The notes under the pieces: generated by a model | What the model saw: only the letters and a program-made list of their open reading frames with translations | The model's database searches: none | Told to the model about the DNA's origin: nothing | Made by a program: the position numbers and the translations under genes | In this document: positions 1-64,000 of the stretch, in pieces | Numbering within the stretch: position 1 is the first letter of the stretch | How the letters are laid out: each line of letters begins with the position of its first letter | Source: a phage | Sequence record: OZ413487.1 | Length of the DNA stretch: 64,000 nt | Direction: 5' to 3' (one strand)

Positions 1-422
1 TCTGGACCCGATCTAAACACTCTTTACTTAATGCATACCAACAAAATGGCGGTGCATCGTTGTGTGACTTAGTTGGAATACTCATGCACCACCAGATGGT
101 GAAGCGTGGGTGGTACGATGAAGGTGTTCGTCGTATTATTTATTACCATAAATAACATTGTGGCTTCATAGAGTAATCTATGTCGAATAACCTCTTTAAC
201 TGCGGGAAGCCTAAACCTTATGGCAAGGTAATCCGCAACGAAGCGCTCAAAAGAGCGAACGCTCAGAGGCCATTCCGAAAGGAAGTAGACCAGCAAGTGC
301 GGTCGAAATGGGAGGATTCCTGTGGTTGCTTATCATAGGAATATGAGATGGTCCGATCCTACGTGAAAACGTATGGCTATGCACGTAATGGTGCGGGGTA
401 GCTTAACGACCTACCTGAACTA

Positions 423-779
423 TTGGATGAGTACCAACTTCAAGTGCCTGACACACCGAAGTATAAGACTGTGTACACCTTCGACACAATTGAAGAACTG
501 GAAGCATTTAAGGCAGAGCAGGAAGCCAAACTTCATGTGTTCGACGGTCATAAGTACAAAAAGGCACGCAAGGATGAGGACGGAAACGAAGTGGTTGACA
601 GAGACGGAAACACGGTGTACGATCCTATCCTGAACGATGACGGAAAGCTTGAACTTATCTGGAGCCCTGTGGGTGAAATGGTGGTACATTGCTTCTGGCA
701 AGCTTCTAAAATGATGGGAGTCCCGTTCCAGATCACAGGTGAATACTTGTGTGGTCGTAATTGGGGTGATTGTCACTAA
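423..779 (+). CDS. hypothetical protein
   Basis: 118-aa track ORF; TTG start, no clear SD; protein-like composition. Confidence 0.3.
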   Translation: MDEYQLQVPDTPKYKTVYTFDTIEELEAFKAEQEAKLHVFDGHKYKKARKDEDGNEVVDRDGNTVYDPILNDDGKLELIWSPVGEMVVHCFWQASKMMGVPFQITGEYLCGRNWGDCH

Positions 780-828
780 TGTAAACTATCAACACATGGA
801 AGTGTTGTTGAGCAAAGAGGAGACTTTT

Positions 829-1113
829 ATGGTAGTAGAACCAACAAAAACATTTACATCCATGACTATCCCTGTTATTATGCAGGTGGAGTGTGTTCAG
901 GTATCTCAAGTGTGGCCTGGCACCAAAATCCCAACAGGGCCTGATTTCTTTCAGGTTGGGAAAGTGTACAATGTCTGGAAGGCACCAGATTGTTACCCTT
1001 TCATTAAAGATGACCGTGGGATGCTGTGGTACCTTGGAAATGACTTGACACTGCACCTTGGGAATACTATTATTGCAGTATTCAGACTTAACAAGAAGGA
1101 GACCGATCAATGA
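829..1113 (+). CDS. hypothetical protein
   Basis: Start trimmed to ATG 829 after GAGGAG SD (track ORF 739..1113, same frame). Confidence 0.5.
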   Translation: MVVEPTKTFTSMTIPVIMQVECVQVSQVWPGTKIPTGPDFFQVGKVYNVWKAPDCYPFIKDDRGMLWYLGNDLTLHLGNTIIAVFRLNKKETDQ

Positions 1114-1337
1114 CGACTTTGGTTAAAGCTACCTTTGTAGAAGAAAAGATGACAGACCTGTCATTCTTTAAAGAAGGAAAGACCTACGAGGTTTATTACG
1201 ATAAAGCTCGTGCAAACAAAATGATTAAAGACGAGGAAGGGGTTGCCTGGTATATCTCTCACCTGGCAAACGGTGAGTATCATATCTACGGAACCACTTT
1301 GCTTGCCAAGTTTGTAGTTGTTGAAGAGGACCTATGA
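1110..1337 (+). CDS. hypothetical protein
   Basis: 75 aa; AAGGAG SD; start overlaps upstream stop (ATGA coupling). Confidence 0.55.
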   Translation: MTTLVKATFVEEKMTDLSFFKEGKTYEVYYDKARANKMIKDEEGVAWYISHLANGEYHIYGTTLLAKFVVVEEDL

Positions 1338-1528
1338 AAGTAAAGTATCTTGCTGAAGGTATGAATAGGTATTTTACCCTTGGTGAAGAATATTGGCCCT
1401 TTACAAACAACGGCGATGTCTACGTGAAAGATAATTTCGGCACGCCGTGGTTTCTGCACTCTAATGGGCTGGGATACTCCATTTACTGCGGTGCAGTGAA
1501 CAACACAACTCTTGCAGAGTTCGTTTAG
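1334..1528 (+). CDS. hypothetical protein
   Basis: 64 aa; GAAGAGGA SD; start overlaps upstream stop. Confidence 0.5.
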   Translation: MKVKYLAEGMNRYFTLGEEYWPFTNNGDVYVKDNFGTPWFLHSNGLGYSIYCGAVNNTTLAEFV

Positions 1529-1538
1529 AGGAGGTAGG

Positions 1539-1910
1539 ATGTTAGTAAAAGGTACCCACACAGTCAAACAACGTATTGAAGTTGAGATTGATGATTGTGA
1601 GCTGAAGCATATTTTACGGTCATGCTCCAACGTTTTGCTCCTTAGTATTCTTCAGGAGCGAGCGGAGAACGAGTTCTTAAATGCATTGGCAGGCCGTCCC
1701 GGTGACTTCTGTGTGCGTAAGCGTGGTGACAACAAGTCGTGGTTGTGGGAGATCGATGCCGACTGGGATTACCACAAAAATGAGGGTATAGATGAGCCTA
1801 TTCGTGAACTGACGGACAAAGAGATTCAGATGTACAATGAAGTTTGTCATTGGGCAACACGCCAACAAATTTACCTAGACCCTGTGTGGCTGATTGAAAA
1901 TAGTCGTTGA
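1539..1910 (+). CDS. hypothetical protein
   Basis: Start trimmed to ATG 1539 after GAGGAGG SD (track 1512). Confidence 0.55.
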   Translation: MLVKGTHTVKQRIEVEIDDCELKHILRSCSNVLLLSILQERAENEFLNALAGRPGDFCVRKRGDNKSWLWEIDADWDYHKNEGIDEPIRELTDKEIQMYNEVCHWATRQQIYLDPVWLIENSR

Positions 1911-1986
1911 CAAGAAGTAAGGCTAGATGTAAGATACTCCCCACAAACAGAGTATTGATTGTTAAATAATTAAGGAGACCTCTAAG

Positions 1987-2241
1987 ATGAAAATCATGTT
2001 GAAACCAGAATGCGTTGCAAACGACCGAGCTTTTAAAGATTGCACACTTGGCGCTACTTATGAAGCAGAGTTTTGTGAGAACCCTTTGGTAAAAGCCCTT
2101 TTGGAAGAAGGGGCCCCTCTATCACAAGAAGAGCTTGATGAGCTGGAAAACTCAGCACAGTGCCTTACCTTTAAAGATGATGAAGGAGACTCTGTCTGGT
2201 GCACTGTTAATGAAGTAGTTTTTGTAAAACCTGAACATTAA
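1987..2241 (+). CDS. hypothetical small protein (paralog family A)
   Basis: 84 aa; AAGGAGA SD; promoter 1907-1935 upstream; shares AF(K/R)DCT and DxxW-C-T motifs with 2305..2565. Confidence 0.6.
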   Translation: MKIMLKPECVANDRAFKDCTLGATYEAEFCENPLVKALLEEGAPLSQEELDELENSAQCLTFKDDEGDSVWCTVNEVVFVKPEH

Positions 2242-2304
2242 TACTTGACAACAGTGATGGGGCCTAATATAATGGCCCTATCAAAACGAAAGGGGACCAC
2301 AGCA

Positions 2305-2565
2305 ATGACCAAACAATATCAACGAATTAAAGCCAAGGTTAAGCCAGACTATCTGGAGAAAGACTCTGCTTTTCGGGACTGCACAGCCGACAAAGTTTAC
2401 ACAGGGGCTGTCCTGTTGAACGATAAACTTGAAGTAGATGTGCTGGGTAAAGAGGCCGTTATCGAGGATGACAACGGTGACTGGGTTTTCTGCACCACAC
2501 GAGAGCTAGAAGTCTTAGAATATTTCGGTGAAATCTTCAACTCCTTAGACGACGAGGAAGCGTGA
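2305..2565 (+). CDS. hypothetical small protein (paralog family A)
   Basis: Track start 2245 is the -35 TTGACA of a consensus promoter; real ATG 2305 after AGGGGA SD; paralog of 1987..2241. Confidence 0.6.
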   Translation: MTKQYQRIKAKVKPDYLEKDSAFRDCTADKVYTGAVLLNDKLEVDVLGKEAVIEDDNGDWVFCTTRELEVLEYFGEIFNSLDDEEA

Positions 2566-2954
2566 TGAAAAATATTTGGGATATCGATATCTTTGAAGCC
2601 TCTAAGCTTGACGGTGCTGATGGAGTGATTATGGTGTCTGATGGCAAGGCAACACTAACTTCCGGAGATATCATCTATGCCTTGGACGAGCTGGCGCTTC
2701 TGAAATCTACCGGTAACACTTTGGAGGAGCGTCTTCAAGGATTCGCTTTCAAAGAAGGTACAAATACAGCCATGATGTGCACCACACGGACAGTTCAGGT
2801 TGGTAACGGTGTCTATATGATTATTGCTGTGTGTCCTAAATTCAGCAACGTCAACAAAGATGATGCTGACGCGGTCAACGATGTGGTTGTTCTCTTCGTG
2901 GGTGACGCTATGGCAGATCTGATGAATGCAGGAGAAGCAGCAAATGAAGACTGA
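2565..2954 (+). CDS. hypothetical protein
   Basis: 130 aa; ATG overlaps upstream TGA; GAGGAAG SD. Confidence 0.55.
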   Translation: MKNIWDIDIFEASKLDGADGVIMVSDGKATLTSGDIIYALDELALLKSTGNTLEERLQGFAFKEGTNTAMMCTTRTVQVGNGVYMIIAVCPKFSNVNKDDADAVNDVVVLFVGDAMADLMNAGEAANED

Positions 2955-3246
2955 AAACATCACCCCAGCAGGGTTCTTAAAAGTATACCGTGAACTGCTA
3001 TATACTACAGAGGACAGTGTTCTAGAGTATCCAGAATATCTTTTGCTGTATAAGTATCTGCAGGAGGCTGGTGAAAATCTGCCAGTTAGTGCAGAAGGTG
3101 GTCCAAACTGGATATACAGCGCATGGAGAAAGGTTGACATTCTCCCAGACCCAGGTAAAGATATGGTAGTTTGGCAGCTTATCAACAACATCGGGATTCC
3201 AATCTTTGATGAAGCTGTTAAAATCTATTTTGAACTTGACGATTAA
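2944..3246 (+). CDS. hypothetical protein
   Basis: ATG 2944 after AGGAGA SD (track 2926, same frame). Confidence 0.5.
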   Translation: MKTENITPAGFLKVYRELLYTTEDSVLEYPEYLLLYKYLQEAGENLPVSAEGGPNWIYSAWRKVDILPDPGKDMVVWQLINNIGIPIFDEAVKIYFELDD

Positions 3247-3263
3247 TATCAGGAGACCTTAAG

Positions 3264-3509
3264 ATGACTGAAGCAGTTGCTCGCGCAGGACAGAAAGTAC
3301 GTTGTGTTGAAGTAGGTTTTGGTGGCAAAGGGTGTCAAAACTTGACTCAAGGTAAGGAATACGCTGTTATCTCTGGGGGTGGAGACGAAAGTATTGTGTT
3401 CGAGGGCCACATCCTGGATGCTGAAAACTTTGAAATCTTTGACGACGATGGGGACCCGATCACCTGCCTGCTGGACGGGAATTGGGGAACTTTCGAAGTG
3501 ATTGGCTAA
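3264..3509 (+). CDS. hypothetical protein
   Basis: 81 aa; CAGGAGA SD; Gly-rich acidic product. Confidence 0.55.
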   Translation: MTEAVARAGQKVRCVEVGFGGKGCQNLTQGKEYAVISGGGDESIVFEGHILDAENFEIFDDDGDPITCLLDGNWGTFEVIG

Positions 3510-3592
3510 CAAATACCTATTGTAATTTACAGAAGGGGATGCTAAAATAGTGTCTCCTTCTATGTTGTTCAAATAAAATCGGAGATTCCATA

Positions 3593-3958
3593 ATGGAACA
3601 AATGAACGATCAAGCGTCGGTTGCGATGAACGAGCAAGAACAACCTCAAGAATTTTTCTTAGGGTTAAGTAAAGATCAAGTGTCTCTTCTGCTAGTGCTT
3701 TCTTCTTTCATGGGAAGACTTCAGGAGCTTACACAACAGCCAGAGGCTGAACAATTATTCCAGGCTCTGCGTGAAGAAGAAAAATATCGTCGTTTGGACT
3801 ATGCCTTAGGTTGGGTAGCTCAACAACGAGATATGCTGATGGCCCTCTCTGGGACCACAAGTTTTGCAATGGGCCTGTTGGCTCAAGTTCAGGACAAATT
3901 AATTCAAGCAGGGTTTGCACACACGGCAAACACTAACGAAGAACAAGGAGATAAATAA
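3593..3958 (+). CDS. hypothetical protein
   Basis: 121 aa; GGAGA SD; Q/E-rich. Confidence 0.55.
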   Translation: MEQMNDQASVAMNEQEQPQEFFLGLSKDQVSLLLVLSSFMGRLQELTQQPEAEQLFQALREEEKYRRLDYALGWVAQQRDMLMALSGTTSFAMGLLAQVQDKLIQAGFAHTANTNEEQGDK

Positions 3959-5184
3959 TGAGCGTTATTCAACAATTCGCTAACCCGATGAATCCGCGTG
4001 AAACTGTTTTACTAGCTCACGGCATGATTAAACGTGTCAGCATCAAGCCTATCAAAGGTGCTGATCCTACAACAGGTATTAAAACCACTGTGTGGCAAGG
4101 TAAGAAAATTGAATCCAGCCACACCATCTCTTTACTGATTTCTGAACTGGATTCCTCTGATAACCTACTTCAAGGTGGTGAAGAAGTTTGGATCAGTATG
4201 GGCGATAAGCTGCTTAAACCAGGTCATCAAGACTCTGTCTCTGTTAAAATTGATGACAAGTGGGAAACCGTAACGCCAGGATGGATCGTAAATATCCCTT
4301 TGAAGGCAAACGAGCATAACGGTAAGACCTACTACAAAGGCTCACTGGCTAAGATGGTTAAGCTGGGTGCAGGAGAGGCTCCAGCAGCGACTCAGCAGCA
4401 AAAACAGCAACAAGGTGCACAATCACAAGGCCAGAAGCAGAAACCTCAGCAGAATGCCAATCAGGACGTTTTACGCATCTATGGTGATGTGACTCAGATT
4501 GTTGGCAACGTGGTTACTGTTAATGACCACAAGATTGGCGAAGGTGCTATGGTTGTCACTGATGAGCAGCTTAAAGACCTGGTGGTAGGTGGTCGTGTTG
4601 CAGCCATTGTTGACAAAGACACCGGAAACATTATCAGTGGCTTCAAGGCCTATCCTCCTAAGGCAGAGAACGGCACTCAAGGCTCTGGTGGCAAGCGTAA
4701 ATCCTCTTACGACCCTATCGGTGTGGAGACGGGACATAGCATCAATGCGTTGCAGATCATCCTGGATCGCGGGTTTAAGGTGGACGACCCACTAGGCGTG
4801 GCTAAAACACTGCACGTAGTCACCATTGAGCTTAAGAAAGAGTATGCTCAAGCCACCAACCGAACTGAAGATGAAGTAGGTGCCAGTGTCGGCAATGCGG
4901 TGTTGAACGCTTGTCGCCGTATTGACAAGAAAACGAAAGTTGATGATTTTGCAGCGGCAATTACTGCAGAAGCAAAAGATGTCTTGACTAATCTGGCTGA
5001 GCCGTTGTACGATTGGATCAAGAACGGTGCTGGGTCCACTGACCATCAAGAACCTCAAGCTGCCAAACAGGAAGCAGCTCCACAGCAAAACACTGTAGAC
5101 GCTCCTCCTGTAAATGACGAGGAAGATGACCCGATGGATCAGAATCCAGCACAGTATGAGTTCGATGACTCGATCCCTTTCTGA
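3958..5184 (+). CDS. single-stranded DNA-binding protein-like (SSB-type acidic C-terminal tail)
   Basis: 408 aa; AAGGAGA SD; C-terminus ...EFDDSIPF matches the canonical SSB tip (D-D-D-I-P-F); Q-rich linker; OB fold not verified. Confidence 0.5.
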   Translation: MSVIQQFANPMNPRETVLLAHGMIKRVSIKPIKGADPTTGIKTTVWQGKKIESSHTISLLISELDSSDNLLQGGEEVWISMGDKLLKPGHQDSVSVKIDDKWETVTPGWIVNIPLKANEHNGKTYYKGSLAKMVKLGAGEAPAATQQQKQQQGAQSQGQKQKPQQNANQDVLRIYGDVTQIVGNVVTVNDHKIGEGAMVVTDEQLKDLVVGGRVAAIVDKDTGNIISGFKAYPPKAENGTQGSGGKRKSSYDPIGVETGHSINALQIILDRGFKVDDPLGVAKTLHVVTIELKKEYAQATNRTEDEVGASVGNAVLNACRRIDKKTKVDDFAAAITAEAKDVLTNLAEPLYDWIKNGAGSTDHQEPQAAKQEAAPQQNTVDAPPVNDEEDDPMDQNPAQYEFDDSIPF

Positions 5185-5192
5185 GGTCAGTT

Positions 5193-5771
5193 ATGAAATG
5201 CAAACGTTGTGGAGAGGACAAGGAGGCCTCCGACTTCTACACCAGTAACAAATCAACGTGCAAAGAGTGTTGCAAGAAGGCCAGCAGGGAGGCTGACCAA
5301 TTTGCTAAAGACTCTTCAGAAAAAGGTGTAATACGTGTGTTGTACAAGGCTCAAAAGTGCAACAGCAAGCAAAGAGGTCACCCTCCTCCGACTTACACCA
5401 AAAAAGAGTTTAAGGAGTGGCTATACCTTAACGGTTACAAAGAGTTGTATGATCAGTGGGTAGCCAGCGGATACGACAAAAGGAAAAAGCCTTCTTGTGA
5501 CAGGATAGATGATTTCAAAGGGTACTCTTTTGATAATATCCGTTTAACGACTTGGGGAGAAAATAAAGACAAGCAGACAGAGGATATTCTGTTACATAGA
5601 AGCACCAGCGGTAGACGGTGCAAAAATGTAAGGAGGTTGGACATGAATGGTAACGTTCTTAAAGAATGGGTATCTCACAACTCTTGTAGCAGAGAAACCG
5701 GAATATATATTGGTTACTACATTCATGAAAAAATTCCAGCTCCAGATGGATACTTATACGAATACTTTTAA
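5193..5771 (+). CDS. zinc-ribbon protein with degenerate HNH-like segment (possible homing-endonuclease relative)
   Basis: 192 aa; N-terminal CxxC..CxxC; central C-D-R-I-D...N...N spacing resembling an HNH motif with the His replaced. Confidence 0.35.
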   Translation: MKCKRCGEDKEASDFYTSNKSTCKECCKKASREADQFAKDSSEKGVIRVLYKAQKCNSKQRGHPPPTYTKKEFKEWLYLNGYKELYDQWVASGYDKRKKPSCDRIDDFKGYSFDNIRLTTWGENKDKQTEDILLHRSTSGRRCKNVRRLDMNGNVLKEWVSHNSCSRETGIYIGYYIHEKIPAPDGYLYEYF

Positions 5772-5786
5772 CACATAACTAACATA

Positions 5787-5816
5787 GCCCTGCCCGAAAG
5801 GGTGGGGCATTTTTGT
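5787..5816 (+). terminator. rho-independent terminator
   Basis: GC-rich hairpin (gccctgccc-gaaa-gggtggggc) followed by ATTTTTG. Confidence 0.55.
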
Positions 5817-5833
5817 ATAAGGAGATCTGAAAA

Positions 5834-6250
5834 ATGACATTAGAAGATATCATTGTTAAACCTGAGAACTATGACCAATACAACCTGTCAACTCAATCTG
5901 TAGACCTTGGATGCGCCACAGTTAGTGCGTGGCTGGTTAATGGAAAAGAGCTGGACAAGTGCTTAGAAGCTCACATGTCTGTTAACAAGTTTCTGGATGA
6001 AAATACTCACTGGCTTGAGGGTGCTGGAGTATATGCTTCATGGTTGGAGAGCATGGGCTTTGACTATCAATCTGATGAAGGGTGGTGGAGCTATCTGGCT
6101 ATCTGTCCAGAAACACTGCAATGCTTCATGAAATACTCTGAAGATCTTGAGTACCGAGCGGTGGTTGATAGTGCTATTGCCCGTTATAGCCGTAAACCTT
6201 TTTCCCATGACATTAAAACTGTGGAAGAATTTGTTGAAGTTTTCTGTTGA
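5834..6250 (+). CDS. hypothetical protein
   Basis: 138 aa; AAGGAGA SD. Confidence 0.55.
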   Translation: MTLEDIIVKPENYDQYNLSTQSVDLGCATVSAWLVNGKELDKCLEAHMSVNKFLDENTHWLEGAGVYASWLESMGFDYQSDEGWWSYLAICPETLQCFMKYSEDLEYRAVVDSAIARYSRKPFSHDIKTVEEFVEVFC

Positions 6251-6346
6251 CACAGGTTGAAAGGTGTGCAATTATAACTTCATAAAACGGGAGGACGCGA
6301 TGAACGAAGAAAACTGGGATGTATAACTAACAGGAGACCACTGCCC

Positions 6347-6544
6347 ATGATTTATCGAATCCGTGTAAGAGAAGATGCACCAGGCTGTTACTTTGACTGG
6401 CGTGGGTGGTGGTTTCTCCACCCGATGGATGGACTCACAGATAGAATGCTGGATGCTGCCCTTTATACAGATACCGACATAGAATATAATCTTTATCTGA
6501 AGGACGGTATAGATAACGGCCTATTTGAAGCAATTCCTGTGTAA
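6347..6544 (+). CDS. hypothetical protein
   Basis: 65 aa; CAGGAGA SD; promoter-like TTGACA at 6247. Confidence 0.5.
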   Translation: MIYRIRVREDAPGCYFDWRGWWFLHPMDGLTDRMLDAALYTDTDIEYNLYLKDGIDNGLFEAIPV

Positions 6545-6612
6545 GAGACTGCGATAGCCATGTTTTATGATCTTCCTGTAGCACCACCACCTATTGAACC
6601 CGGAGAACCAAG

Positions 6613-7032
6613 ATGATCTATGAAATGCCAAAATTGATCCGTGACGATGCCCAAAACCACACCATTATTATGGGTAAACGCATGAATATCCTTTGCCGTA
6701 ACGATTTCTGTGGTGGAGAATACGTTGCAGACTACTTCGGTGAGAATGGTAAACACCCTGTTCAGTTCTTCCTTGACCATGAGGATAACATTATCTGGGA
6801 GTTTGAAACTGAAGATATCCGCAACCTCTTCATCTTCCTCGGTGTCAAGGTTAAGGCCAATTTCGCAGAAGGTGAGTGCGACGATTGTGGATTTTATGAG
6901 GTGACAGACTTTTATCTCCCGAGTGGCAAGAACCTTTACTATGAGAGTCACTTCGGAAACACCAACATGCCTCAAAGCTGGGAAGAATTTTTCAGTATCG
7001 TAGAAGAGGAGCTGGCATACCGTGATTATTGA
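6613..7032 (+). CDS. hypothetical protein
   Basis: 139 aa; CGGAGAA SD; directly upstream of and overlapping the macro-domain gene. Confidence 0.55.
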   Translation: MIYEMPKLIRDDAQNHTIIMGKRMNILCRNDFCGGEYVADYFGENGKHPVQFFLDHEDNIIWEFETEDIRNLFIFLGVKVKANFAEGECDDCGFYEVTDFYLPSGKNLYYESHFGNTNMPQSWEEFFSIVEEELAYRDY

Positions 7033-7480
7033 TACTGTAAAGGGAGATTTAATCTCCCTTTTTAAGAGCGGTGCTGGTCACCTGATCCACGGTTGTAACT
7101 GCTTCCACACAATGGGTAAAGGTATAGCAAAACAGATTGCCCGTGAGTTCCCTCAAGCATTGGCAGCCGACAAAGAGACGAGACACGGTTGCCTAAGTAA
7201 ACTGGGTGCGTTCTCCCGATGGGAGCACTTATCTCCGATAGGTATTGTCTACGGAATCAATCTGTATACTCAGTTCTACCCAGGGCCTAATGCTGAATAT
7301 TTCTCAATCCTGAAAGGCTTTGAGCTAGTCAATGAGGTATTCAAGGGATCGACTTTACCATTCTACATCCCTAAGATCGGGTGCGGCATAGGCGGTTTGA
7401 AGTGGGAGCACGTAGAGGACGTTATTAACCTCGCCACTTTTGATATAGATATTATCGTGGTGGAGTACAAAGAGTGTTGA
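7022..7480 (+). CDS. macro-domain protein (TARG1/OARD1/DarG-type ADP-ribose hydrolase-like)
   Basis: 152 aa; GTG start overlapping upstream stop; N-terminus GDL..(8)..AGHLIHGCNCFHTMGKGIA follows the TARG1-type pattern GDLF...LAHCIS.DC.MGAGIA. Confidence 0.65.
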   Translation: MIIDTVKGDLISLFKSGAGHLIHGCNCFHTMGKGIAKQIAREFPQALAADKETRHGCLSKLGAFSRWEHLSPIGIVYGINLYTQFYPGPNAEYFSILKGFELVNEVFKGSTLPFYIPKIGCGIGGLKWEHVEDVINLATFDIDIIVVEYKEC

Positions 7481-7533
7481 CAGCTGGCTTTTGAGATGGT
7501 ATAGTCACCACAACGATTGAGAGAGGGAGCACT

Positions 7534-7734
7534 ATGGAGACTAAAATCTTAATTCTGGCTGTGATAGATACGACCGAAGGGGCCGTGTTCGAATCTGCAG
7601 GAGGGTATTTCTACCTGCCCTACGGAAAAAGAACTTCCGAACCGAGTAAAGATTCAATCCTTAAAGTGTTCCCTTGTGCTTTCTGGCTGGAGATTCTGGT
7701 AGAAGATTGCAGAGGATTGGGGAGAGAATTATGA
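7534..7734 (+). CDS. hypothetical protein
   Basis: 66 aa; GAGGGAG SD; promoter 7477-7505. Confidence 0.45.
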   Translation: METKILILAVIDTTEGAVFESAGGYFYLPYGKRTSEPSKDSILKVFPCAFWLEILVEDCRGLGREL

Positions 7735-7925
7735 GAAACAAGAAAGAGCTTTACTCTGGCGAGTGGATCAACGATCAACAGGTCGGAGAGGTAACCTGCT
7801 TCCGATGTTTTACCAGGTACAATCTTAAAACTGCACCAAAAAGTGTTCCAAAGACTGATGGTTATTATATAAAAGAACCTCATTGCCCAAAATGTAAATG
7901 CCGATTGTACTGGAGCAATCTGTAA
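7731..7925 (+). CDS. small zinc-ribbon protein
   Basis: 64 aa; ATG 7731 after GGGGAGAG SD; CxxC...CPKCKC. Confidence 0.45.
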   Translation: MRNKKELYSGEWINDQQVGEVTCFRCFTRYNLKTAPKSVPKTDGYYIKEPHCPKCKCRLYWSNL

Positions 7926-7988
7926 GAGGTTGACATCTGAAAACTGCAGTGTATAATATACGCATAAACTAACAGAGAGCGATGTATT

Positions 7989-8180
7989 ATGGTAATTTTT
8001 AACCGGGATGGTATCATAGTTAGACAGCACCCGTTCCTTGAATACTATCAAATTGAGCAATGGTGCTACGGGGATTGCAGTCACTCCTATGGGCAAAGTT
8101 GGGGATACCGTACAGTTTTTGAATCCACAGACCTTGACAAAGTAAGACAGAAAGTTTTAGAACTTATTAACAACAAGTGA
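7989..8180 (+). CDS. hypothetical protein
   Basis: 63 aa; consensus promoter 7930-7958 upstream. Confidence 0.5.
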   Translation: MVIFNRDGIIVRQHPFLEYYQIEQWCYGDCSHSYGQSWGYRTVFESTDLDKVRQKVLELINNK

Positions 8181-8187
8181 GTATGAT

Positions 8188-8520
8188 ATGGTAACATTAG
8201 AAAGACGTAAAGCTATTGCCGCCACACTGGCAGACATCTTTTGGGATTGTAATTTAAAATCTACCCGAAATTGTGGCGCATCTGTAGATGTATTATTCCC
8301 ACGGCCTACTATTGTTGCAATGGGCAACCTTCTTGATGTGGTATATGGAGCATGGGACAAGGAAGGTGGATTCTATATCTGGCAACCTGACTACGGGACT
8401 TGGAAAGAGGTTAGTGGTTCTACGGACTTCACTCCTGCAGTGGCTAAAATGGATGGCTGGAAAATCTATGTCGGTAACGACATGGAACTGAAAGGCGAAA
8501 TTGTTTACTGGTTACCTTAA
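8188..8520 (+). CDS. hypothetical protein
   Basis: 110 aa track ORF, ATG start. Confidence 0.5.
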   Translation: MVTLERRKAIAATLADIFWDCNLKSTRNCGASVDVLFPRPTIVAMGNLLDVVYGAWDKEGGFYIWQPDYGTWKEVSGSTDFTPAVAKMDGWKIYVGNDMELKGEIVYWLP

Positions 8521-8541
8521 GAGAATGCAGGAGATAAAGTT

Positions 8542-8787
8542 ATGAACAAAGGGTGGACATTTGTAGACGGCGTTAAAAACATGCCTCTAGGAAAGTATAT
8601 TGTAGCCATGGCTGATGAGGATGGCAATGTGGATTTCGGAGCTTGCGAGGTTGTTCTTGCAGGATCTGGTAACTATGTGGACAAAACCGGGATAATTAAC
8701 GGTCAGTTCTACTTTGATCACAACCCTGTTGTAGCGTATATGGCTATGCCAGAGTTTAAGTTCCCAAAGGATGGTGCTGATGTTTAA
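8542..8787 (+). CDS. hypothetical protein
   Basis: 81 aa; CAGGAGA SD. Confidence 0.5.
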   Translation: MNKGWTFVDGVKNMPLGKYIVAMADEDGNVDFGACEVVLAGSGNYVDKTGIINGQFYFDHNPVVAYMAMPEFKFPKDGADV

Positions 8788-8977
8788 GCTTAAATCCGCA
8801 TGGAGCATTGCTGTGGGTGATGAGATCCGTATCCCCGGTGGGAAGACCATTATGAAGATATCTCGTATTGAGTACGAAGGTGACCGTGTATTCCACATCT
8901 TCGCAGAAGATGGTCGAGAAATTTATATACAGGCAGGTTCTCACATTTATATCCGTAAGAAAGGGGACGACAAATGA
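8780..8977 (+). CDS. hypothetical protein
   Basis: ATG 8780 after AAGGATGG SD (track 8771). Confidence 0.45.
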   Translation: MFKLKSAWSIAVGDEIRIPGGKTIMKISRIEYEGDRVFHIFAEDGREIYIQAGSHIYIRKKGDDK

Positions 8978-9303
8978 CAGAAATCATCATTTCAACTGCA
9001 GGGTATGTGTTCCTGACAATCATTGCACTGACTATTTTGGTGACAGTGTATGGGTTTGTTATCCTTCCTATCCTTGAGACATTTAGTTTGTGTCGGTGTT
9101 GGAGAAAAGCTTACGGTCCACAACCATGGAAGGACTGGCCCCACCTGGTGCGCTTAGCGTTCTCTTATGCTTACGATCACTCCAGTAGTGCATGCATAAC
9201 CGGATACCACGCCCACAACTGGAGCTGGGAAGGGTTGAGGAAATGGAATGTTACAAAGACCATACCTCTGCGCATGTACAAACCTAAAAACAAAGACAAC
9301 TGA
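8974..9303 (+). CDS. membrane protein (N-terminal TM helix)
   Basis: 109 aa; AAGGGGA SD; hydrophobic N-terminal segment. Confidence 0.5.
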   Translation: MTEIIISTAGYVFLTIIALTILVTVYGFVILPILETFSLCRCWRKAYGPQPWKDWPHLVRLAFSYAYDHSSSACITGYHAHNWSWEGLRKWNVTKTIPLRMYKPKNKDN

Positions 9304-9611
9304 TACTTGAAAATTCTTGGCATATCAAGTATAAGGGGGATTTCTAAAATGGATTTCCTCCTTTTGATATTTCACCGGGCCGGATATTTTAAAATTCTTA
9401 GAAAATCAGAAAATGGATCGAAAACTAAAATGGATTTTTCAGAGTAGGCGCGACAAGCTGAATAACTCATCCTATCGTTTGCACCATATTCCAGGCCACC
9501 ATTATAGATTTCCCACACATGCTAACCTCCCTCTACTAGAACTTCCTCCACTTACCCTTGACCTTCTATGGTAACAATCTAACCGCTATCTTGAAGTTGC
9601 TGTGCAGCTTT

Positions 9612-9760
9612 CCAGGTACTCGATCTACTTTTCATTTCAGGGCTTGGATTTTCTGAAAATTTTTCTCGATAAATTTCTCAGTACTCGATCTGTTTTTCGT
9701 TTTCTGAATCGGATTTTCTGGAAATCGTTCCGGCTCTCGACCTGAAATTTTTGGGGACGA
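9612..9760. repeat. degenerate tandem repeats (about 70-bp unit x2) in non-coding region
   Basis: gtactcgatct, ggattttctg and tttttcgttttc motifs recur in the same order; aaaatggattt recurs 4x across 9340-9790. Confidence 0.5.
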
Positions 9761-9941
9761 AATCGATTTTTCGTTTTCAGAAATGGATTTTTAAAATTTC
9801 TATATGGGAATATTTTATGGGATACTGTTTTATAGGAAATTGTTACGGAGGGTAATTAGCGTGCTAATTAAATTTATTAAATGCGAGGAGTTCTCATTTA
9901 GAATTTTGAATGATAATCATTCTCGTTTGCAGAATAACGGG

Positions 9942-9961
9942 CAGGCCCGGTGATTGTCTCC
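9942..9961. repeat. GC-rich 20-mer, left copy of an exact inverted repeat pair
   Basis: caggcccggtgattgtctcc; exact reverse complement at 17381-17400; degenerate direct copy near 10077-10100. Confidence 0.6.
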
Positions 9962-10319
9962 CGGCCCCTACTGCCCCGGCTTGTTATTATAGTATCACAC
10001 AGGACAAAGAAAGCAAGGATTTTTTGCATAAATTTTTAAATGATAATGATAACCGTTCTCATTTTATGCAGCGCCCATCCCCGGTGGTTGTCTCCCCCGT
10101 CACCGGTGCCTGCCGTCCTTTCGATAGGTATATCGTGCCACCTGGCGGGGCCGCTGTCAACACTTTTCAAAAAATTTTTCTAACCTGATGCGCTAACCGC
10201 TGCAACCTGGCGGGGTCAGCCTGGCAGGACCTAACTGACCGGGTAGGAGAGAATGAAGGCTTGTAAACCTGGTGGGCCTATGCTACAGGATAGGTAACAA
10301 TTGAAGAGGAGGTACAAAA

Positions 10320-10487
10320 ATGAAAGGTAATATGATCCCCCTAGAAAATGTAGCTATTAATGACGCTGAGGCTATCGCCCTGGTTGAAAAGGCTATGGCG
10401 GGAGCGTTGGAACATAAAGAAGAGTACGAAAAATGGTGGTTAACCTGGCGGGGGCGGCAGGTGGATTCTATCATAAAAATAATTTAA
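10320..10487 (+). CDS. hypothetical small protein
   Basis: 55-aa ORF below the track cutoff; ATG after GAGGAGG SD; translated by hand to TAA. Confidence 0.4.
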   Translation: MKGNMIPLENVAINDAEAIALVEKAMAGALEHKEEYEKWWLTWRGRQVDSIIKII

Positions 10488-10495
10488 AATAGTCG

Positions 10496-10523
10496 TTGAC
10501 AACAAGGTTAATCATGGTATTAT
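10496..10523 (+). promoter_or_regulatory. sigma70-like promoter
   Basis: TTGACA-N16-TATTAT with upstream aaaatagtcgttgaca motif also present at 1899-1912. Confidence 0.5.
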
Positions 10524-10573
10524 TACCCTACAAGGTGAACAACACCGCACTAACCAGTAAAGAGGATAAATTT

Positions 10574-10771
10574 ATGAACGCATACGGGATCAAAGTACGT
10601 CGCAACACTCGCCAGGTGGTCACCAATCAAGTGATTTGCCGGGTGGATGTAACCATCAACAACGGGCAAGGCCTTTATAAATTTCGTCGCGGTCATAGCT
10701 ATACCCTGCAACAGCTTAATCGTTGCGCCCTGACAAAAGGTCAGATCAACCATTGGTTTAATAAAAAATAA
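10574..10771 (+). CDS. hypothetical protein
   Basis: 65 aa; ATG 10574 after AAGAGGA SD; track start 10496 lies in the -35 box. Confidence 0.5.
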   Translation: MNAYGIKVRRNTRQVVTNQVICRVDVTINNGQGLYKFRRGHSYTLQQLNRCALTKGQINHWFNKK

Positions 10772-10835
10772 GTATTGACATACAGTCCGACACCAAATAC
10801 ACTAAAAGCACAAAAGACACTAAGAGGATAAAATC

Positions 10836-11234
10836 ATGAAAACCACTACCTTTAATTTTGATAATGCAGACTTTTCTTTTTCTGATGTCAAGAACTGCCG
10901 CCGTGATCGTGGATTTTACAAGGCTTATAATCTGGTGGGCCTGGACGATGACAATAATTTGCACGAAGTAGCTGAGATCCGGTATTATGCCGCCGCCAGC
11001 GGTAACACTAACTACTGCGTTTTTTGGATACACGACAACAAGAACAATAAGTACGGTTATACTGGTGGCAAGGCTAGCGGTCACGGTTATGATAAAGCCA
11101 ACGCTGCACTTGAAAGCGCATTAAATGCCATGGGAATCACTGCCGACGGCTGGATCTATGAAGAAGAGTTTTTGGCGGCACTTGCTGCCCACCTGGGCTA
11201 TAAAAAGCACATTGTAACATGCGCCCACGAATAA
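10836..11234 (+). CDS. hypothetical protein
   Basis: 132 aa; AAGAGGA SD; TTGACA at 10775. Confidence 0.55.
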   Translation: MKTTTFNFDNADFSFSDVKNCRRDRGFYKAYNLVGLDDDNNLHEVAEIRYYAAASGNTNYCVFWIHDNKNNKYGYTGGKASGHGYDKANAALESALNAMGITADGWIYEEEFLAALAAHLGYKKHIVTCAHE

Positions 11235-11321
11235 AAAAAAAATTATTGACACGCTGCAAAATTCAAGTAAACTAGGCACAAAAGGCGGGAATGTTTCCCG
11301 CCAACACGAAGGAAAAAGATC

Positions 11322-11717
11322 ATGAATAAAAACGTACGCCGCATCATGAACGAACTGGCAAACGATGAAAAAATTATTGATATGCATTTGGTCAACATTT
11401 GCCGCCGTTGTGTAACATATAACAACCGCGCCGCAAAAGCGCGTGAGATGAACGCAAAAGGCACCTTAAAGCCCTTTCAGGTGGTTGTAAAATCTATGAC
11501 CAGTGCAGCAGGCCAGGCGCATGACCACAACAACGGGAGCACTAATATTGATCCATCTTACGTAATGAAACGGATCCGGACTTGCAAGAATAAAGAGCAG
11601 GTGTATAACGTCATAGATTGGCTGGACTCCCTGGGTGACGTGGTTTACAATAGGTTTTCTGCAGCTATTGAAATTCAGTTAGACAGGTTGGACGGGAAAG
11701 TACTGAAAACTTACTGA
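11322..11717 (+). CDS. hypothetical protein
   Basis: 131 aa; GAAGGAAA SD; TTGACA at 11246. Confidence 0.55.
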   Translation: MNKNVRRIMNELANDEKIIDMHLVNICRRCVTYNNRAAKAREMNAKGTLKPFQVVVKSMTSAAGQAHDHNNGSTNIDPSYVMKRIRTCKNKEQVYNVIDWLDSLGDVVYNRFSAAIEIQLDRLDGKVLKTY

Positions 11718-11764
11718 GTTTATTTTTAGATGGCCTTGACTCCAGGGCCATCAATAAAGTAAAC
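11717..11764 (+). repeat. intergenic stem-loop element, copy 1
   Basis: tttttagatggccttgactccagggccatcaataaagtaaac; 7-bp stem gatggcc/ggccatc with 10-nt loop; contains TTGACT..TAAACT. Confidence 0.6.
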
Positions 11765-11994
11765 TAATCCCAGTTAAGCGAAAAAGGAGGCTTGAAGATG
11801 AGCACTACACGCCAGCACACAAAGGTAACTATTATCGTTTGCATCATTGGTTATATCCTGGCGCAAATGTTGATGGGTAGCGCTAACGGTGTCGCAAAAT
11901 TTTTCTTAAACTTTTAATTGACAAGCTAACTTAGATCAGTATACTAAACACATAAACGGGAAAACTTCCCAGAACACCAAAAGGAGAAAACATT

Positions 11995-12345
11995 ATGAAT
12001 ACTTCCATCACTATGACCGCCGAAGAAAAAGCCCTGCAGATCGCCGCTCTGAAAAAACAGATTGCAGAACTTGAAGACAAGATCGACAATTTTGAAATCG
12101 ACGAAGACAAATACGACGATAAATATGATGAATGGTTGGACGAGATCTACGGCGAAATTATGATCGGAAACATTTCTTTTCTTCCGTCGCGTATCCTCAA
12201 GGAGCTAGATCCTATCGCTTACCGCTGCGGATTTAGCGACTACATCGACAGCCTGGATATTGAGGACGATGAAGAATACCAGGAATTGCAGACAGAGCTT
12301 GAAGAAGTGAAAGAAGAGCTTGCAGAACTGGAAGAAAACGAGTAA
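11995..12345 (+). CDS. highly acidic small protein
   Basis: 116 aa; AAAGGAGA SD; promoter 11917-11944; D/E-rich with heptad-like segments. Confidence 0.6.
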   Translation: MNTSITMTAEEKALQIAALKKQIAELEDKIDNFEIDEDKYDDKYDEWLDEIYGEIMIGNISFLPSRILKELDPIAYRCGFSDYIDSLDIEDDEEYQELQTELEEVKEELAELEENE

Positions 12346-12392
12346 GATTATTTTTAGATGGCCTTGACTCCAGGGCCATCAATAAAGTAAAC
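12346..12392 (+). repeat. intergenic stem-loop element, copy 2
   Basis: Identical to copy 1 over the hairpin and flanks. Confidence 0.6.
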
Positions 12393-12434
12393 TTTATACT
12401 GTTAACACTGAACTAATGCATAGGAGTTAAAACC

Positions 12435-12680
12435 ATGGCAGCACTAATCACCAAATATTATGCCCCTACCAACACCAAAAGCGCCCGTATCATGGTAAAA
12501 GGCTTCGGACGTAAAAAGGTTTACACTTGGGATTATTCCCTAGACATGGAAGACAACTACACCAACGCGATGACCGATTTTATTAATGAACTAAATAAGC
12601 AGATCTTAACCAATTATAAGGTGACCGACATCGCCTATGTTGGGGAAGGTGGGATCTGTTTTGTCGGTATTGTCAAATAA
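12435..12680 (+). CDS. hypothetical protein
   Basis: 81 aa; TAGGAG SD. Confidence 0.55.
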   Translation: MAALITKYYAPTNTKSARIMVKGFGRKKVYTWDYSLDMEDNYTNAMTDFINELNKQILTNYKVTDIAYVGEGGICFVGIVK

Positions 12681-12755
12681 GCTGTTTTTTCGGTGGTCCT
12701 GGTGGCAGGGCCATCTATAAAGATAGTTTATTAACACCATGAAAGGAGAAAGTAC

Positions 12756-13109
12756 ATGATCAGCGGGGCTAGTTTTATTATTGGCGCTATTGCTACAGCT
12801 TTAATTGTAAACAAGATCCAGGATAAAAAGGAAAGAGGAAGTACCGCCCTTGCAGAATATCCATTTTGGACATTCAACGATAACGAAGATTATATTATAA
12901 AGTATAAAAATAAAGAAGGTGACCAAGTAACACCGCGACCGATCCCGGCTTACAAGATGCAGGAAACACTATACCGCTTGGAGGCAGGGGGCGCAAAAAT
13001 TGTGGACTTTTGGGGATACGATCACACAGATCAGGAAGTTATAAAGCGCCGTATCCGGGCTATTCAGGCCAATATTGAAGTTAGCAAGGGGGGAATATAT
13101 GAAGATTAA
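12756..13109 (+). CDS. hypothetical protein (N-terminal hydrophobic helix)
   Basis: 117 aa; AAAGGAGA SD. Confidence 0.55.
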   Translation: MISGASFIIGAIATALIVNKIQDKKERGSTALAEYPFWTFNDNEDYIIKYKNKEGDQVTPRPIPAYKMQETLYRLEAGGAKIVDFWGYDHTDQEVIKRRIRAIQANIEVSKGGIYED

Positions 13110-13296
13110 TTTTGAGAAAATTGTAAAGCGATCTCATGATTCCGAAGAGCTGCCGGAACGCCGCCAGCGTAACAATAAACTGAATAAGCCAAAAAGATTT
13201 GGGAAGATCTGGCGGAATCATTATGATCGTAAATTGCCGGGCCTCCTTTTGGAACGTGAACGGCAGGCGGAACGATACCGCCACAAAGGCAACTAA
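13099..13296 (+). CDS. small basic protein
   Basis: 65 aa, R/K-rich; ATG 13099 after GGGGGG SD. Confidence 0.4.
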   Translation: MKINFEKIVKRSHDSEELPERRQRNNKLNKPKRFGKIWRNHYDRKLPGLLLERERQAERYRHKGN

Positions 13297-13303
13297 CAAC
13301 CAA

Positions 13304-13331
13304 CGCCCCGCCATCGTGCGGGGCTTTTTAT
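13304..13331 (+). terminator. rho-independent terminator
   Basis: cgccccgc-catcgt-gcggggc hairpin followed by TTTTTATTT. Confidence 0.6.
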
Positions 13332-13454
13332 TTCTACCCTACGAATAGCGCCCCTGGTTGGCCCCACAACGCCCTAAAAGCCCCCTACCCATGCAATCCC
13401 ATTTCTTAACCTGAAAACATCGTCAAAGGCTGTTTTAAAGCGTTAAAAATATTG

Positions 13455-13482
13455 TTGACATCTAAAATATTCTAGATATACT
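13455..13482 (+). promoter_or_regulatory. sigma70-like promoter
   Basis: TTGACA-N16-TATACT. Confidence 0.5.
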
Positions 13483-13517
13483 AATCACATCAAAGCGAGA
13501 AGTAAGGAGTAAACGCC

Positions 13518-13778
13518 ATGCGTAAATTAAAAAATTTTGATAAAGTTGATATTGTCCTGAATAATTTTTACTACTGCAATAACAAGGCCGTTTGGTGGCG
13601 TGATAGTTCCACCGATAAAGTCAAGGCGCGCTTTCTCCAGGGGCACTGGCAAGGCCGCCCAGTGATTAAAATCATGGGGCAATTGGTAGCGTTTAAAAAT
13701 TGCCGCCGTGTTGATGACGTTGAAGAGATTTTAAACATTTTGCGCCACAATAATTTAAAAAATAGTGTTGACAAGTAA
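13518..13778 (+). CDS. hypothetical protein
   Basis: 86 aa; AAGGAG SD. Confidence 0.55.
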   Translation: MRKLKNFDKVDIVLNNFYYCNNKAVWWRDSSTDKVKARFLQGHWQGRPVIKIMGQLVAFKNCRRVDDVEEILNILRHNNLKNSVDK

Positions 13779-13795
13779 ATCTCAATAAGTATAAT
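13768..13795 (+). promoter_or_regulatory. sigma70-like promoter
   Basis: TTGACA-N16-TATAAT preceded by aaaatagtgttgaca. Confidence 0.55.
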
Positions 13796-13852
13796 TAAAA
13801 ACACAGGCGGGAAAACTTCCCGCCACTAACAAAGAAAACAGGAGAAAATATC

Positions 13853-14476
13853 ATGACCACCGTTAACATTACCACAGGTTACAATTTATCTTTCGACGTG
13901 CTGACCGACGAACAAAAAGAAAAAGCCGTGGAAATGGTCCGCGAAAGAGAAGAACACAGCGGGGATAACTTTTTTGCAGAAAGTGTAATTGAGTACTATA
14001 AAGAATATGTTTTTCCAGAGTACGGCCTTGAAGATACCGATGTACATTGGTCAGGCTTTTGGTGCCAGGGTGACGGCGCGTCAATCAGTGCGGAAAACGT
14101 GGATTTAGAAAAATTCTTGCGTAAAGTCAAGTCTCTGACTAAATTCCGCTCAATTCGTCACTTGTTCGGCACAATGCACGATGGCGAGTTATCCGCAAGT
14201 GTTGAGCGTGATCCATATAGCCGCTATAGTCACGAAAACACTGTAAACGGATACATCGATACTACATGGCTAGACCTGACCACCAAACAAGAAAACAAAG
14301 TGGAAGATCTGGAAGAGCTGATCACCGAGACGGTACGGGAGTTATCCCGCAAGGTTTACGTAGACCTGGAGGAGGCCTATCTTGAACAATTCACCGCCGA
14401 AAACTTGATCGGCCTTATCGAGGCCAATGATTGGCGGTTTGATGTCGATGAACACGGTAAGATGACTTTTTCATAA
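13853..14476 (+). CDS. hypothetical protein
   Basis: 207 aa, largest ORF of the module; CAGGAGA SD. Confidence 0.6.
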   Translation: MTTVNITTGYNLSFDVLTDEQKEKAVEMVREREEHSGDNFFAESVIEYYKEYVFPEYGLEDTDVHWSGFWCQGDGASISAENVDLEKFLRKVKSLTKFRSIRHLFGTMHDGELSASVERDPYSRYSHENTVNGYIDTTWLDLTTKQENKVEDLEELITETVRELSRKVYVDLEEAYLEQFTAENLIGLIEANDWRFDVDEHGKMTFS

Positions 14477-14564
14477 ATAAAGTGTTGCAATAACCTAAAA
14501 ACCTGCTATATTAAAACTCAAGGGGCAAGACGTTTGCCCCACACAAAACAAAGAGGTAAACATT

Positions 14565-14945
14565 ATGAAAAACACTACTAAAGCTATTGACACCGTTATG
14601 TTTAACCTGGTTACATTCCGTGAAGATATGAAAGATCTTCCACGTGAAACAGTGTGCGATCACATTGAAAACTATCGCAAACTAATCAAAGAGTTGCCTT
14701 TAAAACGTGACCAGTATGCGGCTAACGCTATGCTTAACGCCATGATCAAAAAGATGATTCAGTGTGATTTAACTCTGGCCTATGATTATGCAGGTGGTCG
14801 TTTTGCAGTATACAATCAGCCCGTGCCTGGTATGAGCACCACCGAAGAATTGCACGCGTTAAATCTGAAACAAGATGTATGGGATAACATGCCCCGCGTG
14901 GTGGTGTGGGCAGAAAGCGGAAAGATTTACGGCGATAATTTTTAA
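14565..14945 (+). CDS. hypothetical protein
   Basis: 126 aa; AAGAGG SD; TTGCAA..TATATT promoter-like at 14485. Confidence 0.55.
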   Translation: MKNTTKAIDTVMFNLVTFREDMKDLPRETVCDHIENYRKLIKELPLKRDQYAANAMLNAMIKKMIQCDLTLAYDYAGGRFAVYNQPVPGMSTTEELHALNLKQDVWDNMPRVVVWAESGKIYGDNF

Positions 14946-15009
14946 TCAGGTAACAGGCGGCATATTTGCCGCCTTATTGTTAAACAGAACTGCAAAAGAG
15001 GTACATAGA

Positions 15010-15381
15010 ATGGAATTTATTATTTTGGCTGTAGTAGTTGCCTTGTTCAACGCCTGGATCGCTGGCAAGATAGGTAGATCCGCTTTTCTATGGTTTGTTA
15101 TATCTATTTTCCTGGGAGTGGTTGCAACTATTGTATTGGTTATCCTTGCAATTGTTGACAAGGGCGATAATAGAAAGGGTAAAGTGTTTTCCGACCTGTA
15201 TGACGCACAAACGTTTGTCAACGCCTATTATAGTGATCTTCCAGTCTCCCTACGCTGCAGCCTGGCACAACAGGTTTTTGATGAGGCTAAAACCAGAGAC
15301 CAAGCCCATGAGATATGTTTAACTGAAGCGGATCGCCTATTTGAGAGGAATAGAAAATATGTGGACCAGCCGTTTAAATAA
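15010..15381 (+). CDS. membrane protein (two TM helices)
   Basis: ATG 15010 after AAGAGG SD (track 14875); hydrophobic stretches. Confidence 0.5.
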   Translation: MEFIILAVVVALFNAWIAGKIGRSAFLWFVISIFLGVVATIVLVILAIVDKGDNRKGKVFSDLYDAQTFVNAYYSDLPVSLRCSLAQQVFDEAKTRDQAHEICLTEADRLFERNRKYVDQPFK

Positions 15382-15580
15382 CGCCACGTTAATTAATCCC
15401 TTTAGTGAAGATTTGAAGCCAGCCGCCTGGCGTGACGGATTCAATAACGAACGCTTTATTTTCAGGCCTGATCTTGAGGAATTTTATAACAATGGATCGA
15501 ACAACAGCGGAGATAATTTTTCTTGTGGTGTGCGTGGTGATAGGACTCCTGGGGGCCATTGTAAACCACGTCACTACTAA
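15359..15580 (+). CDS. hypothetical protein (doubtful)
   Basis: GAGAGGAA SD but N/G-rich low-complexity product; competing TM micro-ORF in another frame (15492..15617). Confidence 0.25.
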   Translation: MWTSRLNNATLINPFSEDLKPAAWRDGFNNERFIFRPDLEEFYNNGSNNSGDNFSCGVRGDRTPGGHCKPRHY

Positions 15581-15600
15581 CAGGAGGGAAGGGGGAGACG

Positions 15601-15720
15601 ATGACAACCAAAGATAAGCCATGCGCTGATAAGGTGCGCCGTGTTATGGTATGGCTTGAGATTATCGCCCTTGAAATATTGTTAGGCGTAGGGATGTACT
15701 TTATCGCTGTAAGTAACTAA
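15601..15720 (+). CDS. 39-aa hydrophobic peptide
   Basis: Below track cutoff; ATG after GGGGGAG SD; single TM-like segment; followed by terminator. Confidence 0.35.
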   Translation: MTTKDKPCADKVRRVMVWLEIIALEILLGVGMYFIAVSN

Positions 15721-15723
15721 GAG

Positions 15724-15752
15724 CGGCCCCCGATCATGGGGGCCTATCTTTT
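15724..15752 (+). terminator. rho-independent terminator
   Basis: ggccccc-gatcat-gggggcc hairpin then TATCTTTT. Confidence 0.6.
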
Positions 15753-15858
15753 AAAAAATTTTTCTTCCGGGGTGTTGCAATCCGGTCCGGAATGTGGATA
15801 ATAACAATCAACGGGGAGCTAATCCCCACCACCACAAAAACCAGAAAGGAGAAACAAA

Positions 15859-16059
15859 ATGAGCAACAATATCCGCGTTATTAACTTCAAAAAAGAAGAA
15901 AAAATTGCCGTGCTGATTGACGGTCAAGAAATCTTCAAGGGCGACTATGAAGATCATCAAACGGCGATTAGTATCACTCGCGTGATTGGTTATCATAATT
16001 TCTACCCCCAAGGCGCTGAGGCAGCAGTTAAACGAATCAAAGAGATTGTAGGCCTGTAA
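15859..16059 (+). CDS. hypothetical protein
   Basis: 66 aa; AAAGGAGA SD. Confidence 0.55.
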   Translation: MSNNIRVINFKKEEKIAVLIDGQEIFKGDYEDHQTAISITRVIGYHNFYPQGAEAAVKRIKEIVGL

Positions 16060-16060
16060 A

Positions 16061-16108
16061 ATTTATTTTTAGATGGCCTTGACTTCAGGGCCATCGATAA
16101 AGTAAATT
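16061..16108 (+). repeat. intergenic stem-loop element, copy 3
   Basis: Same 7-bp stem gatggcc/ggccatc; one loop and one flank substitution (compensation-free stem conservation). Confidence 0.55.
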
Positions 16109-16152
16109 TAAACCCTGTTAAAATACCACGCAGTTAACAAGGAGTGATAGAC

Positions 16153-16452
16153 ATGTTTATCCAGGCTAATAATCTTTATTTCTTTGATGGTCAGATCGTA
16201 GATGGTGTGGAAGTGGAGATCACCGGGTGCCCTGGCGGTCAGGCTATGACTTTTCGGAATAATGCCTTTGATGATTCTCATATCGTTATAAGAATGGAAG
16301 TTACGAAGCTGGACGACAAGAAAACACTTATTGACTATTCTGTGAAAGATCATCCAGACTACCGCATGATCCATGGTGATTTGTGCATTGTTGACCGTGA
16401 CAAGGTGGGCGGCATTGTGATCGCTATTGTGAACGATGTTTTCTCAAACTAA
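16153..16452 (+). CDS. hypothetical protein
   Basis: ATG 16153 after AAGGAG SD (track 16144 GTG). Confidence 0.5.
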   Translation: MFIQANNLYFFDGQIVDGVEVEITGCPGGQAMTFRNNAFDDSHIVIRMEVTKLDDKKTLIDYSVKDHPDYRMIHGDLCIVDRDKVGGIVIAIVNDVFSN

Positions 16453-16469
16453 TTTCAGCAGGCGATTTT

Positions 16470-16820
16470 ATGAAAGTCAAACTATATTACCTTAATGAGC
16501 TTAACCCCCTTGCCCAGGTCCGCGCCCTAGCTAATACCTTGATTTGTGAGAAATCTGTATATTGTGTTGAGCTTAACGCCATGCGTGAACGTCTCAAAGG
16601 TGGTTACTTTGACATCCATGCTGCAATCAACGGCCTGAATATGGAATTTATACGCTTACGTAACAGCCGCCGGAATCTGGCAAGAATGGAACAAGATCCG
16701 GCCCACCTTCGTAAACTGGTTATTGAAAATCATCTGATGTTTAATGCCGAGGGGGATTATTACCATTTTCACCGCAAACGCTGGTACCGTGGCGGCAATA
16801 CAGGCAAGAATGCAAAATAA
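16470..16820 (+). CDS. hypothetical protein
   Basis: 116 aa; weak SD. Confidence 0.5.
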   Translation: MKVKLYYLNELNPLAQVRALANTLICEKSVYCVELNAMRERLKGGYFDIHAAINGLNMEFIRLRNSRRNLARMEQDPAHLRKLVIENHLMFNAEGDYYHFHRKRWYRGGNTGKNAK

Positions 16821-16856
16821 GGCCCCTAGCAGGGCCTGCAGCAATATAATCACATA

Positions 16857-16889
16857 AAGGCCATGCGGTTGCATGGCCTTTATTATTTT
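16857..16889 (+). terminator. rho-independent terminator
   Basis: aaggccatgc-ggtt-gcatggcctt hairpin then TATTATTTT. Confidence 0.65.
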
Positions 16890-17380
16890 GGCGTTACAAC
16901 GGCATACGGGGCGCTTAAAAAATTTTTAAAGAAGTACTTGCATCATTCCCGACAATATGGATAATAAGAGTTGTCGAGGGGGAGGCCCCCAATCGTTGAC
17001 CAGATAGATAGGAGTTAAAATCATGGCTATTGTTACCGCTGGCTATCTTCAAAGATGCGGAAGCAAAACAACGCCGGATCTCAATACATGAGATCATCAA
17101 CCTTAACGCTGGAGGCACACCATACCGCCCAGGACCTGGCCGTGAGATGGACAATACGCTAGCGATCCTGAAGATACGCCGTAAACGGTCCTCCCTTACT
17201 CTGGACTCATTACACACAATGCAGCCTCCGTTCCAGGTGACCGGGAAACGGATCGCCAGGTCCTGGACAAAGGCCAATGATCGGACCGTATAAATAAAAG
17301 TGTTTTGGTACTGATTTTGGGGTTGACTTGTTCGGCCCCTTTTGCTATTCTTATTAAACGGGCGGCACTTGGGAACAGGG

Positions 17381-17400
17381 GGAGACAATCACCGGGCCTG
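17381..17400. repeat. GC-rich 20-mer, right copy of the exact inverted repeat pair
   Basis: ggagacaatcaccgggcctg is the exact reverse complement of 9942-9961. Confidence 0.6.
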
Positions 17401-17510
17401 CCTGTCATATAAGAACTATAAAAACCGTTGACATCTGCCATGGGGTGGGGTAACATTTATCTTGAAGGGGCAAAAGTGCCCACACAACAACCAAGAGAGA
17501 GGAAAACACT

Positions 17511-17783
17511 ATGTCAAACTGGATTAATCAAGAAGTCGAATCACGTTTTAATGCTATTTGGGATCTCATCGAAAAAGAAGACGGCACATCAAGCCCCTAC
17601 CTCAACAATTTGGAATTCCATTTTGTGGAAGCGATGAACGCAGAACATGATCACGAAGGTGGCGCGGATGAGTTCGCTAAAGGTTATGGCTTTAACAATG
17701 CCAACGAAATGATCGAGGCGGTAGTACTCCAGGCTGAGGAAGATTATCAACTAAAAACGCTTGAATTCTGCCGCCGCAAGTAA
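17511..17783 (+). CDS. hypothetical protein
   Basis: 90 aa; AGAGAGGAA SD; TTGACA at 17428. Confidence 0.55.
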   Translation: MSNWINQEVESRFNAIWDLIEKEDGTSSPYLNNLEFHFVEAMNAEHDHEGGADEFAKGYGFNNANEMIEAVVLQAEEDYQLKTLEFCRRK

Positions 17784-17843
17784 TAAGATAATGACACGGG
17801 CCAAAAGGCCCACTAATCAGAACCGCACAAAGAGGTAAACATC

Positions 17844-18107
17844 ATGAAACGTCTTGATCAGCTCAAATTAGTTCAATATATGGCTTATCGTGTTCTTGAA
17901 GTCCAGAAAGGTAGCAAAAAAGAGGTTTGCGAGAAAGCTTATAAGATCTTCACTCGCAAAAAAGATGACTGGATGCTACGCCAGACTAAAAAGGCTGACA
18001 TCTTGGGGTACCTGGAAGAAGAGATCCGCCTTGAAGAGCAAGAAGAGATCCGCCGTAGTGAGGCAGATTATCAGGCAGCTTGGGAAAACTGGATGAGCAA
18101 CAAATAA
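17844..18107 (+). CDS. hypothetical protein
   Basis: 87 aa; AAGAGG SD; K/E-rich. Confidence 0.55.
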   Translation: MKRLDQLKLVQYMAYRVLEVQKGSKKEVCEKAYKIFTRKKDDWMLRQTKKADILGYLEEEIRLEEQEEIRRSEADYQAAWENWMSNK

Positions 18108-18126
18108 TACAACAAGGTGCACGGTC

Positions 18127-18151
18127 AGGGGCTTAAAGCCCCTTTCTTTTT
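18127..18151 (+). terminator. rho-independent terminator
   Basis: aggggc-ttaa-agcccct hairpin then TTCTTTTT. Confidence 0.65.
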
Positions 18152-19019
18152 GTCTCCTCTTTTCCTACCACAAATGGCCCCGCCTGGCAAATGGAATAAT
18201 CAACAAGCCAGCAATTAACCCCACTGTACAAACATACATATAAAATAACTATTGCATAATTTTTCATTGTGTGGTAGCAGTGCCATTTTTACACGTTTTT
18301 CCTTCCAAAATTGCACGTAATGCAGCATTTGCACAAAATTTAACCTGATGCATATCTTCAATAGCTTGTCAACAACTAAAAATCTTTATAAGTCATACAC
18401 TTACATAACTACAAAAACGTTTTCTACGTGAAAAATCGAGTATAACTATAGCCGCCAGATCTCAGAATTTACGTACGCTCGCCATTCTATAGCCTGCTAA
18501 GCATTTATTCCAACCATAGAATAACGGAATAGTCAATACCTGCATAAAATAATTATTCGTGTAAACTGCATAACATAAATCGGCCCAGGTGTCAACATTT
18601 TTCGTAAACAGTCTGGAATTGTCACGTTAGGTTACCATAAGCAGAGAAATCTTTAGTCGTCTAATGTTTACTGTACATTACTATACTGACTGGAATCATT
18701 AGATGACTAAGAGAAAGATAAGAAATAATTAATAATGTAATTATTTTACCTGTAACAATAAGGCAACTATGCAAACGAATGGCATGGCGCGACGGAGTCG
18801 CGACATAATATAAAAGCAGTAACCATCACCCCCGTGATAGTTTGTCTGCAAACTATTAATCAGATCATAGTTGCCTTGTATTTAGTTAATCATGACATGA
18901 CAAGCAAGGCAACTATAGATCTGCTAATAGTTGCCCTGCTTTTATATTATGTCATGCTAATTATAATCAGTGCGATTATTGTCATGTATAATTATTGTCA
19001 TGCAAACGAATGGCATGGC

Positions 19020-19160
19020 TGATTATCGGTGTGTAAACAGTCAATCATGTAAATGGTTAGCATGTGAACAATCAGGAATGTAAACAATCCAGTGTGTAAA
19101 CTAATAGGTGTGTAAAAGTGTCATGTTGTGTCAGTTAGGTCACATTATGTCAGACAAGTT
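19020..19160. repeat. iteron-like array of (g)tgtaaac(a) motifs
   Basis: At least six tgtaaaca/tgtgaaca/gtgtaaaa variants within about 140 bp, flanked by 18-bp direct repeats gcaaacgaatggcatggc at 18771 and 19002. Confidence 0.5.
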
Positions 19161-19395
19161 TTTCTCCTCTTTGTCAAGTGCTGCATGAAAAATTTACAAG
19201 CTTGTATGGTAGCATTTTTGCGGCCCTGTTTACATTCAGTAATGTATGTATAATCCTTGTTGTGTGGGCGTTTAGACGTCTAGACGGTTGGAAGTCCACA
19301 GGTCAATATCTAATCTATCGGCTGCTAACTATATCCCACACAAATAGTAAGAAATATGATTGTTATATGCGTAAACTGTAACTCATGTTATCAAT

Positions 19396-19765
19396 CCCTG
19401 TATGGATCGCCAGTGGTGCGCATAATAGGTATTATGTTAAATTGCCCGTAATGATAACAGTTCTCACAATGATAGGTATTCTCATTCATCCACACAAAAT
19501 AGGTTGCAAATGTTGTGCCACTGTGTGAACGGCCTGGCCTATTAATTTCTCTCACTGCCTCGATATTTGAGAATTGTTATCCCTGTATGGATCGCCAGTG
19601 GTGCGCATAATAGGTATTATGTTAAATTGCCCGTAATGATAACAGTTCTCACAATGATAGGTATTCTCATTCATCCACACAAAATAGGTTGCAAATGTTG
19701 TGCCACTGTGTGAACGGCCTGGCCTATTAATTTCTCTCACTGCCTCGATATTTGAGAATTGTTAT
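19396..19765. repeat. perfect tandem duplication, 2 x 185 bp
   Basis: Unit ccctgtatgg...gagaattgttat at 19396-19580 repeats identically at 19581-19765. Confidence 0.85.
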
Positions 19766-20823
19766 AAGAATGAGAAGTATTCCCATTCCGTCCGCCTGGC
19801 AGCACTCCTGTAGGTCCTGCAAGGACTCTAGCTGAAAGCTAGACCCTTCGGGCCTCCCTGTAGGTCAGGTCAAAATCGTGGTAGAATTGGGCCTGTTCAG
19901 ATATTTCTGGCTGACTCTTCAGGTCTGTGTGGGAAAAGCCAACCTCTCCGGCGGGGCAGGGGGTCATGACGGGAAAATTGCAGGTCAATTAAAAAATTTA
20001 CGTGGTGTATGAAGCGCTCTTCAGGTAAGGCATGTATTATGGGATGAAACCCTCTTCAGGCAATGATATTTGTGGGTGTGATATTTGCTGGAAAGCCAGA
20101 TATGACGGGACTCCCGGCGGGGATGGGGTAGTACAGACAGGGAAAATATGAGAATGTAGTTGGGGAAATTGATCAGACAGGTAGAGTATGGAATATGTTA
20201 CAAGTATGTTAAATATGGAGGTTGAATATCTGTAGGATTTGTGTGTAAAATCAAAGACTTAAGGGGTGTTGTGGTATTTTCTATAAATAATTCAAGTTTA
20301 ATAGGCAATATTTGTCTCTATCCGCTTTGTGTGGTAAACAGATTCAGATTAGATTGGTTTACAAGTGTATACATAATATACAAATTAAAGATACAAGAAA
20401 CCCCCCTCCCCCTTCGGCTACCATTCACCTTTTCCTCTGACTGGTACTTAAACACTTATTCAGACTCTTCAGGTTATCACCCATATATCATATGGCAGTG
20501 ACTGGTGTCCTCCGGCCCCTCTTTCGTCACCCGTCCGCTTCGCCATGCTAATGCCATAGCCAATGGTTCGGTTGTTCACTCTGTTCACTCAGGTGTATCT
20601 CCATACCCCTTCAAACCGAAGAGAACAGAAAACCCGAATTACTCGGTAAAAGAAAAGAGAAGAACTTAATTTTATCAGGATAGGCAAGAATGTCAAGGCA
20701 TGACTGCTCACTAAACAAGCAAACAGTCATGTGTGGAAGGTAAGTGATTGTGGTGGTGGGAAATTTAGTTGAAAGATGTGTTATAGGTGCTCCCAGCACT
20801 TTAGCCGGGTAGCTAATTGTGTG

Positions 20824-21039
20824 TCAGTCCAGTGGTTCATCACCTACTTCACTGAAATCAATGTTCATGGTCTCCTCCCAACCATCAATCTCAGCACCAG
20901 AGTAGAGATCTTTAGGACTTACTCCCAAAGCATCAGCAACAGAGTCCATATTTAACACCTCTGGCAGGTATGATTCATCGAATTCAAGGTAAATCAGGCC
21001 ACGAGTGTTGTCAGCTCCACCAAATATTTCTATCTTCAT
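20824..21039 (-). CDS. hypothetical acidic protein
   Basis: Start trimmed to ATG 21039 after GAGGAG SD (track 21105). Confidence 0.5.
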   Translation of the reverse strand: MKIEIFGGADNTRGLIYLEFDESYLPEVLNMDSVADALGVSPKDLYSGAEIDGWEETMNIDFSEVGDEPLD

Positions 21040-21159
21040 GAAATCTCCTCTGGGAATGAGAGTGTGAACAGGGTTTATACGTTCCAATGCGCTGGAATTA
21101 TGCACGTTTGCCTCTTCAGGCCATGCTTCAGCATGAGGAACCTGTGTGGGCTCGGTGCT

Positions 21160-21372
21160 TCATAGTCTACCACCCCTGAACTCTTCGTGCTCAGGCATAA
21201 TAGAGAACCAGATATCTACGATGTCTTCCCACGTCAGGTCATCAGCCTCAGGATCTACCTGGAGCGAAGATGAAGAATCTTCAGAATCGAAGTTTTCCTC
21301 TTGCACTGGCTCAGTCAAGGGACATATAGTCACTCCTTTGGATGTCTCTTCAGATGCATGTGTGTTTATCAT
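21160..21372 (-). CDS. hypothetical acidic protein
   Basis: 70 aa; start overlaps the stop of an upstream micro-ORF (ATGA). Confidence 0.4.
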   Translation of the reverse strand: MINTHASEETSKGVTICPLTEPVQEENFDSEDSSSSLQVDPEADDLTWEDIVDIWFSIMPEHEEFRGGRL

Positions 21373-21458
21373 GTTCCACCCGTGAGTATTCCGGCAACAG
21401 CTGCTATGGACGTAATGATCATCAGGATCACCACTAAAACTTCGGACAATGTTCTCAT
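21369..21458 (-). CDS. 29-aa hydrophobic peptide
   Basis: Below track cutoff; GGAG SD 9 nt upstream; coupled to 21160..21372. Confidence 0.3.
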   Translation of the reverse strand: MRTLSEVLVVILMIITSIAAVAGILTGGT

Positions 21459-21732
21459 TGTGTACTCCATATTCTACAAACTATGTGTGGATACTATCAC
21501 TGGATCGGTAATGTGTCAACAGAAACGCCGCGAGGGTTTGGTTAAAATCCGAGCGTATGGTGATTTGGGTCAAAACGGACGTGCGTTCTCGCTACGCTCG
21601 AAATATGGAGTTGTTTGTAGGGAGCTCTTAAACGCTCTGTAATGAAATTAACTACCCAAGGTATGCAATCGTGCACCAGACAAAGAAAAGGACGCCACAG
21701 AGCGTCCTAGGTGTCTTAAATTTGATATTTTG

Positions 21733-22032
21733 CTATACCCACGAGGGCTTATCAAGGTTGGAGTAGCTGAAAGGTGTCAAAAGGTGACTGTCAAAATCTC
21801 TCAAACTATCCAAATCTTTTTCCTCGTCCTGACACCATCTGTGCCTACATTTGTTGTTGTAGTGCATGGAATGCATAGCGTTCTGCAACTTAACAGGCAC
21901 AAGTGATTCAGGAGTAGATAGTATTGTTGGGTATGCCAGAACCACCTCAAACAGTGGAAACACATCGAAACTAAAGTCTACCTCTGCAGAGGTTGATGGC
22001 ATATAGGAGTATTTAGCCGCCTTTGTAGACAT
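21733..22032 (-). CDS. hypothetical protein
   Basis: ATG 22032 after GAGGTGG SD (track 22044). Confidence 0.45.
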   Translation of the reverse strand: MSTKAAKYSYMPSTSAEVDFSFDVFPLFEVVLAYPTILSTPESLVPVKLQNAMHSMHYNNKCRHRWCQDEEKDLDSLRDFDSHLLTPFSYSNLDKPSWV

Positions 22033-22040
22033 AATCCACC

Positions 22041-22373
22041 TCACACAGGTTTGATAATACCTTCACCGAATAGCTCTTCGTATCTAATCTTGTCCGGATC
22101 CCACTCCTGTATAATTTCGAAGACAATATCCAACCCAGGAACAATCACTTCTCCAGTGTCAAGCTTAGCAAGAACAAAACCGGAAGGTTGAATGGTTTCC
22201 CAGTTACGGCGATCAGAATAAAATACTTCGAAAATATCACCAACCTCAATCCGTTTCTGTTGCTCAAGATGCTGAAGGTTCTCTTTCATACGGATGCAGC
22301 GTATTTTTCGTGCAGGCCATAGACCACCTGCATCACGTTCATTCAATTCTTTTACAGTGATCGGTATACCCAT
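22041..22373 (-). CDS. hypothetical protein
   Basis: 110 aa; GAAGGAGA SD. Confidence 0.55.
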   Translation of the reverse strand: MGIPITVKELNERDAGGLWPARKIRCIRMKENLQHLEQQKRIEVGDIFEVFYSDRRNWETIQPSGFVLAKLDTGEVIVPGLDIVFEIIQEWDPDKIRYEELFGEGIIKPV

Positions 22374-22394
22374 CTCAAGTCTCCTTCATGGATA

Positions 22395-22424
22395 GTAAAA
22401 AGAGGGGCCTAAGCCCCCCTCTTT
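22395..22424 (-). terminator. rho-independent terminator
   Basis: agagggggg-ctta-ggcccctct hairpin followed by TTTTT on the minus strand. Confidence 0.6.
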
Positions 22425-22428
22425 GTCA

Positions 22429-22734
22429 TTATTCTACAGAGCGTTTGAACAGAATGTCTGCCTCAGACATGTGCTCAACCTCTTCTTCGATTTTAGCTCG
22501 ACGTTTTTCAGCCTCATATCGAATATCGAACTCGGTAGCCACCAGAGATTTGATGAATTTAGGAGAATACAGATGATCCTGCTTCTCAACAAGAATGATA
22601 TCCTTGATGGCATCTTTCAAATCTTTAATCTGAAGCTGGAGTTCCACCAGTTCTTCAATTGTTTTGCGAAGGCGATCACGTTCTGCAGTGTCAGAAGGAA
22701 GAGAGGTGAACAGTTCAACTTTAGATTTAGCCAT
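22429..22734 (-). CDS. hypothetical protein (coiled-coil-like)
   Basis: 101 aa; AAGGAGA SD. Confidence 0.55.
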   Translation of the reverse strand: MAKSKVELFTSLPSDTAERDRLRKTIEELVELQLQIKDLKDAIKDIILVEKQDHLYSPKFIKSLVATEFDIRYEAEKRRAKIEEEVEHMSEADILFKRSVE

Positions 22735-22762
22735 AGTAAGAGTCTCCTTATGTTGTTTTAAA

Positions 22763-23014
22763 TTAACGTTCTACAAAAATACCGTTCAGTTCAATAACCA
22801 GGAATTTCTGGTCTTCACTATCGTCTCGTGCCAGCACCTCACAGACGTATCGGTCATCCCCATCATCATCGCAGTCAAATACAAGACTGAGGACTTTATC
22901 ATGGTAAACCTTCGCCACTACCGCCTCGTAAGTATTGCCGATTGTGAATCCAAGATAATCTCCGATGCATTTGACAACAACATGGTCTCCAGCATTTAAG
23001 TCAATCTTCGTCAT
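22763..23014 (-). CDS. hypothetical protein
   Basis: ATG 23014 after AAGGAGCG SD (track 23080). Confidence 0.5.
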   Translation of the reverse strand: MTKIDLNAGDHVVVKCIGDYLGFTIGNTYEAVVAKVYHDKVLSLVFDCDDDGDDRYVCEVLARDDSEDQKFLVIELNGIFVER

Positions 23015-23169
23015 TACTGCGCTCCTTGGGTAATAATACTGTATGTAAAACTTTAACCAGAGATGTGAATAACGCCCCAAAACACACCGATAGCGCTAAA
23101 ACAGACAAGGCCATCATTAAAGCTTCAGTAAAATCCGTCATTCCTCACCTCTTGTTAGTCACTATACTA

Positions 23170-23433
23170 TCATTTATCCTTGTCGTCAAGAACTTTTTTA
23201 AATCTTTCAGGGATATCTCCCGTTCTTAGATAGTTCATGACCTCGCAAGGTTCCCACTTGAATTTCTTACAGAGCAGGGCGGCTGAGATTGTTTCATTGC
23301 GAAAAGAAAGGATATTAATATCCCACTCTGAGAACCCCAACTTCCGAAGGGTAGCTACAGAAATCCTCACCGCAACCCAGCAGCAAAAACATGCAACAAA
23401 CGCCACTGCTACAACCCACATCAGGATGTTCAT
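23170..23433 (-). CDS. membrane protein (N-terminal TM helix)
   Basis: 87 aa; TAAGGTG SD. Confidence 0.5.
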   Translation of the reverse strand: MNILMWVVAVAFVACFCCWVAVRISVATLRKLGFSEWDINILSFRNETISAALLCKKFKWEPCEVMNYLRTGDIPERFKKVLDDKDK

Positions 23434-23522
23434 ATAAGCACCTTACTGAAATACAAGACACAGTGTTAAGGTTACTGACCAGCAAATAATTAACAGTGCC
23501 GTTGCAACCTTGGCAAGATTTA

Positions 23523-23810
23523 TCATAGTGCCTCTAAGATTTCATATCCTTCGGGTCGGAATACAAGCCACTCCGTGGCTCCGTTTGGTCGATACGCTTT
23601 ATACAGAACAACCTGATCTCGGCACATGCACATGGCTACATAGTTTTCATCCACACCTGCAGCCTGCATTGCATCTTCTTCTCCGGCAACCGCTTTGCTT
23701 ACAACTTCCTTGGTAGGCAGGTGTGCGATCAGCTCGTCACCATCATTAATTCCAAAATGGCTGAGTTCTCCATTGGTATCTTTGATCTTAATCTTAACCA
23801 GATCTTTCAT
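23523..23810 (-). CDS. hypothetical small acidic protein
   Basis: 95 aa; GGAGAAAG SD. Confidence 0.55.
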   Translation of the reverse strand: MKDLVKIKIKDTNGELSHFGINDGDELIAHLPTKEVVSKAVAGEEDAMQAAGVDENYVAMCMCRDQVVLYKAYRPNGATEWLVFRPEGYEILEAL

Positions 23811-24139
23811 TAGTCTTTCTCCAGGTTCAAAGGTCCTAAGATTTCATATGCCAGATTAGAAGTTACAAGAGGGTCTTCTGCGTCTTTAGTATTATACCAC
23901 CCGTGAATAACCAGAGTCCCACTTTGTTTCATGTCCAACTGTAACTCTTCTGCCGTTTCCTCATCCAGCTCCAAGATTTCCATAAGGTATTTGATGTTAG
24001 GGAGGTATGCAGCTGTTACAGTCCCCTCTACCAGACCTTCAGGCCAACCTACATCTGGATGACAAGTAGGAACCAGGTTGGTCAGCTTAATGGTGTACGC
24101 TTTTTCTGCACGAGCCTTCAGTAACGGGTCAATCTTCAT
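23810..24139 (-). CDS. hypothetical small acidic protein
   Basis: 109 aa; GAGGAGG SD; overlapping stop/start. Confidence 0.55.
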   Translation of the reverse strand: MKIDPLLKARAEKAYTIKLTNLVPTCHPDVGWPEGLVEGTVTAAYLPNIKYLMEILELDEETAEELQLDMKQSGTLVIHGWYNTKDAEDPLVTSNLAYEILGPLNLEKD

Positions 24140-24489
24140 TATTCGTCCTCCTCTTCGGTACCTGCTTCCAGTAATAAGTTAAGAATATCTTCTGCACAAG
24201 GCTCATAGAACTCTTGGCCTTCATTATCGATGATTTTATAGTCATCTCCACGAATAATCAGGGGATCACTCTCAAAATTATCGAGACCTTTAACAACGAC
24301 AACACGATCGATTGCCATCATTGTAAGAACTTTATCGACATCTTCCTCTGCTACACCATACTGCAGCAGAATGTCTTTGGTAGGAGGAACAGCATCCACC
24401 ACAACGCCGTTACCAAAACCTTCTGGAAGTTTAGCTAAAATATCTTCCGGAACCACATTCACATCAAAACCGGTAATTTCTACTTTCAT
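24139..24489 (-). CDS. hypothetical small acidic protein (family B)
   Basis: 116 aa; GAGGTG SD; MK(V/I)(E/K)... N-terminus and acidic C-terminus shared with 24490..24750 and 25914..26183. Confidence 0.55.
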   Translation of the reverse strand: MKVEITGFDVNVVPEDILAKLPEGFGNGVVVDAVPPTKDILLQYGVAEEDVDKVLTMMAIDRVVVVKGLDNFESDPLIIRGDDYKIIDNEGQEFYEPCAEDILNLLLEAGTEEEDE

Positions 24490-24750
24490 TTACAGCACCT
24501 CTTCGTCAACTACTTCATAAAAATGGCCTGGGATTGCAATAGCGTTCTCACCTTCACCTACAAACACAGTTCCGTCAAGAATCAACATCATAAGAATTTC
24601 TGTAATATCCTCTTCCGGAACGTTGCCAAAACCTTTAATCAGCTCGTAGGTTGGAATATTTACCTCTAAGATGTCACCATCTTTAGAACGGAAATCAACA
24701 CCGTCCTGAATCTCTGCCGTTTCAAGGTTTTTCAATTTAATCTTCATCAA
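24490..24750 (-). CDS. hypothetical small acidic protein (family B)
   Basis: 86 aa; CAGGAGA SD. Confidence 0.55.
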   Translation of the reverse strand: MMKIKLKNLETAEIQDGVDFRSKDGDILEVNIPTYELIKGFGNVPEEDITEILMMLILDGTVFVGEGENAIAIPGHFYEVVDEEVL

Positions 24751-24779
24751 TCGGTCTCCTGTCTTGTTAAGATGAAGGT

Positions 24780-24817
24780 ATTATTTCACACAGGGTTGGC
24801 GTTGTCAACACCTGTGT
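24780..24817 (-). promoter_or_regulatory. sigma70-like promoter flanked by inverted repeat
   Basis: Minus strand TTGACA-N17-AATAAT; inverted repeat cacacagg/cctgtgtg brackets the -35 box. Confidence 0.5.
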
Positions 24818-24826
24818 GCAAGAAAA

Positions 24827-25222
24827 TTACTGAAACAGTGCGGATAAATTACCTTCTGGTGGGAACTTATCTGCCAAAAACGGTGTTAGCACAGTAGCCC
24901 TCTGAAGATCTGGGGTCCACTCGTTGTTCAGAACATCCCAGTAGTACGCAATGTTGCTGTGTGGGTGCCGCATTACGAACTTTTTCCCTTCGTAGTCATC
25001 TGAAACCTCTACAGAAGAAATAACAACAGAATCTTCAAGGGTTTCTTCATAGAAAGATCCACCTTCAAATTTCCAACGAGATGCAAGAGCCCCTGCCTTG
25101 AACGCTGCAGATAACGGACTGTCGGCAAGAACATACATTTCTTGCACTCTGTCGCTGCGATCTTTGCTTCTTACGTTGTATACAGTATCTGAGCTATACT
25201 CAACACGGTATAGGCTTACCAT
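24827..25222 (-). CDS. hypothetical protein (family C)
   Basis: 131 aa; C-terminal region FVMRHPHSNIAYYWD..WTP aligns with FVIVHPDSRVKHYWN..WTP of 27029..27427. Confidence 0.55.
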   Translation of the reverse strand: MVSLYRVEYSSDTVYNVRSKDRSDRVQEMYVLADSPLSAAFKAGALASRWKFEGGSFYEETLEDSVVISSVEVSDDYEGKKFVMRHPHSNIAYYWDVLNNEWTPDLQRATVLTPFLADKFPPEGNLSALFQ

Positions 25223-25554
25223 TACCGAACCTCCTCAATAACTTCCACATCTGAACCTACCACAAATGCAAAAGGACAGGTTTCATGAAAGATATCCGGA
25301 TCGCCGCCAAGCTTGCTAACAATTTCTCCACCACTAATAAACACAAGCTCACCGATATTCATCAGATTGCTGAAATAGTACCCATAATGATTAAAGAATG
25401 CAGCAGGGTCAGGTAGACTAGTAGCCTCAAGCACTACATCGGTTGAGGTTACTTTCTTATCATAACCTCTCGCCTTTTGAGATGCAAGATCTGCAGAATC
25501 CTCAGGCGACCGGAGATGCACAGGAATTGTTTCACCAATAAAGCGTACTTTCAT
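25222..25554 (-). CDS. hypothetical small protein (family D)
   Basis: ATG 25554 overlapping upstream stop; MKV(R/K)(F/I/V)... family. Confidence 0.5.
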   Translation of the reverse strand: MKVRFIGETIPVHLRSPEDSADLASQKARGYDKKVTSTDVVLEATSLPDPAAFFNHYGYYFSNLMNIGELVFISGGEIVSKLGGDPDIFHETCPFAFVVGSDVEVIEEVR

Positions 25555-25558
25555 ATTA

Positions 25559-25822
25559 TCACCCAACAACCATAGCTTCAAAAGGAGTCATGAACGAATA
25601 AACGGCATCATCATCTGCTTCAGGGAATGCTCCCAAAGACTTCATATCTGAGCCCTTGACAAATACAAGGTTTTGATCAAAGGCTTCTTGGGGGTCAATC
25701 CGATACATATTTCGTAAAATATCGCTTACCTCCTCATCAAGAGGTGAGTATGCTGTGCACGTTTTTCCGATCAAGCTTTGAGAATCAGGGTATCCACCTG
25801 AAGTTTTAAAATAAACAATCAT
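25559..25822 (-). CDS. hypothetical small protein (family D-like)
   Basis: 87 aa; GAGGTGA SD. Confidence 0.5.
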   Translation of the reverse strand: MIVYFKTSGGYPDSQSLIGKTCTAYSPLDEEVSDILRNMYRIDPQEAFDQNLVFVKGSDMKSLGAFPEADDDAVYSFMTPFEAMVVG

Positions 25823-25913
25823 ATAGTATCACCTCTGGTAAGAGATTGGGACTCCTTTCCCACAAATAATTACAAATCTTCCTTAGCGAGGAAGTATGCT
25901 AATCCAAGCAGGA

Positions 25914-26183
25914 TTATTCCTCTACAATCTCATACACATCAGGAGTTACAATCAACTCTTCTCCGTTACCCGGTGCAACAAACACCACCAAACCTTCAGG
26001 TGTGTGCTTTTTAGCCATCTCGATAACATCTTCTCGCAGAGCTGGCTCCATCAGATCAAAACCTTCACCTAGGGCATCACGAACCACCTTCATATAGTCC
26101 ACTGGTTGTGCTTCAACAATCATGCCTTCAACCAGTCCACAATTTTTGTCTGCCAGCTCAGTTTGGAATAATTTAATTTTCAT
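25914..26183 (-). CDS. hypothetical small acidic protein (family B)
   Basis: 89 aa; GAGGAGA SD; hairpin downstream. Confidence 0.55.
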   Translation of the reverse strand: MKIKLFQTELADKNCGLVEGMIVEAQPVDYMKVVRDALGEGFDLMEPALREDVIEMAKKHTPEGLVVFVAPGNGEELIVTPDVYEIVEE

Positions 26184-26209
26184 TTAGAGGTCTCCTCAAT
26201 TATTTGATA

Positions 26210-26311
26210 TTAATAGCCGTAACCTAACACATTAACTACAACTGCGATTGCAAACATAATTTCAAAGCATGCAATCTCTACATTTGGGACTAATTTCTTA
26301 ATCACACCCAT
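26210..26311 (-). CDS. 33-aa hydrophobic peptide
   Basis: Below track cutoff; GGAGAATGAGGTG SD; immediately downstream of the HPF-like gene. Confidence 0.3.
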   Translation of the reverse strand: MGVIKKLVPNVEIACFEIMFAIAVVVNVLGYGY

Positions 26312-26320
26312 TGTAGCACC

Positions 26321-26638
26321 TCATTCTCCAAAGTCAATCTTTACTTTGCCTTTCCCCTTACCTTTCTTTCCACCGCATTTAGCCAGCTGACGTGCTGCAA
26401 CATCTACCATACGGTCAGTTGCCTCGTAAGCATCACTGCCTTTAGCCTTGGCAATAACTTCTTTTCCAGAATTGTCAAAAATGAACGCCATAACTTCCTG
26501 GTGATCATTTTCAACTTTTACACTCACACGTGCATAGTTGGCAGAGGGATGCAAACGCTCCAACTTAGACATTTTGTGGGAAATGAAAGACACCATACCT
26601 TCAGTGATTTCTACGTTGCCAGTGATTTCAATTTGCAT
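26321..26638 (-). CDS. ribosome hibernation promoting factor / RaiA-family homolog
   Basis: 105 aa; MQIEITGNVEITEGM...KLE...VSVKVE...ARQLAK follows E. coli HPF MQLNITGNNVEITEAL...KLE...VVLKVE...ARQLTK; K/G-rich C-terminal tail; AAGGAAC SD. Confidence 0.7.
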   Translation of the reverse strand: MQIEITGNVEITEGMVSFISHKMSKLERLHPSANYARVSVKVENDHQEVMAFIFDNSGKEVIAKAKGSDAYEATDRMVDVAARQLAKCGGKKGKGKGKVKIDFGE

Positions 26639-26685
26639 AACGTGTTCCTTTTAAAGAAGAGGGAACCGAACCCTCTTTGAAAACA

Positions 26686-26714
26686 ATGATACTAAATCTG
26701 AAGCGTTGTGTCAA
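26686..26714 (-). promoter_or_regulatory. sigma70-like promoter upstream of HPF-like gene
   Basis: Minus strand TTGACA-N17-TATCAT; 5' UTR contains hairpin aagaggg-ttcggtt-ccctctt. Confidence 0.5.
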
Positions 26715-26720
26715 CAGTTT

Positions 26721-27011
26721 TTACAGATTGTTGTCGATAGTTTTTAAAATATCCACAGCAAGATCTGCCATTTTTCGAACATACTCTGCAAACTCAACAG
26801 GATCCTTGATCAAAGAATTCACAGGGTCGTACCCTAGAGCGTTCAAAATGGCTGCAGCATCTACAACCTTCTCATCATTTGCGAAGATCTCTCCATCAAA
26901 CTTGTAGGTCCATTTTGAGTCAATCTTGGCAGGGAATGATTGGTCAACGCTTGTTACACCATCCTTTTTAAACGCTCCGGTGTTATCAGTGTCTAGAACT
27001 AAATCCATCAT
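26721..27011 (-). CDS. hypothetical protein
   Basis: 96 aa; GGTGAGGT SD. Confidence 0.5.
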   Translation of the reverse strand: MMDLVLDTDNTGAFKKDGVTSVDQSFPAKIDSKWTYKFDGEIFANDEKVVDAAAILNALGYDPVNSLIKDPVEFAEYVRKMADLAVDILKTIDNNL

Positions 27012-27028
27012 GTTAGTACCTCACCGTT

Positions 27029-27427
27029 TCAGTTTAGCTTTTCTTCAACAACCCCATAGCTCGGGACAGAGTCAAGAGCTTTCTGGTTTAAAAGTGGTGT
27101 AGCAGAATCTGCAAACGGTGTCCAAGTTTTTGTTCTGGCGTTCCAGTAATGCTTCACTCTGGAATCTGGATGCACTATAACAAAAACTTTTTCACTTGTC
27201 AACACATTAATTTCTTCCACACCCCTGCTGATAATTTCTCCGTCATATCCCCCGGTCTGGTATCCTTCGTACCAGGTTCTTGCATAGGCATAGCCAGCCT
27301 GCCAGCATGCAGCCTCCTCCGAGGTGGAGACTACGTAGAAGTCTTTCTCAAATTCTGGGATACGCCCTTGCTTTACGCTCCAAGCTCCGCGAATTTTCAT
27401 TGTAACTTTGAATAGTTTATTTTTCAC
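27029..27427 (-). CDS. hypothetical protein (family C)
   Basis: 132 aa; GTG start; paralog of 24827..25222. Confidence 0.55.
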   Translation of the reverse strand: MKNKLFKVTMKIRGAWSVKQGRIPEFEKDFYVVSTSEEAACWQAGYAYARTWYEGYQTGGYDGEIISRGVEEINVLTSEKVFVIVHPDSRVKHYWNARTKTWTPFADSATPLLNQKALDSVPSYGVVEEKLN

Positions 27428-27439
27428 AACGGTTACCCA

Positions 27440-27694
27440 TCACAGTTCTACAATATCTGCATCTGACCCTGCCCCAAAGGCATAATAGGACTCTTCCCCG
27501 AAATAATATTCCGGTGCACCAGCAGCGATCAGGTCTGATCCCAAAATGAATACCACGTTGTGGCCTACATAGCTGTGATTTTGCCGCACAGGATCATCCC
27601 ACGGCAACCCTTCGAAGTATACCGCAGGGACGACCTTTCCTTTCAGGAAGGATTGCCCCAAGTAGACGTTAGAATCAAGAATTTTAACCTTCAT
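27440..27694 (-). CDS. hypothetical small protein (family D)
   Basis: 84 aa; MKVKILDS...LIAAGA motif; GGAGGACG SD. Confidence 0.55.
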   Translation of the reverse strand: MKVKILDSNVYLGQSFLKGKVVPAVYFEGLPWDDPVRQNHSYVGHNVVFILGSDLIAAGAPEYYFGEESYYAFGAGSDADIVEL

Positions 27695-27908
27695 GATCGT
27701 CCTCCACTATCTCTACATCCTCACCTAGGGCAAAGTTGTAGGTCCACTGACTGTCAAAGCATTCCTGAGATGCACCAGCGGCAATAAGATCTGCCCCTTT
27801 TATTTTTAAAAGGTCAGGGTAATCTTCGTTAGGGACAGCAGTAAACACTTTCCCTACTAAAGGCTCCTGACCAATATAGAAGCTTGAATCTAAAACTTTA
27901 ACTTTCAT
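27684..27908 (-). CDS. hypothetical small protein (family D)
   Basis: ATG 27908 (ATGA coupling); MKVKVLDS...DLIAAGA. Confidence 0.55.
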   Translation of the reverse strand: MKVKVLDSSFYIGQEPLVGKVFTAVPNEDYPDLLKIKGADLIAAGASQECFDSQWTYNFALGEDVEIVEDDHEG

Positions 27909-28195
27909 CAACGGTCTCCATCAGGTGGTTGTGGGACGTAAACACTGTTACGAATATCGTCCGCAGTATAGTAATAAGTGTCTCCAACCCTATCTCTGGC
28001 TGCAATGTACTCTGCTATACCAATAAGTGCCATTGATTTGGTGGCGTATCTTCCCCACTCGTTAGCTCCCCAGTAGAATTTAGACCAGTAGGGAATAATA
28101 CCGAACAAATATACCTTTTGACGAACTTCCCAGTAAGTGCCTTTTCCGACAAGTTTAAACTCTACTTCACTACTGTTAATCTTTTTCATTATCAA
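27908..28195 (-). CDS. hypothetical protein
   Basis: 95 aa; GAGGGAG SD. Confidence 0.5.
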   Translation of the reverse strand: MIMKKINSSEVEFKLVGKGTYWEVRQKVYLFGIIPYWSKFYWGANEWGRYATKSMALIGIAEYIAARDRVGDTYYYTADDIRNSVYVPQPPDGDR

Positions 28196-28488
28196 TCTCC
28201 CTCTACCGTGGTCGGATTGTCAGTAAGAAATTGAGCATTGGCTGGAGGCACGCCTGACATTTTCCACACAACCATAAGTTTGTAACCAGGAACTCTATTA
28301 AGTGCAGATCGAGTAGAGTTTGTGCACGTATACTTTCGCTTTCCAAACCCGTTCTCCATCATAATCCAGTACCCAGTATCTTTGTCACCAGGTATCGGTA
28401 GACCACCTTCATCAACCCACTGAATGGACCACGGCACGATGGCTACAGCTTTATATTTAAACTTTTTAAACCACTCAAAAAGTTTCAT
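28192..28488 (-). CDS. hypothetical protein
   Basis: 98 aa; GCGAGGCTG SD. Confidence 0.5.
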   Translation of the reverse strand: MKLFEWFKKFKYKAVAIVPWSIQWVDEGGLPIPGDKDTGYWIMMENGFGKRKYTCTNSTRSALNRVPGYKLMVVWKMSGVPPANAQFLTDNPTTVEGD

Positions 28489-28491
28489 AAT

Positions 28492-28581
28492 TCAGCCTCG
28501 CATAGACATAATCACTATAAACAGGCAAACAATGAATCCGAATGCCACGCCACCCATAAACGTTAATATTGATGCAATCAT
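28492..28581 (-). CDS. 29-aa hydrophobic peptide
   Basis: Below track cutoff; GCGAGGCTG SD; stop overlaps next start. Confidence 0.3.
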   Translation of the reverse strand: MIASILTFMGGVAFGFIVCLFIVIMSMRG

Positions 28582-28583
28582 AG

Positions 28584-28769
28584 TCAATCAGCCTCGCTTG
28601 GCAACTCTTCTACCTTAACATGCCGAAAAGTGTTACCGTAATGGTTGATCCATGACATCAGCTCGCTTTCTTGCTCTTCCTCTGGGATGAACTCTCGAAT
28701 GCTGACAAGTTTTAAGAAAACCCAATCACAATCTGCACCCATTCTACCAGACAGGCAATAGTGCTTCAT
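28584..28769 (-). CDS. hypothetical protein
   Basis: 61-aa track ORF. Confidence 0.4.
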   Translation of the reverse strand: MKHYCLSGRMGADCDWVFLKLVSIREFIPEEEQESELMSWINHYGNTFRHVKVEELPSEAD

Positions 28770-28787
28770 AAAAACCCCCCGCCTGGT

Positions 28788-28982
28788 TTAGAATATTGCT
28801 TCTTCCATTGCACCTGAGAGCAACAAAGAGGTGATCTGGCTAACATTCATCTCAGACTCTACTTCCTCCCCTTTGAAAGGTTCGCGGCAGAATAGGACTG
28901 TTTCAGGACTTTTACTTCGAACAATATAATACAAATCATTCAATGTGTTGTAGTAATAAGTGTTAAAACGTAAGTTTTTCAT
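28788..28982 (-). CDS. hypothetical protein
   Basis: 64 aa; AAGGGGA SD. Confidence 0.45.
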   Translation of the reverse strand: MKNLRFNTYYYNTLNDLYYIVRSKSPETVLFCREPFKGEEVESEMNVSQITSLLLSGAMEEAIF

Positions 28983-29266
28983 TTTCTAGTCCCCTTCTTA
29001 GATTTTTGTGTAGAAACGCTTTCTGCAATACGAGACAAACGTTCTTCTGAAGCCTTGCCTATTCCAGGTTTTTTGAGTGGGTTATCTTTATGACCACAAT
29101 CCAATTGGATATTGGATACCTCTCCAACCTTGTAAGTCAATTCTAGCAAAAGGTTGTCGTCCTTGTCAAATGTTCTTACGATAAATTTTTTATCGTTCTC
29201 CTGAACTTCGTATCGGGTACCCGCAGTATACAGCATGGTGCCATCCGCATAGGATATCCAGATCAT
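28979..29266 (-). CDS. hypothetical protein
   Basis: 95 aa; GAAGGAGG SD. Confidence 0.5.
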   Translation of the reverse strand: MIWISYADGTMLYTAGTRYEVQENDKKFIVRTFDKDDNLLLELTYKVGEVSNIQLDCGHKDNPLKKPGIGKASEERLSRIAESVSTQKSKKGTRK

Positions 29267-29610
29267 TGAACCTCCTTCTGCTGCAACAGCATTAACTCTT
29301 TGTTGGAGATTTTTACTGCTGTTTTTATTGTTCCATCTTCACGAAACCACGACCAGAACTCTACAGTGTCCCCACTGTCAAGCAAAGCATACCCGTGGTA
29401 GAAGTCTTTGTCCTTAGACAGTTTCTCATCTATGTCTGCATCGACACATTCGTGATCCATAGCATTTTGCCTGAATGCATCGGTTATACCAATGCACGCC
29501 TTGCTCTCAAGACTGGTATATCCGATATCTTTTAATTCAGTTTCCCAAGTCCAGTACCCTATAAAAGCTAAAACAGCTACCCACATTAATAACGTTTTAA
29601 TCTTTGGCAT
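29263..29610 (-). CDS. putative secreted/membrane-anchored protein
   Basis: 115 aa; N-terminal hydrophobic segment; AGAGGTAGAGAG SD. Confidence 0.5.
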   Translation of the reverse strand: MPKIKTLLMWVAVLAFIGYWTWETELKDIGYTSLESKACIGITDAFRQNAMDHECVDADIDEKLSKDKDFYHGYALLDSGDTVEFWSWFREDGTIKTAVKISNKELMLLQQKEVQ

Positions 29611-29672
29611 TCTCTCTACCTCTTTCTTAGTTTATTTCACTATGGCACATCCTTTGTGCCATATCTCAACCA

Positions 29673-30134
29673 CTACTTAAATAGTAGTCCAAAATAGTGC
29701 AAAATTAACAGAAGTTGAACTACACCTAGTGCAACGGCGAGTATGTTAATCTTAGAATCGAAAAACTTCTTAACTTTTACTCTAAAAGGTTCCTTAATGT
29801 CCTTTACGATCCTATTTATAGATGATTTCATATCCCTGATTACCATCCTAAACATTAGAGACGGATCTTCCTTCTCTGTAATAGAATCGAAAACATACTC
29901 TCTTCGGTCATAAGGACCTCCAGATCTGCGTATTAACCTCTCCACAGAGACCTCGTACGACACACCTGTAACGTAATCATCTATGATAAGTAGTGACGGG
30001 TCTTTATCGTCCAAGGGTATTAAAGTTATCTTTCCAGATTTTGTTAAAATTTCTCCTTTTTCAAGCAAGGTGTACCAATGCTCTCTACCAAGATTGTTGA
30101 GGCACGTTTTTACATATTTAACAAACATCGTCAC
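29673..30134 (-). CDS. hypothetical protein with C-terminal TM helix
   Basis: 153 aa; GAGGGGTG SD. Confidence 0.5.
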   Translation of the reverse strand: MTMFVKYVKTCLNNLGREHWYTLLEKGEILTKSGKITLIPLDDKDPSLLIIDDYVTGVSYEVSVERLIRRSGGPYDRREYVFDSITEKEDPSLMFRMVIRDMKSSINRIVKDIKEPFRVKVKKFFDSKINILAVALGVVQLLLILHYFGLLFK

Positions 30135-30334
30135 CCCTCATCGCACGTCTGATATAACCACTCTATGAAATCTTGATACCATTCGCCCTCTGAGCGCTCC
30201 GTAGGCCAATAATCTTCACCCTCTCGTGCATTAAAATCTGAGTATTCAACTTTCCACTCCTTTACCAGCTCGTGGAGAAGGTTTTCAGCCTGCTCTAAAG
30301 ATTTATTTTTTGCCATTGCTGTCTCCTTTTTCAA
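30131..30334 (-). CDS. hypothetical protein
   Basis: 67 aa; AAAGGAGA SD. Confidence 0.5.
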   Translation of the reverse strand: MKKETAMAKNKSLEQAENLLHELVKEWKVEYSDFNAREGEDYWPTERSEGEWYQDFIEWLYQTCDEG

Positions 30335-30399
30335 GATAGTTATACATCAGAACTGCACCACCTAAGATGGCTACCAGTAACAATATCCCAGATAGCATC

Positions 30400-30552
30400 T
30401 CAATAAACATGGCTTGAAACACTGGAAGGTCTCCCTAAATTAACGCACCATTTTAAATACATGCTCTTTTCCCATAAAGGTGCCTGGCTAAGATCTGCGT
30501 AGAACGCAATCTCTTTAAGAACAGTATAGATAGTTTTAGGTGCGGTCTCCAT
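30400..30552 (-). CDS. hypothetical protein (doubtful)
   Basis: ATG 30552 after AGGAAGGAGAG SD (track 30588); overlaps a competing micro-ORF. Confidence 0.3.
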   Translation of the reverse strand: METAPKTIYTVLKEIAFYADLSQAPLWEKSMYLKWCVNLGRPSSVSSHVY

Positions 30553-30763
30553 CCCTACTCTCCTTCCTGATATTCTTGTAGTAATCAACTAGGCACATTG
30601 TTACGATGAAGATAACAACAGGCCAAAAAGGTGCAGCAGTGATGATGGTGATAAAATCATCAAACTTCACCCTTCGTCTGGACACGATGCATACACCTGT
30701 CAAGAATGCCGCTGTTATAACGGACATTACCAGGTAACCTATTAGCACAACATTTATACTCAT
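30536..30763 (-). CDS. small two-TM membrane protein (holin-like topology)
   Basis: 75 aa; two hydrophobic helices plus charged C-terminus; AGGGAGG SD. Confidence 0.5.
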   Translation of the reverse strand: MSINVVLIGYLVMSVITAAFLTGVCIVSRRRVKFDDFITIITAAPFWPVVIFIVTMCLVDYYKNIRKESRDGDRT

Positions 30764-30793
30764 TGGTCCTCCCTTTGTAGGTTAAATTGTATA

Positions 30794-31318
30794 CTACAAA
30801 TGGTCGCTGAGGGTGTCAAGAAAATTATCCCGTTCTTTCTCAGAGTTTTCATGTGTGTAGCTGAAAAACATATCGAGAATAACCTTATTGATATATTCCA
30901 GCTCCTCTGTGTTCAGATGCTTAGCAGGATCTACAATGACATCCCAAATATCATACAGACCACACTCATGATACCCATAACGCCACTCAATTGTCAAGCT
31001 GAGCGGCAAATCTTTACCTTCACAAACAACCTTCCATCTACATATGTTGGTATCTGGTCGTACCTGTGCACGGTACACCTGCACAAAATCCAATTTGAAT
31101 TTGAGGTACTCGTCATACAATTTAAGCACAAAGCTCTCGATTTGTGGAGACACTTTTGCAGCAAACTGTGCGTATTTGTACTTGCACTGGATGATCTTTC
31201 TACGTTTTGCAGTTAAATTTTTTGCCGCCAGTTGTTCTTCAGTGTATCTCCACCTACGATCAACAAACGCAACAGGGTCTTTGTCCCCATAGAGGTCTTC
31301 CCAGTTAATCAGAAGCAT
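30794..31318 (-). CDS. hypothetical protein
   Basis: ATG 31318 after GGAGGAG SD (track 31327). Confidence 0.55.
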   Translation of the reverse strand: MLLINWEDLYGDKDPVAFVDRRWRYTEEQLAAKNLTAKRRKIIQCKYKYAQFAAKVSPQIESFVLKLYDEYLKFKLDFVQVYRAQVRPDTNICRWKVVCEGKDLPLSLTIEWRYGYHECGLYDIWDVIVDPAKHLNTEELEYINKVILDMFFSYTHENSEKERDNFLDTLSDHL

Positions 31319-31323
31319 ACCTG

Positions 31324-31557
31324 TCACTCCTCCACAACTTCAAGGCCTTTACCGCCTCGCTCTGGCAGATTACTTAAAGATAGGTAATACATATAATCAG
31401 GAGAGATCCTGCCAGACTCTGCACCTGCAGCTAGTAAATCCTTCCCTTTAACCAGGACAACATTCTCGTTTGCAGATAGCCGTTTTGCTTCCACAATTTT
31501 ACCAACACAGTCAACCAAGGAAGGGTACCCTAAATCTGTAAGAAATTTAACTTTCAT
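31324..31557 (-). CDS. hypothetical small protein (family D)
   Basis: 77 aa; MKVKFL...DLLAAGA; GGTAGGAGG SD. Confidence 0.55.
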   Translation of the reverse strand: MKVKFLTDLGYPSLVDCVGKIVEAKRLSANENVVLVKGKDLLAAGAESGRISPDYMYYLSLSNLPERGGKGLEVVEE

Positions 31558-31594
31558 GCTACCTCCTACCTACCGTCCCTGGTAAGATAAATTA

Positions 31595-31993
31595 TTACTG
31601 AACAGAGCGCGGTGCTGGGAAGGATAACTCCTCTAAAGAGAAGATTTCATTTCCTACCACCCAAGTTGCTGGGTCATCTGGATCAACAGGTTGGATAATC
31701 ATTACCTCATCCGCCTCGCACACACGTTTCCCACCCATAGTAGCGTCAGCCACTAACATACGCGGCTCTTCAGAAATGCACAGGTAGCCACCTCGGCCCA
31801 CTGTTCCTTCCACGGGATCCTGCCCTTTGACCACAATGAATACCTTCTCTCCTGTGGAGATATTACTTTTCACACTAACAGTTTGACCAACTTTAGATGT
31901 ACCGATCTTGGTGGCTTCAAACATTAAATCCCGAATTACTGTTGCATAGTTGCCGGACACTTTCTTACCTTCTTTAGTAATCTCAATCTTCAT
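31595..31993 (-). CDS. hypothetical protein
   Basis: 132 aa; AAGGAGC SD. Confidence 0.55.
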   Translation of the reverse strand: MKIEITKEGKKVSGNYATVIRDLMFEATKIGTSKVGQTVSVKSNISTGEKVFIVVKGQDPVEGTVGRGGYLCISEEPRMLVADATMGGKRVCEADEVMIIQPVDPDDPATWVVGNEIFSLEELSFPAPRSVQ

Positions 31994-32229
31994 AATCTAG
32001 GCTCCTTAAATGAATCTATGTAATCAATTAAATCCCAAGCATCGCGATGGGCTGTCAGAGGGTATACTTCTCCGAGAGGGATCATAGCAATAAGTCTATC
32101 AAAAACCCAGTCTGGACGCAACATTTTATGGTGATATTCCCACTCACCTTCCACAGATTTTTTCTGAGTTATCAGGATCTCTGTGTAGTGTTTCTCCTGT
32201 CTTGAGTAGATTGAAAATGACTTGTACAT
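31990..32229 (-). CDS. hypothetical protein
   Basis: ATG 32229 after AGAGGGGG SD (track 32265 TTG). Confidence 0.5.
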   Translation of the reverse strand: MYKSFSIYSRQEKHYTEILITQKKSVEGEWEYHHKMLRPDWVFDRLIAMIPLGEVYPLTAHRDAWDLIDYIDSFKEPRL

Positions 32230-32265
32230 AAATGACCCCCTCTTGTTGAAAACAACAATACACAA

Positions 32266-32550
32266 CTACCAGGTTACTGTCAAGTAGGCAACCGTATTAT
32301 TTTTCTCTGGGGAGATGCCAACAACATCTACCTGCAGACCTCCTGCCCTTAAATCTCCAACAATGTGAGGGAAGTAATCTGAGAGATGCGAGGGTAGATT
32401 TATCGAAAATCCGCACCCCAGAAAGCCTGCTAACGCTTTATTTTGTATCTCCCCCACAATCGCATCATAAATGGAGTTAAGCTCGTCAGGGAGCGTTACA
32501 GGACGTTTTAGCGCTAACTGGTGTAATTTGTCCTTAGCACTCATTTTCAT
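32266..32550 (-). CDS. hypothetical protein
   Basis: ATG 32550 overlapping upstream TGA (track 32580). Confidence 0.5.
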   Translation of the reverse strand: MKMSAKDKLHQLALKRPVTLPDELNSIYDAIVGEIQNKALAGFLGCGFSINLPSHLSDYFPHIVGDLRAGGLQVDVVGISPEKNNTVAYLTVTW

Positions 32551-33080
32551 TTCAGGTCTACCTCTGGAGGTGCCAACCACATAAACGGCGGCAAGTCTAA
32601 ACGGTTTTTCTTATCCCACACAAAATATGCATATGCTTGCCCGTCAGTTCTGCCGTTTGATTGAAATGATGGACGCTTAGATATTGTGATCACAGTAGTA
32701 GGTGCATTATCAAGCCACCATTCAAATCTGGCTTTGCTTTCCAGAAAATTAAGACGCAAAAGCATAATAACTACGTCAGCATCTTTCAACGCCTTGTCTA
32801 CAAACTCACGAGCCAGGCTGTATGGTGGGTTGGTGATAATACAGTCAACATGGTTGTATTCTGTATTCAGATAGTCAACACCTTCTTGTATTTCTCCCCA
32901 TGCAGATCCTAACGGCATACGGGAGTAGAACACACCTGAGGCACTATTCCTGCAAGGCTCTAAGTAGGTCCAGTCTTCTGGGAACGGAATAAGGTCATAC
33001 AGCCCTTCTGCACACCACTCCGGTGTCACATACTCATCGTAGGCGTTACGTTGTTCATCAGGTTTTCGAGCACAAGTCAT
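32547..33080 (-). CDS. DNA methyltransferase (amino-methyltransferase, NPPY motif)
   Basis: 177 aa; DCIITNPPYS catalytic motif IV typical of N6-adenine/N4-cytosine MTases; no adjacent restriction gene. Confidence 0.6.
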   Translation of the reverse strand: MTCARKPDEQRNAYDEYVTPEWCAEGLYDLIPFPEDWTYLEPCRNSASGVFYSRMPLGSAWGEIQEGVDYLNTEYNHVDCIITNPPYSLAREFVDKALKDADVVIMLLRLNFLESKARFEWWLDNAPTTVITISKRPSFQSNGRTDGQAYAYFVWDKKNRLDLPPFMWLAPPEVDLK

Positions 33081-33096
33081 GCAAATCTCCAGATCA

Positions 33097-33121
33097 TAAA
33101 AGCCCTCCGAAGAGGGCTTTA
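33097..33121 (-). terminator. rho-independent terminator
   Basis: aaagccctc-ttcg-gagggcttt hairpin followed by TTATGAT on minus strand. Confidence 0.6.
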
Positions 33122-33131
33122 GAATTAATGT

Positions 33132-34181
33132 TTAAGCTTCTTCGACAATTCCTGCACCCAGGATTTTTTCATTGAGCTCTTTTGCTGTTTTAATAATATT
33201 GTCCACCAGACGCTTGCGAGTCTTATCTTTTACCTTAACCTCTTCACCGCCGTTTAGGGTTGTCTTCAATTGGGACAAAATGTCTTGAAGTTCAACGACA
33301 GAGAATCGCTGCAGATCTTCTGAGGTAATCTCACCTAAGGCAATCTTAACGGTCTCACCACTTTCCATCTGCAGGTTCAGGAACACAGTGTGAACATCCC
33401 CTTTCGAACCACCCGCTTTTGCAGATTCAACAGCATGAACTAACTCATCTAAAGATGTGCACTGGTGAATCTCCGGAAGACCTGCTTCACCTAACACGCC
33501 TTCTTCATCACCTTTTGCCAGAAGCTTTTTCGGTTTTTGTCCGTTCTGGATGCGTTGTATGTTGCCTTCATCCAGAATAATAGCTCCAGTGCGTGCTGCC
33601 AGCTCTTCTCCGTCCAACCACACTTCGCCACCAGCTGTGATGGATGCGATCTCATCTTCTGTCAGCACCCCACCGTAGTATTTTTCGATCAGGCGTTCAA
33701 AACGTTTTTTCCAGTAGCTGACCTGAGTATTCATGTTCACACCGTTACCATAAGTGCCACCTTGATAGTAGTGGAACATAAACTCTGTGTCCGGAGCCAC
33801 AGTACGTTCTTTGCAACCCAGCCATAAGATTGTTCCCGCAGAGCAGCACATCCCTTCCGCATGTGCAACAACGCTTGCCTGAGACTCGCGGAATGCCTGC
33901 AGATAAGCCATCGCAATGTGCACGCAACCACCAGGGCTGTTAATGATCACTCGAATGCTTTCTTCAGGCTGAGCCATACGGATCGTCTGCAGGCGAGACA
34001 TATGATCCTGCAGGTCTTCCAAATCGTCGATATAAAGAACGTGGTCAACAACAGGTGTTGGGTAGCTGTATGTTTCCATGATACCGCCCGGCATACCAAA
34101 CATTTTATTACTCATAGGTTCGAAACCGTTCTGTTTCTCTTTCATGCCGTGTACCATGGTGCTGCGAGGTGTTAAATTCAT
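33132..34181 (-). CDS. ClpP-like serine peptidase (S14 family)
   Basis: 349 aa; INSPGG and GMCCSAG motifs resembling ClpP LNSPGG / GQAASMG; long C-terminal extension. Confidence 0.6.
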   Translation of the reverse strand: MNLTPRSTMVHGMKEKQNGFEPMSNKMFGMPGGIMETYSYPTPVVDHVLYIDDLEDLQDHMSRLQTIRMAQPEESIRVIINSPGGCVHIAMAYLQAFRESQASVVAHAEGMCCSAGTILWLGCKERTVAPDTEFMFHYYQGGTYGNGVNMNTQVSYWKKRFERLIEKYYGGVLTEDEIASITAGGEVWLDGEELAARTGAIILDEGNIQRIQNGQKPKKLLAKGDEEGVLGEAGLPEIHQCTSLDELVHAVESAKAGGSKGDVHTVFLNLQMESGETVKIALGEITSEDLQRFSVVELQDILSQLKTTLNGGEEVKVKDKTRKRLVDNIIKTAKELNEKILGAGIVEEA

Positions 34182-34241
34182 GAGAAATCCTTAATATTGG
34201 AAGTTGAAAGCTATTTATTTAAACCTGATTCACATTTACCT

Positions 34242-34553
34242 TTATTTAGCAATCACTATGGAATACTTACGATTGTCAGAAGCATCACAGCTCAATGATT
34301 GCCAGTCTACCACATACCACGTATCATTGTCAACAATTACTTTATCGCCTGTTCTGTAGCAAGTGCTGCTTTCAATAATTCGAGACTCGATAAAGAATCT
34401 GTGTCGGCGCTCACGTAGCAACGCTAAGTTAATTATATTACCACCGCTGTCCTTGGTCCACACATTCTTGGATCCCTTATTTGCCAAAATTGTCTCGCCG
34501 TTATAGACAAACAGGCAGTATATTTTATTCAGTTTCTCTTGTATTGTAGCCAT
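34242..34553 (-). CDS. hypothetical protein
   Basis: 103 aa; AGAGAGAAGGA SD. Confidence 0.5.
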   Translation of the reverse strand: MATIQEKLNKIYCLFVYNGETILANKGSKNVWTKDSGGNIINLALLRERRHRFFIESRIIESSTCYRTGDKVIVDNDTWYVVDWQSLSCDASDNRKYSIVIAK

Positions 34554-34571
34554 ACTGTCCTTCTCTCTGTT

Positions 34572-34600
34572 TTGTCCGATAATAATATCTAAAGCTTACC
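34572..34600 (-). promoter_or_regulatory. sigma70-like promoter
   Basis: Minus strand TTGACA-N17-TATTAT; preceded by bidirectional hairpin 34620-34650 after PhoH stop. Confidence 0.5.
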
Positions 34601-34654
34601 TATTTGTCAACAACTGTTTTAGATATTTAAGGGTGGAATAACCACCCTTCTGTA

Positions 34655-35443
34655 TTACTCGGAAACAGGGGTCCAAATATGATTTGCACGATCCTCAATA
34701 AGATTGAGTGCGATCTGACGACCCAACCCAGAACGAACGACATCGTCTGGACTATCAAAGCTGATCATTCCAACCTCAGGATCTGGATGACGAGTAAAGA
34801 AATCCGTCACCCATGCAAGGCCAGATTTACCAGGGATGTCACGTTGGCTATTATCACCCATAATTACAAGGGTGGCTTGATCAGAGATCCTTGTGATAAT
34901 TGACAACATTTCTTCAGGGTTAGTTTGCTGTGCCTCGTCAATCAGGACAAAGCATCGCTCATCGAAACTACGACCACGAATGCTTTCAACTTCACAAATC
35001 TCGATACGACTGTTCTGACCGTCTCCCAGCATTGCGGCAAAAGCACCTTTGCCAACACGACGACAAATCGTGTCCATCATGCTTCGAAGATAGGGCCACA
35101 GTTTCTGCATTGCATTTCCGGGTTTAAATCCTGAAGTCTTTCCTGTCTGGACGTAAGGACGTGCAACAATGATCTTATCAATCTCATTCTTACGCAGAAG
35201 ATCACCTGCATATGCAGATGCCATGAATGTCTTACCGGATCCAAACACACCGTTTACAATAATAATCTTACGTGACCCTAGATAATCAAGATACTTTTGC
35301 TGCTTTTTATTCATTGGTCGGAGAGCTGGAGCGGTGTGCTCTCGTTCGTCAGCAAATTTCTCAGCAGCCTTACGCAGGCGATCAGATTTGCGAGCCTCTC
35401 TAGCTTCATCACGCATGCGTTTTGTTTCTTTAGCTCGACCCAT
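34655..35443 (-). CDS. phoH: PhoH-like ATPase
   Basis: 262 aa; Walker A GVFGSGKT and overall PhoH-like layout; AAAGGAG SD. Confidence 0.7.
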   Translation of the reverse strand: MGRAKETKRMRDEAREARKSDRLRKAAEKFADEREHTAPALRPMNKKQQKYLDYLGSRKIIIVNGVFGSGKTFMASAYAGDLLRKNEIDKIIVARPYVQTGKTSGFKPGNAMQKLWPYLRSMMDTICRRVGKGAFAAMLGDGQNSRIEICEVESIRGRSFDERCFVLIDEAQQTNPEEMLSIITRISDQATLVIMGDNSQRDIPGKSGLAWVTDFFTRHPDPEVGMISFDSPDDVVRSGLGRQIALNLIEDRANHIWTPVSE

Positions 35444-35481
35444 GTTGGGACTCCTTTCAGATTGAGATGTGCCAAGTACTT

Positions 35482-35832
35482 TTACTGCAACAGTTTTTCA
35501 ATAGCCGCTTCCATGCTGCTTGCAACAGCCTGAACTCGGATATTCATCTCTTCTTGGTGGATCAGCTCCTTAAGCTCTTTAATGGTAAATTCTTTAGAGA
35601 AACCTTCCACCATAATCTTGTGCAAGGCTTCTTGCGTGTCTACTTGCAAGAACTTTTCCAGTTTGTTGGCAGAGGCTTCTAAATCAGCCCGAATACGAGG
35701 GTCATCTGTGCGATTCAGCATTAGGCGTAAGCCATCAAGATTAGTAGAAATAGCGTCTGCATGTTGAGTAACTAACCGTGGCAAAATGAGATCTACAAAC
35801 TTATTAGCCAAATCGATACGTTCTTGTGTCAC
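35482..35832 (-). CDS. hypothetical protein
   Basis: 116 aa; GTG start after AGAGGGGG SD. Confidence 0.5.
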   Translation of the reverse strand: MTQERIDLANKFVDLILPRLVTQHADAISTNLDGLRLMLNRTDDPRIRADLEASANKLEKFLQVDTQEALHKIMVEGFSKEFTIKELKELIHQEEMNIRVQAVASSMEAAIEKLLQ

Positions 35833-35942
35833 TGTTGCACCCCCTCTTCATCCTCATGATATTTCTTTTCACGCTTGTGTTTTTTCTTAAGCTCAAGCGC
35901 AATCTCTTTTTTGTACGCCTTCTTCAAGGCTTTTTTAGCCAT
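35829..35942 (-). CDS. 37-aa basic peptide
   Basis: Below track cutoff; strong GAGGAGGTG SD; K-rich; stop overlaps next GTG start. Confidence 0.4.
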   Translation of the reverse strand: MAKKALKKAYKKEIALELKKKHKREKKYHEDEEGVQQ

Positions 35943-36004
35943 TTGGCACCTCCTCTGCTCTCATTACGCTAATTATAACCAACTTAACAAAGCTTTGTCA
36001 ACGA

Positions 36005-36478
36005 TTAGTCAACCTGAACCCAACCATCTGCTACCTTTTTAAACATTCTTTGGTTATCACTACCTCTGAATGGTTTTTTGGTGGGGTTATCTTTTTCGTA
36101 CTTACCATCCATAATGTAATCGACACTATCTTTAATATAATCTGGGACTTCTTCAAACAAATACCCTGTGTACACCCAGATAGTTTTTGTGTTGCCGAAG
36201 CGTTCACGGATAGCGAGAATGATCGAGTACATACCATCGATATTGTAAGGCGCTAAAGGTTCGCCACCACACAATGTAACTCCGGTAATATGTTTCGGCT
36301 CTATAGAGTGAAGTATACTCTCAATTGTGTCATTTGTTAACGGTTCCCCTTTAGCGGGTGACCAAACACTTTTGTTTTGGCAACCAACACAGTGATGTGG
36401 ACAACCAGAACAGAACACCGTTGTCCTAATGCCTGGGCCGTCAACCATGCTACACTCTATAATATTAACAACATTCAT
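36005..36478 (-). CDS. nrdG: anaerobic ribonucleotide reductase activating protein (radical SAM)
   Basis: 157 aa; CSGCPHHCVGC radical-SAM cluster motif; same operon as nrdD. Confidence 0.75.
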   Translation of the reverse strand: MNVVNIIECSMVDGPGIRTTVFCSGCPHHCVGCQNKSVWSPAKGEPLTNDTIESILHSIEPKHITGVTLCGGEPLAPYNIDGMYSIILAIRERFGNTKTIWVYTGYLFEEVPDYIKDSVDYIMDGKYEKDNPTKKPFRGSDNQRMFKKVADGWVQVD

Positions 36479-36711
36479 TCCTTACCCTCTTTGAGGTAGG
36501 GATATTCAGGCCCACAATAAGCTCTATCTAAGAAAACAGCTTCTTCCCCTCTGGAATCAGTAGATCTATAATACCCATCACCCTGGTAACTAACGAACCA
36601 GTAGCACCCATCATCGCTTTCTACTGTTGTGGCTCTGTCCGAATGAAAGATAATTTCGTAATCCTTGCCGAATGTAAACCATCTGTTAGCTTTTACACAG
36701 ACACCTACCAT
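36475..36711 (-). CDS. hypothetical protein
   Basis: 78 aa; AGAGAGG SD; overlaps nrdG start. Confidence 0.5.
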   Translation of the reverse strand: MVGVCVKANRWFTFGKDYEIIFHSDRATTVESDDGCYWFVSYQGDGYYRSTDSRGEEAVFLDRAYCGPEYPYLKEGKE

Positions 36712-36861
36712 AAGGAACCTCTCTTCTGTGGTGTGCTTCTATTCAAGATAAACTTATAAAAGTCCATTTGATGAAGCCGTATAACTTTTTATACTTACGC
36801 TTCAGTGCTAACAATTTTATCTTGAGTTTCTTGATAGATTTCCGCATTTCGACCCCTTATG

Positions 36862-36978
36862 CTTATAAGTACTCTGCATCGCATTCAGGACAATGCCAAA
36901 TAAAATCGTCCAGTGCCTTGCACCAACGAAGATTGCAACGACAACCACACTTGCAAATTTTATAAATACCTTTAGACA
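36862..36978 (-). CDS. 38-aa cysteine-rich peptide
   Basis: Below track cutoff; AGGAGGT SD; 8 Cys in CKCGCRC...CPEC pattern (zinc-binding-like). Confidence 0.35.
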
Positions 36979-37042
36979 TACTGTACCTCCTAGCTCACTG
37001 TGTGTCAATAATATGCCACATCCTTGTGGCTTTTGTCAAGTA

Positions 37043-39166
37043 TCAGCAAATACAACTTCCATAGTGCTTAACTCGCTCGATAACTTCCGCTTGCTTACCT
37101 TTATTGTAAGGACGGGAGTTAGGACTGGAAAGGTATCCAGACACACGTCGAATTACACTGATCGTTCCCTCTTCATGGTTTCCACACTCTGGGCATACAA
37201 AGCCTTTAGCTGTTGCACTGAACTCACCAGAGAAACCACACTTGAGACATTTATCCACAGGTTGGTTAATACCAAAATACATAATATGTTTATATCCGAA
37301 ATCAACAAGAGTTTCCAAAGCATCTAAGTTGTTTTTCAGATTTGGTGTCTCTACGTATCCGATGTTGCCACCAGAGGAGATCATAGCAAAACCTTCCTCA
37401 TACTCCCACTTATCAAAAGGAGAGCTACTGATCCATACTGGCTGATGGAAACTGTTGGTGAGATATTCATGCTCGTGCTTCAACACTTCCGGATATTCAC
37501 GATCCAGACAGGTTGCAGCTTTATAGCATAGACTTTCAGAAGGGGTGCCGTACAAGCTAAATGCTAGTCTACTTTCCTTCTTGTATCTCTCACAAGCATC
37601 TCTCATGTGCTGAAGGATTCCAAGAGCTAAAGCCTTGTCACCCTCTCTGCCCAAAATCTTACAGGTTTCATACACACCAATATACCCAATACTGATGGAA
37701 GCGTACCCGTCATAGAAGAGTTTATCAATACTCTCTTCAGGATCCAGGCGAGCAAGAGCGCCTTCACACCACATGATAGGGTTCTGCCCTGCCTTGGTGC
37801 CTTTCAGACGGTTAACCCTTACAAGGTGAGCTTCATATGCCAAATCCAGATACTCGTCAAGAACGGCAAAGAAATCAACACCTTCCGTCTTAGCTTTTGC
37901 CGCAATCATTGGTAGGTTAAGGCTAACAACACCCAAGTTGAATCTGCCGAGGTATTTCTCCTCACCTGTTTCCAAGTCATTGTATTTGCTAAGAAAACTC
38001 CGGCAACCCATACTCGTTACTTTGCCATCTGTCGAGCCTGTCACTTTACGATTTAGTGGAACAGAAACAAAGTCAGGATAAATCCGCTCTGCAGAGCATT
38101 CCAGAGCTAATCGTTTCAAATCATAGTTGGGATCTCCAGGGTTCATGTTGACACCCTCTTCTAGGAAGAACAGCACTTTAGGGAACACAGGTGTGATACG
38201 TTCTTCACCAAGACCCATTTTGTGGACTTTCAAGTAGTTTTTGGTAATCATTCTACCAAAGACTGAGGTGTCCAAACCTAAACTCAATGTGATGAATGGA
38301 GTTTGCCCGTTGACAGAAGTTAACGTATTGATTTGATAGAGCAAAGTCTGCATGCTGTCAAATACGTCTTTATCTGTCATTTGCATTGCAACAGTCTCAG
38401 CATCTGGCAACCAATGTTCCTGGCAAAATTTAAGGTTCTTCTCATAAGTCGCCTCAACATACTGTGCCAAATAATGGTCAATATGGCTCATAGTCTGACC
38501 CCCATATTGAGCACTAGCTACTGCACTAGAGATTTGGCTAAGGATTGTTGTTGCAACCCCTATTGACTTCGGCTTACTGACATGGGCGTTACCAATGTTG
38601 AATCCGTTTTCCAACATATCTGGATAATTTACCAAACAACAGTTTGTTAACGGACTGATCAAGTAGTCAAGATCATGCACATGGATGAAGCCTTTATTGT
38701 GCTCTTCTGAGACACGGTCTGGCAGGATCTGTGTTGATGCAAGGTGTTTGCTAAGGATGCCTGCAAGCAGGTCACGATGAGTGTGTACATGATTGGTAGG
38801 CTTATTTGCGTTTTCTTTTGTAAATTCATCACAAGTTCGATCCAAGAAGCCACTAATATCTGCAAGCAGTTTTCCACCTGCCTCTCTGTTATTATCTCTT
38901 GTCTGTCTATACTGGATGTATTCTCTGGCTGCACATTTTAAACCCATATCCATAAGAGCATCTTCAACAAGGATATGGATATTTTTTACAGAGATCGTGC
39001 ACTGGTCGGTTGGTAGATTGTTAGCAACAACTTCATTAACCGCACAAGCGATCCGGTAAGCTTCTTCTTCAGTATGTCCAGACTCAAGTAAGGCGGACTC
39101 TGCCGCCTTGATCACCTTAATTCCGTTATAGACCTCTTCTCTACCGTCCCGTTTTACAACTTTCAC
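37043..39166 (-). CDS. nrdD: anaerobic ribonucleoside-triphosphate reductase (class III)
   Basis: 707 aa; C-terminal glycyl-radical motif RRVSGYL; GTG start overlapping nrdH stop. Confidence 0.85.
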   Translation of the reverse strand: MKVVKRDGREEVYNGIKVIKAAESALLESGHTEEEAYRIACAVNEVVANNLPTDQCTISVKNIHILVEDALMDMGLKCAAREYIQYRQTRDNNREAGGKLLADISGFLDRTCDEFTKENANKPTNHVHTHRDLLAGILSKHLASTQILPDRVSEEHNKGFIHVHDLDYLISPLTNCCLVNYPDMLENGFNIGNAHVSKPKSIGVATTILSQISSAVASAQYGGQTMSHIDHYLAQYVEATYEKNLKFCQEHWLPDAETVAMQMTDKDVFDSMQTLLYQINTLTSVNGQTPFITLSLGLDTSVFGRMITKNYLKVHKMGLGEERITPVFPKVLFFLEEGVNMNPGDPNYDLKRLALECSAERIYPDFVSVPLNRKVTGSTDGKVTSMGCRSFLSKYNDLETGEEKYLGRFNLGVVSLNLPMIAAKAKTEGVDFFAVLDEYLDLAYEAHLVRVNRLKGTKAGQNPIMWCEGALARLDPEESIDKLFYDGYASISIGYIGVYETCKILGREGDKALALGILQHMRDACERYKKESRLAFSLYGTPSESLCYKAATCLDREYPEVLKHEHEYLTNSFHQPVWISSSPFDKWEYEEGFAMISSGGNIGYVETPNLKNNLDALETLVDFGYKHIMYFGINQPVDKCLKCGFSGEFSATAKGFVCPECGNHEEGTISVIRRVSGYLSSPNSRPYNKGKQAEVIERVKHYGSCIC

Positions 39167-39441
39167 TTTTTCTCTCCAAAACCATTCTTAACAAAAGAGA
39201 TGAAATCGTCGGCACCGCCTATATGGACACTTTCAAGATTGCTTTCTAAGAAGATCTGCGGCAACGTTCTGGGTACGATTGGACTGCACTTCTCAATAAG
39301 CTCTTCTTTTGTGTAACCCTCGCCAAGTGTCTTATATACAAAAGGCAGACCTTTACTGACTGCAAATTCTTTTGCTCTTACACAATGTGGGCAGTTATCT
39401 TTACCGTAAATAATAAAGAAAAAAGATTTTTCACAGCTCAT
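39163..39441 (-). CDS. nrdH: glutaredoxin-like protein (NrdH-type)
   Basis: 92 aa; CPHC redox motif; sits between nrdB and nrdD. Confidence 0.6.
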   Translation of the reverse strand: MSCEKSFFFIIYGKDNCPHCVRAKEFAVSKGLPFVYKTLGEGYTKEELIEKCSPIVPRTLPQIFLESNLESVHIGGADDFISFVKNGFGEKK

Positions 39442-39444
39442 GTA

Positions 39445-40533
39445 TTAAAACTCCCAAATTTCTTCTTCAGCGTCATTAACAGTTGTGTTGACGCGGTAGT
39501 CAGTGTTCGACATTTCTTGGTTCGCCGTCTGTTGCAATGAAGGTTTCATCCACACCTGCATAAACGGTAGAGGGTCCTTTGTTGGCGGCACAAAGTCTTT
39601 GTCGATGCCGTAGTAATCATAAATCGGTGAGCAGTTATAGTCAACCCATTCTTTAAGCAACGGTGAGTTAAGACCTATAATCGCTCTTCCTTCGCTGAAA
39701 ATATAGTCACTCCAACCGTACTCTTTGGTTCGTACTTCATCAAGAATCTCTTTTAACTCCCCTTTTATCTCAAGGAAGCTTTTCTCCCATGCCGGATCAT
39801 TAAGCAGGATATCAATGATGGCAAAATCACCTTTCGAGTGTAGCATTTCGTCAAGCATGATTTTTTGAACAAGCTGCGCCACCTGAACAAAAATACCCTG
39901 TTCAGCTACTGCGAAAGTGCATGCAAAACTTGCAATAAACTCAATACTTTCCAGGGCTAAAAGTGCAAAAAGCGCTCTAAGAATGCATTTCCGCACAATA
40001 TCTTCTTCAACACTAGAAGGATCCAGTCGGTATTTTGCACCAATAACCTCAAGCTCTTGCATGTATTTGACAATAACGCCAGATCTGCTCAGAACGTTTT
40101 GGTTTTCCTGAATCTCTTCTATAATCTCACGGGCATTGGGGAGGCATTGTCTAACAATCTCTGAGTAAGTTAGTGCGTGAAGAACTTCAATCTCTGACTG
40201 TTTCATCAATAGAGTGAAAAGCTCACTATTAGTGATGAATGGTGAAAAGAGGCAGATGATCGATCTTGCCGCAACGCTATCAGCCTCCCATTGCCACATC
40301 AAGGTCTGCACCATCACGTCATAAGTTGACTTGGAGCATGTTACAAAATCTGAAATAGATTGCGACAAATCCACTTCATCCTCTGCCCAATCTTGCTCTT
40401 TTTGTTTTTTGTATAGTTCAAACAGTTGTGGATATTTTTTGTTGATAGAGTCATACATACCCATTTGCTGTCCTAGAAACAGCGGATAGTCACCAGTTTT
40501 ATGAGCGGTGTTCTCAGCATTAAATACAGCCAT
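39445..40533 (-). CDS. nrdB: ribonucleotide reductase small subunit (class Ia)
   Basis: 362 aa; SFACTFAVAE...DEMLHS segment matches NrdB SFACSFAFAE...DEALH iron-ligand region. Confidence 0.85.
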   Translation of the reverse strand: MAVFNAENTAHKTGDYPLFLGQQMGMYDSINKKYPQLFELYKKQKEQDWAEDEVDLSQSISDFVTCSKSTYDVMVQTLMWQWEADSVAARSIICLFSPFITNSELFTLLMKQSEIEVLHALTYSEIVRQCLPNAREIIEEIQENQNVLSRSGVIVKYMQELEVIGAKYRLDPSSVEEDIVRKCILRALFALLALESIEFIASFACTFAVAEQGIFVQVAQLVQKIMLDEMLHSKGDFAIIDILLNDPAWEKSFLEIKGELKEILDEVRTKEYGWSDYIFSEGRAIIGLNSPLLKEWVDYNCSPIYDYYGIDKDFVPPTKDPLPFMQVWMKPSLQQTANQEMSNTDYRVNTTVNDAEEEIWEF

Positions 40534-40547
40534 TATTCTAACCTCTA

Positions 40548-40570
40548 AAATGGGGCCGAAGCCCCTTTAA
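40548..40570 (-). terminator. hairpin between nrdA and nrdB (terminator/attenuator)
   Basis: ggggcttcggcccc hairpin followed by ATTTTAG on minus strand. Confidence 0.45.
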
Positions 40571-40572
40571 AA

Positions 40573-42888
40573 TTATAGTGCACAACTTTCGCAATACGGA
40601 TCTTCAACCGAACTATCTGCAATCAAAGGGTAGTTCTTTCTGGTTTCATCTTCAGCCTGTTTCTTGGCATGAAGTTCCTCTGCCAATGAGTCACCAGCAC
40701 CAACCCTGGAGTTTAAATAATACCATGTCTTCATCCCGAATTTAGTGGCACGGATAAGGTACCCTAGCTGCTCCTTCATTGAAATTTTACCATCTTTCAA
40801 CTTGGTGTAGTCTATGTATAAATCCGCGCTGATTGCCTGACCTGTAAATTTTTGAATCACAGCATACATATCGATCATGTCGTTAGTATCAACGTCCCAA
40901 GCCGAGGTGTAATACTCTTTCAACTCATCATAGTCAGGAACGATAAACAGCACCTGCCCTTGTGGCGACTTTTTAAAGATAATGTGCTCACGGACAGGAT
41001 AAACCCCGTTAGTGGTGTTTGTTGCCAGCGAAGAGCTTTCATTAGGCATATATGCTTCAAGAACGCTATTACGTAGCCCACCATTTTCAATGATTTCTTT
41101 ACGTAACCCTTCCCAATCCTGTTTAAGAGAAGGATCTTTCACCACGCTATCGACCTCTTTGTTATAGGTGTCGATTGGTAACCAACCTTCTGGATATTTT
41201 GTTTTATGCATCCACTCGCAGACACCACGCTCTTTTGCCAACCGTAAACTTGCCTTATGCAAGCTGTAGCTGTGAAGTTCTGCAAGATCGTGAACAAGCT
41301 GTTTACTTTCAGGAGATCCGTAAGTAACCTTGTGGCTGGCAATAAAATGTGCAACATTGGTAAGGCCAACCCCGATGGATCTGCGTTTTTTAACTGTGCT
41401 TTCCATATTTTCATACGGATATGTCATGATTTCCATAACATTGTCAATCATAAGCACCGTGTAGTATGCAACATCCTCATACTCCTCTGGAGTAACCCTT
41501 CCAGCTACAAGAGATGACAGGAAGCACAATGCAACCTCTCCATCATCAGCATCGTACTTGAAGATATTACGCATATCTGAATAGCCTTTTGTAGGGAGGG
41601 CTATTTCTGCACACAGGTTACTTGAATAGATCACATCTTTAAAAGGTGTATGTCTATTCATCTCATCTGTCCAGTATACATACAGCCTTCCCACCTCAGT
41701 ACGCTGCGTGATCAGTTCAACAGCAAGATCTCTGGCTCGGATCCATGTTTTAGGAATACTGTCATCTTTAGCAATACGATCAACCTCTGCATCAAACTCC
41801 TCCATAGACATGGTGAAGATACCCTCATGCAGTTGAGGAGCGTGCTTATAAGAAACAAGCATCCAATCTAAATTCTTAGCCACACGGTTGATAAACGACC
41901 TATTAATACCGATGGAGTAGTCCATGGTGTTGATTCTTTTTGAAGCAACAGTCATAGGGTTTCTCAAGCGGATTAGCTCATCAATCTGCGGGTCTAGTGC
42001 AAGGAATGATACTGTTGCAGAACCGCCACGTGATTGTTGTCTGTTCTCCTTAACACCAGCATCAATACCTCGATAATATGGAATCTTACCCATGTGTTTA
42101 ATAGTGTTACCGCGAACACCATCACCTGCAGATCTTGATGATAAATAGTAGCCGATACCTGCTTGGTTAACCGTCATTGTGTACGCAACTTCACGTGCCA
42201 CACCAATAGATTTTGCTGTATCGTCAGCTTTTATTACACAACAAGATGCATACCCTGTCTTACCTGTGCGCAGCCCGTTTAAGTACGGTGTCGGGGCATT
42301 GATCTTTAAGTCGGACAGATAAGTGTATAATTTTACAACATCGTTGATACGACGTTCTTTTGGCATATTCTTCATGACAGCCATTGCTATCCCCATAAAC
42401 ATCATCTGGGGAGATTCAAACAAGGTGTCTTTAAGAGTATCCTTGATCCCGTATTTGTCGCGAAACTGTTTAAGGACTGCATAGCCATAACCGAGATCTT
42501 TACTGTGGTCAATAACAGCGTCTAAAGTGTTTAGCTCGGTAAAGCTATATCCCATATCCTCCCAATACCCTTTCTCAACCATGTCGTTGTAAAATGATGG
42601 TAAGGAAGGGATCTTTGTAAACCCTCCAAAAGCCTCTTTATAAATCTGACCAATAAGAACACGACCAGCCATACGGGAATGTGCTTCGTCTTTACGGCTA
42701 ACACAGGAGTCTATGATAGCTTGGTTAACTTCTTTGGTTGTACATCCATCATACAGTCGTTTGTATGCATCCAGTGCAATATGTGACCAATTGCCGTTAC
42801 CGTCGTCACCGAAAATAGCTGCCTTATTTAAACGTTCTGGATCGAATGCCACTTCACATCCGTTGCTTTTAATTACCTTGGTGATCAA
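40573..42888 (-). CDS. nrdA: ribonucleotide reductase large subunit (class Ia)
   Basis: 771 aa; N-terminal ATP-cone-like region, NLCAEI active-site motif; TTG start after GGAGGAAG SD. Confidence 0.85.
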   Translation of the reverse strand: MITKVIKSNGCEVAFDPERLNKAAIFGDDGNGNWSHIALDAYKRLYDGCTTKEVNQAIIDSCVSRKDEAHSRMAGRVLIGQIYKEAFGGFTKIPSLPSFYNDMVEKGYWEDMGYSFTELNTLDAVIDHSKDLGYGYAVLKQFRDKYGIKDTLKDTLFESPQMMFMGIAMAVMKNMPKERRINDVVKLYTYLSDLKINAPTPYLNGLRTGKTGYASCCVIKADDTAKSIGVAREVAYTMTVNQAGIGYYLSSRSAGDGVRGNTIKHMGKIPYYRGIDAGVKENRQQSRGGSATVSFLALDPQIDELIRLRNPMTVASKRINTMDYSIGINRSFINRVAKNLDWMLVSYKHAPQLHEGIFTMSMEEFDAEVDRIAKDDSIPKTWIRARDLAVELITQRTEVGRLYVYWTDEMNRHTPFKDVIYSSNLCAEIALPTKGYSDMRNIFKYDADDGEVALCFLSSLVAGRVTPEEYEDVAYYTVLMIDNVMEIMTYPYENMESTVKKRRSIGVGLTNVAHFIASHKVTYGSPESKQLVHDLAELHSYSLHKASLRLAKERGVCEWMHKTKYPEGWLPIDTYNKEVDSVVKDPSLKQDWEGLRKEIIENGGLRNSVLEAYMPNESSSLATNTTNGVYPVREHIIFKKSPQGQVLFIVPDYDELKEYYTSAWDVDTNDMIDMYAVIQKFTGQAISADLYIDYTKLKDGKISMKEQLGYLIRATKFGMKTWYYLNSRVGAGDSLAEELHAKKQAEDETRKNYPLIADSSVEDPYCESCAL

Positions 42889-43115
42889 TTTGCTTCCTCC
42901 ACTTCATCAACGTATTTATCAAGGCAGGTATCAGTATCTTGCTGGATAAAGGTATCCTCTTCTACAGAGATATTTATAATTTTGCCTGTATACTCGTCAT
43001 AATAAACATCATCATACATTTTAATATCGTTTGTCAGGCCGTTGAACCAAAGCCAACCAACATACTCTGACCGACTTGCAAAACCAAGATCCTTCCACTT
43101 GGAGTTATGACTCAT
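42885..43115 (-). CDS. hypothetical protein
   Basis: ATG 43115 after AAGGTGG SD (track 43193). Confidence 0.4.
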   Translation of the reverse strand: MSHNSKWKDLGFASRSEYVGWLWFNGLTNDIKMYDDVYYDEYTGKIINISVEEDTFIQQDTDTCLDKYVDEVEEAN

Positions 43116-43125
43116 CTTCACCACC

Positions 43126-43626
43126 TTAGCTTTCAATACCGAATAATTTTTCCAGGCGATGCAGATCTTCAAAATTGAAAGGTTCATCAACAATATGAAT
43201 ATCTTCAGCCTTTTCAGATTGTTTTGTATACTTTCTTACATTAACACGATCCTCTACAGGAATATCATACGGAAGATCTTGAACAAGCATTGCCTCACCA
43301 GGTGCTTTATCCACATCTAAAATATCTACACCGTTATACATTTGCGGGTATCTAAAGTCTGCACGCATGACACCAGCAAATACATCTGCCTTTCGATAAT
43401 GTGTTGGCTTATTTTTGCATCGAACGTTTTTTCCACGAAGAACATCAATACTTTTTAAATCAAACCCTACGGCAAAGAGTGCAGCTCGGAGACCGTTTCG
43501 TGTGCGAACGTTAAACCCGGGAACGGTAGATAGGAAATCCAAAGTAACTGAAATAAATGTCTTTTTAGGAATCATAACATTACTCATATCTGTCTCCATT
43601 TCTGGCTCACCAACAAAGTGAGCCAT
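43126..43626 (-). CDS. hypothetical protein
   Basis: 166 aa; no SD before first ATG, GGTGAG SD before an in-frame ATG 27 nt downstream. Confidence 0.45.
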   Translation of the reverse strand: MAHFVGEPEMETDMSNVMIPKKTFISVTLDFLSTVPGFNVRTRNGLRAALFAVGFDLKSIDVLRGKNVRCKNKPTHYRKADVFAGVMRADFRYPQMYNGVDILDVDKAPGEAMLVQDLPYDIPVEDRVNVRKYTKQSEKAEDIHIVDEPFNFEDLHRLEKLFGIES

Positions 43627-43685
43627 TATTATAGATTATCTAATACTATTAGTCAACACAAAAGTTACCTATCGCTGTGATAGGA

Positions 43686-44669
43686 TTAACCTTTCACGAA
43701 GTGGTTATTAAGCAGTTGTCTGTGCTGAACCCACCCACAAAAGTTGGCAGACCAGAATTTACCATCACGGTCTTGATGGGTTACACCTTCCTGCCAAGTA
43801 CTGATGTCTTGTGTGATTTCACATGAAGACAGGTAGTAGTTTAAACGTTCCATTGCGTTATCGTGATCCATAGGTGTTGCCTGGTGCTCGTAAGGGCTTG
43901 CATGAATACGATCCCCACCAATCAATTTTTTAGCAACACTATCTGCCTTTTCAAACGTGCTGTCAATATTTCGATAAGATACTTGTGCACAGCAACTAGC
44001 ACTGATAGACAGAGCTTCTTTAGTATCGAGAATGCAAAGCTTTCCTTCTGTGTCACGTACAGCGTAGTTAAACTCTCCGTCCAAATAAACGTGCTCTACA
44101 TATGGGGTGTGCCATTGACCCGGTTTAAGGATTTCAGGAGTGCTATTCTCAAGAGCCTCCCACATACAATTAGCTAACATCTGAATCGTAGGATCCGCAT
44201 CGTGCCAGCAACGGAGGTGGAAAAAATTATTCCACTCGGTGCTTGTTACAACTGTTTTCATGCGCTGGAACGGCTCCACTAAGCGGTTACATACTTGCTT
44301 ATGGTAACCAGCAAGGGCGAACTTCTCTGCATGCCAAGCGGCGTTTTTTGCAGCTTCTTTCCAAAACTCTTCAGGAGTTAGCTCCATGTCAGTGTACTCT
44401 ACACGGATCTTTTGATCGTGTTCCCCACCATCTTCCATTCCTCGCTTATTTACACCGAAGCGAACTGGCATTGCCGGATTCTCCACAATCTGTTGCAGCA
44501 TCTTTCCGACAGGCACTGCACGGGAAGACATGGCGTTTCGGCTGAACACTCGGTGCGTCATAAGCTCTGAGTGAATAATTCGAGGATACTCTAGCTCAAA
44601 AGTGGTGATGCGCTTACCTTTCTCGGAAATGCTGTCAGCAATGATCTTTGCAGTGCACAGTTTTAGCAT
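43686..44669 (-). CDS. thyX: flavin-dependent thymidylate synthase (ThyX-like)
   Basis: 327 aa; HRVFSRNAMSSR fits the ThyX RHRxxxxxxS signature; AAGGAGAG SD. Confidence 0.7.
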   Translation of the reverse strand: MLKLCTAKIIADSISEKGKRITTFELEYPRIIHSELMTHRVFSRNAMSSRAVPVGKMLQQIVENPAMPVRFGVNKRGMEDGGEHDQKIRVEYTDMELTPEEFWKEAAKNAAWHAEKFALAGYHKQVCNRLVEPFQRMKTVVTSTEWNNFFHLRCWHDADPTIQMLANCMWEALENSTPEILKPGQWHTPYVEHVYLDGEFNYAVRDTEGKLCILDTKEALSISASCCAQVSYRNIDSTFEKADSVAKKLIGGDRIHASPYEHQATPMDHDNAMERLNYYLSSCEITQDISTWQEGVTHQDRDGKFWSANFCGWVQHRQLLNNHFVKG

Positions 44670-44869
44670 TATTTAGCTCTCCTTGTTTTAATTTTGGAAA
44701 TTTCGTCTGGGTTTATGTTGGCCTTAAATGCAAGGTATCTGTTGAACATATCGGAGCACATGTCTTGGGTGATCCTAGAGGCATACACTAGCTTACCTCC
44801 TAGATCATACACCTCTAGCCAGTCACCGTATCTGACTACAGGATCGCCACCTTTAGAACATCTGCCCAT
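44669..44869 (-). CDS. hypothetical protein
   Basis: 66 aa; AGAAGGT SD. Confidence 0.45.
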   Translation of the reverse strand: MGRCSKGGDPVVRYGDWLEVYDLGGKLVYASRITQDMCSDMFNRYLAFKANINPDEISKIKTRRAK

Positions 44870-44870
44870 T

Positions 44871-45464
44871 TCAAATACCTTCTAAAAATTTTCCTATTTT
44901 ATACCAGCTATTAGCGGTATAGTCAACACTGACCTTTAACTCCTCGAATTGCTCATAAGGCGTATCTTTTAGGATTTTAATAACTTCAGGTCGTGAAGCG
45001 AATTGGTTCAGGTATTCATGCCTGTCATCAATTATAACATCTACAGCCACATTTCCTTTGAAATGTGTGGCGTAGAATCCGTGGCCCTGGGTGTGATCGT
45101 CCAGATCCATAAAATCACTGGTCCAACGCTTTAAGAACCTTGATTTAGATGCAAGGTGACCTTTCTTGCATACCGAGATAAATGCAAGCTTGTGACCACG
45201 AGCCACCAAATCTTTCATAACCTCAATAGCCCCCTCTTCAGGCTTAAGGAAGTCGTAGAGGGACGGATCACTCCAGAAATCAAAAGGTCCTATGATGTTT
45301 TCTTTGGGACGATCAGGCCAATACTTTGACAGATCGTAATACATTAGCCCATTAGAAGGTTTAGCTACTGTCTTACTGGCTGGACCATACAAACGCTCCA
45401 ACCACTCCCACCATGCTGTTCCTGAATCTACCAGTGTCAGATCTACATCAATTCCGATTAACAT
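44871..45464 (-). CDS. HAD-superfamily hydrolase (possible 5'-deoxyribonucleotidase)
   Basis: 197 aa; N-terminal DVDLT matches HAD motif I DxDxT. Confidence 0.5.
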   Translation of the reverse strand: MLIGIDVDLTLVDSGTAWWEWLERLYGPASKTVAKPSNGLMYYDLSKYWPDRPKENIIGPFDFWSDPSLYDFLKPEEGAIEVMKDLVARGHKLAFISVCKKGHLASKSRFLKRWTSDFMDLDDHTQGHGFYATHFKGNVAVDVIIDDRHEYLNQFASRPEVIKILKDTPYEQFEELKVSVDYTANSWYKIGKFLEGI

Positions 45465-46072
45465 TCTTCTTGGGCCTCTTTAGCATCAATATACTTGCAC
45501 ACAATCTCCGATGCACACTCCCAAGGTGCACCTTCAGGGTTTACAACATCAAACTCAACCCCTTTTATTCCGTTCTTTTCCAGACTTAGATAGGTTCTGG
45601 AATCATTTCCCCAGTCATATCCTACACGGTGAATACGGAACAACAACAGATCTCCACCTGTGCTGTATGCGTACTCGCTAAGGCATGCCAGCTCCTCTTT
45701 GAATCCCCCATCGGAGTAAACAATAACCCCTTTACCTTCAGGGAAATCTTTCTTCAAAGATGCGACTGCGGCTTTACCGAAAGCATCTTCACCAAAGATA
45801 GGTTTAATCAGATTTTCACTACAATGGATCATCCATTCTCGCGGAGAAACATGCTTGCCGTCTATCATTAAGAAAGGGCAAGGCTCTTCTTTGTAGTGAC
45901 GGTCATAAAGTGCATTCCAGAGTTGAGGAGTTACACCAGCTGCCTTAATTGCCACACTGAAGAGCATTTCCTTAACCTCGCGGTGGTGTGAGTTAGGAAT
46001 AGCTTCCAACAAGAGATCTGCAATGTGATCCTTACCACTGCTGGGTGGGGCGTTAAGAACAATAATATCCAT
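45458..46072 (-). CDS. P-loop kinase (dNMP-kinase-like)
   Basis: 204 aa; MDIIVLNAPPSSGKDHIADLL resembles T4 dNMP kinase N-terminus ...SGVKRSGKDTTADFI. Confidence 0.55.
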   Translation of the reverse strand: MDIIVLNAPPSSGKDHIADLLLEAIPNSHHREVKEMLFSVAIKAAGVTPQLWNALYDRHYKEEPCPFLMIDGKHVSPREWMIHCSENLIKPIFGEDAFGKAAVASLKKDFPEGKGVIVYSDGGFKEELACLSEYAYSTGGDLLLFRIHRVGYDWGNDSRTYLSLEKNGIKGVEFDVVNPEGAPWECASEIVCKYIDAKEAQEEC

Positions 46073-46275
46073 TAAAAACCTCCGTGGTATTCTTCAACTG
46101 CATCAATAATACTTTTACACTTATCTACCAGCTCGTTAGCCACTACAGAATCGTCTTCCCAAACAGCCTCCTCAATCTGATCAAGCAATGATCGCATCTT
46201 ACTCATCATTTCTGGGATAAAGTTTTCTGAAAAGTTGTCTGGAATTGTTAACTCTAGTGTCATTTCGGTCTCCAA
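46072..46275 (-). CDS. hypothetical acidic protein
   Basis: 67 aa; GGAGACC SD. Confidence 0.45.
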   Translation of the reverse strand: METEMTLELTIPDNFSENFIPEMMSKMRSLLDQIEEAVWEDDSVVANELVDKCKSIIDAVEEYHGGF

Positions 46276-46290
46276 TCATACTATGCGTTA

Positions 46291-46749
46291 TTAGAAGTTT
46301 GTTTTTACACGTCCCTTCTCATCAACCTCGTTGTTAGCTAAAAGCGTTACAAAGTCTGTGAAACGAACATGAAGAACCCTTTTCTTATCAAGGTATCCTA
46401 AAGCCACCCCTGAGAAATTTAGCATCAAAGGGGCTAAAGAAGCTCTGGCACTGAAATGCTGTTGTTCTACCCTTCCAACACCCTTAGTGTAGGATGGGTT
46501 AAGATTGTAAGTTCTGAATCCCAGTTTTGTTGGAGCTTTAGAATTAAAAACGACTTTATAGCGTTTCTTACTCAACTTATGCTCCAGGATAAGCATTCCC
46601 TTATCACCTTTGATAAGTTGAAAATCTGTAAAGTGCTCTTTTAAGACGAAAGGTAGTGCCAGTCCCATCGCCTGTCCTCTTTGTACCGCTGTCTCACCAA
46701 AAGCTTTTGCATCAGTAAGTTCTTTGGTCAAGTCTATGCTTTTGATCAT
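46291..46749 (-). CDS. hypothetical protein
   Basis: 152 aa; GGAGACC SD. Confidence 0.5.
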   Translation of the reverse strand: MIKSIDLTKELTDAKAFGETAVQRGQAMGLALPFVLKEHFTDFQLIKGDKGMLILEHKLSKKRYKVVFNSKAPTKLGFRTYNLNPSYTKGVGRVEQQHFSARASLAPLMLNFSGVALGYLDKKRVLHVRFTDFVTLLANNEVDEKGRVKTNF

Positions 46750-47530
46750 ACCTGGTCTCCAAAATGTATTGTAGTTCTTTCTTACCTATACTCTTCATTC
46801 CAGCAGTCTTACCTGCTTCTTCTTGAAAAGAAGAATAGCATTCAGCAAACACTCTGTCAACACCGTTAACTAAAGATTTTATGAAATATGTTGATTCTTC
46901 AGATTTTGGGTCATCATCCCCCAATACTTTTCCAGCATTATACCCAACACGTCTTACACAGAAGTCGTAGTCATCTGGTGTGCTAAAAGAAAATAACTTA
47001 TTCTCTCCAATCTCTACAGGATCCCTATTGCACGCCTTTTTCTCCCAAATTTGGAAAACACATGGCACGTCATAAGGTTTGCCATTAAGTAAAAACGAAT
47101 TCTTAGGGCACCTTTCGCTGTAGACAAGGTGCATCGACATGTCCAGTTTGTTTGCAAAAAATATTTTTTCAAATGTCCGTGGCAAGATGAAGGCTATAGC
47201 CCCTCCAAGCTCTAGCAATGATGCACAATGGTTAAAGAATTTGCAAGCTAAGGATGAATTCTTGCCAAATGGTGGGTTACCTATGAAGACATCTGCCTTG
47301 GGATGCACCTCCAAGAAGTTTGCCTGAATGCACGGTGTTGGTCCTTCAAATTCAGGATCTGGTACTAAATCGTACGACAGTATCTCTGAAAATAGTTTTG
47401 AAAAAGAACCCCTTCCAGCAGAAGGCTCAACGTATGCACAATTCCCATACTTATCTTTTACTTTACCAACAAGATATTCTGCATACTCAGGGTTTGTGTA
47501 GTATTTGTCGTTGGACTCTTTCTTGCTCAA
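46712..47530 (-). CDS. DNA N6-adenine methyltransferase-like
   Basis: EPSAGRGSF (motif I-like) and IGNPPFG (motif IV); TTG start after a terminator hairpin at 47552-47569. Confidence 0.6.
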   Translation of the reverse strand: MSKKESNDKYYTNPEYAEYLVGKVKDKYGNCAYVEPSAGRGSFSKLFSEILSYDLVPDPEFEGPTPCIQANFLEVHPKADVFIGNPPFGKNSSLACKFFNHCASLLELGGAIAFILPRTFEKIFFANKLDMSMHLVYSERCPKNSFLLNGKPYDVPCVFQIWEKKACNRDPVEIGENKLFSFSTPDDYDFCVRRVGYNAGKVLGDDDPKSEESTYFIKSLVNGVDRVFAECYSSFQEEAGKTAGMKSIGKKELQYILETRYDQKHRLDQRTY

Positions 47531-47575
47531 AGTGCCTCCAAAAGGAAAAGGGAGGCGCAAGCCTCCCTATAATTG

Positions 47576-48559
47576 TTAGATTATCTGAATCAGGGTATTT
47601 TTCATTTCTTCTCTGGTTCGGATGTTGTTACGGTCACGAACAACAGATCCACAACCTTCGCAGCGGTATGTTTTAAATGCACTCAGTTGAGTATACGCCA
47701 AAGCTTCTTCCTCGTGAAGGTGTTCTCCACCACAGCGTGGGCAACGAACTTTTGGCTCCTCATCCTGGTAGTACAATGACATGTTGGGGTGCTGCTTAGC
47801 AAACGGGCGAGCCAGCAAATACAGGCCTTCCAGAGATAGGATATCGCCAACATTGTACTCCCGCATCTGTTTAAACGCCTCAAGATCACCGTGAACACAC
47901 TTGATCCACATTTCAAATGTGTGGTCAATCAGTTTCTGTCGGGCAAGTTGGAAGTATTTGCATGCATACTCCAAAGTGTTTGCATTCAAACGGAATGCCT
48001 TCTTGATCATTTTAAGGGTGTCAACCTCTTTGTAGGGGCTTGTTGGAGGCAATCCGTGAAATGCAAATCGTTGGTTGGCCCACCCACAGTCAAAACCTGA
48101 ATTGTGGGCTACTGCGACATCACATTTATCCAGATAATACCACAAATCCTGAATCAATTCGAGATCATTGTGAATATCCTCATCCCACATTTTGTAATCA
48201 GGAAGAGCGCAGTCAACCACACTAGGACTGTCTAACCACTTACCTGCGAAAGTTAGCATGTAGGGCATAATTTCAATACCACAGGTTTGAATGTTGGTCT
48301 TATAGTGCCCAAAGAACCAGCCGTTTGTTGGGGATGTCTCTGTATCATACACCCAAACTTTAGCACCTTTGTGCTCCTCAAGGAAGCGCTCCGTTGCCTC
48401 TCCTACAATCTCTGACATATTCTCTTGTGCACGTTTAAGCTGTAGTCGGATCCAGCTCTCACGTGACTCACGGCCTAAAAATTCACGAGCAATTTGTCTA
48501 TTAGTGTATCCCTGTTGCTTTAGTGTTAAAATTTGCTCAAGAGTTAACTTTGTCATCAT
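47576..48559 (-). CDS. DEDD-family 3'-5' exonuclease
   Basis: 327 aa; Exo I VYDTET, Exo II VAHNSGFD, Exo III YNVGD; C-terminal CxxC..CxxC. Confidence 0.65.
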   Translation of the reverse strand: MMTKLTLEQILTLKQQGYTNRQIAREFLGRESRESWIRLQLKRAQENMSEIVGEATERFLEEHKGAKVWVYDTETSPTNGWFFGHYKTNIQTCGIEIMPYMLTFAGKWLDSPSVVDCALPDYKMWDEDIHNDLELIQDLWYYLDKCDVAVAHNSGFDCGWANQRFAFHGLPPTSPYKEVDTLKMIKKAFRLNANTLEYACKYFQLARQKLIDHTFEMWIKCVHGDLEAFKQMREYNVGDILSLEGLYLLARPFAKQHPNMSLYYQDEEPKVRCPRCGGEHLHEEEALAYTQLSAFKTYRCEGCGSVVRDRNNIRTREEMKNTLIQII

Positions 48560-48571
48560 CGTTAAGATTCC

Positions 48572-48793
48572 TTAGTAAAACTGAAGAATGTCTTTTAAAG
48601 CGAAGTCACGATATTCGCCCTTGTCTACATCGAAGGCACGCATCAACCACTGCTCTTCTTTATGATACTCTGTAGAGCCAAACCATAAATTAGGCTCAGT
48701 AACGCAGCGATCTGCAACAACACCTTTCCAGTTACGGTATTTCATCCTGATCAGGACTGAGTCGCAAGGATTGAATACCTTTTTCATCCCCAT
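48572..48793 (-). CDS. hypothetical protein
   Basis: 73 aa; GAGGAGAGAG SD. Confidence 0.4.
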   Translation of the reverse strand: MGMKKVFNPCDSVLIRMKYRNWKGVVADRCVTEPNLWFGSTEYHKEEQWLMRAFDVDKGEYRDFALKDILQFY

Positions 48794-49337
48794 AGAAATC
48801 TCTCTCCTCAGTTTTCTTTATAAACTCTTGCATGTAGGACTCAATAGCCTCATGCTTGGTGCACTCCGGATCAATGACAAGATTGAGATCTGATTCTGCT
48901 CGTGCAATAATCGTAGCTTTAGAGCATCTCCTCAAGAACTTTGTCATATCATCTCTGTAGTTTTTGTGGAGCGGGAAGTCGCTGTAGTCTTTCTCCAAAT
49001 AGTCAGCCATCCGGCGCAACGCCTCTGATAAACTGCAATCTGTATACTCGTTACAGTATTTCATCCAGTATTTAAGCACATACCCCTCAAAGGTATTAGT
49101 GCATTGAGACAAAACACCCCTGCAACGACCAGTCAGATGATCATGATCTAAACAAGGCTTACGAAGTGGCTCGCACAAGATCGGATCAAGACCATCCTGC
49201 TCCTCTGACAATTCTTTTCGAAAGTTGGCTATGTCCTTAGAATCTTTTAACCACCCGTTATGAACTGGGGCTTTGACAGCTTTCTTTCTTATTTTACGCT
49301 TTGCGATAATCCCTCCAGATGAGCCCTGCCTATCCAA
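48732..49337 (-). CDS. recombination endonuclease VII-like
   Basis: 201 aa; C..C...LDHDHLTGRCRGVL..C.N matches the endo VII family signature. Confidence 0.55.
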   Translation of the reverse strand: MDRQGSSGGIIAKRKIRKKAVKAPVHNGWLKDSKDIANFRKELSEEQDGLDPILCEPLRKPCLDHDHLTGRCRGVLSQCTNTFEGYVLKYWMKYCNEYTDCSLSEALRRMADYLEKDYSDFPLHKNYRDDMTKFLRRCSKATIIARAESDLNLVIDPECTKHEAIESYMQEFIKKTEERDFYGDEKGIQSLRLSPDQDEIP

Positions 49338-49918
49338 TAAGCATCTGCGAGATCGGCCTTACCTTGTACCAAATTGATCCCGTCTAGGAACCCAGGTTCA
49401 GATACTTCGCAGGCCTTAACCATCAACTTTTTATCCATTGTAACAGGTTTCTTCACAGTATGCTCTTTACCTGTCTTTTTGTCAAGCTTTTTCTTCTCCT
49501 CAAAAGCAAGTTCTTCAGGAAGATGACTACGAGCAAACTTTTTGGCAGTTGTTGGTGTCACTGTGTGGACCTTAAACAGGCCGTCATTTTCACAATCAGC
49601 TAAGGCATCCCAAAGCATAATTTCAAGACCGTAAAACAACCCAGCCAGTTCACGTGTGGCATCCCCGCGTGATCCAAAGGAAAGCCCTTCCATAACCACG
49701 GTGTCAACGTGATGCGTGTGGATATAATATCTGACCTGTTTGCAGATCCAGTCAATACGCTCAGCAGCTGTTGCAAAAGAAACCGTCCCTGGTTTCTTCT
49801 CTTTTGCAGATGAGCTTTGAGTTCGTAACACAACCTTATGAACAGGCTTTCCATCGTCCCATACAACGCAAGCTGTGTGTGTCAACGACTGGTCTATGGA
49901 TAATAGACGCTCTCTCAT
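49289..49918 (-). CDS. RuvC-like Holliday junction resolvase
   Basis: 209 aa; LSIDQSLTHTA (RuvC GIDPGS-like), VVMEGLSF, and ADLADAYWIG (RuvC ADAADALAIA-like). Confidence 0.55.
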   Translation of the reverse strand: MRERLLSIDQSLTHTACVVWDDGKPVHKVVLRTQSSSAKEKKPGTVSFATAAERIDWICKQVRYYIHTHHVDTVVMEGLSFGSRGDATRELAGLFYGLEIMLWDALADCENDGLFKVHTVTPTTAKKFARSHLPEELAFEEKKKLDKKTGKEHTVKKPVTMDKKLMVKACEVSEPGFLDGINLVQGKADLADAYWIGRAHLEGLSQSVK

Positions 49919-50250
49919 ACTTCCTCATCCTCCTCTCCTTCATCAGGAGCATAAGCCTTATCTTTGAACAAGACGAGAGAGCAAAGCTTAACATCTGTTT
50001 CCACACTGGTGAACATGCATAACCGCTCGCCCTCAATCAGTTCACAATCCTCTTTTAAAACAGCAGACCATACACGGTCATCTGCGTAATCATCAGTGTA
50101 CAGGATGTATGAAATGGTGTCATCTTCATACAACCGCCACATACCTGTGGCAACAACGAATGTATTTTTTGTTTTAAGTGTCCCTGTTGTATGATCATCC
50201 TCAAAAACAGCTTCCATAATTGCACTATCTACAGAATTTTTAGTCATCAA
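49915..50250 (-). CDS. hypothetical acidic protein
   Basis: 111 aa; TGGAGC SD. Confidence 0.45.
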   Translation of the reverse strand: MMTKNSVDSAIMEAVFEDDHTTGTLKTKNTFVVATGMWRLYEDDTISYILYTDDYADDRVWSAVLKEDCELIEGERLCMFTSVETDVKLCSLVLFKDKAYAPDEGEEDEEV

Positions 50251-51386
50251 ATTGCTCCAACATTTCTAAGAACGTTAACAAGTTTTGTTTGATCATTGAA
50301 TGTTCGCTTCATATACAAACAGTCAAAAATTATACTCATCCATTGACCTACGGAAATTCTACGATCAACACCATTGAAGTCAGTATACTTAACAACACCT
50401 TTCGGGAACCACTTCTTGTACTGATCAATAATAGCCACCCACATCTCCTTTGGAGTGCTGCACTGAGACAGTAGGTAGAATGCTGAGGCATCTCCGAACT
50501 TACCCTTACCGATAAGTCCCTGATACGGCTTGATGTTGTCAGCAGAGTCACCACACAGCATTTGGTATCCGAAGAACAGCATTCCGTAACCACCAACCTC
50601 TCCATTAGGCTTCATGAAGATGTTCCCCATACCGTTATCGATCAGCATAGGGGTTTCTCTTACAAAATCTCCCTTATCGTTTCGCATGGGATCGAACACA
50701 AGCCCCGGTAGTGTTCTTTGGTCCTTATCAATAGAGATAATAAACTTGTTGAACTTACCTGTTTTTTGGTAGTGGTTCCAACCTTCAAATTGCTGGATAG
50801 CTAACCAGTCGTCAGCCTCGATACCGTTGATCACTTGAGCATTATACTGCTTTTGGAGATACTGTCTTGCATCTCCAAGCAGCAGTGGTCGAAGAGTATT
50901 GTTACGGTTGGCTTTATATCTTTCCGGCATGGGAAGATCTAGTCTGAAATTACCTGTGCCTCCAAGTACCCCCACGCACCGATCTTCCGGAATACCGAGA
51001 TAATTAAGGACTGCATTAGCTTTACACTTAATTGTGTGCAAGCAGTTCTCTACAGGATCAGGGGTTTGGATATCCAAGACATCGAAATCTTCTCGTGTCC
51101 ACGGAATAAACTCCTTGCCAGCCTTTTTACATGCAGCTTCACGGTTGGTATTCTCAGCTTTTAACCAACCACCAACGGTGTTCTTCTGCCGCCCCCAGAA
51201 CTCTGTTCGTGTTTTAAACATCTTCTTACGTCCGGAGGCTTTGTGTGTTACCTCAATTGTCCTTTTTTCACAACTTGCTGCAGCTTGATATGCAACCTGA
51301 TCGAAGTCATAATAAACTATAGCGTCAGGTTCAAGAAGATCAGCCAGACAATCTATGGACTCAATAAGTGGATATTCTCTACTCAA
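50247..51386 (-). CDS. 5'-3' exonuclease / flap endonuclease (RNase H-like, FEN family)
   Basis: 379 aa; GIEADDWLA and GDSADNIKPYQGLIGKGK match FEN motifs GVEADDMAA / GDLGDNIRGVEGIGAKRG; TTG start after AGGAGGG SD. Confidence 0.7.
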   Translation of the reverse strand: MSREYPLIESIDCLADLLEPDAIVYYDFDQVAYQAAASCEKRTIEVTHKASGRKKMFKTRTEFWGRQKNTVGGWLKAENTNREAACKKAGKEFIPWTREDFDVLDIQTPDPVENCLHTIKCKANAVLNYLGIPEDRCVGVLGGTGNFRLDLPMPERYKANRNNTLRPLLLGDARQYLQKQYNAQVINGIEADDWLAIQQFEGWNHYQKTGKFNKFIISIDKDQRTLPGLVFDPMRNDKGDFVRETPMLIDNGMGNIFMKPNGEVGGYGMLFFGYQMLCGDSADNIKPYQGLIGKGKFGDASAFYLLSQCSTPKEMWVAIIDQYKKWFPKGVVKYTDFNGVDRRISVGQWMSIIFDCLYMKRTFNDQTKLVNVLRNVGAI

Positions 51387-51687
51387 AGACCCTCCTGTTA
51401 GTTATTCTGCAAGATGGTTGGATGCTGTAATGGAAGGCATCATCACTCTCTGCAATAAGTGACTCAACATCCCAATACTTTTCAAAAAGGAACGGATTAG
51501 ACCCCCAGTGGTGGGTTATTTTCATCAAGGAGTCTGGTATCATATAACCACAGATCTTAATTACATCGCCAGGTTGAATTGTGTTTTCATGAAGGTTGCT
51601 TGCCTTCTTCAGAATCATACCTTTATGATTCTCGTTTGCATACAACTGGACAATATCTTTATCTTCAACAATAAAAATTTTAAGCAT
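51379..51687 (-). CDS. hypothetical protein
   Basis: 102 aa; TAGGAGAA SD; promoter 51721-51750 upstream. Confidence 0.5.
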   Translation of the reverse strand: MLKIFIVEDKDIVQLYANENHKGMILKKASNLHENTIQPGDVIKICGYMIPDSLMKITHHWGSNPFLFEKYWDVESLIAESDDAFHYSIQPSCRITNRRVFE

Positions 51688-51720
51688 ATCTAGTTCTCCT
51701 AGTTTATAGATATCTTACCG

Positions 51721-51750
51721 ATAATATCAGATTAATAACACTTTTGTCAA
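51721..51750 (-). promoter_or_regulatory. sigma70-like promoter
   Basis: Minus strand TTGACA-N18-TATTAT. Confidence 0.5.
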
Positions 51751-52040
51751 GACTTTTTAGTCTTTCTTGGAGAGCTTTTTGTTGATCTTTTCCTTTTGTG
51801 GTAGATTCCAAGTGCAGCGTTTTCTTGGGCGCACGTTTTAACAGTTCTCAGACAAGAACTTTCAGCTTTAGGCAGGTTTAACTCCCACCAACCAAGCCAG
51901 TAAAGTTCTGATTCAGACAACTGCTCAGATTCAGCCTTCCGATACAAGGCTTGCATACCTCTGATGATATCGTCCAGAGGTGTATCGAATACAAAAGCTG
52001 TCTTATCGAATTTCTCTTTTACAGGTTTCTTAGCCATCAA
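51747..52040 (-). CDS. hypothetical basic protein
   Basis: 97 aa; GAGGGTT SD. Confidence 0.45.
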   Translation of the reverse strand: MMAKKPVKEKFDKTAFVFDTPLDDIIRGMQALYRKAESEQLSESELYWLGWWELNLPKAESSCLRTVKTCAQENAALGIYHKRKRSTKSSPRKTKKS

Positions 52041-52494
52041 GGTAACCCTCTATCCACGAAAAGTCAGTCTTCCACTCTGGAACTTTACTAAGCTCACGCC
52101 ACTCTGCAAAGCAGTCTCGGTAATACTCCTCTGCCATACCTTTGGTGATCTTATTCACCTTAGCCAACTGATTAACTGCCTGAGCATACTTTCCACGGAT
52201 ATTTGCTAACCCAGGGTGCACCGATGTGTGACAATCCGGGCACAACGCTATCAGTCCGACAAGCCGGATCACTCCCTCTTCGAAAGTGTAAAGTTCATGA
52301 CACTCCACTGGGTGTTTGCTGCCTTTACCGCCGCACACCTCACAGGTGTAGTTGGCTTCTCTATAGCACTTCTTGCGGATCTTATCCCACTCACTCTTCT
52401 TTACAGCGTTTCGGAGGTTATTATACCAAGCTGTTTCTGGGATCAGTTGCACAATAAGCCTGCGTTCAGACTTCATTAAACGTCCGTCTTCCAC
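52030..52494 (-). CDS. zinc-binding protein (possible HNH-like nuclease)
   Basis: 154 aa; CEVCGGKGSKHPVECHELY and CPDCH metal-binding pattern; GTG start after GAGGAGG SD. Confidence 0.4.
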   Translation of the reverse strand: MEDGRLMKSERRLIVQLIPETAWYNNLRNAVKKSEWDKIRKKCYREANYTCEVCGGKGSKHPVECHELYTFEEGVIRLVGLIALCPDCHTSVHPGLANIRGKYAQAVNQLAKVNKITKGMAEEYYRDCFAEWRELSKVPEWKTDFSWIEGYLDG

Positions 52495-52503
52495 GTATCC
52501 TCC

Positions 52504-52710
52504 TCATTCAAAGAAATGGGTACGAGGGCAGGAACCTGCCTCTCCTTGTTTCACAAGTTCGTAGAGCTCACCTTGGCTTGTCTCATAAAGGCAAATACGT
52601 TTACCATTGTCCCGATATACATCGACAAGATACGCTGTTTCACCTGCAAACACTACACCACAGGCCAGACATGCCGCCATGAACAAAATTGCCAACAGAA
52701 AATCTTTCAT
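52504..52710 (-). CDS. small secreted/lipoprotein-like protein
   Basis: 68 aa; N-terminal signal-like segment MKDFLLAILFMAACLACG with Cys after hydrophobic core (non-canonical lipobox). Confidence 0.45.
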   Translation of the reverse strand: MKDFLLAILFMAACLACGVVFAGETAYLVDVYRDNGKRICLYETSQGELYELVKQGEAGSCPRTHFFE

Positions 52711-52778
52711 GGTTAAACCCTCTCAAACATTTTATGAGGTGACAATACCACGTCCGTGTGGTTATGTCAATGATACTG

Positions 52779-53462
52779 TTACAAGCTTTCAGTAAGAGCC
52801 TTTGCGTAACACGCTTCAGCAGACTCTTTGGTGTCAAACCTGCCTAACGTTTTTCCTCTGAAAGTTACTTTCCATTTGCCCCTGTCTGCTTCAAATCTGA
52901 CACCTCTAGATTTATCCCTCCCTAAAGGCTGTCCACGATATTCCCTGACAAACGTGCCACTTTCAAAAGACTTTTGAGCAGCAATGGCCTCTTCTAAGGT
53001 ATCGTATTCTCCTAAATCTTTCTTATAGTAATGACCTACCTTACCAAAAGCAGCATACCTTCCAGATCTAGCATGAAAATATACACCCAAATGTCCAGTA
53101 TTGGATTTAGGTATCTTGCGTGCCAGGCATCCGTCATCTGCCGCCTTTTTTGCATTTTCTTCTGGTGTTAACAGTTGTAGGTTTTCTACCCTATCATCCG
53201 CAACACCATCGGAATAGAAAAGTGGCTTTATGTGATCAACTTCGTACCCTTCTGGGATTGGTCCATAGTGCATCTCCCACACCAATCTATGCCTGTAGTA
53301 ATGCACGCCACAATAGACTATATCCCTGTACCCGTCCATGTTAGTACATCCAGCCTCCTTTCCCAGTAGTTGAGGTTTGTTTTTTGGCGGGGACTTCCAA
53401 AACAACCTTCCAGTTCCTGTATCGTATCTAAAGACACTCCACCAGTTAATCCCGTTACTCAT
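52779..53462 (-). CDS. HNH homing endonuclease with AP2-type DNA-binding domain
   Basis: EVDHIKP...NLQLLTPEEN HNH motif; C-terminal GVYFHARSGRYAAF AP2-like repeat; ATG 53462 after AGGTGGAG SD. Confidence 0.7.
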   Translation of the reverse strand: MSNGINWWSVFRYDTGTGRLFWKSPPKNKPQLLGKEAGCTNMDGYRDIVYCGVHYYRHRLVWEMHYGPIPEGYEVDHIKPLFYSDGVADDRVENLQLLTPEENAKKAADDGCLARKIPKSNTGHLGVYFHARSGRYAAFGKVGHYYKKDLGEYDTLEEAIAAQKSFESGTFVREYRGQPLGRDKSRGVRFEADRGKWKVTFRGKTLGRFDTKESAEACYAKALTESL

Positions 53463-53943
53463 CTGTAACAACTCCACCTGCCTTCTTAAAGATATCCAGC
53501 ATCTTGTCTATACTTTCTGCTCGCTGATTGTACAGCTTTCCAGCTCCTGGCGGTGGTGGGAAGCTTGCCCAGCGGCTGCGGCATTTATAAATGGCCTGAT
53601 GAATACGCCCTTCGTCAATGTCAGCGAGAGCCTTGCACTCACGGATCAGTTGCAACGCAATCTTGTCCTGACTGGCAGGGCCAAAATCTGGTAATCCTAA
53701 CTGTTTCATGTAGTGTTTAGCAAACTTCTCCAAAACCTGGTAACGACCAGCAGCGGAGGAGGTAAGTTTAGCATTTAGCTTAACGTAAACACCTGGATGC
53801 TTGCTGTAATCGCTGAACAGCTTGCCGCCGACTATGACATCGTACCCCCGATCCTTGGTAGGTTGTCTACCATTATCTGTTCCTTCCGAATATGCGATCA
53901 TATCCAAGAAAGCTTTTCGTTGAACATTTTTATCAAGTTTCAT
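53455..53943 (-). CDS. endolysin (lambda R-type lytic transglycosylase)
   Basis: 162 aa; QRKAFLDMIAYSEGTDNGRQPTKDRGYDVIVGG nearly identical in pattern to lambda R N-terminus. Confidence 0.85.
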   Translation of the reverse strand: MKLDKNVQRKAFLDMIAYSEGTDNGRQPTKDRGYDVIVGGKLFSDYSKHPGVYVKLNAKLTSSAAGRYQVLEKFAKHYMKQLGLPDFGPASQDKIALQLIRECKALADIDEGRIHQAIYKCRSRWASFPPPPGAGKLYNQRAESIDKMLDIFKKAGGVVTDE

Positions 53944-54067
53944 TTTTCATACTCTCCAGTTTGCTCATAACTAACCCGATCAACAACACTGCATAGTGTG
54001 GTTATGTAGGTGCCAATTGAAAAACCATCATTCAATTGGCTACCGTTACCTACTAAACCATCCTACA

Positions 54068-55351
54068 TCATTCCAGAACCTCCCAAGTGTCTGGGTCAAC
54101 ATTTCGGACGCAGATACCGACAGGGAATTGGTAGTTGTTGTCTTCTGTCCTTGATTGATATTTGAAGGTGACAAACTTGCCGATCATTTCCTGCATCCTG
54201 TCATAGCTACGCTCCTCGTGCGTGCCTTTCATCTTCATTTTAACAATAACACCTTCCTTGTCAACACAGATAAGAACACCTTCATCATTCTTATCTTTCT
54301 CAACGTCAATAACTTTCACCTCTGCGTCGTTGAACTTTTTCCATTTCAATGCTTCAGATGTTCGCTGACCGTACTCGTATTTACCGCAGAAATTACGCAT
54401 GATAGTACCTTCATATCCTTCGGACATGAATATACCAACAGATTCTTCGCAATGATCAACTGTGTACGCAAGCTCTGCGTCAACAACCTTGATATGGTCA
54501 AGCATCAGAGTGGTAACGGTATCCTCTGCATCCATAAGATCCTTGCAGCGTCCAGACTCTGTTTCTGGATCCCACCACACCTTGTCGCTAGGAATATCAA
54601 AAATGTGATACTCCAGATCGTAGCTACAGTACCCACCGTAACGCAAATCATCACGAACAGGCTCAACATCGACAGGAATATCTACCTTGTTGAAGTTTTT
54701 GTATGTTGATAAGCCTGCCTTAATTGCTGCATGACGGCGTTTTTTATCTGCCTCATAGTCTTTATCGATCTCGGCCTGAATTTCTTCCTGTGTGCGCCAC
54801 CGTTTAGCAAGAGACACTATTTTCTGCAGAGGAAGACCATGAATATAGAGCTCTCCGTCGAGCTGTTTAATCCCGGTGGTTAGGTGGAAAGAGCGAAGTT
54901 GCTCCAGAAGCTTTCCTTGAATAGGGTAGGACTTATTACCACGGGAAATAAATTTAGGCTCACCATTTTGGAAAACAACAAGCAGACGAAGGCCATCTAA
55001 CTTACGCAAGATCCAGCAAGGTAATTTAAGTGCCTTGCCACGCTTCAGGTAGTCATGCACCAGCATGGGTAAAAGATCAACACCCTGCTCGCAATCTTCC
55101 ATGTTTTCAACATACCCCAGACGGACTTGTTTTTCCCACTTGCTGATAGCCTCAAGCTCGGCCTGTTGCTCAGCTGTAGTCTCGTTGGCACGACCTACGT
55201 TCTTAGGTGTGCATACCGTCTCTTTGTACTGCAGTTTACCATCAAGCTTGCCAAACTCTACGATAACCTTATCACCATCCGTGAATACTTTCCACTGTTG
55301 GTAGCTGCCATCTTTATTCAGTGCGTACAGTGTTGTTTTGATCTGATGCAT
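54068..55351 (-). CDS. DNA ligase (nucleotidyltransferase, KxDG motif)
   Basis: 427 aa; PML...KLDGLR motif I, EGYEGTIMRN and KWKKF downstream motifs; hairpin terminator after stop. Confidence 0.7.
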   Translation of the reverse strand: MHQIKTTLYALNKDGSYQQWKVFTDGDKVIVEFGKLDGKLQYKETVCTPKNVGRANETTAEQQAELEAISKWEKQVRLGYVENMEDCEQGVDLLPMLVHDYLKRGKALKLPCWILRKLDGLRLLVVFQNGEPKFISRGNKSYPIQGKLLEQLRSFHLTTGIKQLDGELYIHGLPLQKIVSLAKRWRTQEEIQAEIDKDYEADKKRRHAAIKAGLSTYKNFNKVDIPVDVEPVRDDLRYGGYCSYDLEYHIFDIPSDKVWWDPETESGRCKDLMDAEDTVTTLMLDHIKVVDAELAYTVDHCEESVGIFMSEGYEGTIMRNFCGKYEYGQRTSEALKWKKFNDAEVKVIDVEKDKNDEGVLICVDKEGVIVKMKMKGTHEERSYDRMQEMIGKFVTFKYQSRTEDNNYQFPVGICVRNVDPDTWEVLE

Positions 55352-55620
55352 TACTCGGCCTCTTCCTTAAAAATTTTAAACATCTCTTCTTTACTCATTA
55401 CCAACCAGTCTCCCATAAAGTCAACTAGCCAATCTCCCTGGTACAAGACAAGGTTACCAAAAGGCTCGACAAGCTCACACATGCGACGAAGATCTCTGGT
55501 CCGAACAGGTGACGATGTAAACACACCTGTATCAATCCACCGTTGCAGATCAGATACTGATGAAGAGCTTCCGTCAAACTGATGTGCTTCTACAGGTTTA
55601 GCAAGATTAAATAACGGCAT
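55351..55620 (-). CDS. hypothetical protein
   Basis: 89 aa; GAAGGAGG SD. Confidence 0.5.
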   Translation of the reverse strand: MPLFNLAKPVEAHQFDGSSSSVSDLQRWIDTGVFTSSPVRTRDLRRMCELVEPFGNLVLYQGDWLVDFMGDWLVMSKEEMFKIFKEEAE

Positions 55621-55936
55621 TGCAGTCCTCCTTCTGTAGTAGGTCTTTTATAGGATAAACAAGTAAGTGTGGGTCGTAATAACGTATAGTCCTATTCTGC
55701 CACACTATGAACTTTATTACAACCAAATTTACAATATCTTTATCACCATGTAGCCCAACACACACATTTGTCCATATTTTGTGGTTGAAGACCTTGCTAT
55801 CGATGTAGATTTTAGTGTCAAACTTATCCTCCATTCTACCAATAAGTTTAACCAACTCTTTCATCTGATCCCCAAACACAGCATCGTTTTCAAGATCTCT
55901 AGAGTGCTTGTACATAACTATCTGCCTCACTTGCAT
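55607..55936 (-). CDS. hypothetical protein
   Basis: ATG 55936 (track 55945 GTG); terminator hairpin agccgggattacccggct upstream. Confidence 0.45.
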   Translation of the reverse strand: MQVRQIVMYKHSRDLENDAVFGDQMKELVKLIGRMEDKFDTKIYIDSKVFNHKIWTNVCVGLHGDKDIVNLVVIKFIVWQNRTIRYYDPHLLVYPIKDLLQKEDCNAVI

Positions 55937-55978
55937 ACTTTCCACAACAAGTAAAGCCGGGTAATCCCGGCTATGTTG

Positions 55979-56692
55979 TTAAATATACTCTGTTACATCC
56001 TTGAAGCTCGAAGGCTTCATGATCTTACCTTTACTGTCAAGGAATATGATAACTTTATTACCGTTGTAGAATTCTTCCTTAGCAACAAAACCTTCATATC
56101 GACCATCAAAGCGTCGTTCAAGATCTTTAATCTCCAACTCGATGAGTTGTTCAGCAGGCATATCTGCACTGGCACCGTGTGAATACCGTAGATGGTTGAC
56201 CCGTGCAAACTTGCTGTCATTCGATTTGAGAACCTTACGCATCATCCCGCACACATCGCCGCGAAGCTGGAACAGCAAAGCTGTTGACAACTCTGCTAAG
56301 CGGTAAGCGGATGCTCTTTGCTTAGAGGTGTTTTTCGCAGCGATCAGTGTATCATAGAACTCACCGATCTTGAACTTAAGACCTCGTGGATTATCAAACA
56401 GGTTTGACCACTTTTCGTGATTGTCATTAACAAGATAAGCGGCATAACTTGTGACAACGTGAAGATCGCAGGCCTCTTTTAGCAGGTGATCTCCACCATC
56501 CCCTTTCTCCAGCTCTTCCAAAACTTCATTGAACTCTTCCTCAATGAAGCTAAGCTGTAATTCGAACGGTATGTATGATTTTTTCACTTTAGCTGCCACA
56601 CGGTTCCAGTTTTCCACCCAGTTGGCAGACCAAAGGTAGTTTTCAGGTTGGGACAGTTTTTCCAGGTTGTCAATTAATTTGGTATTCAGCAT
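55979..56692 (-). CDS. hypothetical protein (possible MazG-like NTP pyrophosphohydrolase)
   Basis: 237 aa; EEEFNEVLEELEKGD...ACDLHVV resembles MazG EExxE...D motifs (weak); AAAGGAGA SD. Confidence 0.35.
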   Translation of the reverse strand: MLNTKLIDNLEKLSQPENYLWSANWVENWNRVAAKVKKSYIPFELQLSFIEEEFNEVLEELEKGDGGDHLLKEACDLHVVTSYAAYLVNDNHEKWSNLFDNPRGLKFKIGEFYDTLIAAKNTSKQRASAYRLAELSTALLFQLRGDVCGMMRKVLKSNDSKFARVNHLRYSHGASADMPAEQLIELEIKDLERRFDGRYEGFVAKEEFYNGNKVIIFLDSKGKIMKPSSFKDVTEYI

Positions 56693-56705
56693 TAAAGGTC
56701 TCCTT

Positions 56706-57467
56706 TTAAAGTTCCATAAAGTTTTCTACGGTCTCAATGAATGTTTTATCAGAGAAGGCATCAACCGCACCGTTAAACCAAACTGGGATGCCGCGATCCT
56801 CATACTGGTAAATATCACTACGTGAAATGCCATTCTCCTCTAGATGCTGTGAGTCGTATTTATTAACGATCAGTAGTTTGGTTCCCTTATTGCAGGCAGG
56901 GAATAGCTCCCAGTTAAAATTGATAACTGTGTTGGAACACCCTACAAGGATAACCATATCATTGCTTGTAAGAGAAGTCAACAGGTCATACATGTCTGTA
57001 TACTTCGGAGCTACTTCTCCGAAGAACACCACATTAGGTTTAACCCAGGTATACTTTCCTGCATCTACCTCAGAGTATCCAATGTCCTTAATGACGTCAC
57101 TTCCTTCATCGTCCTCATAGACTATTTCTGGCAAATACCCGTGAACATGTAAAATATCTTCATGTTTTACACCAGCACGCTCCAGCAAATCATCTACATT
57201 GGTGGTAAGGTTGATCACACGACCAGACCAGCGGGAATACCACTCAGCGATCCGAAGATGTGCAAGGTTAGGCTCAACACCGCCTAGAGCTACACGACGT
57301 GCATTGTAAAAGTCATGCACCTTGTAGTAGTTCTTGGCAAAGGTGTGGATGTTGCACACCTCATCGATGCTGAAATTCTCCCACATTGCAGTGCTACCAG
57401 ATCGGAAAGTGGGAATACCAGATTCAGCGCTCAAACCAGCACCGGAGATAATAATCAGTCGTCGCAT
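56706..57467 (-). CDS. Sir2-family NAD-dependent protein
   Basis: 253 aa; ISGAGLSAESGIPTFRS matches the Sir2/CobB GAGIS..SGIPxFR signature; HG catalytic pair present; no CxxC zinc ribbon seen. Confidence 0.75.
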   Translation of the reverse strand: MRRLIIISGAGLSAESGIPTFRSGSTAMWENFSIDEVCNIHTFAKNYYKVHDFYNARRVALGGVEPNLAHLRIAEWYSRWSGRVINLTTNVDDLLERAGVKHEDILHVHGYLPEIVYEDDEGSDVIKDIGYSEVDAGKYTWVKPNVVFFGEVAPKYTDMYDLLTSLTSNDMVILVGCSNTVINFNWELFPACNKGTKLLIVNKYDSQHLEENGISRSDIYQYEDRGIPVWFNGAVDAFSDKTFIETVENFMEL

Positions 57468-57475
57468 AAGTGTCC

Positions 57476-57826
57476 TCAGTAGATGTTTTGTTTAATCTCT
57501 ATTCCAAACTTTTTAAACGAGTCAGCTGCAAGCATGAATTTACGAGCCGCTGATGGGTTAGAAGTATGCACGAAAATCTTCACGTTGTCAACTACAGGGG
57601 GCTTACCAAATACAAATTTTTCCTCCAACATAGATAGGCAATCGTACCCTTCGAACACCTCTCCAAGGTCGTTGTCCATGTGCCACTCAGAAACGCGTCT
57701 GTAGAGCTTTCCCCTATCGTTAATAAAATCTATAAACTCGGAGGAATTCTTTAGCCAAATAGCGTCTGGGAGCCCATAATTTGACGGATCTCTCAAGTCA
57801 TCCAGCCACACAATCAACTTCTTCAT
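57476..57826 (-). CDS. hypothetical protein
   Basis: 116 aa; weak SD. Confidence 0.45.
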   Translation of the reverse strand: MKKLIVWLDDLRDPSNYGLPDAIWLKNSSEFIDFINDRGKLYRRVSEWHMDNDLGEVFEGYDCLSMLEEKFVFGKPPVVDNVKIFVHTSNPSAARKFMLAADSFKKFGIEIKQNIY

Positions 57827-58740
57827 TGCATATAGTTCTCGTTGTGGAAATAGTAATCAAGTATCTCACGGCGTTCCTGCTCCAGGAGGCAGTTCCACAC
57901 ATCTTCTGTGTAATTGTTACGAATGAAGTTTACCATGCCGTAAAACTCTTCGTCAACACGTTTAAAGATATCATCATCCCAAATCCTCCAAGCTTTACCC
58001 CTCATTACGGCCTTCCGTGCCAGGTAGTATGGAGACTTGATCTTCAGCTGCAGGTCATAAGGGTAGTAAGGCTTACGGATCATATACCCTTCGCCCCTTG
58101 TTTCTGCGGCTAATTCTTTTGCATAGCTGAACGGGATTTCACGCACAGTGTGAGGACGTTTTGCACCAAGGTATTTGGCAATCCCATCTAAAGCTGCTTC
58201 TGGTAGCATTATTCCAGAATCATTATATCTGCAACCTATCAAATATGCGCCATGGTCTTCTTGAACAATATGCGGATCTGAAGGGTGACAAATTTCAAAC
58301 ATGAATGTCATGTTTTCATTGCCCATAACCTTCTTGATAAGATCTAAATTACCACATTGCTCTTGGATGGTTTCCTTTGCAAGGTTACAATATGGAGAAT
58401 CAAGAGACCCGGTTGTTGAGAACAATAGGTCACCTTTATGAGATGATACCACACCAAGGAATCCGTTCTTTTTCTCTACCGCAGTCACAAGCTTATTGTC
58501 AGGCAGGTTGGTGGAGTTTTCTCCCAAGTTAAACACTTTTGTGAAGGGCCATGCCACAACATTTCCTTCATTACCTACAACAATGCCTCGACACTCCAGT
58601 AAACGAGGGGACAAATGCCATAAATTGTTGTAAAATACTTTTCTAGCATATTTATAGATCTTTAACCCAAGATCCGGGTAATATCTACTGGTTACAAGAC
58701 CTTTGTCAACTAGGTCGTCTGCATTAAAATACTTCATCAT
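57823..58740 (-). CDS. rnlA: RNA ligase (T4 RnlA/Rnl1-like)
   Basis: ECRGIVV, KVFNLGEN, AVEKKNGFLGVVS, LFSTTGSLDS align with T4 RnlA ECRGIMF, KFFNLNEN, ILTKEDGSLVSTY, LFKSKGSIKS; ATG 58740 after GAGGAA SD. Confidence 0.75.
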   Translation of the reverse strand: MMKYFNADDLVDKGLVTSRYYPDLGLKIYKYARKVFYNNLWHLSPRLLECRGIVVGNEGNVVAWPFTKVFNLGENSTNLPDNKLVTAVEKKNGFLGVVSSHKGDLLFSTTGSLDSPYCNLAKETIQEQCGNLDLIKKVMGNENMTFMFEICHPSDPHIVQEDHGAYLIGCRYNDSGIMLPEAALDGIAKYLGAKRPHTVREIPFSYAKELAAETRGEGYMIRKPYYPYDLQLKIKSPYYLARKAVMRGKAWRIWDDDIFKRVDEEFYGMVNFIRNNYTEDVWNCLLEQERREILDYYFHNENYMQ

Positions 58741-58801
58741 ACGTTCCTCATTTGTCATTTTGTCAGTCTATCCTGCCACACAAATAACCTAGTGTCAACA
58801 C

Positions 58802-58830
58802 TTGAAATTAACAAAACAGTTAGGTATACT
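58802..58830 (+). promoter_or_regulatory. sigma70-like promoter (divergent from rnlA)
   Basis: TTGAAA-N17-TATACT; track ORF start 58802 is this -35 box. Confidence 0.5.
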
Positions 58831-58858
58831 ATCGTTGAAATTAAAACGGAGTATTACT

Positions 58859-59269
58859 ATGTCTAAAATGCTATATATCGTGCGTGGTCTACCAGGGTCT
58901 GGCAAATCAACACTGGCAAATGCGCTATCTTTAGAAGGTCTGTATCCACATTTTGAGAACGACATGTTCTGGTACGACGATGATGGAAATTACAACTGGG
59001 ATGCAAGTAAAGTAACACTTGCAGCAAAATGGTGCAAAGATAACGTAGAAGATATGATGCGTATGGGATACGACCGTATCGTGGTAAGTAATACGTTTAC
59101 AAAAGAAAAATATGTGCAAGAATATATTGACATGGCGATCAGTCATGGGTATAGTTATACCGTGATCGTGGTTGAAAACCGCCATGGTAATAAAAGCATT
59201 CATGATGTTCCAGACAGGGTTGTGGATCGTATGGAACGCCAGCTTAAAAACTGCATTAAACTTAAATGA
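58859..59269 (+). CDS. polynucleotide 5'-kinase-like P-loop kinase
   Basis: 136 aa; GLPGSGKST Walker A, VVSNTFT, HDVPDRVVDRM parallel the T4 Pnk kinase domain (GCPGSGKST, ISDTNL, VPIDVLRSM). Confidence 0.6.
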   Translation: MSKMLYIVRGLPGSGKSTLANALSLEGLYPHFENDMFWYDDDGNYNWDASKVTLAAKWCKDNVEDMMRMGYDRIVVSNTFTKEKYVQEYIDMAISHGYSYTVIVVENRHGNKSIHDVPDRVVDRMERQLKNCIKLK

Positions 59270-59276
59270 GGAATGT

Positions 59277-59831
59277 ATGAAATACTTTGTAACAAGCGAC
59301 ACACACTTTCTCCACCAGCGGGTCATGGAGTTCGATTCATGTCAAAAACACAGATCTCAGTATGATCACAATCTTGACAGTATGAATGCGGGAATCATCG
59401 CCGAGTGGAACTCTGTTGTGTCACCTGCAGACACTGTGTTCCACTTGGGAGATATTGCGTGCACTAATGATAAGAATATCAACAACTTACTTCCAGATAT
59501 TCTAAATATGTTGAACGGACATATTATTCTTGTTCGTGGCAACCATGACACAAGGACGACTGTCAGAATTATGAAAGAGTTCGGTCATGAGGTTGTAGAT
59601 TATTACGAGCTTCGCCACAACAAGAATTTGATCTGTATGAGCCATTACCAATTTGCAAAGTGGAACAGAAAGCCTCACGGATCAGTCCAACTGTTCGGTC
59701 ATGCTCACGGAACCACACAACAGTTGTTTGGCAGGCAGCTTGATGTCGGTTGGGATGTGTGGGGGAGACTCTTACCATTAGAAGAGGCATACCGTATTGC
59801 AATGAGTTTTGCTATTGACAGCGGGGAGTAA
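59277..59831 (+). CDS. calcineurin-like metallophosphoesterase
   Basis: ATG 59277 after GAGGAA SD; FHLGDI, RGNHD, GHAHG metal-ligand motifs. Confidence 0.7.
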   Translation: MKYFVTSDTHFLHQRVMEFDSCQKHRSQYDHNLDSMNAGIIAEWNSVVSPADTVFHLGDIACTNDKNINNLLPDILNMLNGHIILVRGNHDTRTTVRIMKEFGHEVVDYYELRHNKNLICMSHYQFAKWNRKPHGSVQLFGHAHGTTQQLFGRQLDVGWDVWGRLLPLEEAYRIAMSFAIDSGE

Positions 59832-59878
59832 TCCCTGCTATTTTAAAGAAAATTGCCACACAAGGAGAATCAGGAGAT

Positions 59879-60229
59879 ATGAAAGATGGGGATAAGCTGC
59901 TATATCTTAAAGTCCCCCTTGAAATACTGTCTATGTCAAAAGTTTTGAATGACACAACTGGAGAGGTTGTTGTTCTTGACTTGTATGACAAGATCGTATA
60001 CTGCTACCTGCACAACTGGTATAAGCTTGGAGGAAATTCACGCTTCACACCCAGCACAAGGAAAATTGCAGCAGATGTTGGGATAAAGAAAACAAAAGCA
60101 GCAGCGTGCGTTAAAACTTTAGAGTGTGCAGGGGTGGTTGAAACATCCACACAAGGGAGAGGTAAAAGATGCACATTTTCCAAAGTTTTGCCACCAGAAG
60201 AAGTTATTCGGATGTCAACAACTGGTTAG
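59879..60229 (+). CDS. hypothetical protein (possible DNA-binding)
   Basis: 116 aa; AAGGAGA..GGAGA SD; immediately upstream of palindromic site array. Confidence 0.5.
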   Translation: MKDGDKLLYLKVPLEILSMSKVLNDTTGEVVVLDLYDKIVYCYLHNWYKLGGNSRFTPSTRKIAADVGIKKTKAAACVKTLECAGVVETSTQGRGKRCTFSKVLPPEEVIRMSTTG

Positions 60230-60299
60230 ACCAGTAAAAACTTAAATATCTGTACTATAAGGATTCGTATGTTTTATGTTCGCCATGGAACGGATACTA

Positions 60300-60386
60300 T
60301 TAACTGTCCGTGATACGGACACTACTGTCCGTCACGCGGACACATCTGCCCGTAATACGGACACTAACTGTCCGTGATACGGACAC
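60300..60386. promoter_or_regulatory. array of four phased palindromic sites GTCCG-N5-CGGAC
   Basis: Sites at 60306, 60327, 60348, 60370 (gtccgtgatacggac x2, gtccgtcacgcggac, gcccgtaatacggac), spacing 21-22 bp. Confidence 0.6.
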
Positions 60387-60889
60387 ATAAAGAATATAAC
60401 TAAAATAACTAAATAATAAAAAATAAAAGATCTAGTACTTATGGTACTAAGTACATATACTTAACTTATGTAGAATATACTAGATCCTAAGTACCATGTT
60501 TTAAATTTATTACTTACTATGGGCAGTGTCGGCCCTTCATTGGCACTCGCCTACGAGGGGCGAGATGCCGTGCCTCCTTGGTGTACACAATAACAGAAGT
60601 GCATACATGCAGGTCTGTTAACATGTGTGGGAGCGAAGCGATAGCGCAGGCCAAAGGCCGAGCACTGCTGTGGACCACCGACGAAAGCTTGCCAGCGCCG
60701 TAAGGAGTCGGTTGAGAGTCTCCCGCGCGAGCTTGGATGAAGTTTATGTGTGGAAACTGACAAGAAGGTCCCTAAATCGCTCCACAGCCATGTAAACTAT
60801 ACCAAGTAAGGCAATCGCACCAGTTTGATAGAAAAGCTCGTTACAAAGCGATACAGTGAGTTTTTCTATAACTTGAAGAGGAGGCAGCT

Positions 60890-61468
60890 ATGAGTCCACG
60901 CAAAGATGACCGTGAAAAGATTGCAAAACGTTATCAGAATGAAGAACAGATGGAGAAAACTTTCAAGTGGAAGCCAGGTTTCCAGCGTAATCATTCTAAC
61001 GCTCGTGATCGTAAGCATCCGGATAAGTGGTTAACACCGCCAAATGATGGCATGCAGGTTGGGGATGAGAAGGAGCTGTCACCTGGAAAAGATGGCAACT
61101 ACATTCGCACTAAGGAAGCAGGTCCAAAGGATGACAGCTATCTTGTAGATAAGGTTCTTGATGGTATTGATGTAGATGTTGACACTGCACGAAACCTTTT
61201 TCTTGGTTGGTATCGTACAGGGTTTTTCGACATCAAGGCTATTCGTCGTGTTTGTGATATTAAAAAGTCTGCATATGATGATGACTCTCTACATCGCACT
61301 CTGAGACAATGCTCAGAGAGATACGGTCATCCAGTTATCACTCTTGACGATATTAACGAAGTGATGTATCATGCAGAGGTTGTTGCAGGTAGATTCGGTG
61401 ATGCATATCTCGGTATTCTTTCTGCAAAAGATGAGGTAATGTTAAATAAAATTTACTATGAACGCTGA
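60890..61468 (+). CDS. hypothetical protein
   Basis: 192 aa; GAAGAGGAGG SD; preceded by about 350 nt GC-rich leader. Confidence 0.55.
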   Translation: MSPRKDDREKIAKRYQNEEQMEKTFKWKPGFQRNHSNARDRKHPDKWLTPPNDGMQVGDEKELSPGKDGNYIRTKEAGPKDDSYLVDKVLDGIDVDVDTARNLFLGWYRTGFFDIKAIRRVCDIKKSAYDDDSLHRTLRQCSERYGHPVITLDDINEVMYHAEVVAGRFGDAYLGILSAKDEVMLNKIYYER

Positions 61469-61478
61469 GGAGCGCTTA

Positions 61479-61667
61479 ATGAACAACCCGGTAGCAAAGA
61501 ACTGTAATAAGTTCAACAAGTCTGCAATTCACACTGACAGGAAAAAGAGCTGGTCTCCTGACATTGACGAGGAGCTTGAGAGTTACTTTGAAGACCTGGT
61601 CACTAATGCAGATGAGGTTGCGATTAAAGAATACGCAGACAGGAAGGATAAGGCCGGAATCTGTTGA
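61479..61667 (+). CDS. hypothetical protein
   Basis: ATG 61479 after GAGGAGCG SD (track 61458). Confidence 0.4.
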   Translation: MNNPVAKNCNKFNKSAIHTDRKKSWSPDIDEELESYFEDLVTNADEVAIKEYADRKDKAGIC

Positions 61668-61743
61668 CAAAAATAGTGTTACCTGATAAGATCTGCAATA
61701 TGATGTGATGCAATTTTAACTTACGAGGTCTACAGGTAATGCT

Positions 61744-61986
61744 ATGTTTAAGGTTAAGCTCGTTTTTCGTTCCATGAATGAGGATTATTTAGAAGATGAA
61801 GGTGAATTTCGTGCACTGGATGATGCAATAGATTTTGCCAACGACTTAGCTTGTATGAATACAGGTTATGGGCTATGTTGTTGGGATGGTGGTGTTCAGA
61901 TCGGTGATAGCAAGATCTTCTACTTCTACCCTGAGCCTGATAACAAACAAATTAAGTATGTTTTATTTATTTGTGCTTTACAATGA
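61744..61986 (+). CDS. hypothetical protein
   Basis: 80 aa; promoter-like TTGACA-N17-TAAGAT at 61655. Confidence 0.45.
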   Translation: MFKVKLVFRSMNEDYLEDEGEFRALDDAIDFANDLACMNTGYGLCCWDGGVQIGDSKIFYFYPEPDNKQIKYVLFICALQ

Positions 61987-62275
61987 GGTTGTTTTCGTGT
62001 ATCATGATGAATATCCAATTTAAAGATGAATTTGATGGCTTTATCTCTGGATGCTTTGAAACAGGGTTCGGAGAAGACTGAGTTCCCCTTAGAGGGCTTG
62101 ATAGTGCACCACACTTAAAATGGTAGGGGCAGCCAGCACATGACGATGTGACCCCAGCCAACCTGTAACAAGGTCGAGCCGAAGCGCGGGTAATAGGCCT
62201 CTGGTAACCCACTTGTTGGGTCTTGCTGGCCCAGGACGCTGGACAAGTCGCAGGGAATACCACCCTGCGGCGAAC

Positions 62276-62304
62276 TTGACAATCAGTATTTGCTATGATA
62301 AAAT
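62276..62304 (+). promoter_or_regulatory. sigma70-like promoter
   Basis: TTGACA-N17-TAAAAT. Confidence 0.55.
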
Positions 62305-62332
62305 CCACCTATCACGTGATAATGGAGGAAAC

Positions 62333-62671
62333 ATGGCGGATACAACTAAAAAGCGTCGCCGTAGAGGCAGACCTCTGAAAGAGGAGTCCAACGCCATTCA
62401 GCTAGAGAAGAACATCCTTGATATGAAGGAATCTTTTATAGCGATGGTTCCAGAAGCTCACAAAGTTTTAAGAGAGCTGATGTTGGACCCGAAAACCAAA
62501 CAAAATATTCGTCAAAGCATTGCAGAGTATGTTCTTGATAAGGCAGACCGAATGCAGGAAGAATATGATGAGATGTTTGGTGAAGAGGAAGAGGTGGTAG
62601 TGGAAGAGGCTGAAAAACCAGCACCTTTTATGCCATTTACTACAGAAATACAGCCTGTTAGCAATAGCTAA
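62333..62671 (+). CDS. small DNA-binding-like protein with AT-hook motif
   Basis: ATG 62333 after GGAGGAA SD (track 62213); N-terminal KKRRRRGRP (RGRP AT-hook core), acidic C-terminus. Confidence 0.55.
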   Translation: MADTTKKRRRRGRPLKEESNAIQLEKNILDMKESFIAMVPEAHKVLRELMLDPKTKQNIRQSIAEYVLDKADRMQEEYDEMFGEEEEVVVEEAEKPAPFMPFTTEIQPVSNS

Positions 62672-62680
62672 AATATTTTC

Positions 62681-62709
62681 TTGACAAACTTTGCTTAACA
62701 GTGTAATAT
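62681..62709 (+). promoter_or_regulatory. sigma70-like promoter upstream of tRNA cluster
   Basis: TTGACA-N17-TAATAT about 60 nt before first tRNA. Confidence 0.55.
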
Positions 62710-62767
62710 TGTAAACATGGTCTCCCACCTTTTCTGGCGGCTAAGGTGTAAAAGAAAGCCACCCAGT

Positions 62768-62842
62768 GCCCTGTTAGCTTAGTGGATAAAGCAGCGGCCT
62801 TCTAAGCCGTTGACACTGGTTCGAGTCCAGTACGGGGTGCCA
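62768..62842 (+). tRNA. tRNA-Arg (anticodon TCT)
   Basis: Cloverleaf folded by hand: 7-bp acceptor (two G-U), loop CTTCTAA, T-loop TTCGAGT, encoded CCA. Confidence 0.7.
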
Positions 62843-62846
62843 AATT

Positions 62847-62933
62847 GGGGAGTTATCCCGTAGAGGTAGCGGTGTAGACTGTAAATCTATTGTCATTGCG
62901 ACTCGGGTGGTTCGACTCCACCACTCCCCACCA
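62847..62933 (+). tRNA. tRNA-Tyr (anticodon GTA), type II
   Basis: Acceptor ggggagt/actcccc, anticodon loop CTGTAAA, long variable arm, T-loop TTCGACT, CCA. Confidence 0.7.
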
Positions 62934-63047
62934 AATTTATATTTTTAGATGCATAAATAATACAGATAATGGCATTGATATTTATCGTCGTTTATACTAG
63001 TCACTAACTGCTCGAAAATCAGTGTCATTATCAGTATAATTTATAAA

Positions 63048-63138
63048 GGAGGGTAGGGAGCAATGGTGCTCAAGCGGTCTTGAAAACCGTCCCGTTGAGG
63101 ATGACTCGATGATGGTTCGATTCCATTACTCTCCGCCA
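63048..63138 (+). tRNA. tRNA-Ser (anticodon TGA), type II
   Basis: Acceptor ggagggt/actctcc, anticodon loop CTTGAAA, long variable arm, T-loop TTCGATT, CCA. Confidence 0.7.
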
Positions 63139-63236
63139 CATTGTTGACCTTGTAATTAAGCGAAAGCCGGAAGCAGAACCGGATTATCAAATGTTACAGT
63201 CGTCATCGCCGACTAGCAACATGGTCAACATGCTGA

Positions 63237-63335
63237 GCTAGGTAAGCCCTTTGGCAAGGGCGAGGATTTTTAATCCTGAAAATAGACGAGGTAGTCGTTG
63301 AATACATAGGTGGTTCGATTCCATCACCTAGCACC
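63237..63335 (+). tRNA. atypical tRNA-like element (possible tRNA-Lys TTT with long insertion, or pseudo-tRNA)
   Basis: Perfect 7-bp acceptor gctaggt/acctagc, good D-arm and T-arm (TTCGATT), but weak anticodon stem and about 30-nt insert before T-arm; no complete CCA. Confidence 0.3.
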
Positions 63336-63340
63336 TTTTT

Positions 63341-63416
63341 GCTGATGTAGCACAATCGGTAGTGCAATTGATTTGTAATCAATAGGTTGTAGGTTCAAAT
63401 CCTGCCATCAGCACCA
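63341..63416 (+). tRNA. tRNA-Thr (anticodon TGT)
   Basis: Acceptor gctgatg/catcagc, anticodon stem attga/tcaat, loop TTTGTAA, T-loop TTCAAAT, CCA. Confidence 0.8.
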
Positions 63417-63417
63417 A

Positions 63418-63492
63418 GGCCCTGTAGCTGGAAGGTTCAAGCAAGCGACTCATAATCGCCAGACGGTGGTTCAATTCCACCCAGGGCCACCA
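63418..63492 (+). tRNA. tRNA-Met (anticodon CAT; Met vs Ile2 not distinguishable)
   Basis: Acceptor ggccctg/cagggcc, loop CTCATAA, T-loop TTCAATT, CCA. Confidence 0.75.
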
Positions 63493-63503
63493 AATAGTAA
63501 ATA

Positions 63504-63581
63504 CTCCGCGTAGCTCAGCTTGGTAGAGCGCCTGATTTGGGATCAGGAGGTCGAGTGTTCGAATCACTTCGTGGAGACCAC
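63504..63581 (+). tRNA. tRNA-Pro (anticodon TGG)
   Basis: Acceptor ctccgcg/cgtggag, D-stem gctc/gagc, anticodon stem cctga/tcagg, loop TTTGGGA, T-loop TTCGAAT, CCA. Confidence 0.75.
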
Positions 63582-63626
63582 TTTCAGTTATACTTTAAAC
63601 ATATATAAACAAAAGGAACCTTTAAA

Positions 63627-63896
63627 ATGTATACACTTAAAATTGTAGAGCGTGTAAATCCAACCCATACTGTAGATTTTCGTGACGATTTCAATCCTCT
63701 GGCTGTAAATCTTCGAGAGTCATATCATGAACTCAGCTGCGATGCAGTGGTGGTCTTTTTTGAAGACAACTCTGAAGGGGCGGTAGCTTGTGTTGTTGAT
63801 AGTGAGCAGAAGTTTTATATTTACAGAGATGTAGATGCATACTTGATGAATGAAAACGCAGTTACTGTTAGAATCATCCACCGAGTGCCTCGATAA
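63627..63896 (+). CDS. hypothetical protein
   Basis: 89 aa; AAAAGGAA SD; followed by hairpin plus T-run. Confidence 0.5.
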   Translation: MYTLKIVERVNPTHTVDFRDDFNPLAVNLRESYHELSCDAVVVFFEDNSEGAVACVVDSEQKFYIYRDVDAYLMNENAVTVRIIHRVPR

Positions 63897-63949
63897 GTAT
63901 TAGTCTCCTTTTAGTTAGTTTCGATCTATTTAGGTTACTCAATTTTAAC

Positions 63950-63986
63950 CCGCCCCGTTAGCTGTATAGCTGCGGGGTTTTTTCGT
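63950..63986 (+). terminator. rho-independent terminator
   Basis: ccccg...cgggg hairpin followed by TTTTTTCG. Confidence 0.5.
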
Positions 63987-64000
63987 TTCTGGAGCCTTAA

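Follow-up and report, generated by a model that had tools for sequence, protein, structure and literature searches.

A gene-free zone of an rV5-like phage as the probable end region of its packaged chromosome

The gene-free zone of this rV5-like Escherichia coli phage (Vequintavirus) is very probably where a linear chromosome without permutation has its ends, and would serve in packaging as a concatemer junction of the T7 type. Within the window, by which we mean the whole 64,000-nucleotide stretch analysed from record OZ413487.1, the zone extends from 18108 to 20823 (2716 bp), between the last gene of the + strand block (17844-18107) and the first gene of the - strand block (20824-21039), and contains no credible gene. 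Both the convergence of the two gene blocks and the lack of a credible open reading frame (ORF) over about 2.7 kb had been pointed out in an initial annotation and are confirmed here. The zone is found at 90-97% identity in about 120 phage records; a sensitive nucleotide search for remoter relatives returned the same 122 Vequintavirus-level records only, and a scan of IMG/VR yielded a single contig. On the map of rV5 the same locus appears as a 'non-coding' box between genes 163 and 164, free of ORFs and located at a change of skew (Kropinski et al. 2013, PMC3606486). The authors found no bidirectional terminator at this box and did not identify the DNA ends (PMC3606486); we explain it here as a direct terminal repeat (DTR) and its flanks.

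The prefix and the suffix of the HdK5 record are identical over exactly 459 bp, its ends mapping to window positions 19796 and 19153, and the Gotham record annotates its repeat at 1-459 and 136567-137025. Three independently deposited records (HdK5, Gotham and Pr121LW) have ends matching to the base. In all, the first or last base of at least 12 records, which come from several laboratories, falls exactly at 19153 (TGTCA|GACAAG, left cut site) or at 19796 (CCGCC|TGGCAG, right cut site), although not all of these are independent, some having possibly been re-oriented to fit earlier records. Because the HdK5 and Gotham repeats and the 12 or more record ends map to these positions, we take 19153-19796 as the DTR of the packaged DNA, the ends of this phage being deduced from relatives that are 93-97% identical. 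The homologous DTRs of HdK5, EdH4 and Gotham (MK373780, MK327930, MT682716; 93-95% identity) have the same boundary bases and also lie between converging gene blocks. Nucleotide diversity is 0.03-0.06 within the DTR and 0.20-0.27 directly outside both boundaries. Vequintavirus terminal repeats have been reported to be 458/459 bp long, with a fixed packaging start (PMC6563267, PMC7471380); these two papers state only how long the repeat is, and we found the flanking arrays described neither there nor elsewhere in the literature searched, which also yielded no transcriptome for this genus. For one Vequintavirus, headful packaging with partial permutation was inferred from PhageTerm (PMC13211470).

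The present record does not begin at a physical end of the DNA. Along the zone, unique DNA of the right arm (18108-19152) is followed by a single DTR copy and then by unique DNA of the left arm (19797-20823), as at a concatemer junction, and transcription of the gene block on either side runs toward the genome ends. From these boundaries, the virion DNA should start with GACAAGTTTTTC and finish with ...CCGTCCGCC. A scan of the proteins encoded by the ten largest ORFs of the window found no terminase gene. The initial annotation had overlooked the physical ends; the core finding is an ordinary one, a terminal repeat having already been reported for relatives. The repeats listed in that annotation were all recovered, at its coordinates or close to them (Table 1): clustered tgtaaaca-like iterons, inverted motifs, a perfect 2 x 185-bp tandem duplication, degenerate repeats of about 100 bp with ctcttcagg and cccggcgggg cores, and a poly-C tract. 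The '18-bp direct repeats' said to flank the iterons do exist, as a perfect 20-nt repeat, but bracket an inverted-repeat block instead.

Table 1. Features of the gene-free zone and its border, in window coordinates
Feature	Position	Strand	Description
Intrinsic terminator ending the + gene block	18127..18143	+	Hairpin AGGGGCTTAAAGCCCCT then T-run; annotated in Alma, HdK5 and Gotham
A+T-rich gene-free spacer, right genome arm	18144..18750		G+C about 0.37; diversity 0.09
Block bracketed by direct repeats	18769..19019		Composite palindrome, four AAGGCAACTAT sites
Six TGTRAA(Y) iterons, period 15-16 nt	19032..19117	+	Starts at 19032, 19048, 19063, 19079, 19095 and 19111
Four KGTCA repeats, period 9-10 nt	19119..19152	+	Last one ends at left cut site TGTCA|GACAAG; P about 4e-6
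DTR, sequence at both virion DNA ends	19153..19796		By homology to relatives' ends; 644 bp here, 459 bp in relatives
Perfect tandem duplication, 2 x 185 bp	19394..19763	+	Copies 100% identical; within the DTR
Hypervariable stretch right of the DTR	19797..19870		Indels between direct repeats GCAGCACTC/CTGTAGGTC
Two degenerate repeat units	19900..20150	+	GAC/CC-CTCTTCAGG, TGTGGG, GAAAGCC, CCGGCGGGG(CA/AT)GGGG, GGGAAAAT
A+T-rich spacer, left genome arm	20161..20399		Diversity 0.062
Ultra-conserved block, 320 bp	20400..20720	-	Diversity 0.012 vs 0.14 at third codon positions
Fifth CTCTTCAGG copy	21112..21120	+	First intergenic gap of the - strand block

The DTR reaches 644 bp here because of its internal 185-bp duplication, and it is by this extra copy that it differs from the DTRs of HdK5, EdH4 and Gotham. 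The 185-bp unit is single-copy in 11 relatives (BLAST) and in an IMG/VR contig (L018), consistent with the 459-bp DTR annotated in Gotham. None of the 13 relatives directly checked carries the duplication, and in each of the 12 records listed, a query spanning the copy junction could be matched only in two adjoining pieces. That the duplication is an assembly artefact appears somewhat unlikely: although its copies are identical, lie in a repeat having double read coverage and are not duplicated in any relative examined, its borders (19394, 19579 and 19764) differ from the DTR ends, the TGTTAT microhomology at its junctions is expected for slippage, and real duplications occur within the terminal repeats of T7-like phages (PMC5923468).

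On the right-arm side, the diversity of the spacer at 18144-18750 is near that of codon positions 1+2 in neighbouring genes, and its ORFs are broken in 9 of the 12 sequences. The perfect 20-nt direct repeat ATGCAAACGAATGGCATGGC is located at 18769-18788 and 19000-19019, the second copy abutting the iteron array. The four AAGGCAACTAT sites (18760, 18867, 18906 and 18927) alternate in orientation and are part of a composite palindrome (18782-18957) with perfect 18-nt arms at 18802-18819 and 18936-18953; as single-strand DNA it folds at -51.5 kcal/mol vs -20.2 for shuffles (z = -10). In phage FV3 the palindrome block is deleted between the direct repeats. The initial annotation would have regarded the absence of the region from close relatives as evidence against its reading of the zone; such an absence was observed solely for this block (18789-18999), in FV3.

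The iterons are spaced by 16, 15, 16, 16 and 16 nt. Six TGTRAA copies were counted in the interval vs 0.06 expected (P about 1e-10), making it the densest such cluster of the 64 kb. Comparing repeat copy number among relatives, as had been suggested, we found 1-11 copies in 14 relatives, for arrays of 123-228 bp that retain the GTAAAC core. The diversity of the array (0.27) exceeds that of third codon positions. In phages nom and FFH2 the iterons are down to 1-3 degenerate copies, which makes it doubtful that the array is strictly required. The iteron and KGTCA arrays, both much denser than expected by chance, extend to the left cut site; their copies differ in number between phages, with a fixed core motif and a fixed junction, the junction sequence ...GTCAGACAAGTTTT being present in 14/14 sequences examined.

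On the left-arm side, identity drops to 0.28-0.60 in the hypervariable stretch, with a diversity of 0.20. The degenerate units that follow measure about 80-110 nt and share the elements GATATTT..CCGGCGGGG..GGGAAAAT, with a diversity of 0.048. Each unit region includes CTCTTCAGG, with copies out of register in pairwise alignment. This motif is found 8 times in the window vs 0.55 expected, 5 of the copies falling at 19915-21120. We considered it as a transcription start and rejected the idea, its spacing to -10-like hexamers being inconsistent; as a terminator loop it was discarded for inconsistent stems in the window, although two of its copies in the Klebsiella phage KPP-1 lie within hairpins resembling terminators. 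The 64 kb contain three GGGGNNGGGG loci, all of them at 19953-20412.

The zone mostly evolves more slowly than the genes beside it, above all in the block at 20400-20720, which varies about ten times less than sites of the synonymous type and is much better conserved than the adjacent genes; its ORF changes are not coding-like, and its fold z-score is -0.5. Such near-invariance marks these 320 bp as functional DNA. The block contains the poly-C tract, C6TC5 (20401-20412), a copy of GACTCTTCAGGT (20463-20474), a near-consensus sigma-70 promoter on the - strand (20696-20669; TTGACA-16-TGaTAAAAT, 11/12 positions, extended -10) that reads toward the DTR, and a weak hairpin with a U-run at 20646-20634 (-).

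Could the zone harbour small protein genes that were missed? Scattered CDS annotations exist in ev146, APCEc02, Alma, Pr121LW and Gotham, and some records annotate ORFs of 36-75 aa, one of them labelled 'structural protein', but these annotations conflict from record to record. We compared ORF integrity and synonymous/non-synonymous counts over 12 genomes and found no coding signal in the zone: its ORFs of 30-86 aa are either broken in most of the 11 relatives or show mainly non-synonymous change (about 80%, e.g. 7 synonymous for 34 non-synonymous), unlike the control gene 20824-21039 (19 synonymous for 14 non-synonymous). ORFs intact throughout fall only in the near-invariant block, where intactness is uninformative. 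Hidden genes are therefore very improbable. Non-coding RNA, which the initial annotation had proposed as a cluster, is also unlikely, though not to the same degree. A transcript of about 260 nt from the promoter at 20696-20669 would agree with the strength and full conservation of that promoter and with the 260 nt downstream of it, which show a tenth of the variation of synonymous-type sites and are not coding-like. We found no support, however, for a structured RNA: no Rfam family matched over 17000-22000 (Rfam 15, E up to 1), only chance-level matches (11-15 bits vs thresholds of 45) were obtained over 20300-20800 at E up to 10, and the folding of four candidates, both strands included, gave z-scores (-0.5, -0.5, +1.7 and +0.2) no better than shuffles. 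The end of the block has no convincing terminator, neither tRNA nor tmRNA was detected in the zone, and variation in the block is too low for covariation. An unstructured transcript from this promoter would be compatible with these results.

A replication origin had been proposed as well, and we find it unlikely that the zone is one or also holds one, be it an iteron-initiator system next to A+T-rich DNA or a promoter-primed site for a T7-like replisome. The regular iteron array does adjoin A+T-rich stretches, the near-consensus promoter lies within a block of diversity 0.012, and the clustering of the GGGGNNGGGG loci points the same way. T7 origins consist of a promoter plus A+T-rich DNA, which also counts for an origin. 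So does the gene content of rV5, which includes a DNA polymerase of family A and a primase-helicase of the gp4 type (PMC3606486). Against it, DnaA boxes (TTWTNCACA) are not enriched, with 11 vs 8.9 expected, and both matches within the zone correspond to GTGTAAAA motifs read on the opposite strand, one of them inside the iteron array and the other at 20242. We identified no initiator gene next to the iterons, which have no gene within 900 bp, and their number ranges from 1 to 11; no Pfam domain was found in the small proteins flanking the zone. The GC-skew turn falls at the change of gene orientation, by which the skew change of rV5 was also explained (PMC3606486). By analogy, the block at 20400-20720 might be a transcription-primed origin or an end-replication element, a still less probable proposal that follows the logic of ColE1 RNA II and of the mitochondrial CSBII element. 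The host promoter would fire toward the DTR and the transcript over G5AG6 would form a stable RNA-DNA hybrid or quadruplex; on entering A+T-rich DNA, its 3' end could prime the T7-like polymerase and primase-helicase of the phage, and the oriented GACTCTTCAGGTC, also present in another genus, would be a putative site for an end-region protein. Of the three roles initially proposed, origin and structured RNA lack direct support, and packaging is supported in the more specific form of physical DNA ends with cut-site flanks. Two further observations concern host factors: the zone has no Chi sites, and the FtsK-orienting GGGNAGGG occurs 9 times vs 4.3 expected, 2 of them in the zone, which we did not count as enrichment. 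The label 'DNA translocase FtsK' on an adjacent 87-aa gene had suggested a DNA-binding partner, an idea that we dropped, Pfam giving no support.

If the zone is the packaging junction, genomes would be joined via the DTR into concatemers by replication or recombination, and the terminase would cut at TGTCA|GACAAG on the left and at CCGCC|TGGCAG on the right. Strand-displacement synthesis would then duplicate the DTR, giving two copies per virion, as in T7 and T3. More tentatively, the packaging complex may recognise, and be positioned by, the KGTCA repeats with their phasing of about 10 bp and the iterons (16 bp) that adjoin the left cut, and the oriented GACTCTTCAGGTC + G-run units and the conserved promoter may have accessory roles in packaging, in transcription or in the priming of replication. 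The gene-free box of rV5-type maps, unexplained since 2013, is accounted for in this way, and most of the approximately 120 records of this phage group, which is in therapeutic use, would be opened at arbitrary points and not at the true ends. The exact cut sites and the candidate arrays should be useful for genome annotation, for phage engineering and for the study of T7-style packaging in a large myovirus.

The zone resembles the T7 and T3 junctions in having a short non-coding DTR and, judging from relatives' records, probably fixed ends. In T7, pausing of RNA polymerase at the junction initiates maturation (PMC3276506), and the promoter described above likewise reads toward the junction. 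The differences are nonetheless marked: this is a 137-kb myovirus relying on host RNA polymerase and without sequence similarity to T7, its end genes are transcribed outward whereas the early genes of T7 are transcribed inward from the left end, and its gene-free flanks are far longer, at about 1 kb per side. A T5-type injection stop, which lies in a terminal repeat of about 10 kb, finds no architectural support in a repeat of 459-644 bp. A parallel is found in the T7-type Yersinia fPS phages, in which a conserved non-coding DTR with internal duplications and poly-C tracts is flanked, at both of its copies, by variable arrays of short repeats (PMC5923468); here too, variable short-repeat arrays abut the DTR, and a duplication and a poly-C tract lie in or near it.

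KPP-1 (Mydovirus, Vequintavirinae) has a 514-bp DTR, determined from coverage and PhageTerm and assigned to the T7-type class (PMC9862379), and this DTR lies, as here, between converging blocks in a gene-poor zone of about 1.8 kb. KPP-1 differs in its left-arm flank, only about 330 bp long and without a counterpart of the 20400-20720 block, and in its flanking repeats, which have a 27-nt period. Its flanking genes are unrelated, their proteins having no homologues around the window zone. The likeness of the right boundaries is not significant (126/500 shuffles). The left DTR boundary of KPP-1 aligns base-for-base with window position 19153, with a score reached by 0/500 shuffles. KPP-1 also shares the 13-mer GAC[T/A]CTTCAGGTC, in matching orientation and on the homologous side, where a G-run is present as well.

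Several relatives of this Vequintavirus have database records that start or stop inside the gene-free zone (18108-20823), always at window position 19153 or 19796. Terminal redundancies of 458 bp were reported for HdK5 (PMC6563267), and in its record the first 459 bases equal the last 459 exactly, the ends mapping to 19796 and 19153. Gotham was described as having terminal repeats of 459 bp and a single specific start of packaging (PMC7471380); its repeat is annotated at 1-459 and 136567-137025, a location matching that in HdK5. The ends of HdK5, Gotham and Pr121LW are identical to the base, reading ...ATGTCA|GACAAGTTTTTC at the left boundary and ...CCGTCCGCC|TGGCAGCAC at the right one. Since the relatives share these record ends and HdK5 and Gotham these repeats, we infer that the direct terminal repeat (DTR) spans 19153-19796 and that the zone holds the physical genome ends. 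The zone shows the right arm (unique DNA 18108-19152), one DTR copy and the left arm (19797-20823), in that order, and reads like a concatemer junction because the window's record was opened elsewhere. The packaging role guessed in the initial annotation had the right direction, although the terminal repeat was missed. Against fixed ends stands the headful packaging inferred for one Vequintavirus (PMC13211470).

The terminal repeat core is already known for the genus, being reported in close relatives. In the rV5 paper, the locus is drawn as a 'non-coding' box with a skew change noted and the ends not identified (PMC3606486). Within the literature covered, the flanks appear not to have been described before. 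The element itself is of a known kind, and some of its flanking signals are uncharacterised but clearly constrained.

Support from another genus, which we regard as independent, comes from Klebsiella phage KPP-1 (Mydovirus), whose 514-bp DTR, established from twofold coverage and PhageTerm, was classed as T7-type (PMC9862379). As in the window, it lies in a gene-poor zone (~1.8 kb in KPP-1) between converging gene blocks. Read in reverse orientation, the KPP-1 DTR is weakly similar to the window and collinear with it, and its published boundary aligns base-for-base with 19153, with a score reached by 0 of 500 shuffles; at the other boundary, the resemblance of GTCCGTC|TAGCA to GTCCGCC|TGGCA in the window is not significant.

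The gap between the converging gene blocks measures 2716 bp, and its description as gene-free was borne out. When the zone was aligned with 11-13 relatives, its ORFs of at least 30 aa were broken in most relatives or had about four fifths of their changes non-synonymous, against 19 synonymous and 14 non-synonymous changes in the control gene 20824-21039. Every repeat previously listed (iterons, inverted sites, tandem repeat, degenerate units, C tract) is present; the direct repeats, however, are 20 nt long instead of 18 bp, and it is the inverted-repeat block that they enclose rather than the iterons. An extra 420-nt gene (rV5 gp159 and homologues) stands at the zone start in rV5, FFH2, ECP26, nom, ev147 and Pr121LW; the window lacks it, its place being between 18107 and 18108.

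Features of the zone and its borders, with nucleotide diversity among 14 sequences
Feature	Position	Strand	Detail	Diversity
Last + strand gene	17844-18107	+		
Terminator after this gene	18127-18143			
Composite palindrome	18782-18957			
AAGGCAACTAT sites			n=4	
TGTRAA iterons	immediately outside left boundary		six, 15-16-nt spacing, P ~1e-10	0.27
DTR	19153-19796			0.03-0.06
Perfect tandem repeat	19394-19763		2 x 185 bp	
Stretch immediately outside right boundary	19797-19870			0.20
Degenerate units			n=2, with CTCTTCAGG and CCGGCGGGG	0.048 (CTCTTCAGG units)
13-mer copies	19913-19925, 20014-20025, 20049-20060, 20463-20474, 21109-21120			
GGGGNNGGGG loci	19953-19962, 20119-20128, 20401-20412		two G-rich on +, one G-rich on -	
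C6TC5 tract	20401-20412			
Conserved block	20400-20720		321 bp, non-coding	0.012
Sigma-70 promoter	20696-20669	-	11/12 match, extended -10	
First - strand gene	20824-21039	-		
A+T-rich spacers				0.06-0.09
Four flanking genes			third codon positions	0.14
Four flanking genes			codon positions 1+2	0.08

Over most of its length the zone is more strongly constrained than the proteins encoded next to it, and both junction-proximal stretches turn over through repeat gain and loss. On the left, the iteron array of the relatives varies from 123 to 228 bp and from 1 to 11 copies, always keeping a GTAAAC-type core. The iterons are followed by KGTCA repeats with 9-10-nt spacing, the last of which is the cut site, and GTCAGACAAGTTTT was found in 14 of 14 sequences. 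Because these short helix-phased repeats lead to the cleavage site, they are a candidate recognition and positioning site for the packaging enzyme. Directly right of the DTR, relatives vary by indels between short direct repeats GCAGCACTC / CTGTAGGTC, mirroring the turnover on the left.

The composite palindrome folds far better as single-stranded DNA than shuffled sequence (z = -10). In phage FV3 the entire palindrome block between the 20-nt direct repeats (window 18789-18999) is missing, apparently through recombination between those repeats; the block is therefore dispensable, not essential. T7 has short-repeat arrays beside its terminal repetition, and a hairpin-primed mechanism has been suggested for duplication of that repeat. 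The start of T7 maturation is helped by transcription into the junction (PMC3276506). In T7-like Yersinia phages the non-coding DTR is conserved and contains internal duplications and poly-C tracts, both repeats being flanked by variable short-repeat arrays (PMC5923468), the same feature set as in the window.

The 185-bp duplication lies entirely within the DTR and lengthens it from 459 to 644 bp, 459 bp being the annotated length in Gotham. Eleven relatives (BLAST) and one metagenomic contig have a single copy of the unit; an intact copy junction is absent from the 12 records listed, the junction query matching only as two joined pieces. The duplication borders do not fall on the DTR ends and carry TGTTAT microhomology. 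The duplication looks like a genuine, recent slippage event; an assembly error, in a repeat that has double coverage, is the less likely alternative.

The other roles initially proposed were an origin of replication and non-coding RNAs. DnaA boxes are not enriched, no initiator gene adjoins the zone and the skew turn falls at the gene-orientation switch, all of which argues against an origin. Structured RNAs are disfavoured by the lack of any Rfam match and by unremarkable folding z-scores.

The genome-end reading leaves the block 20400-20720 to be considered, where diversity is ~10x below that of third codon positions of neighbouring genes and where searches for an RNA family, a stable fold or a coding signal were negative. 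Its near-consensus promoter reads toward the DTR, and the block itself ends at a G5AG6 run. In the whole 64-kb window, GGGGNNGGGG runs give four overlapping matches at three loci vs 0.59 expected, all clustered at 19953-20412, a 460-bp stretch of left-arm flank. The arrangement of promoter, G-run and A+T-rich DNA could prime replication. The 13-mer GAC[T/A]CTTCAGGTC / CCTCTTCAGG occurs in five copies on one strand, none of them outside the end region of the left arm. The motif is common to KPP-1 on the homologous side and in matching orientation (1690, 1742 and 2700 of the KPP-1 sequence, - strand), two KPP-1 copies lying within terminator-like hairpins, despite flanking genes unrelated to those of the window.

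Positions 18100-20850 (2751 bases) matched 122 phage records at 90-97% identity, nearly all of them Escherichia phages in Vequintavirus, a genus of rV5-like myoviruses of ~137 kb; a more sensitive search returned the identical 122 records and no match beyond the Vequintavirus-level group. Nineteen MG0656xx GenBank records named 'Campylobacter phage', with mostly C. jejuni as host, are 90-96% identical to the zone region and probably represent E. coli phages that were mislabelled or were contaminants. Several GenBank records name the 87-aa protein encoded at 17844-18107 'DNA translocase FtsK', a label that looks propagated and wrong because Pfam finds no FtsK domain in it, only sub-threshold noise. 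The - strand block right of the zone encodes ribonucleotide reductases, ThyX and ligases. Within the tRNA cluster at 62.8-63.6 kb, six ordinary tRNA genes are accompanied at 63237-63335 by a tRNA-like gene of 99 nt, whose anticodon has four bases (atcc) and to which ARAGORN assigned no identity.

Follow-up and report, generated by a model that had tools for sequence, protein, structure and literature searches.

The window analysed here is a stretch of 64,000 nt from sequence record OZ413487.1 and, judging by its sequence, is that of an rV5-like coliphage of the genus Vequintavirus. Positions 18500-21000 match 122 phage records at 90-97% identity, and the repeat lies in a gene-free gap (18108-20823). 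On its left, the plus-strand genes end at 18107 and are followed by a terminator-like hairpin (18127-18143), while on its right, the minus-strand genes end at about 20824. With this arrangement, transcription converges on the repeat region from both sides.

The gap carries a perfect head-to-tail duplication of a 185-nt unit (Table 1). TRF reported a single array (19394-19765) with a period of 185, 2.0 copies, 100% matches, 0% indels and a score of 744, and no other long tandem repeat in the 64-kb window. A gap-free repeat search likewise found the two copies to be 100% identical. These results bear out the perfect duplication described in the sequence-only reading, whose interval of 19396-19765 is the same array with its phase shifted by 2 nt. 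Two identical copies of this length cannot have arisen by chance (order 4^-185). The repeat reaches 2 nt into a third copy, an AT shared by the start of the unit and the right flank, and the duplication junction therefore has a 2-nt microhomology. The novel junction reads ...GAGAATTGTTAT/CCCTGTATGG..., that is, TTGTTAT/CCCTG at 19578-19581 (here and below, a slash marks a junction or a candidate cut).

Table 1. Coordinates of the features in and around the duplicated unit (window positions; a and b are the left and right boundaries of the direct terminal repeat, DTR).
Feature	Coordinates	Strand	Basis or remark
Gene-free gap, ~2.7 kb	18108..20823		Between converging gene blocks
Outer flank of a: (R)TGTCA-type repeats phased ~10 nt, ending at the candidate cut	19111..19152	+	TGTGTCA..AGGTCA..TATGTCA/GACAAG
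Vequintavirus DTR-homologous block	19153..19796		Gotham/ECP2309 alignment, conservation block, a-to-b distances
Copy 1 of the 185-nt unit	19394..19578		Positions 242-426 of the 459-nt DTR of relatives
Palindrome CATAATA-GG-TATTATG	19421..19436		Sequence
Imperfect 18-nt direct repeat in the unit (AATGATAACAGTTCTCA, AATGATAGGTATTCTCA)	19450..19484	+	Again at 19635-19669
Inverted copy of the 18-nt-repeat motif (TGAGAATTGTTAT)	19568..19581	-	Duplication has its right breakpoint where this copy ends
Copy 2 of the 185-nt unit	19579..19763		100% identical to copy 1
AT dinucleotide, junction microhomology	19764..19765		Sequence and TRF
Outer flank of b	19797..19810	-	Reverse complement GGAGTGCTGCCA/GG; TGYCA/G context as at side a

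Comparison with relatives places the unit within a known element of the genus. The record of phage Gotham carries annotated 459-bp repeats that are identical at both ends, and the reverse complement of this repeat aligns to the window at 19153-19580 and again at 19579-19796. Phage ECP2309 has an exact 459-bp repeat at both record ends, which aligns to 19153-19796. Gotham has been reported to have a 459-bp DTR with a fixed packaging start (PMC7471380), and terminal redundancies of 458 bp were described for EdH4 and HdK5 (PMC6563267). From the alignment of the Gotham and ECP2309 terminal repeats, it follows that the 185-nt unit is an inner piece of the Vequintavirus DTR, and that the block in the window matches sequence present at both ends of the virion DNA in relatives. 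The block runs from boundary a at 19153 (GACAAG...) to boundary b at 19796 (...CCGTCCGCC), and the unit starts 241 nt inside a and stops 33 nt short of b. The distance from a to b is 644 nt in the window; it is 459-460 nt in each relative for which both anchors were matched. The unit occurs at both record ends in five records (Gotham, EdH4, HdK5, ECP2309 and YN3), all of which have b as their first base, as do four bov records; Pr121LW starts at a. Two papers using PhageTerm describe Vequintavirus genomes as circularly permuted or headful (PMC8407724, PMC13211470; MT884008.2-MT884011.2; PX741096), a description at odds with bov records that start exactly at DTR boundary b and with the fixed repeats of 458-459 bp found in other work.

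These boundaries are borne out independently by an alignment of 14 genomes, in which the near-invariant stretch sets in at a and breaks off just past b. The DNA on both sides is hypervariable and rich in indels, to the right of b from ~15 nt outward. The contexts of the two cut sites, TGTCA/GACAAG and CCGCC/TGGCAGC, were found in the window and in 16 relatives. Beside a, an array of three or four (R)TGTCA repeats phased at ~10-11 nt was kept in all 16 relatives, in a flank that is otherwise hypervariable. Side b, taken as its reverse complement, is ...GGAGYGCTGCCA/GGCGGACG, so that an inward-reading TGYCA/G is common to both boundaries of the DTR. On the strength of this conservation, the TGYCA/G contexts and the phased TGTCA array are candidate terminase cut or recognition elements. 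The surrounding non-coding DNA holds further short repeats. The 64-kb window has 40 matches to TGTRWAMA, of which 6 cluster inside 87 nt immediately to the left of the DTR (19030-19116); this cluster is kept in some relatives and replaced in others. To the right of the DTR (19807-20474), short modules recur: CCTGTAGGTC twice (19807, 19857), GACTCTTCAGGT three times (19913, 20015, 20463), and CCGGCGGGG[CA][AT]GGGG twice, 166 nt apart (19948, 20114).

The unit was present in 120 records at 127 places; it occurs twice in seven records, namely I29, CM1 and the five that have the DTR at both record ends. Two tandem copies of the unit were found in none of the ~123 relatives. When a 100-nt probe across the junction was searched against phage records, it always split in two over ~187 nt, the pattern of a single copy, and never matched as one piece. 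The junction was likewise absent from IMG/VR, from a metagenome collection and from GTDB genomes, and the three raw contigs found in these collections have one copy of the unit each. The suggestion that copy number may vary between isolates thus holds in the sense that there are two copies here and one in ~123 relatives. Homogenisation by recombination, which had been proposed for the identity of the copies, finds no support, given that the relatives are single-copy and there is no multi-copy family to homogenise.

I29 and CM1 carry duplications of their own over the same region. The I29 record (ON286975.1, 103500-106500) has two perfect 546-nt copies over the DTR region, reaching past b, with a foldback between them whose palindrome arm is exactly 55 nt. 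By default, metaSPAdes uses k values of up to 55, and the arm is therefore taken as a scar left by the assembler; the I29 record is itself rotated to rV5 coordinates. The paper on I29 describes a Nextera XT library and a metaSPAdes assembly with default settings, and reports no analysis of the genome ends (PMC9355613). The I29 reads belong to BioProject PRJNA828263. The repeated block of I29 (L008 reverse complement, 2061-2067) and the unit of the window (19394-19401) start within the same 7 nt (TCCCTGT). This near-common start may be due to chance (~10% after multiple comparisons, by our estimate) or may reflect a recurrent break site; its value as proof of a physical end is weakened by the I29 junction being ambiguous over those 7 nt. 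In CM1 (MK962749.1, 104200-107200), a perfect 523-nt tandem duplication comprises the DTR and 64 nt to the left of a, and its first copy stops exactly at b. Since this unit includes both cut sites, such a molecule would not be stably packaged, and the CM1 repeat looks like a matter of representation.

The content of the unit was considered as a possible reason for its repetition, in the form of a functional element (a promoter pair, iterons, or a small gene or RNA) held identical by recombination. The palindrome that had been noted within the unit is indeed there, along with short repeated motifs, including an 18-nt direct repeat that is annotated as a repeat_region in some relatives, and the most conserved stretch of the unit contains the motif previously likened to a promoter. 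From their sequence, these motifs may be protein-binding sites within the DTR. The promoter itself did not hold up: a sigma-70 scan did not return that motif, its hits were at background level, and both flanking gene blocks are transcribed toward the region. The only sigma-70 match in the unit was TCGCCA-17-TATTAT (9/12), once per copy (19407-19435, 19592-19620), and the 3.4-kb region as a whole gave 12 matches, compared with 9.4 +/- 3.7 in shuffled sequence. Of the four ORFs that overlap the DTR, compared across 14 genomes, three have stops or frameshifts. The fourth, of 47 aa (19385-19528), is open in 14/14 genomes, which would favour a small gene, but its variable sites number 10, 7 and 9 by codon position, which is no coding pattern, and the coding reading was rejected. 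So was an RNA, given that a sensitive Rfam search (E<=1) returned zero matches in 18100-20900 and that the unit folds no better than shuffled sequence (z = 0.28, DNA folding). The 14-mer motif of the unit was rejected as a genome-wide binding site, with 12 matches in the window against an expected 7.6 +/- 2.9 and hence no enrichment. Elsewhere in the window, the sole close match to the dyad-like motif of the unit is GATAACCGTTCTCA (10048-10061), a copy with 1 mismatch. Moreover, relatives manage with one copy, so that a second is not needed. A functional role for the duplication is thus largely refuted, and we regard it as highly improbable.

The way in which the record was laid out offers a different explanation. 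When the terminal 1,201 nt of the window are aligned to three BASEL Vequintavirus records, the match runs to base N-1 of each, and by this alignment the window appears to form the 3' terminus of its record in the BASEL start convention. BASEL genomes were assembled with the Geneious Assembler, with circular contigs formed from fused repeated ends and re-linearised at the small-terminase operon (PMC8594841; PMC11990801). Under this convention, the physical termini lie inside the record, and the contig ends have been joined somewhere. What the sequence-only reading missed is that the unit is the inner part of the DTR, in a record that is rotated and has its physical ends internal. With the unit inside the DTR and the record rotated, the copies may be the two virion DNA ends joined in silico and not a tandem duplication. 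An assembly artefact was nonetheless rightly named beforehand as the thing to exclude, and the initial interpretation of the duplication is, overall, partly supported.

In the course of events that we propose, each end of the linear virion DNA would carry one copy of the ~459-bp DTR, as would each junction in the replicating concatemers. By analogy with T7-type DTR phages, the terminase would cut at the fixed positions a and b, and packaging would regenerate the repeat, which, as in other fixed-end DTR phages, would then let the genome ends recombine after injection. Assembly of such a terminally redundant linear genome could yield a contig whose ends overlap by 185 nt inside the DTR, one end running from a to 33 nt short of b and the other beginning 241 nt inside a. 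If this contig were taken as circular and re-cut at the conventional start with the overlap left unmerged, a...(b-33) would be joined to (a+241)...b, the arrangement seen in the window. On balance we lean, with slightly better than even confidence, to the view that the assembly took in parts of both terminal copies, which were joined in this way, and that the tandem copy is most likely absent from the virion. It is the in-silico origin of the join that we infer here; the identity of the unit with the DTR, the restriction of the duplication to this record, the rotation and the two related defects are observations.

A tandem duplication anywhere inside the DTR is formally equivalent to a right-end and a left-end repeat, both truncated and abutted, and the join may have been made in silico or in vivo. 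The main competitor is a genuine and very recent tandem duplication inside the DTR, produced by illegitimate or microhomology-mediated joining or by replication slippage, to which we give a substantial chance, though one short of even. In one example of such a route, resected ends (33 nt at the right, 241 nt at the left) would be joined through AT. Cleavage by the terminase would continue at a and b, and the phage would pass on a terminal repeat of 644 bp. This specific course, from two resected virion ends through the 2-nt join to the heritable repeat, is put forward only tentatively and seems rather unlikely. Location and phylogenetic distribution speak for the closure artefact. The duplication falls within a region that makes up 0.3% of the genome, in a rotated record whose contig ends were joined somewhere, and a chance hit on so small a target would be unlikely for a real duplication without some special mechanism. 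Two of the ~123 related records have a defect of the same class, and among the relatives there is none with a genuine-looking DTR duplication, all internal ones being attributable to assembly. Other perfect tandem duplications of at least 100 nt are absent from the window, which also tells against a real event. On the other hand, DNA ends would be a plausible hotspot for end-joining errors, and the interior of the DTR is non-coding, so that an insertion there would likely be tolerated. Homologous slippage between the flanking TGTTAT or ATTGTTAT repeats was rejected as a route, as it would give a period of 189 or 214, not the 185 observed, and another junction.

The fine structure of the duplication points less clearly to a closure error. 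The record start is set by convention and the duplication lies within the terminally redundant region, as such an error would have it, but the length of 185 nt matches neither the whole DTR (459) nor a k in standard use by assemblers (55, 127), neither breakpoint falls at a or b, and a foldback or other assembler scar is absent. The AT microhomology is somewhat more to be expected of a biological illegitimate join than of abutted contig ends. Both cut sites lie outside the duplicated segment with their contexts intact, and a real duplication would therefore withstand packaging and pass stably to the progeny. In other respects the assembly is clean: 17/17 large genes are intact relative to MaxTheCat, a count that also led us to reject an unpolished long-read assembly as the source. 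The twelve BASEL Vequintavirus genomes, whose start convention is the same as that of the window, are all single-copy; none of them is identical to the window, which must therefore come from another phage that follows this convention. Short-read assemblers usually collapse the DTR into a circle without leaving a 185-nt overlap. A further possibility, that the true terminal repeat is only 185 nt long because the cut sites have shifted, and that rotation set both complete copies side by side, would make the tandem unit equal to the whole DTR, as expected of a rotated full-length linear record, and would sit well with the I29 block starting within 7 nt of the unit start. Against it, the contexts of a (TGTCA/GACAAG with the phased TGTCA) and of b (CCGCC/TGGCAGC) are conserved as in phages with a mapped 459-bp DTR, the conserved block extends from a to b and not over the unit, and the TGYCA/G context is absent at the unit boundaries; we consider it very improbable. 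By our rough estimate, the closure artefact is about as likely as a real duplication, with some lean toward the artefact, and what little remains is shared by minor alternatives.

In practical terms, the analysis flags a probable closure error in a Vequintavirus genome record and points to I29 and CM1 as two public records with a defect of the same kind. Defects of this sort make genomes appear longer than they are and can give rise to spurious repeat annotations. A by-product is a precise map of the packaging termini of the genus, which delimit a conserved block of ~459 bp within a hypervariable non-coding gap of 2.7 kb. Should the duplication instead be real, it would imply that the terminase picks its cut sites from flanking signals (the phased TGTCA and TGYCA/G) and not by measuring the length of the repeat. 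It would also amount to a natural experiment in which the DTR interior tolerates a 40% expansion, and the start of the I29 block within 7 nt of the unit start could then point to a site in the repeat that is recurrently broken or nicked.

Several other features of the window and of related records came to light. A group I intron match in Rfam (140-375, plus strand, 64.7 bits) lies in the DNA polymerase gene, which in MaxTheCat is annotated as a two-piece joined CDS. At 60303-60388, in an intergenic position past an ORF ending at 60229, a 21-nt unit with the form of a small palindrome (TGTCCGT-NNN-ACGGACA) occurs four times in tandem, and by sequence this array looks like a set of operator sites. 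Six tRNA matches occur at 62768-63577, two of them only just above the gathering score. Among the related records, ~18 unannotated entries labelled 'Campylobacter phage' (MG0656xx) are 91-99% identical to this E. coli Vequintavirus DNA; one of them, MG065646.1, is marked UNVERIFIED, and they are probably mislabelled or contaminant assemblies.

Compared with known cases, the window resembles I29 (ON286975) and CM1 (MK962749) in having a perfect, record-specific duplication over the DTR; in all three records, the start follows a convention. It differs from I29, with its k-sized foldback scar, and from CM1, in which a copy ends at b, in that its duplication is scarless and neither boundary falls at a terminus. 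In the mode of packaging, the likeness is to T7-type phages, with fixed ends and a short exact repeat present in one copy per concatemer junction, a likeness drawn from the published fixed start of Gotham and from what is known of T7-like phages. Sequence similarity to T7-type phages is nil, and the cut or recognition elements proposed for Vequintavirus derive from conservation alone. The closest counterpart is the Vequintavirus DTR as described for Gotham (459 bp) and for EdH4 and HdK5 (458 bp), to which the block in the window is 94-96% identical, with the same boundaries and the same position between converging genes. Unlike these, the block is 644 nt long and has positions 242-426 twice in tandem, an arrangement seen in no described member. 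The DTR of the genus is already published, and the tandem arrangement, if real, is a minor length variant of this known element.

What the first reader, a model, noticed from the sequence alone, without database searches (positions are those of the whole stretch)
21369..36978. Unannotated micro-ORFs (28-38 aa) with strong ribosome-binding sites, mostly hydrophobic peptides coupled to neighbouring genes
Five candidates fall below the 60-aa track cutoff yet have SD sequences and stop/start overlaps with neighbours: 21369-21458, 26210-26311, 28492-28581 (single-TM peptides), 35829-35942 (lysine-rich) and 36862-36978 (8-Cys zinc-ribbon-like, between nrdD and nrdG). A similar 39-aa TM peptide is at 15601-15720 on the + strand. 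Such micro-proteins are usually missed by annotation.
Basis: seen in the sequence. Interest (0 to 1): 0.4.

Follow-up and report, generated by a model that had tools for sequence, protein, structure and literature searches.

The report
Small conserved genes in rV5-like phage
Most of the short reading frames flagged in this rV5-like E. coli phage are real, conserved small genes of unknown function, but nearly all are already listed as hypothetical proteins in public records, so the finding is largely ordinary.

Summary
The window is a Vequintavirus (rV5-like E. coli myovirus). All six ORFs exist. Corrections: c5 is 36863-36979, not 36862-36978, and has 7 Cys plus 1 His, not 8 Cys. Stop/start overlaps occur only at c1 and c4. 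The c3 ribosome-binding site is poorly spaced.

In a 16-genome alignment, five ORFs show coding-type substitution (synonymous excess, intact frames): c1, c3, c4, c5 and c6. For c2 the test is inconclusive (7 synonymous/12 non-synonymous), and phage Mangalyan carries an in-frame stop in it.

"Unannotated" is wrong. Five match PHROG families, and the exact peptides c1, c2, c3, c5 and c6 are in NCBI as hypothetical proteins.

New details:
- c5 is an invariant 7-Cys peptide. In most relatives, including a divergent lineage, it overlaps the nrdG start; in an SP6-like podovirus it overlaps the DNA ligase start.
- c3 is a 96-nt cassette bounded by a repeat that combines a ribosome-binding site, a stop and a start. 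It is present in 91 of about 128 relatives and also in an E. coli prophage family.

Functions remain unknown. The most likely roles are membrane-inserted modulators (c1, c3, c6, possibly c2), a metal-binding partner protein (c5) and a charged helical peptide (c4). Interest is low.

The parts
21369..21458 (-). c1: 29-aa single-helix membrane peptide (MRTLSEVLVVILMIITSIAAVAGILTGGT). It is the first ORF after an early promoter, and its stop overlaps the ATG of the 70-aa gene 21160-21372.
   Evidence: Sequence and context. Substitutions 10 synonymous/2 non-synonymous, p=9e-5. The ORF is kept in 13 of 15 relatives, truncated by a 70-nt insertion in ECP26 and deleted in B9-1. Matches phrog_34195. 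Identical to NCBI YP_009593991.1.
21491..21519 (-). Sigma-70-type promoter-like site TTGACA-17-TAGTAT (with an extended -10 TG) upstream of c1.
   Evidence: Consensus scan only, 10 of 12 matches. Not tested experimentally.
26210..26311 (-). c2: 33-aa ORF with a hydrophobic C-terminal part, between the RaiA/HPF-like gene (26321-26638) and the 89-aa gene (25914-26183). This is the weakest candidate.
   Evidence: ORF intact in 16 of 17 sequences, but Mangalyan has a TAG at codon 12. In D1, ATG>ATA is accompanied by GTG>ATG two codons later. Substitutions 7 synonymous/12 non-synonymous, p=0.10. Matches phrog_15151. Found in 118 phage records, all Vequintavirus. Promoter-like hexamers at 26337-26310 overlap its start.
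28492..28581 (-). c3: 29-aa fully hydrophobic peptide (MIASILTFMGGVAFGFIVCLFIVIMSMRG), carried on a 96-nt presence/absence cassette.
   Evidence: Present in 91 phage records; absent in Murica, SophiaRose and IMG/VR contig L006. Substitutions 7 synonymous/4 non-synonymous, p=0.005. Intact 29-aa homologues in E. coli prophages differ only by hydrophobic swaps. Identical to NCBI QXV75708.1 and others.
28588..28597 (-). Upstream copy of the direct repeat GCGAGGCTGA that bounds the c3 cassette.
   Evidence: Alignment of genomes with and without c3. The same repeat bounds the prophage copy.
28492..28501 (-). Downstream copy of GCGAGGCTGA. It forms the last codons and stop of c3 and supplies the GAGG ribosome-binding site for the next gene (ATG at 28488).
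35829..35942 (-). c4: 37-aa peptide that is lysine-rich at the N-terminus and acidic at the C-terminus. Its stop overlaps the GTG start of the 116-aa gene 35482-35832.
   Evidence: Substitutions 12 synonymous/5 non-synonymous, p=1.4e-6; intact in 12 of 12. A 41-aa homologue with an ATGA overlap onto a 133-aa gene is kept in the divergent contigs L021, L035 and L036. Matches phrog_7670. Annotated as rV5 ORF118.
35972..36001 (-). Perfect-consensus sigma-70 promoter-like site TTGACA-18-TATAAT upstream of c4 (annotated as P118 in rV5).
   Evidence: Consensus match only.
36863..36979 (-). c5: 38-aa peptide with 7 invariant Cys (MSKGIYKICKCGCRCNLRWCKALDDFIWHCPECDAEYL), between nrdD and nrdG.
   Evidence: Substitutions 16 synonymous/8 non-synonymous, p=1.4e-7; intact in 11 of 12. 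Against L021/L036, 13 synonymous versus 2 non-synonymous codons. The seven Cys are invariant in 13 sequences, while H29 varies. Its stop overlaps the nrdG start in FFH2, ECP26, SophiaRose, L021 and L036. Matches phrog_20137.
   Evidence: Annotated in PMBT16, MaxTheCat and rV5. An 82%-identical copy sits at the same place in L035. Too few substitutions to test (3/3).
15601..15720 (+). c6: 39-aa peptide with a charged N-terminus and a C-terminal membrane helix. It is the last ORF of its operon, downstream of a gene annotated 'putative holin' in MaxTheCat.
   Evidence: Substitutions 11 synonymous/5 non-synonymous, p=6e-5; intact in 6 of 6. Matches phrog_13629. Annotated as rV5 ORF181 and MaxTheCat bas57_0114.
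15725..15752 (+). Intrinsic-terminator-like hairpin GGCCCCC-GATCAT-GGGGGCC followed by TATCTTTT, just after c6.
   Evidence: Read directly from the sequence. A terminator is annotated at the same place in Murica.
30303..30422 (-).
   Evidence: Substitutions 20-21 synonymous/4-5 non-synonymous, p=3e-10; intact in 13 of 13. Matches phrog_15251.
23001..23141 (-).
   Evidence: Substitutions 16 synonymous/13 non-synonymous, p=1.5e-4; intact in 15 of 15. Matches phrog_16755.

Best explanation
The candidates are ordinary small protein-coding genes of the early and accessory gene blocks of an rV5-like (Vequintavirus) phage. They are transcribed from sigma-70-type promoters and translated from their own ribosome-binding sites, packed tightly against or overlapping their neighbours.

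Shown here:
- c1, c3, c4, c5 and c6 evolve under purifying selection on the encoded peptide, and their frames are maintained. c2 is probable but unproven.

Inferred:
- c1, c3 and c6, probably c2, and the two extra ORFs at 30303-30422 and 23001-23141 insert into the inner membrane as single helices. There they likely act by binding host or phage membrane proteins, for example to exclude superinfecting phages or to adjust transport or lysis timing. Such functions are accessory, which fits c1, c2 and c3 each being lost or broken in some viable relatives.
- c5 folds around metal ions through its seven invariant cysteines. Because its stop overlaps the next gene's start, it is made together with the downstream enzyme. 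That enzyme is NrdG in most relatives and DNA ligase in ACG-C91. c5 most likely acts as a small partner or electron/metal-handling protein.
- c4 is a charged helical peptide made at a fixed ratio with the 116-aa protein that follows it.
For: Identity of the window: 97-98% identical to phages isim, ime and APECc02.

Coding test on a 16-genome alignment. Known long genes give p<1e-7 and out-of-frame ORFs give p=0.3-1. The candidates give:
- c5: p=1.4e-7.
- c4: p=1.4e-6.
- c1: p=9e-5.
- c3: p=0.005.
- c6: p=6e-5.

Competing annotations fail the same test:
- The rV5 ORF114-like frame over c5 gives 12 synonymous/32 non-synonymous and is intact in only 5 of 12.
- rV5 ORF162 reads c1 DNA in the wrong frame.

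Distant conservation:
- c5 and c4 keep their order in contigs whose nrdD is only 74-76% identical at DNA level.
- c5 differs from the L021/L036 copies by 13 synonymous and 2 non-synonymous codons.
- c3 is intact in E. coli prophages at 77-89% DNA identity.

Other support:
- Ribosome-binding sites and overlaps.
- Promoter-like sites.
- Hydropathy.
- Seven invariant Cys in c5.
- Public annotation.
- The rV5 genome paper already describes 88 mainly small ORFs and 15 membrane proteins in this region (PMC3606486).
Against: - There is no direct evidence of translation (no ribosome profiling or mass spectrometry) for any of them.
- c2 shows 7 synonymous/12 non-synonymous changes (p=0.10), has a nonsense allele in Mangalyan, and has promoter-like hexamers overlapping its start.
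- The c3 ribosome-binding site is 10 nt from its ATG, and promoter-like hexamers overlap its start too.
- Substitution counts per ORF are small (11-25), and alleles were scored one at a time in the reference codon.
- No candidate matches Pfam or NCBIfam.
- The c5 structure models are only moderately confident (pLDDT 66-71) and have no significant structural neighbour.
- c5 sits next to DNA ligase, not NrdG, in ACG-C91. That weakens a role specific to ribonucleotide reduction.
Confidence: 0.8

Rival explanations
1. Some of the ORFs, above all c2 and possibly c3, are not genes. On this view they are conserved intergenic spacers that carry internal promoters or 5' leaders for the downstream gene, and the open frame is incidental.
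For: - Promoter-like hexamers end exactly at the c2 start (26337-26310) and the c3 start (28604-28577).
- The Gotham record annotates 'promoter' under both.
- c2 lacks a synonymous excess, and its 3' two-thirds is nearly invariant at DNA level with the few changes being non-synonymous.
- c2 has a nonsense allele in Mangalyan.
Against: - c2 is open in 16 of 17 sequences. Its ribosome-binding site is conserved, and a lost start codon in D1 is accompanied by a new ATG two codons on.
- The c2 region has no unusual RNA fold (z=-0.26).
- High-identity stretches are common along this genome, so DNA conservation alone is uninformative.
- c3 keeps exactly 29 codons with only hydrophobic replacements in a completely different prophage context. 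A promoter would not require that.
Confidence: 0.12
2. The ORFs are translated, but only the act of translation matters. They would serve as coupling or leader ORFs that deliver ribosomes to the next gene or prevent polarity, and the peptides themselves would have no function.
For: - ATGA or GTGA overlaps occur at c1 and c4 in the window.
- The c5 stop overlaps the nrdG start in relatives and the DNA ligase start in ACG-C91.
- The c3 cassette regenerates the ribosome-binding site, stop and start junction for its downstream gene.
Against: - There is a synonymous excess and conservation at the amino-acid level, including seven invariant Cys in c5.
- Peptide length and hydrophobic character are kept in c3 at 77% DNA identity.
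- In genomes without c3 the downstream gene is coupled directly to the upstream gene, so c3 is not needed for coupling.
Confidence: 0.06
3. The true genes at these places are the longer alternative-frame ORFs annotated in the rV5 reference. These are ORF114 (75 aa) over c5 and ORF162 (101 aa) over c1, or an antisense ORF as annotated in FFH2.
For: Those ORFs are annotated in NC_011041 and NC_024134.
Against: - The ORF114-like frame (window 36817-37008) gives 12 synonymous/32 non-synonymous (p=0.32) and is interrupted in 7 of 12 relatives.
- Substitutions across c1 fall at third positions of the c1 frame, not of the ORF162 frame.
Confidence: 0.02

Closest known systems
Hypothetical proteins already deposited for Vequintavirus genomes and their PHROG families (phrog_34195, 15151, 7670, 20137, 13629). 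Examples: rV5 ORF118, ORF145 and ORF181; Murica gp132; FFH2 ORF107; MaxTheCat bas57_0114, 0135, 0151, 0159, 0179 and 0183.
   Same: These are the same genes. Peptides are identical or more than 90% identical and sit at the same positions.
   Different: Nothing differs in kind. Annotation is inconsistent between records. c3 is annotated in only a minority of records. c5 is replaced by a wrong-frame ORF in rV5 and by a 'terminator' in Murica. No function is assigned anywhere.
Bacterial and phage single-helix membrane micro-proteins, such as E. coli MgrB, AcrZ, KdpF and MgtS, type I toxins such as TisB, and T4 early membrane proteins such as Imm. This comparison rests on general knowledge and was not tested here.
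   Same: Length of 29-46 aa, one hydrophobic helix, and accessory, frequently lost genes.
   Different: No sequence similarity to any of them. Targets, topology and toxicity are unknown.
Zinc-ribbon and rubredoxin-type metal knuckle modules.
   Same: c5 has a CxC knuckle (CxxC in distant homologues), followed about 15-20 residues later by a W-x-C-P-x-C knuckle, as in zinc ribbons and rubredoxins. The weak best PDB sequence hits are eL43, PolD zinc ribbons and rubredoxin. The top structural neighbours are two-zinc modules.
   Different: No hit is significant (E at least 0.7; Foldseek E above 2). c5 has three further invariant Cys and a much shorter spacer than rubredoxin. The family has only 3-4 clusters among 1.84 billion representative proteins.
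Phage 'morons', meaning small independently acquired accessory genes inserted between conserved genes (general knowledge).
   Same: c3 is a discrete unit that is present or absent between two conserved genes. It is shared by unrelated virulent and temperate coliphages.
   Different: A classic moron carries its own promoter and terminator. c3 is only 96 nt and is bounded by a 10-14-nt repeat that combines a ribosome-binding site, a stop and a start, so it plugs into an existing translationally coupled junction.

Membership tests
Genuine protein-coding small ORF | Canonical start codon preceded by a ribosome-binding site at 4-9 nt. | tested here: met
   Met for c1, c2, c4, c5 and c6. c3 has GAGG at 10 nt, which is sub-optimal.
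Genuine protein-coding small ORF | Reading frame kept open in related genomes. | tested here: met
   c4 12/12, c5 11/12, c6 6/6, c3 10/10 plus 3 prophages, c1 13/15, c2 16/17 with one nonsense allele.
Genuine protein-coding small ORF | Excess of synonymous, third-position substitutions in the proposed frame only. | tested here: met
   c1, c3, c4, c5 and c6 give p=0.005 to 1e-7; the other two frames give p above 0.3. c2 is inconclusive (p=0.10).
Genuine protein-coding small ORF | Direct detection of translation or of the peptide. | not testable with these tools
   No ribosome-profiling or small-protein mass-spectrometry data were available. The rV5 proteomics covered virions only.
Zinc ribbon / rubredoxin-like metal-binding module (c5) | Two Cys knuckles (CxxC/CxC ... 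CPxC) that are conserved. | tested here: met
   C9, C11, C30 and C33, plus C13, C15 and C20, are invariant in 13 sequences.
Zinc ribbon / rubredoxin-like metal-binding module (c5) | Significant sequence or structure match to a known zinc-ribbon or rubredoxin family. | tested here: not met
   Pfam: none. PDB phmmer best E=0.7. AlphaFold2 pLDDT 66-71. Foldseek best E=2.2.
Zinc ribbon / rubredoxin-like metal-binding module (c5) | Bound Zn or Fe. | not testable with these tools
   Needs purified protein and metal analysis.
Single-pass membrane micro-protein (c1, c2, c3, c6) | A hydrophobic segment of at least 17 residues that could span the membrane. | tested here: met
   Best 17-residue Kyte-Doolittle means are 2.38-2.83.
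Single-pass membrane micro-protein (c1, c2, c3, c6) | Membrane localisation. | not testable with these tools
   Requires fractionation or tagging.
Class III ribonucleotide reductase accessory protein (c5; annotated 'ribonucleotide reductase' in phrog_20137 and several records) | Homology to NrdD or NrdG, or obligate linkage to them. | tested here: not met
   There is no similarity to NrdD or NrdG families. Linkage to nrdG holds across three nrdG alleles but is broken in ACG-C91, where c5 precedes DNA ligase. The name is an annotation by position only.
Lysis-cassette component (c6) | Adjacency to a demonstrated holin or endolysin, or spanin/antiholin features. | tested here: inconclusive
   The neighbour is only a 'putative holin' in one annotation. 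The rV5 paper proposes a different holin and places the lysin elsewhere. c6 has no lipobox or spanin-like domain.

The most novel reading that the evidence does not exclude
c3 may represent a minimal mobile gene unit. It is a 96-nt cassette encoding a 29-aa membrane peptide. Its terminal repeats (CGAGGCTGA-(T/A)T-ATG, which combine a ribosome-binding site, a stop and a start) would let it insert into, or be excised from, any translationally coupled gene junction without disturbing the neighbours. That would explain its spread between virulent rV5-like phages and an unrelated family of E. coli prophages. This would be a 'plug-in micro-moron' mechanism not described so far.
Probability: 0.15. 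Interest if true: 0.55.

Novelty: already known. Interest (0 to 1): 0.22.

Why it matters
As a gene-finding result it adds little. These ORFs are already in GenBank and PHROGs as hypothetical proteins, and the rV5 genome paper already noted the many small ORFs and membrane proteins in this region.

The work does have practical value for annotation:
- It separates real micro-genes (c1, c3, c4, c5, c6, 30303-30422, 23001-23141) from doubtful ones (c2).
- It identifies small ORFs annotated in relatives that show no coding signal (21542-21676, 21075-21173).
- It identifies wrong-frame annotations in reference genomes (rV5 ORF114 and ORF162).

Two leads could repay experiments:
- c5, an invariant 7-Cys peptide co-translated with NrdG across three divergent nrdG alleles.
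- c3, a tiny membrane-peptide cassette shared by virulent and temperate coliphages.

Tried and rejected
- tblastn with c4 found nothing, probably because of low-complexity masking. Its distant homologue was found by synteny instead.
- IMG/VR scans with back-translated motifs for c2 and c6 found only close Vequintavirus relatives.
- The c5 motif scan gave mostly unrelated WHCPECD hits plus one useful contig, L021.
- Pfam and NCBIfam had no family for any peptide.
- The HMMER search of 1.84 billion proteins with c5 returned only 3-4 true clusters. The 1093-aa and 248-aa hits are repeat-protein artefacts.
- Two AlphaFold2 runs for c5 gave moderate, mutually inconsistent models, and Foldseek gave no significant neighbour. 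No fold is claimed.
- The 'terminator' annotated inside c5 in Murica is not unusually stable (z=-0.49), and the c2 region has no RNA-fold signal. An RNA-element reading was dropped.
- c2's strong DNA conservation was first taken as a hint of a non-coding element. Similar high-identity stretches are frequent across the region, so this is uninformative.
- I tested whether c5 hitch-hikes with a homing endonuclease. The ACG-C91 neighbour is DUF3310, not an HNH protein, and is unrelated to the HNH gene beside c5 in L021.
- No tRNA or Rfam family lies in the ORF-free 17-21.5 kb stretch.

Full report
**Context**

The window is part of a Vequintavirus (rV5-like E. coli myovirus) genome. Region 21000-37500 is 97-98% identical over its full length to phages isim, ime and APECc02, and 95% identical to rV5 itself. 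The five main candidates lie on the minus strand in the long block of small early and accessory genes. c6 lies on the plus strand in the neighbouring block. The rV5 genome paper already states that this part of the genome holds "88 mainly small ORFs", that 15 proteins have transmembrane domains, and that a stretch (rV5 104013-106618) has no ORFs (PMC3606486).

**Observation**

All six ORFs exist.
- c1 (21369-21458, 29 aa) has GGAG 6 nt before its ATG, and its TGA overlaps the ATG of the next gene.
- c2 (26210-26311, 33 aa) has GAGGTG at 5 nt but does not overlap either neighbour.
- c3 (28492-28581, 29 aa) has only GAGG at 10 nt and sits 2 and 3 nt from its neighbours.
- c4 (35829-35942, 37 aa) has AGGAGGTG at 4 nt and a GTGA overlap with the next gene.
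- c5 is 36863-36979. It has AGGAGGT at 5 nt, and 7 Cys plus 1 His, not 8 Cys.
- c6 (15601-15720, 39 aa) is followed by a GC-rich hairpin and a T-run.

Four peptides (c1, c2, c3, c6) have a 17-residue window with mean hydropathy of 2.4-2.8. Consensus sigma-70 promoter-like sites precede c4 (TTGACA-18-TATAAT, 12 of 12 matches) and c1 (TTGACA-17-TAGTAT).

In random sequence of the same dinucleotide make-up, an ATG ORF of at least 29 aa with a ribosome-binding site arises at 4e-4 per nt. That is about 0.01-0.02 per gap, so five such ORFs filling five intergenic gaps is well above chance.

**Comparative test**

I aligned window 20900-37150 with 15 related genomes or contigs at 80-98% identity. For every ORF of at least 25 aa on the coding strand I counted synonymous and non-synonymous alleles against the expectation for that ORF. 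The test behaves well. All long genes give p from 1e-7 to 1e-90 with third-position excess, and ORFs in wrong frames give p of 0.3-1.

Results for the candidates:
- c5: 16 synonymous/8 non-synonymous, p=1.4e-7, intact in 11 of 12.
- c4: 12/5, p=1.4e-6, intact in 12 of 12.
- c1, counted from ATG 21458: 10/2, p=9e-5.
- c3: 7/4, p=0.005, intact in 10 of 10 genomes that have it.
- c6, from a separate 7-genome alignment: 11/5, p=6e-5, intact in 6 of 6.

Competing annotations fail the test.
- The rV5 ORF114-type frame across c5 gives 12/32 and is broken in 7 of 12 relatives.
- rV5 ORF162 is the 70-aa gene extended upstream through c1 in the wrong frame.

The upstream ATG at 21470 is destroyed in one relative while the ATG at 21458 is kept.

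c2 is the weak one. With three more variants added it has 7 synonymous and 12 non-synonymous alleles (p=0.10). In phage D1 the loss of its start codon is accompanied by a new ATG two codons downstream. Phage Mangalyan has an in-frame TAG at codon 12.

c1 is also dispensable. It is truncated by a 70-nt insertion in ECP26 and deleted together with its promoter in B9-1.

- 30303-30422: 21/5, p=3e-10.
- 23001-23141: p=1.5e-4.

It also found two small ORFs annotated in relatives that have no coding signal, 21542-21676 and 21075-21173.

**Annotation status**

- Five of the six peptides match PHROG families over their full length (E=4e-21 to 5e-31). c3 does not.
- All six are annotated in the BASEL-collection phage MaxTheCat. 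The five early-region ORFs are also annotated in PMBT16.
- rV5 has c2, c4 and c6 as ORF145, ORF118 and ORF181.
- Murica has c1, c2, c4 and c6. FFH2 has c4, c5 and c6.
- Exact sequences of c1, c2, c3, c5 and c6 are NCBI proteins.
- c3 is the only one that most records leave unannotated.

**c5**

All seven cysteines are invariant in 13 sequences. H29 is replaced by Tyr in two of them. A search of 1.84 billion representative proteins finds only 3-4 genuine clusters of 38-54 aa.

Divergent 136-140-kb phage contigs (L021, L035, L036; nrdD only 74-76% identical at DNA level) keep the order nrdD, c5, nrdG. They differ from the window's c5 by 13 synonymous and 2 non-synonymous codons out of 29.

In FFH2, ECP26, SophiaRose, L021 and L036, the c5 stop overlaps the nrdG start. 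In the window and in rV5, a 34-aa basic ORF (c7, 36743-36847) and a 78-aa gene shared with Rtp-like siphoviruses are inserted between c5 and nrdG.

nrdG itself occurs as three alleles that are only about 50% identical in protein, set between the conserved c5 and a conserved nrdG 3' end. c7 travels with the window-type allele. So c5 stays while its downstream partner is exchanged.

A 77-79%-identical copy of c5 sits, unannotated, in the SP6-like podovirus ACG-C91 between a DUF3310 gene and DNA ligase. Its stop again overlaps the downstream start.

The label "ribonucleotide reductase" on phrog_20137 is therefore positional only. The pattern CxC (CxxC in distant homologues) ... W-x-C-P-x-C resembles zinc-ribbon or rubredoxin knuckles. 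No sequence or structure match is significant, however.

**c3**

c3 is a 96-nt unit present in 91 phage records and precisely absent in Murica, SophiaRose and IMG/VR contig L006. It is bounded by the direct repeat GCGAGGCTGA.

Its cluster includes E. coli chromosomal proteins. The DNA is found in 10 of 5,426 complete E. coli genomes at 77-89% identity. It always lies in one prophage family, after the holin, lysozyme, Rz and a 180-aa gene, and before the terminase.

There the ORF is again exactly 29 codons, differs only by hydrophobic swaps, and is bounded by the same CGAGGCTGA-TT-ATG junction. A second membrane micro-ORF follows it in tandem.

This makes c3 a horizontally shared micro-gene. 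Whether c3-less phages are deletions between the repeats, or c3-bearing phages are insertions, cannot be decided from these data.

**How it most likely works**

Shown: the frames are conserved and evolve as coding sequence. Ribosome-binding sites and, for c1 and c4, promoter-like sites are present. Overlaps link c1, c4 and (in relatives) c5 to the next gene.

Inferred:
- The hydrophobic peptides insert in the inner membrane and modulate host or phage membrane proteins. They are accessory, given the natural losses of c1, c2 and c3.
- c5 binds metal through its cysteines and is produced together with the following enzyme.
- c4 is a basic-acidic helix produced with its 116-aa partner, a pairing kept in the distant contigs.

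Specific targets are unknown. The link of c6 to lysis rests on one "putative holin" annotation, which disagrees with the rV5 paper.

**Verdict**

These are mostly real but ordinary small genes. They are already known as hypothetical proteins, have no assigned function, and include one doubtful member (c2). The c5 and c3 observations are modest new leads.

Noticed in passing
window 36005-36979; loci L010, L009, L008, L021, L035, L036: nrdG occurs as three alleles that are only ~50% identical in protein. One is the window/rV5/L035 type, one the FFH2/Murica/SophiaRose type, and one the L021/L036 type. They are exchanged between the conserved c5 gene and the conserved last ~25 codons of nrdG. The 34-aa ORF c7 travels with the window-type allele.
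   Followed up: partly
window 36475-36711 (-): The 78-aa gene between c7 and nrdG is shared at 70-82% DNA identity with Rtp-like siphoviruses (Rtp, ACG-M12, Sd1, JeanPiccard). It is absent from about half of the Vequintavirus genomes. It matches phrog_3249, function unknown.
   Followed up: partly
between nrdD and c5 in relatives (L001 16522-17549; L008 925-2085; L021 1922-2431; L035 7699-8172): The nrdD/c5 junction and nrdD itself are hot spots for homing-endonuclease insertions. There is an HNH gene in L021 and L035 and a GIY-YIG gene in SophiaRose, and nrdD is split in several contigs. The window has no such insertion.
   Followed up: partly
window ~18100-20900: A stretch of about 2.6 kb between the two divergent gene blocks has no convincing ORF, tRNA or Rfam family. 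It is nevertheless among the best conserved parts (95-98% versus an 80% average against contig L006). It corresponds to the 'non-coding' box of the rV5 paper.
   Followed up: partly
window 140-375 (+): Rfam group I intron hit (64.7 bits, E=4e-14). The rV5 paper discusses an intron in its TerL (large terminase) gene. I did not check which gene lies at 140-375.
   Followed up: no
window 62768-63577 (+): Cluster of six tRNA genes.
   Followed up: no
window 21542-21676 (-) and 21075-21173 (-): Small ORFs annotated as hypothetical proteins in PMBT16 and MaxTheCat show no coding-type substitution pattern (11 synonymous/43 non-synonymous and 6/18). They are probably over-annotations.
   Followed up: yes
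window 15359-15580 (+): The 73-aa ORF between the 'putative holin' and c6 is open in all relatives but shows no synonymous excess (5/23). In rV5, SophiaRose and IMG/VR contig L034 its stop codon is replaced, so the frame would run on; the rV5 and SophiaRose records annotate a longer ORF that overlaps the c6 start.
   Followed up: partly
L040 5107-5202; L042 3098-3193 (E. coli prophages): Directly after the c3 homologue the prophages carry a second unannotated 31-aa membrane micro-ORF (MDECIIAGLIGISVFLVGFLIAVLITVKSRF), joined by the same TGATTATG junction.
   Followed up: no
GenBank MG0656xx records (loci L025-L028): About 19 records named 'Campylobacter phage' (UNVERIFIED, unannotated) are ordinary Vequintavirus genomes 93-97% identical to this E. 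coli phage. Their host label is doubtful.
   Followed up: no
window 26321-26638 (-): The gene upstream of c2 is annotated in relatives as a ribosome hibernation factor / RaiA-like protein, an unusual phage-encoded translation factor.
   Followed up: no
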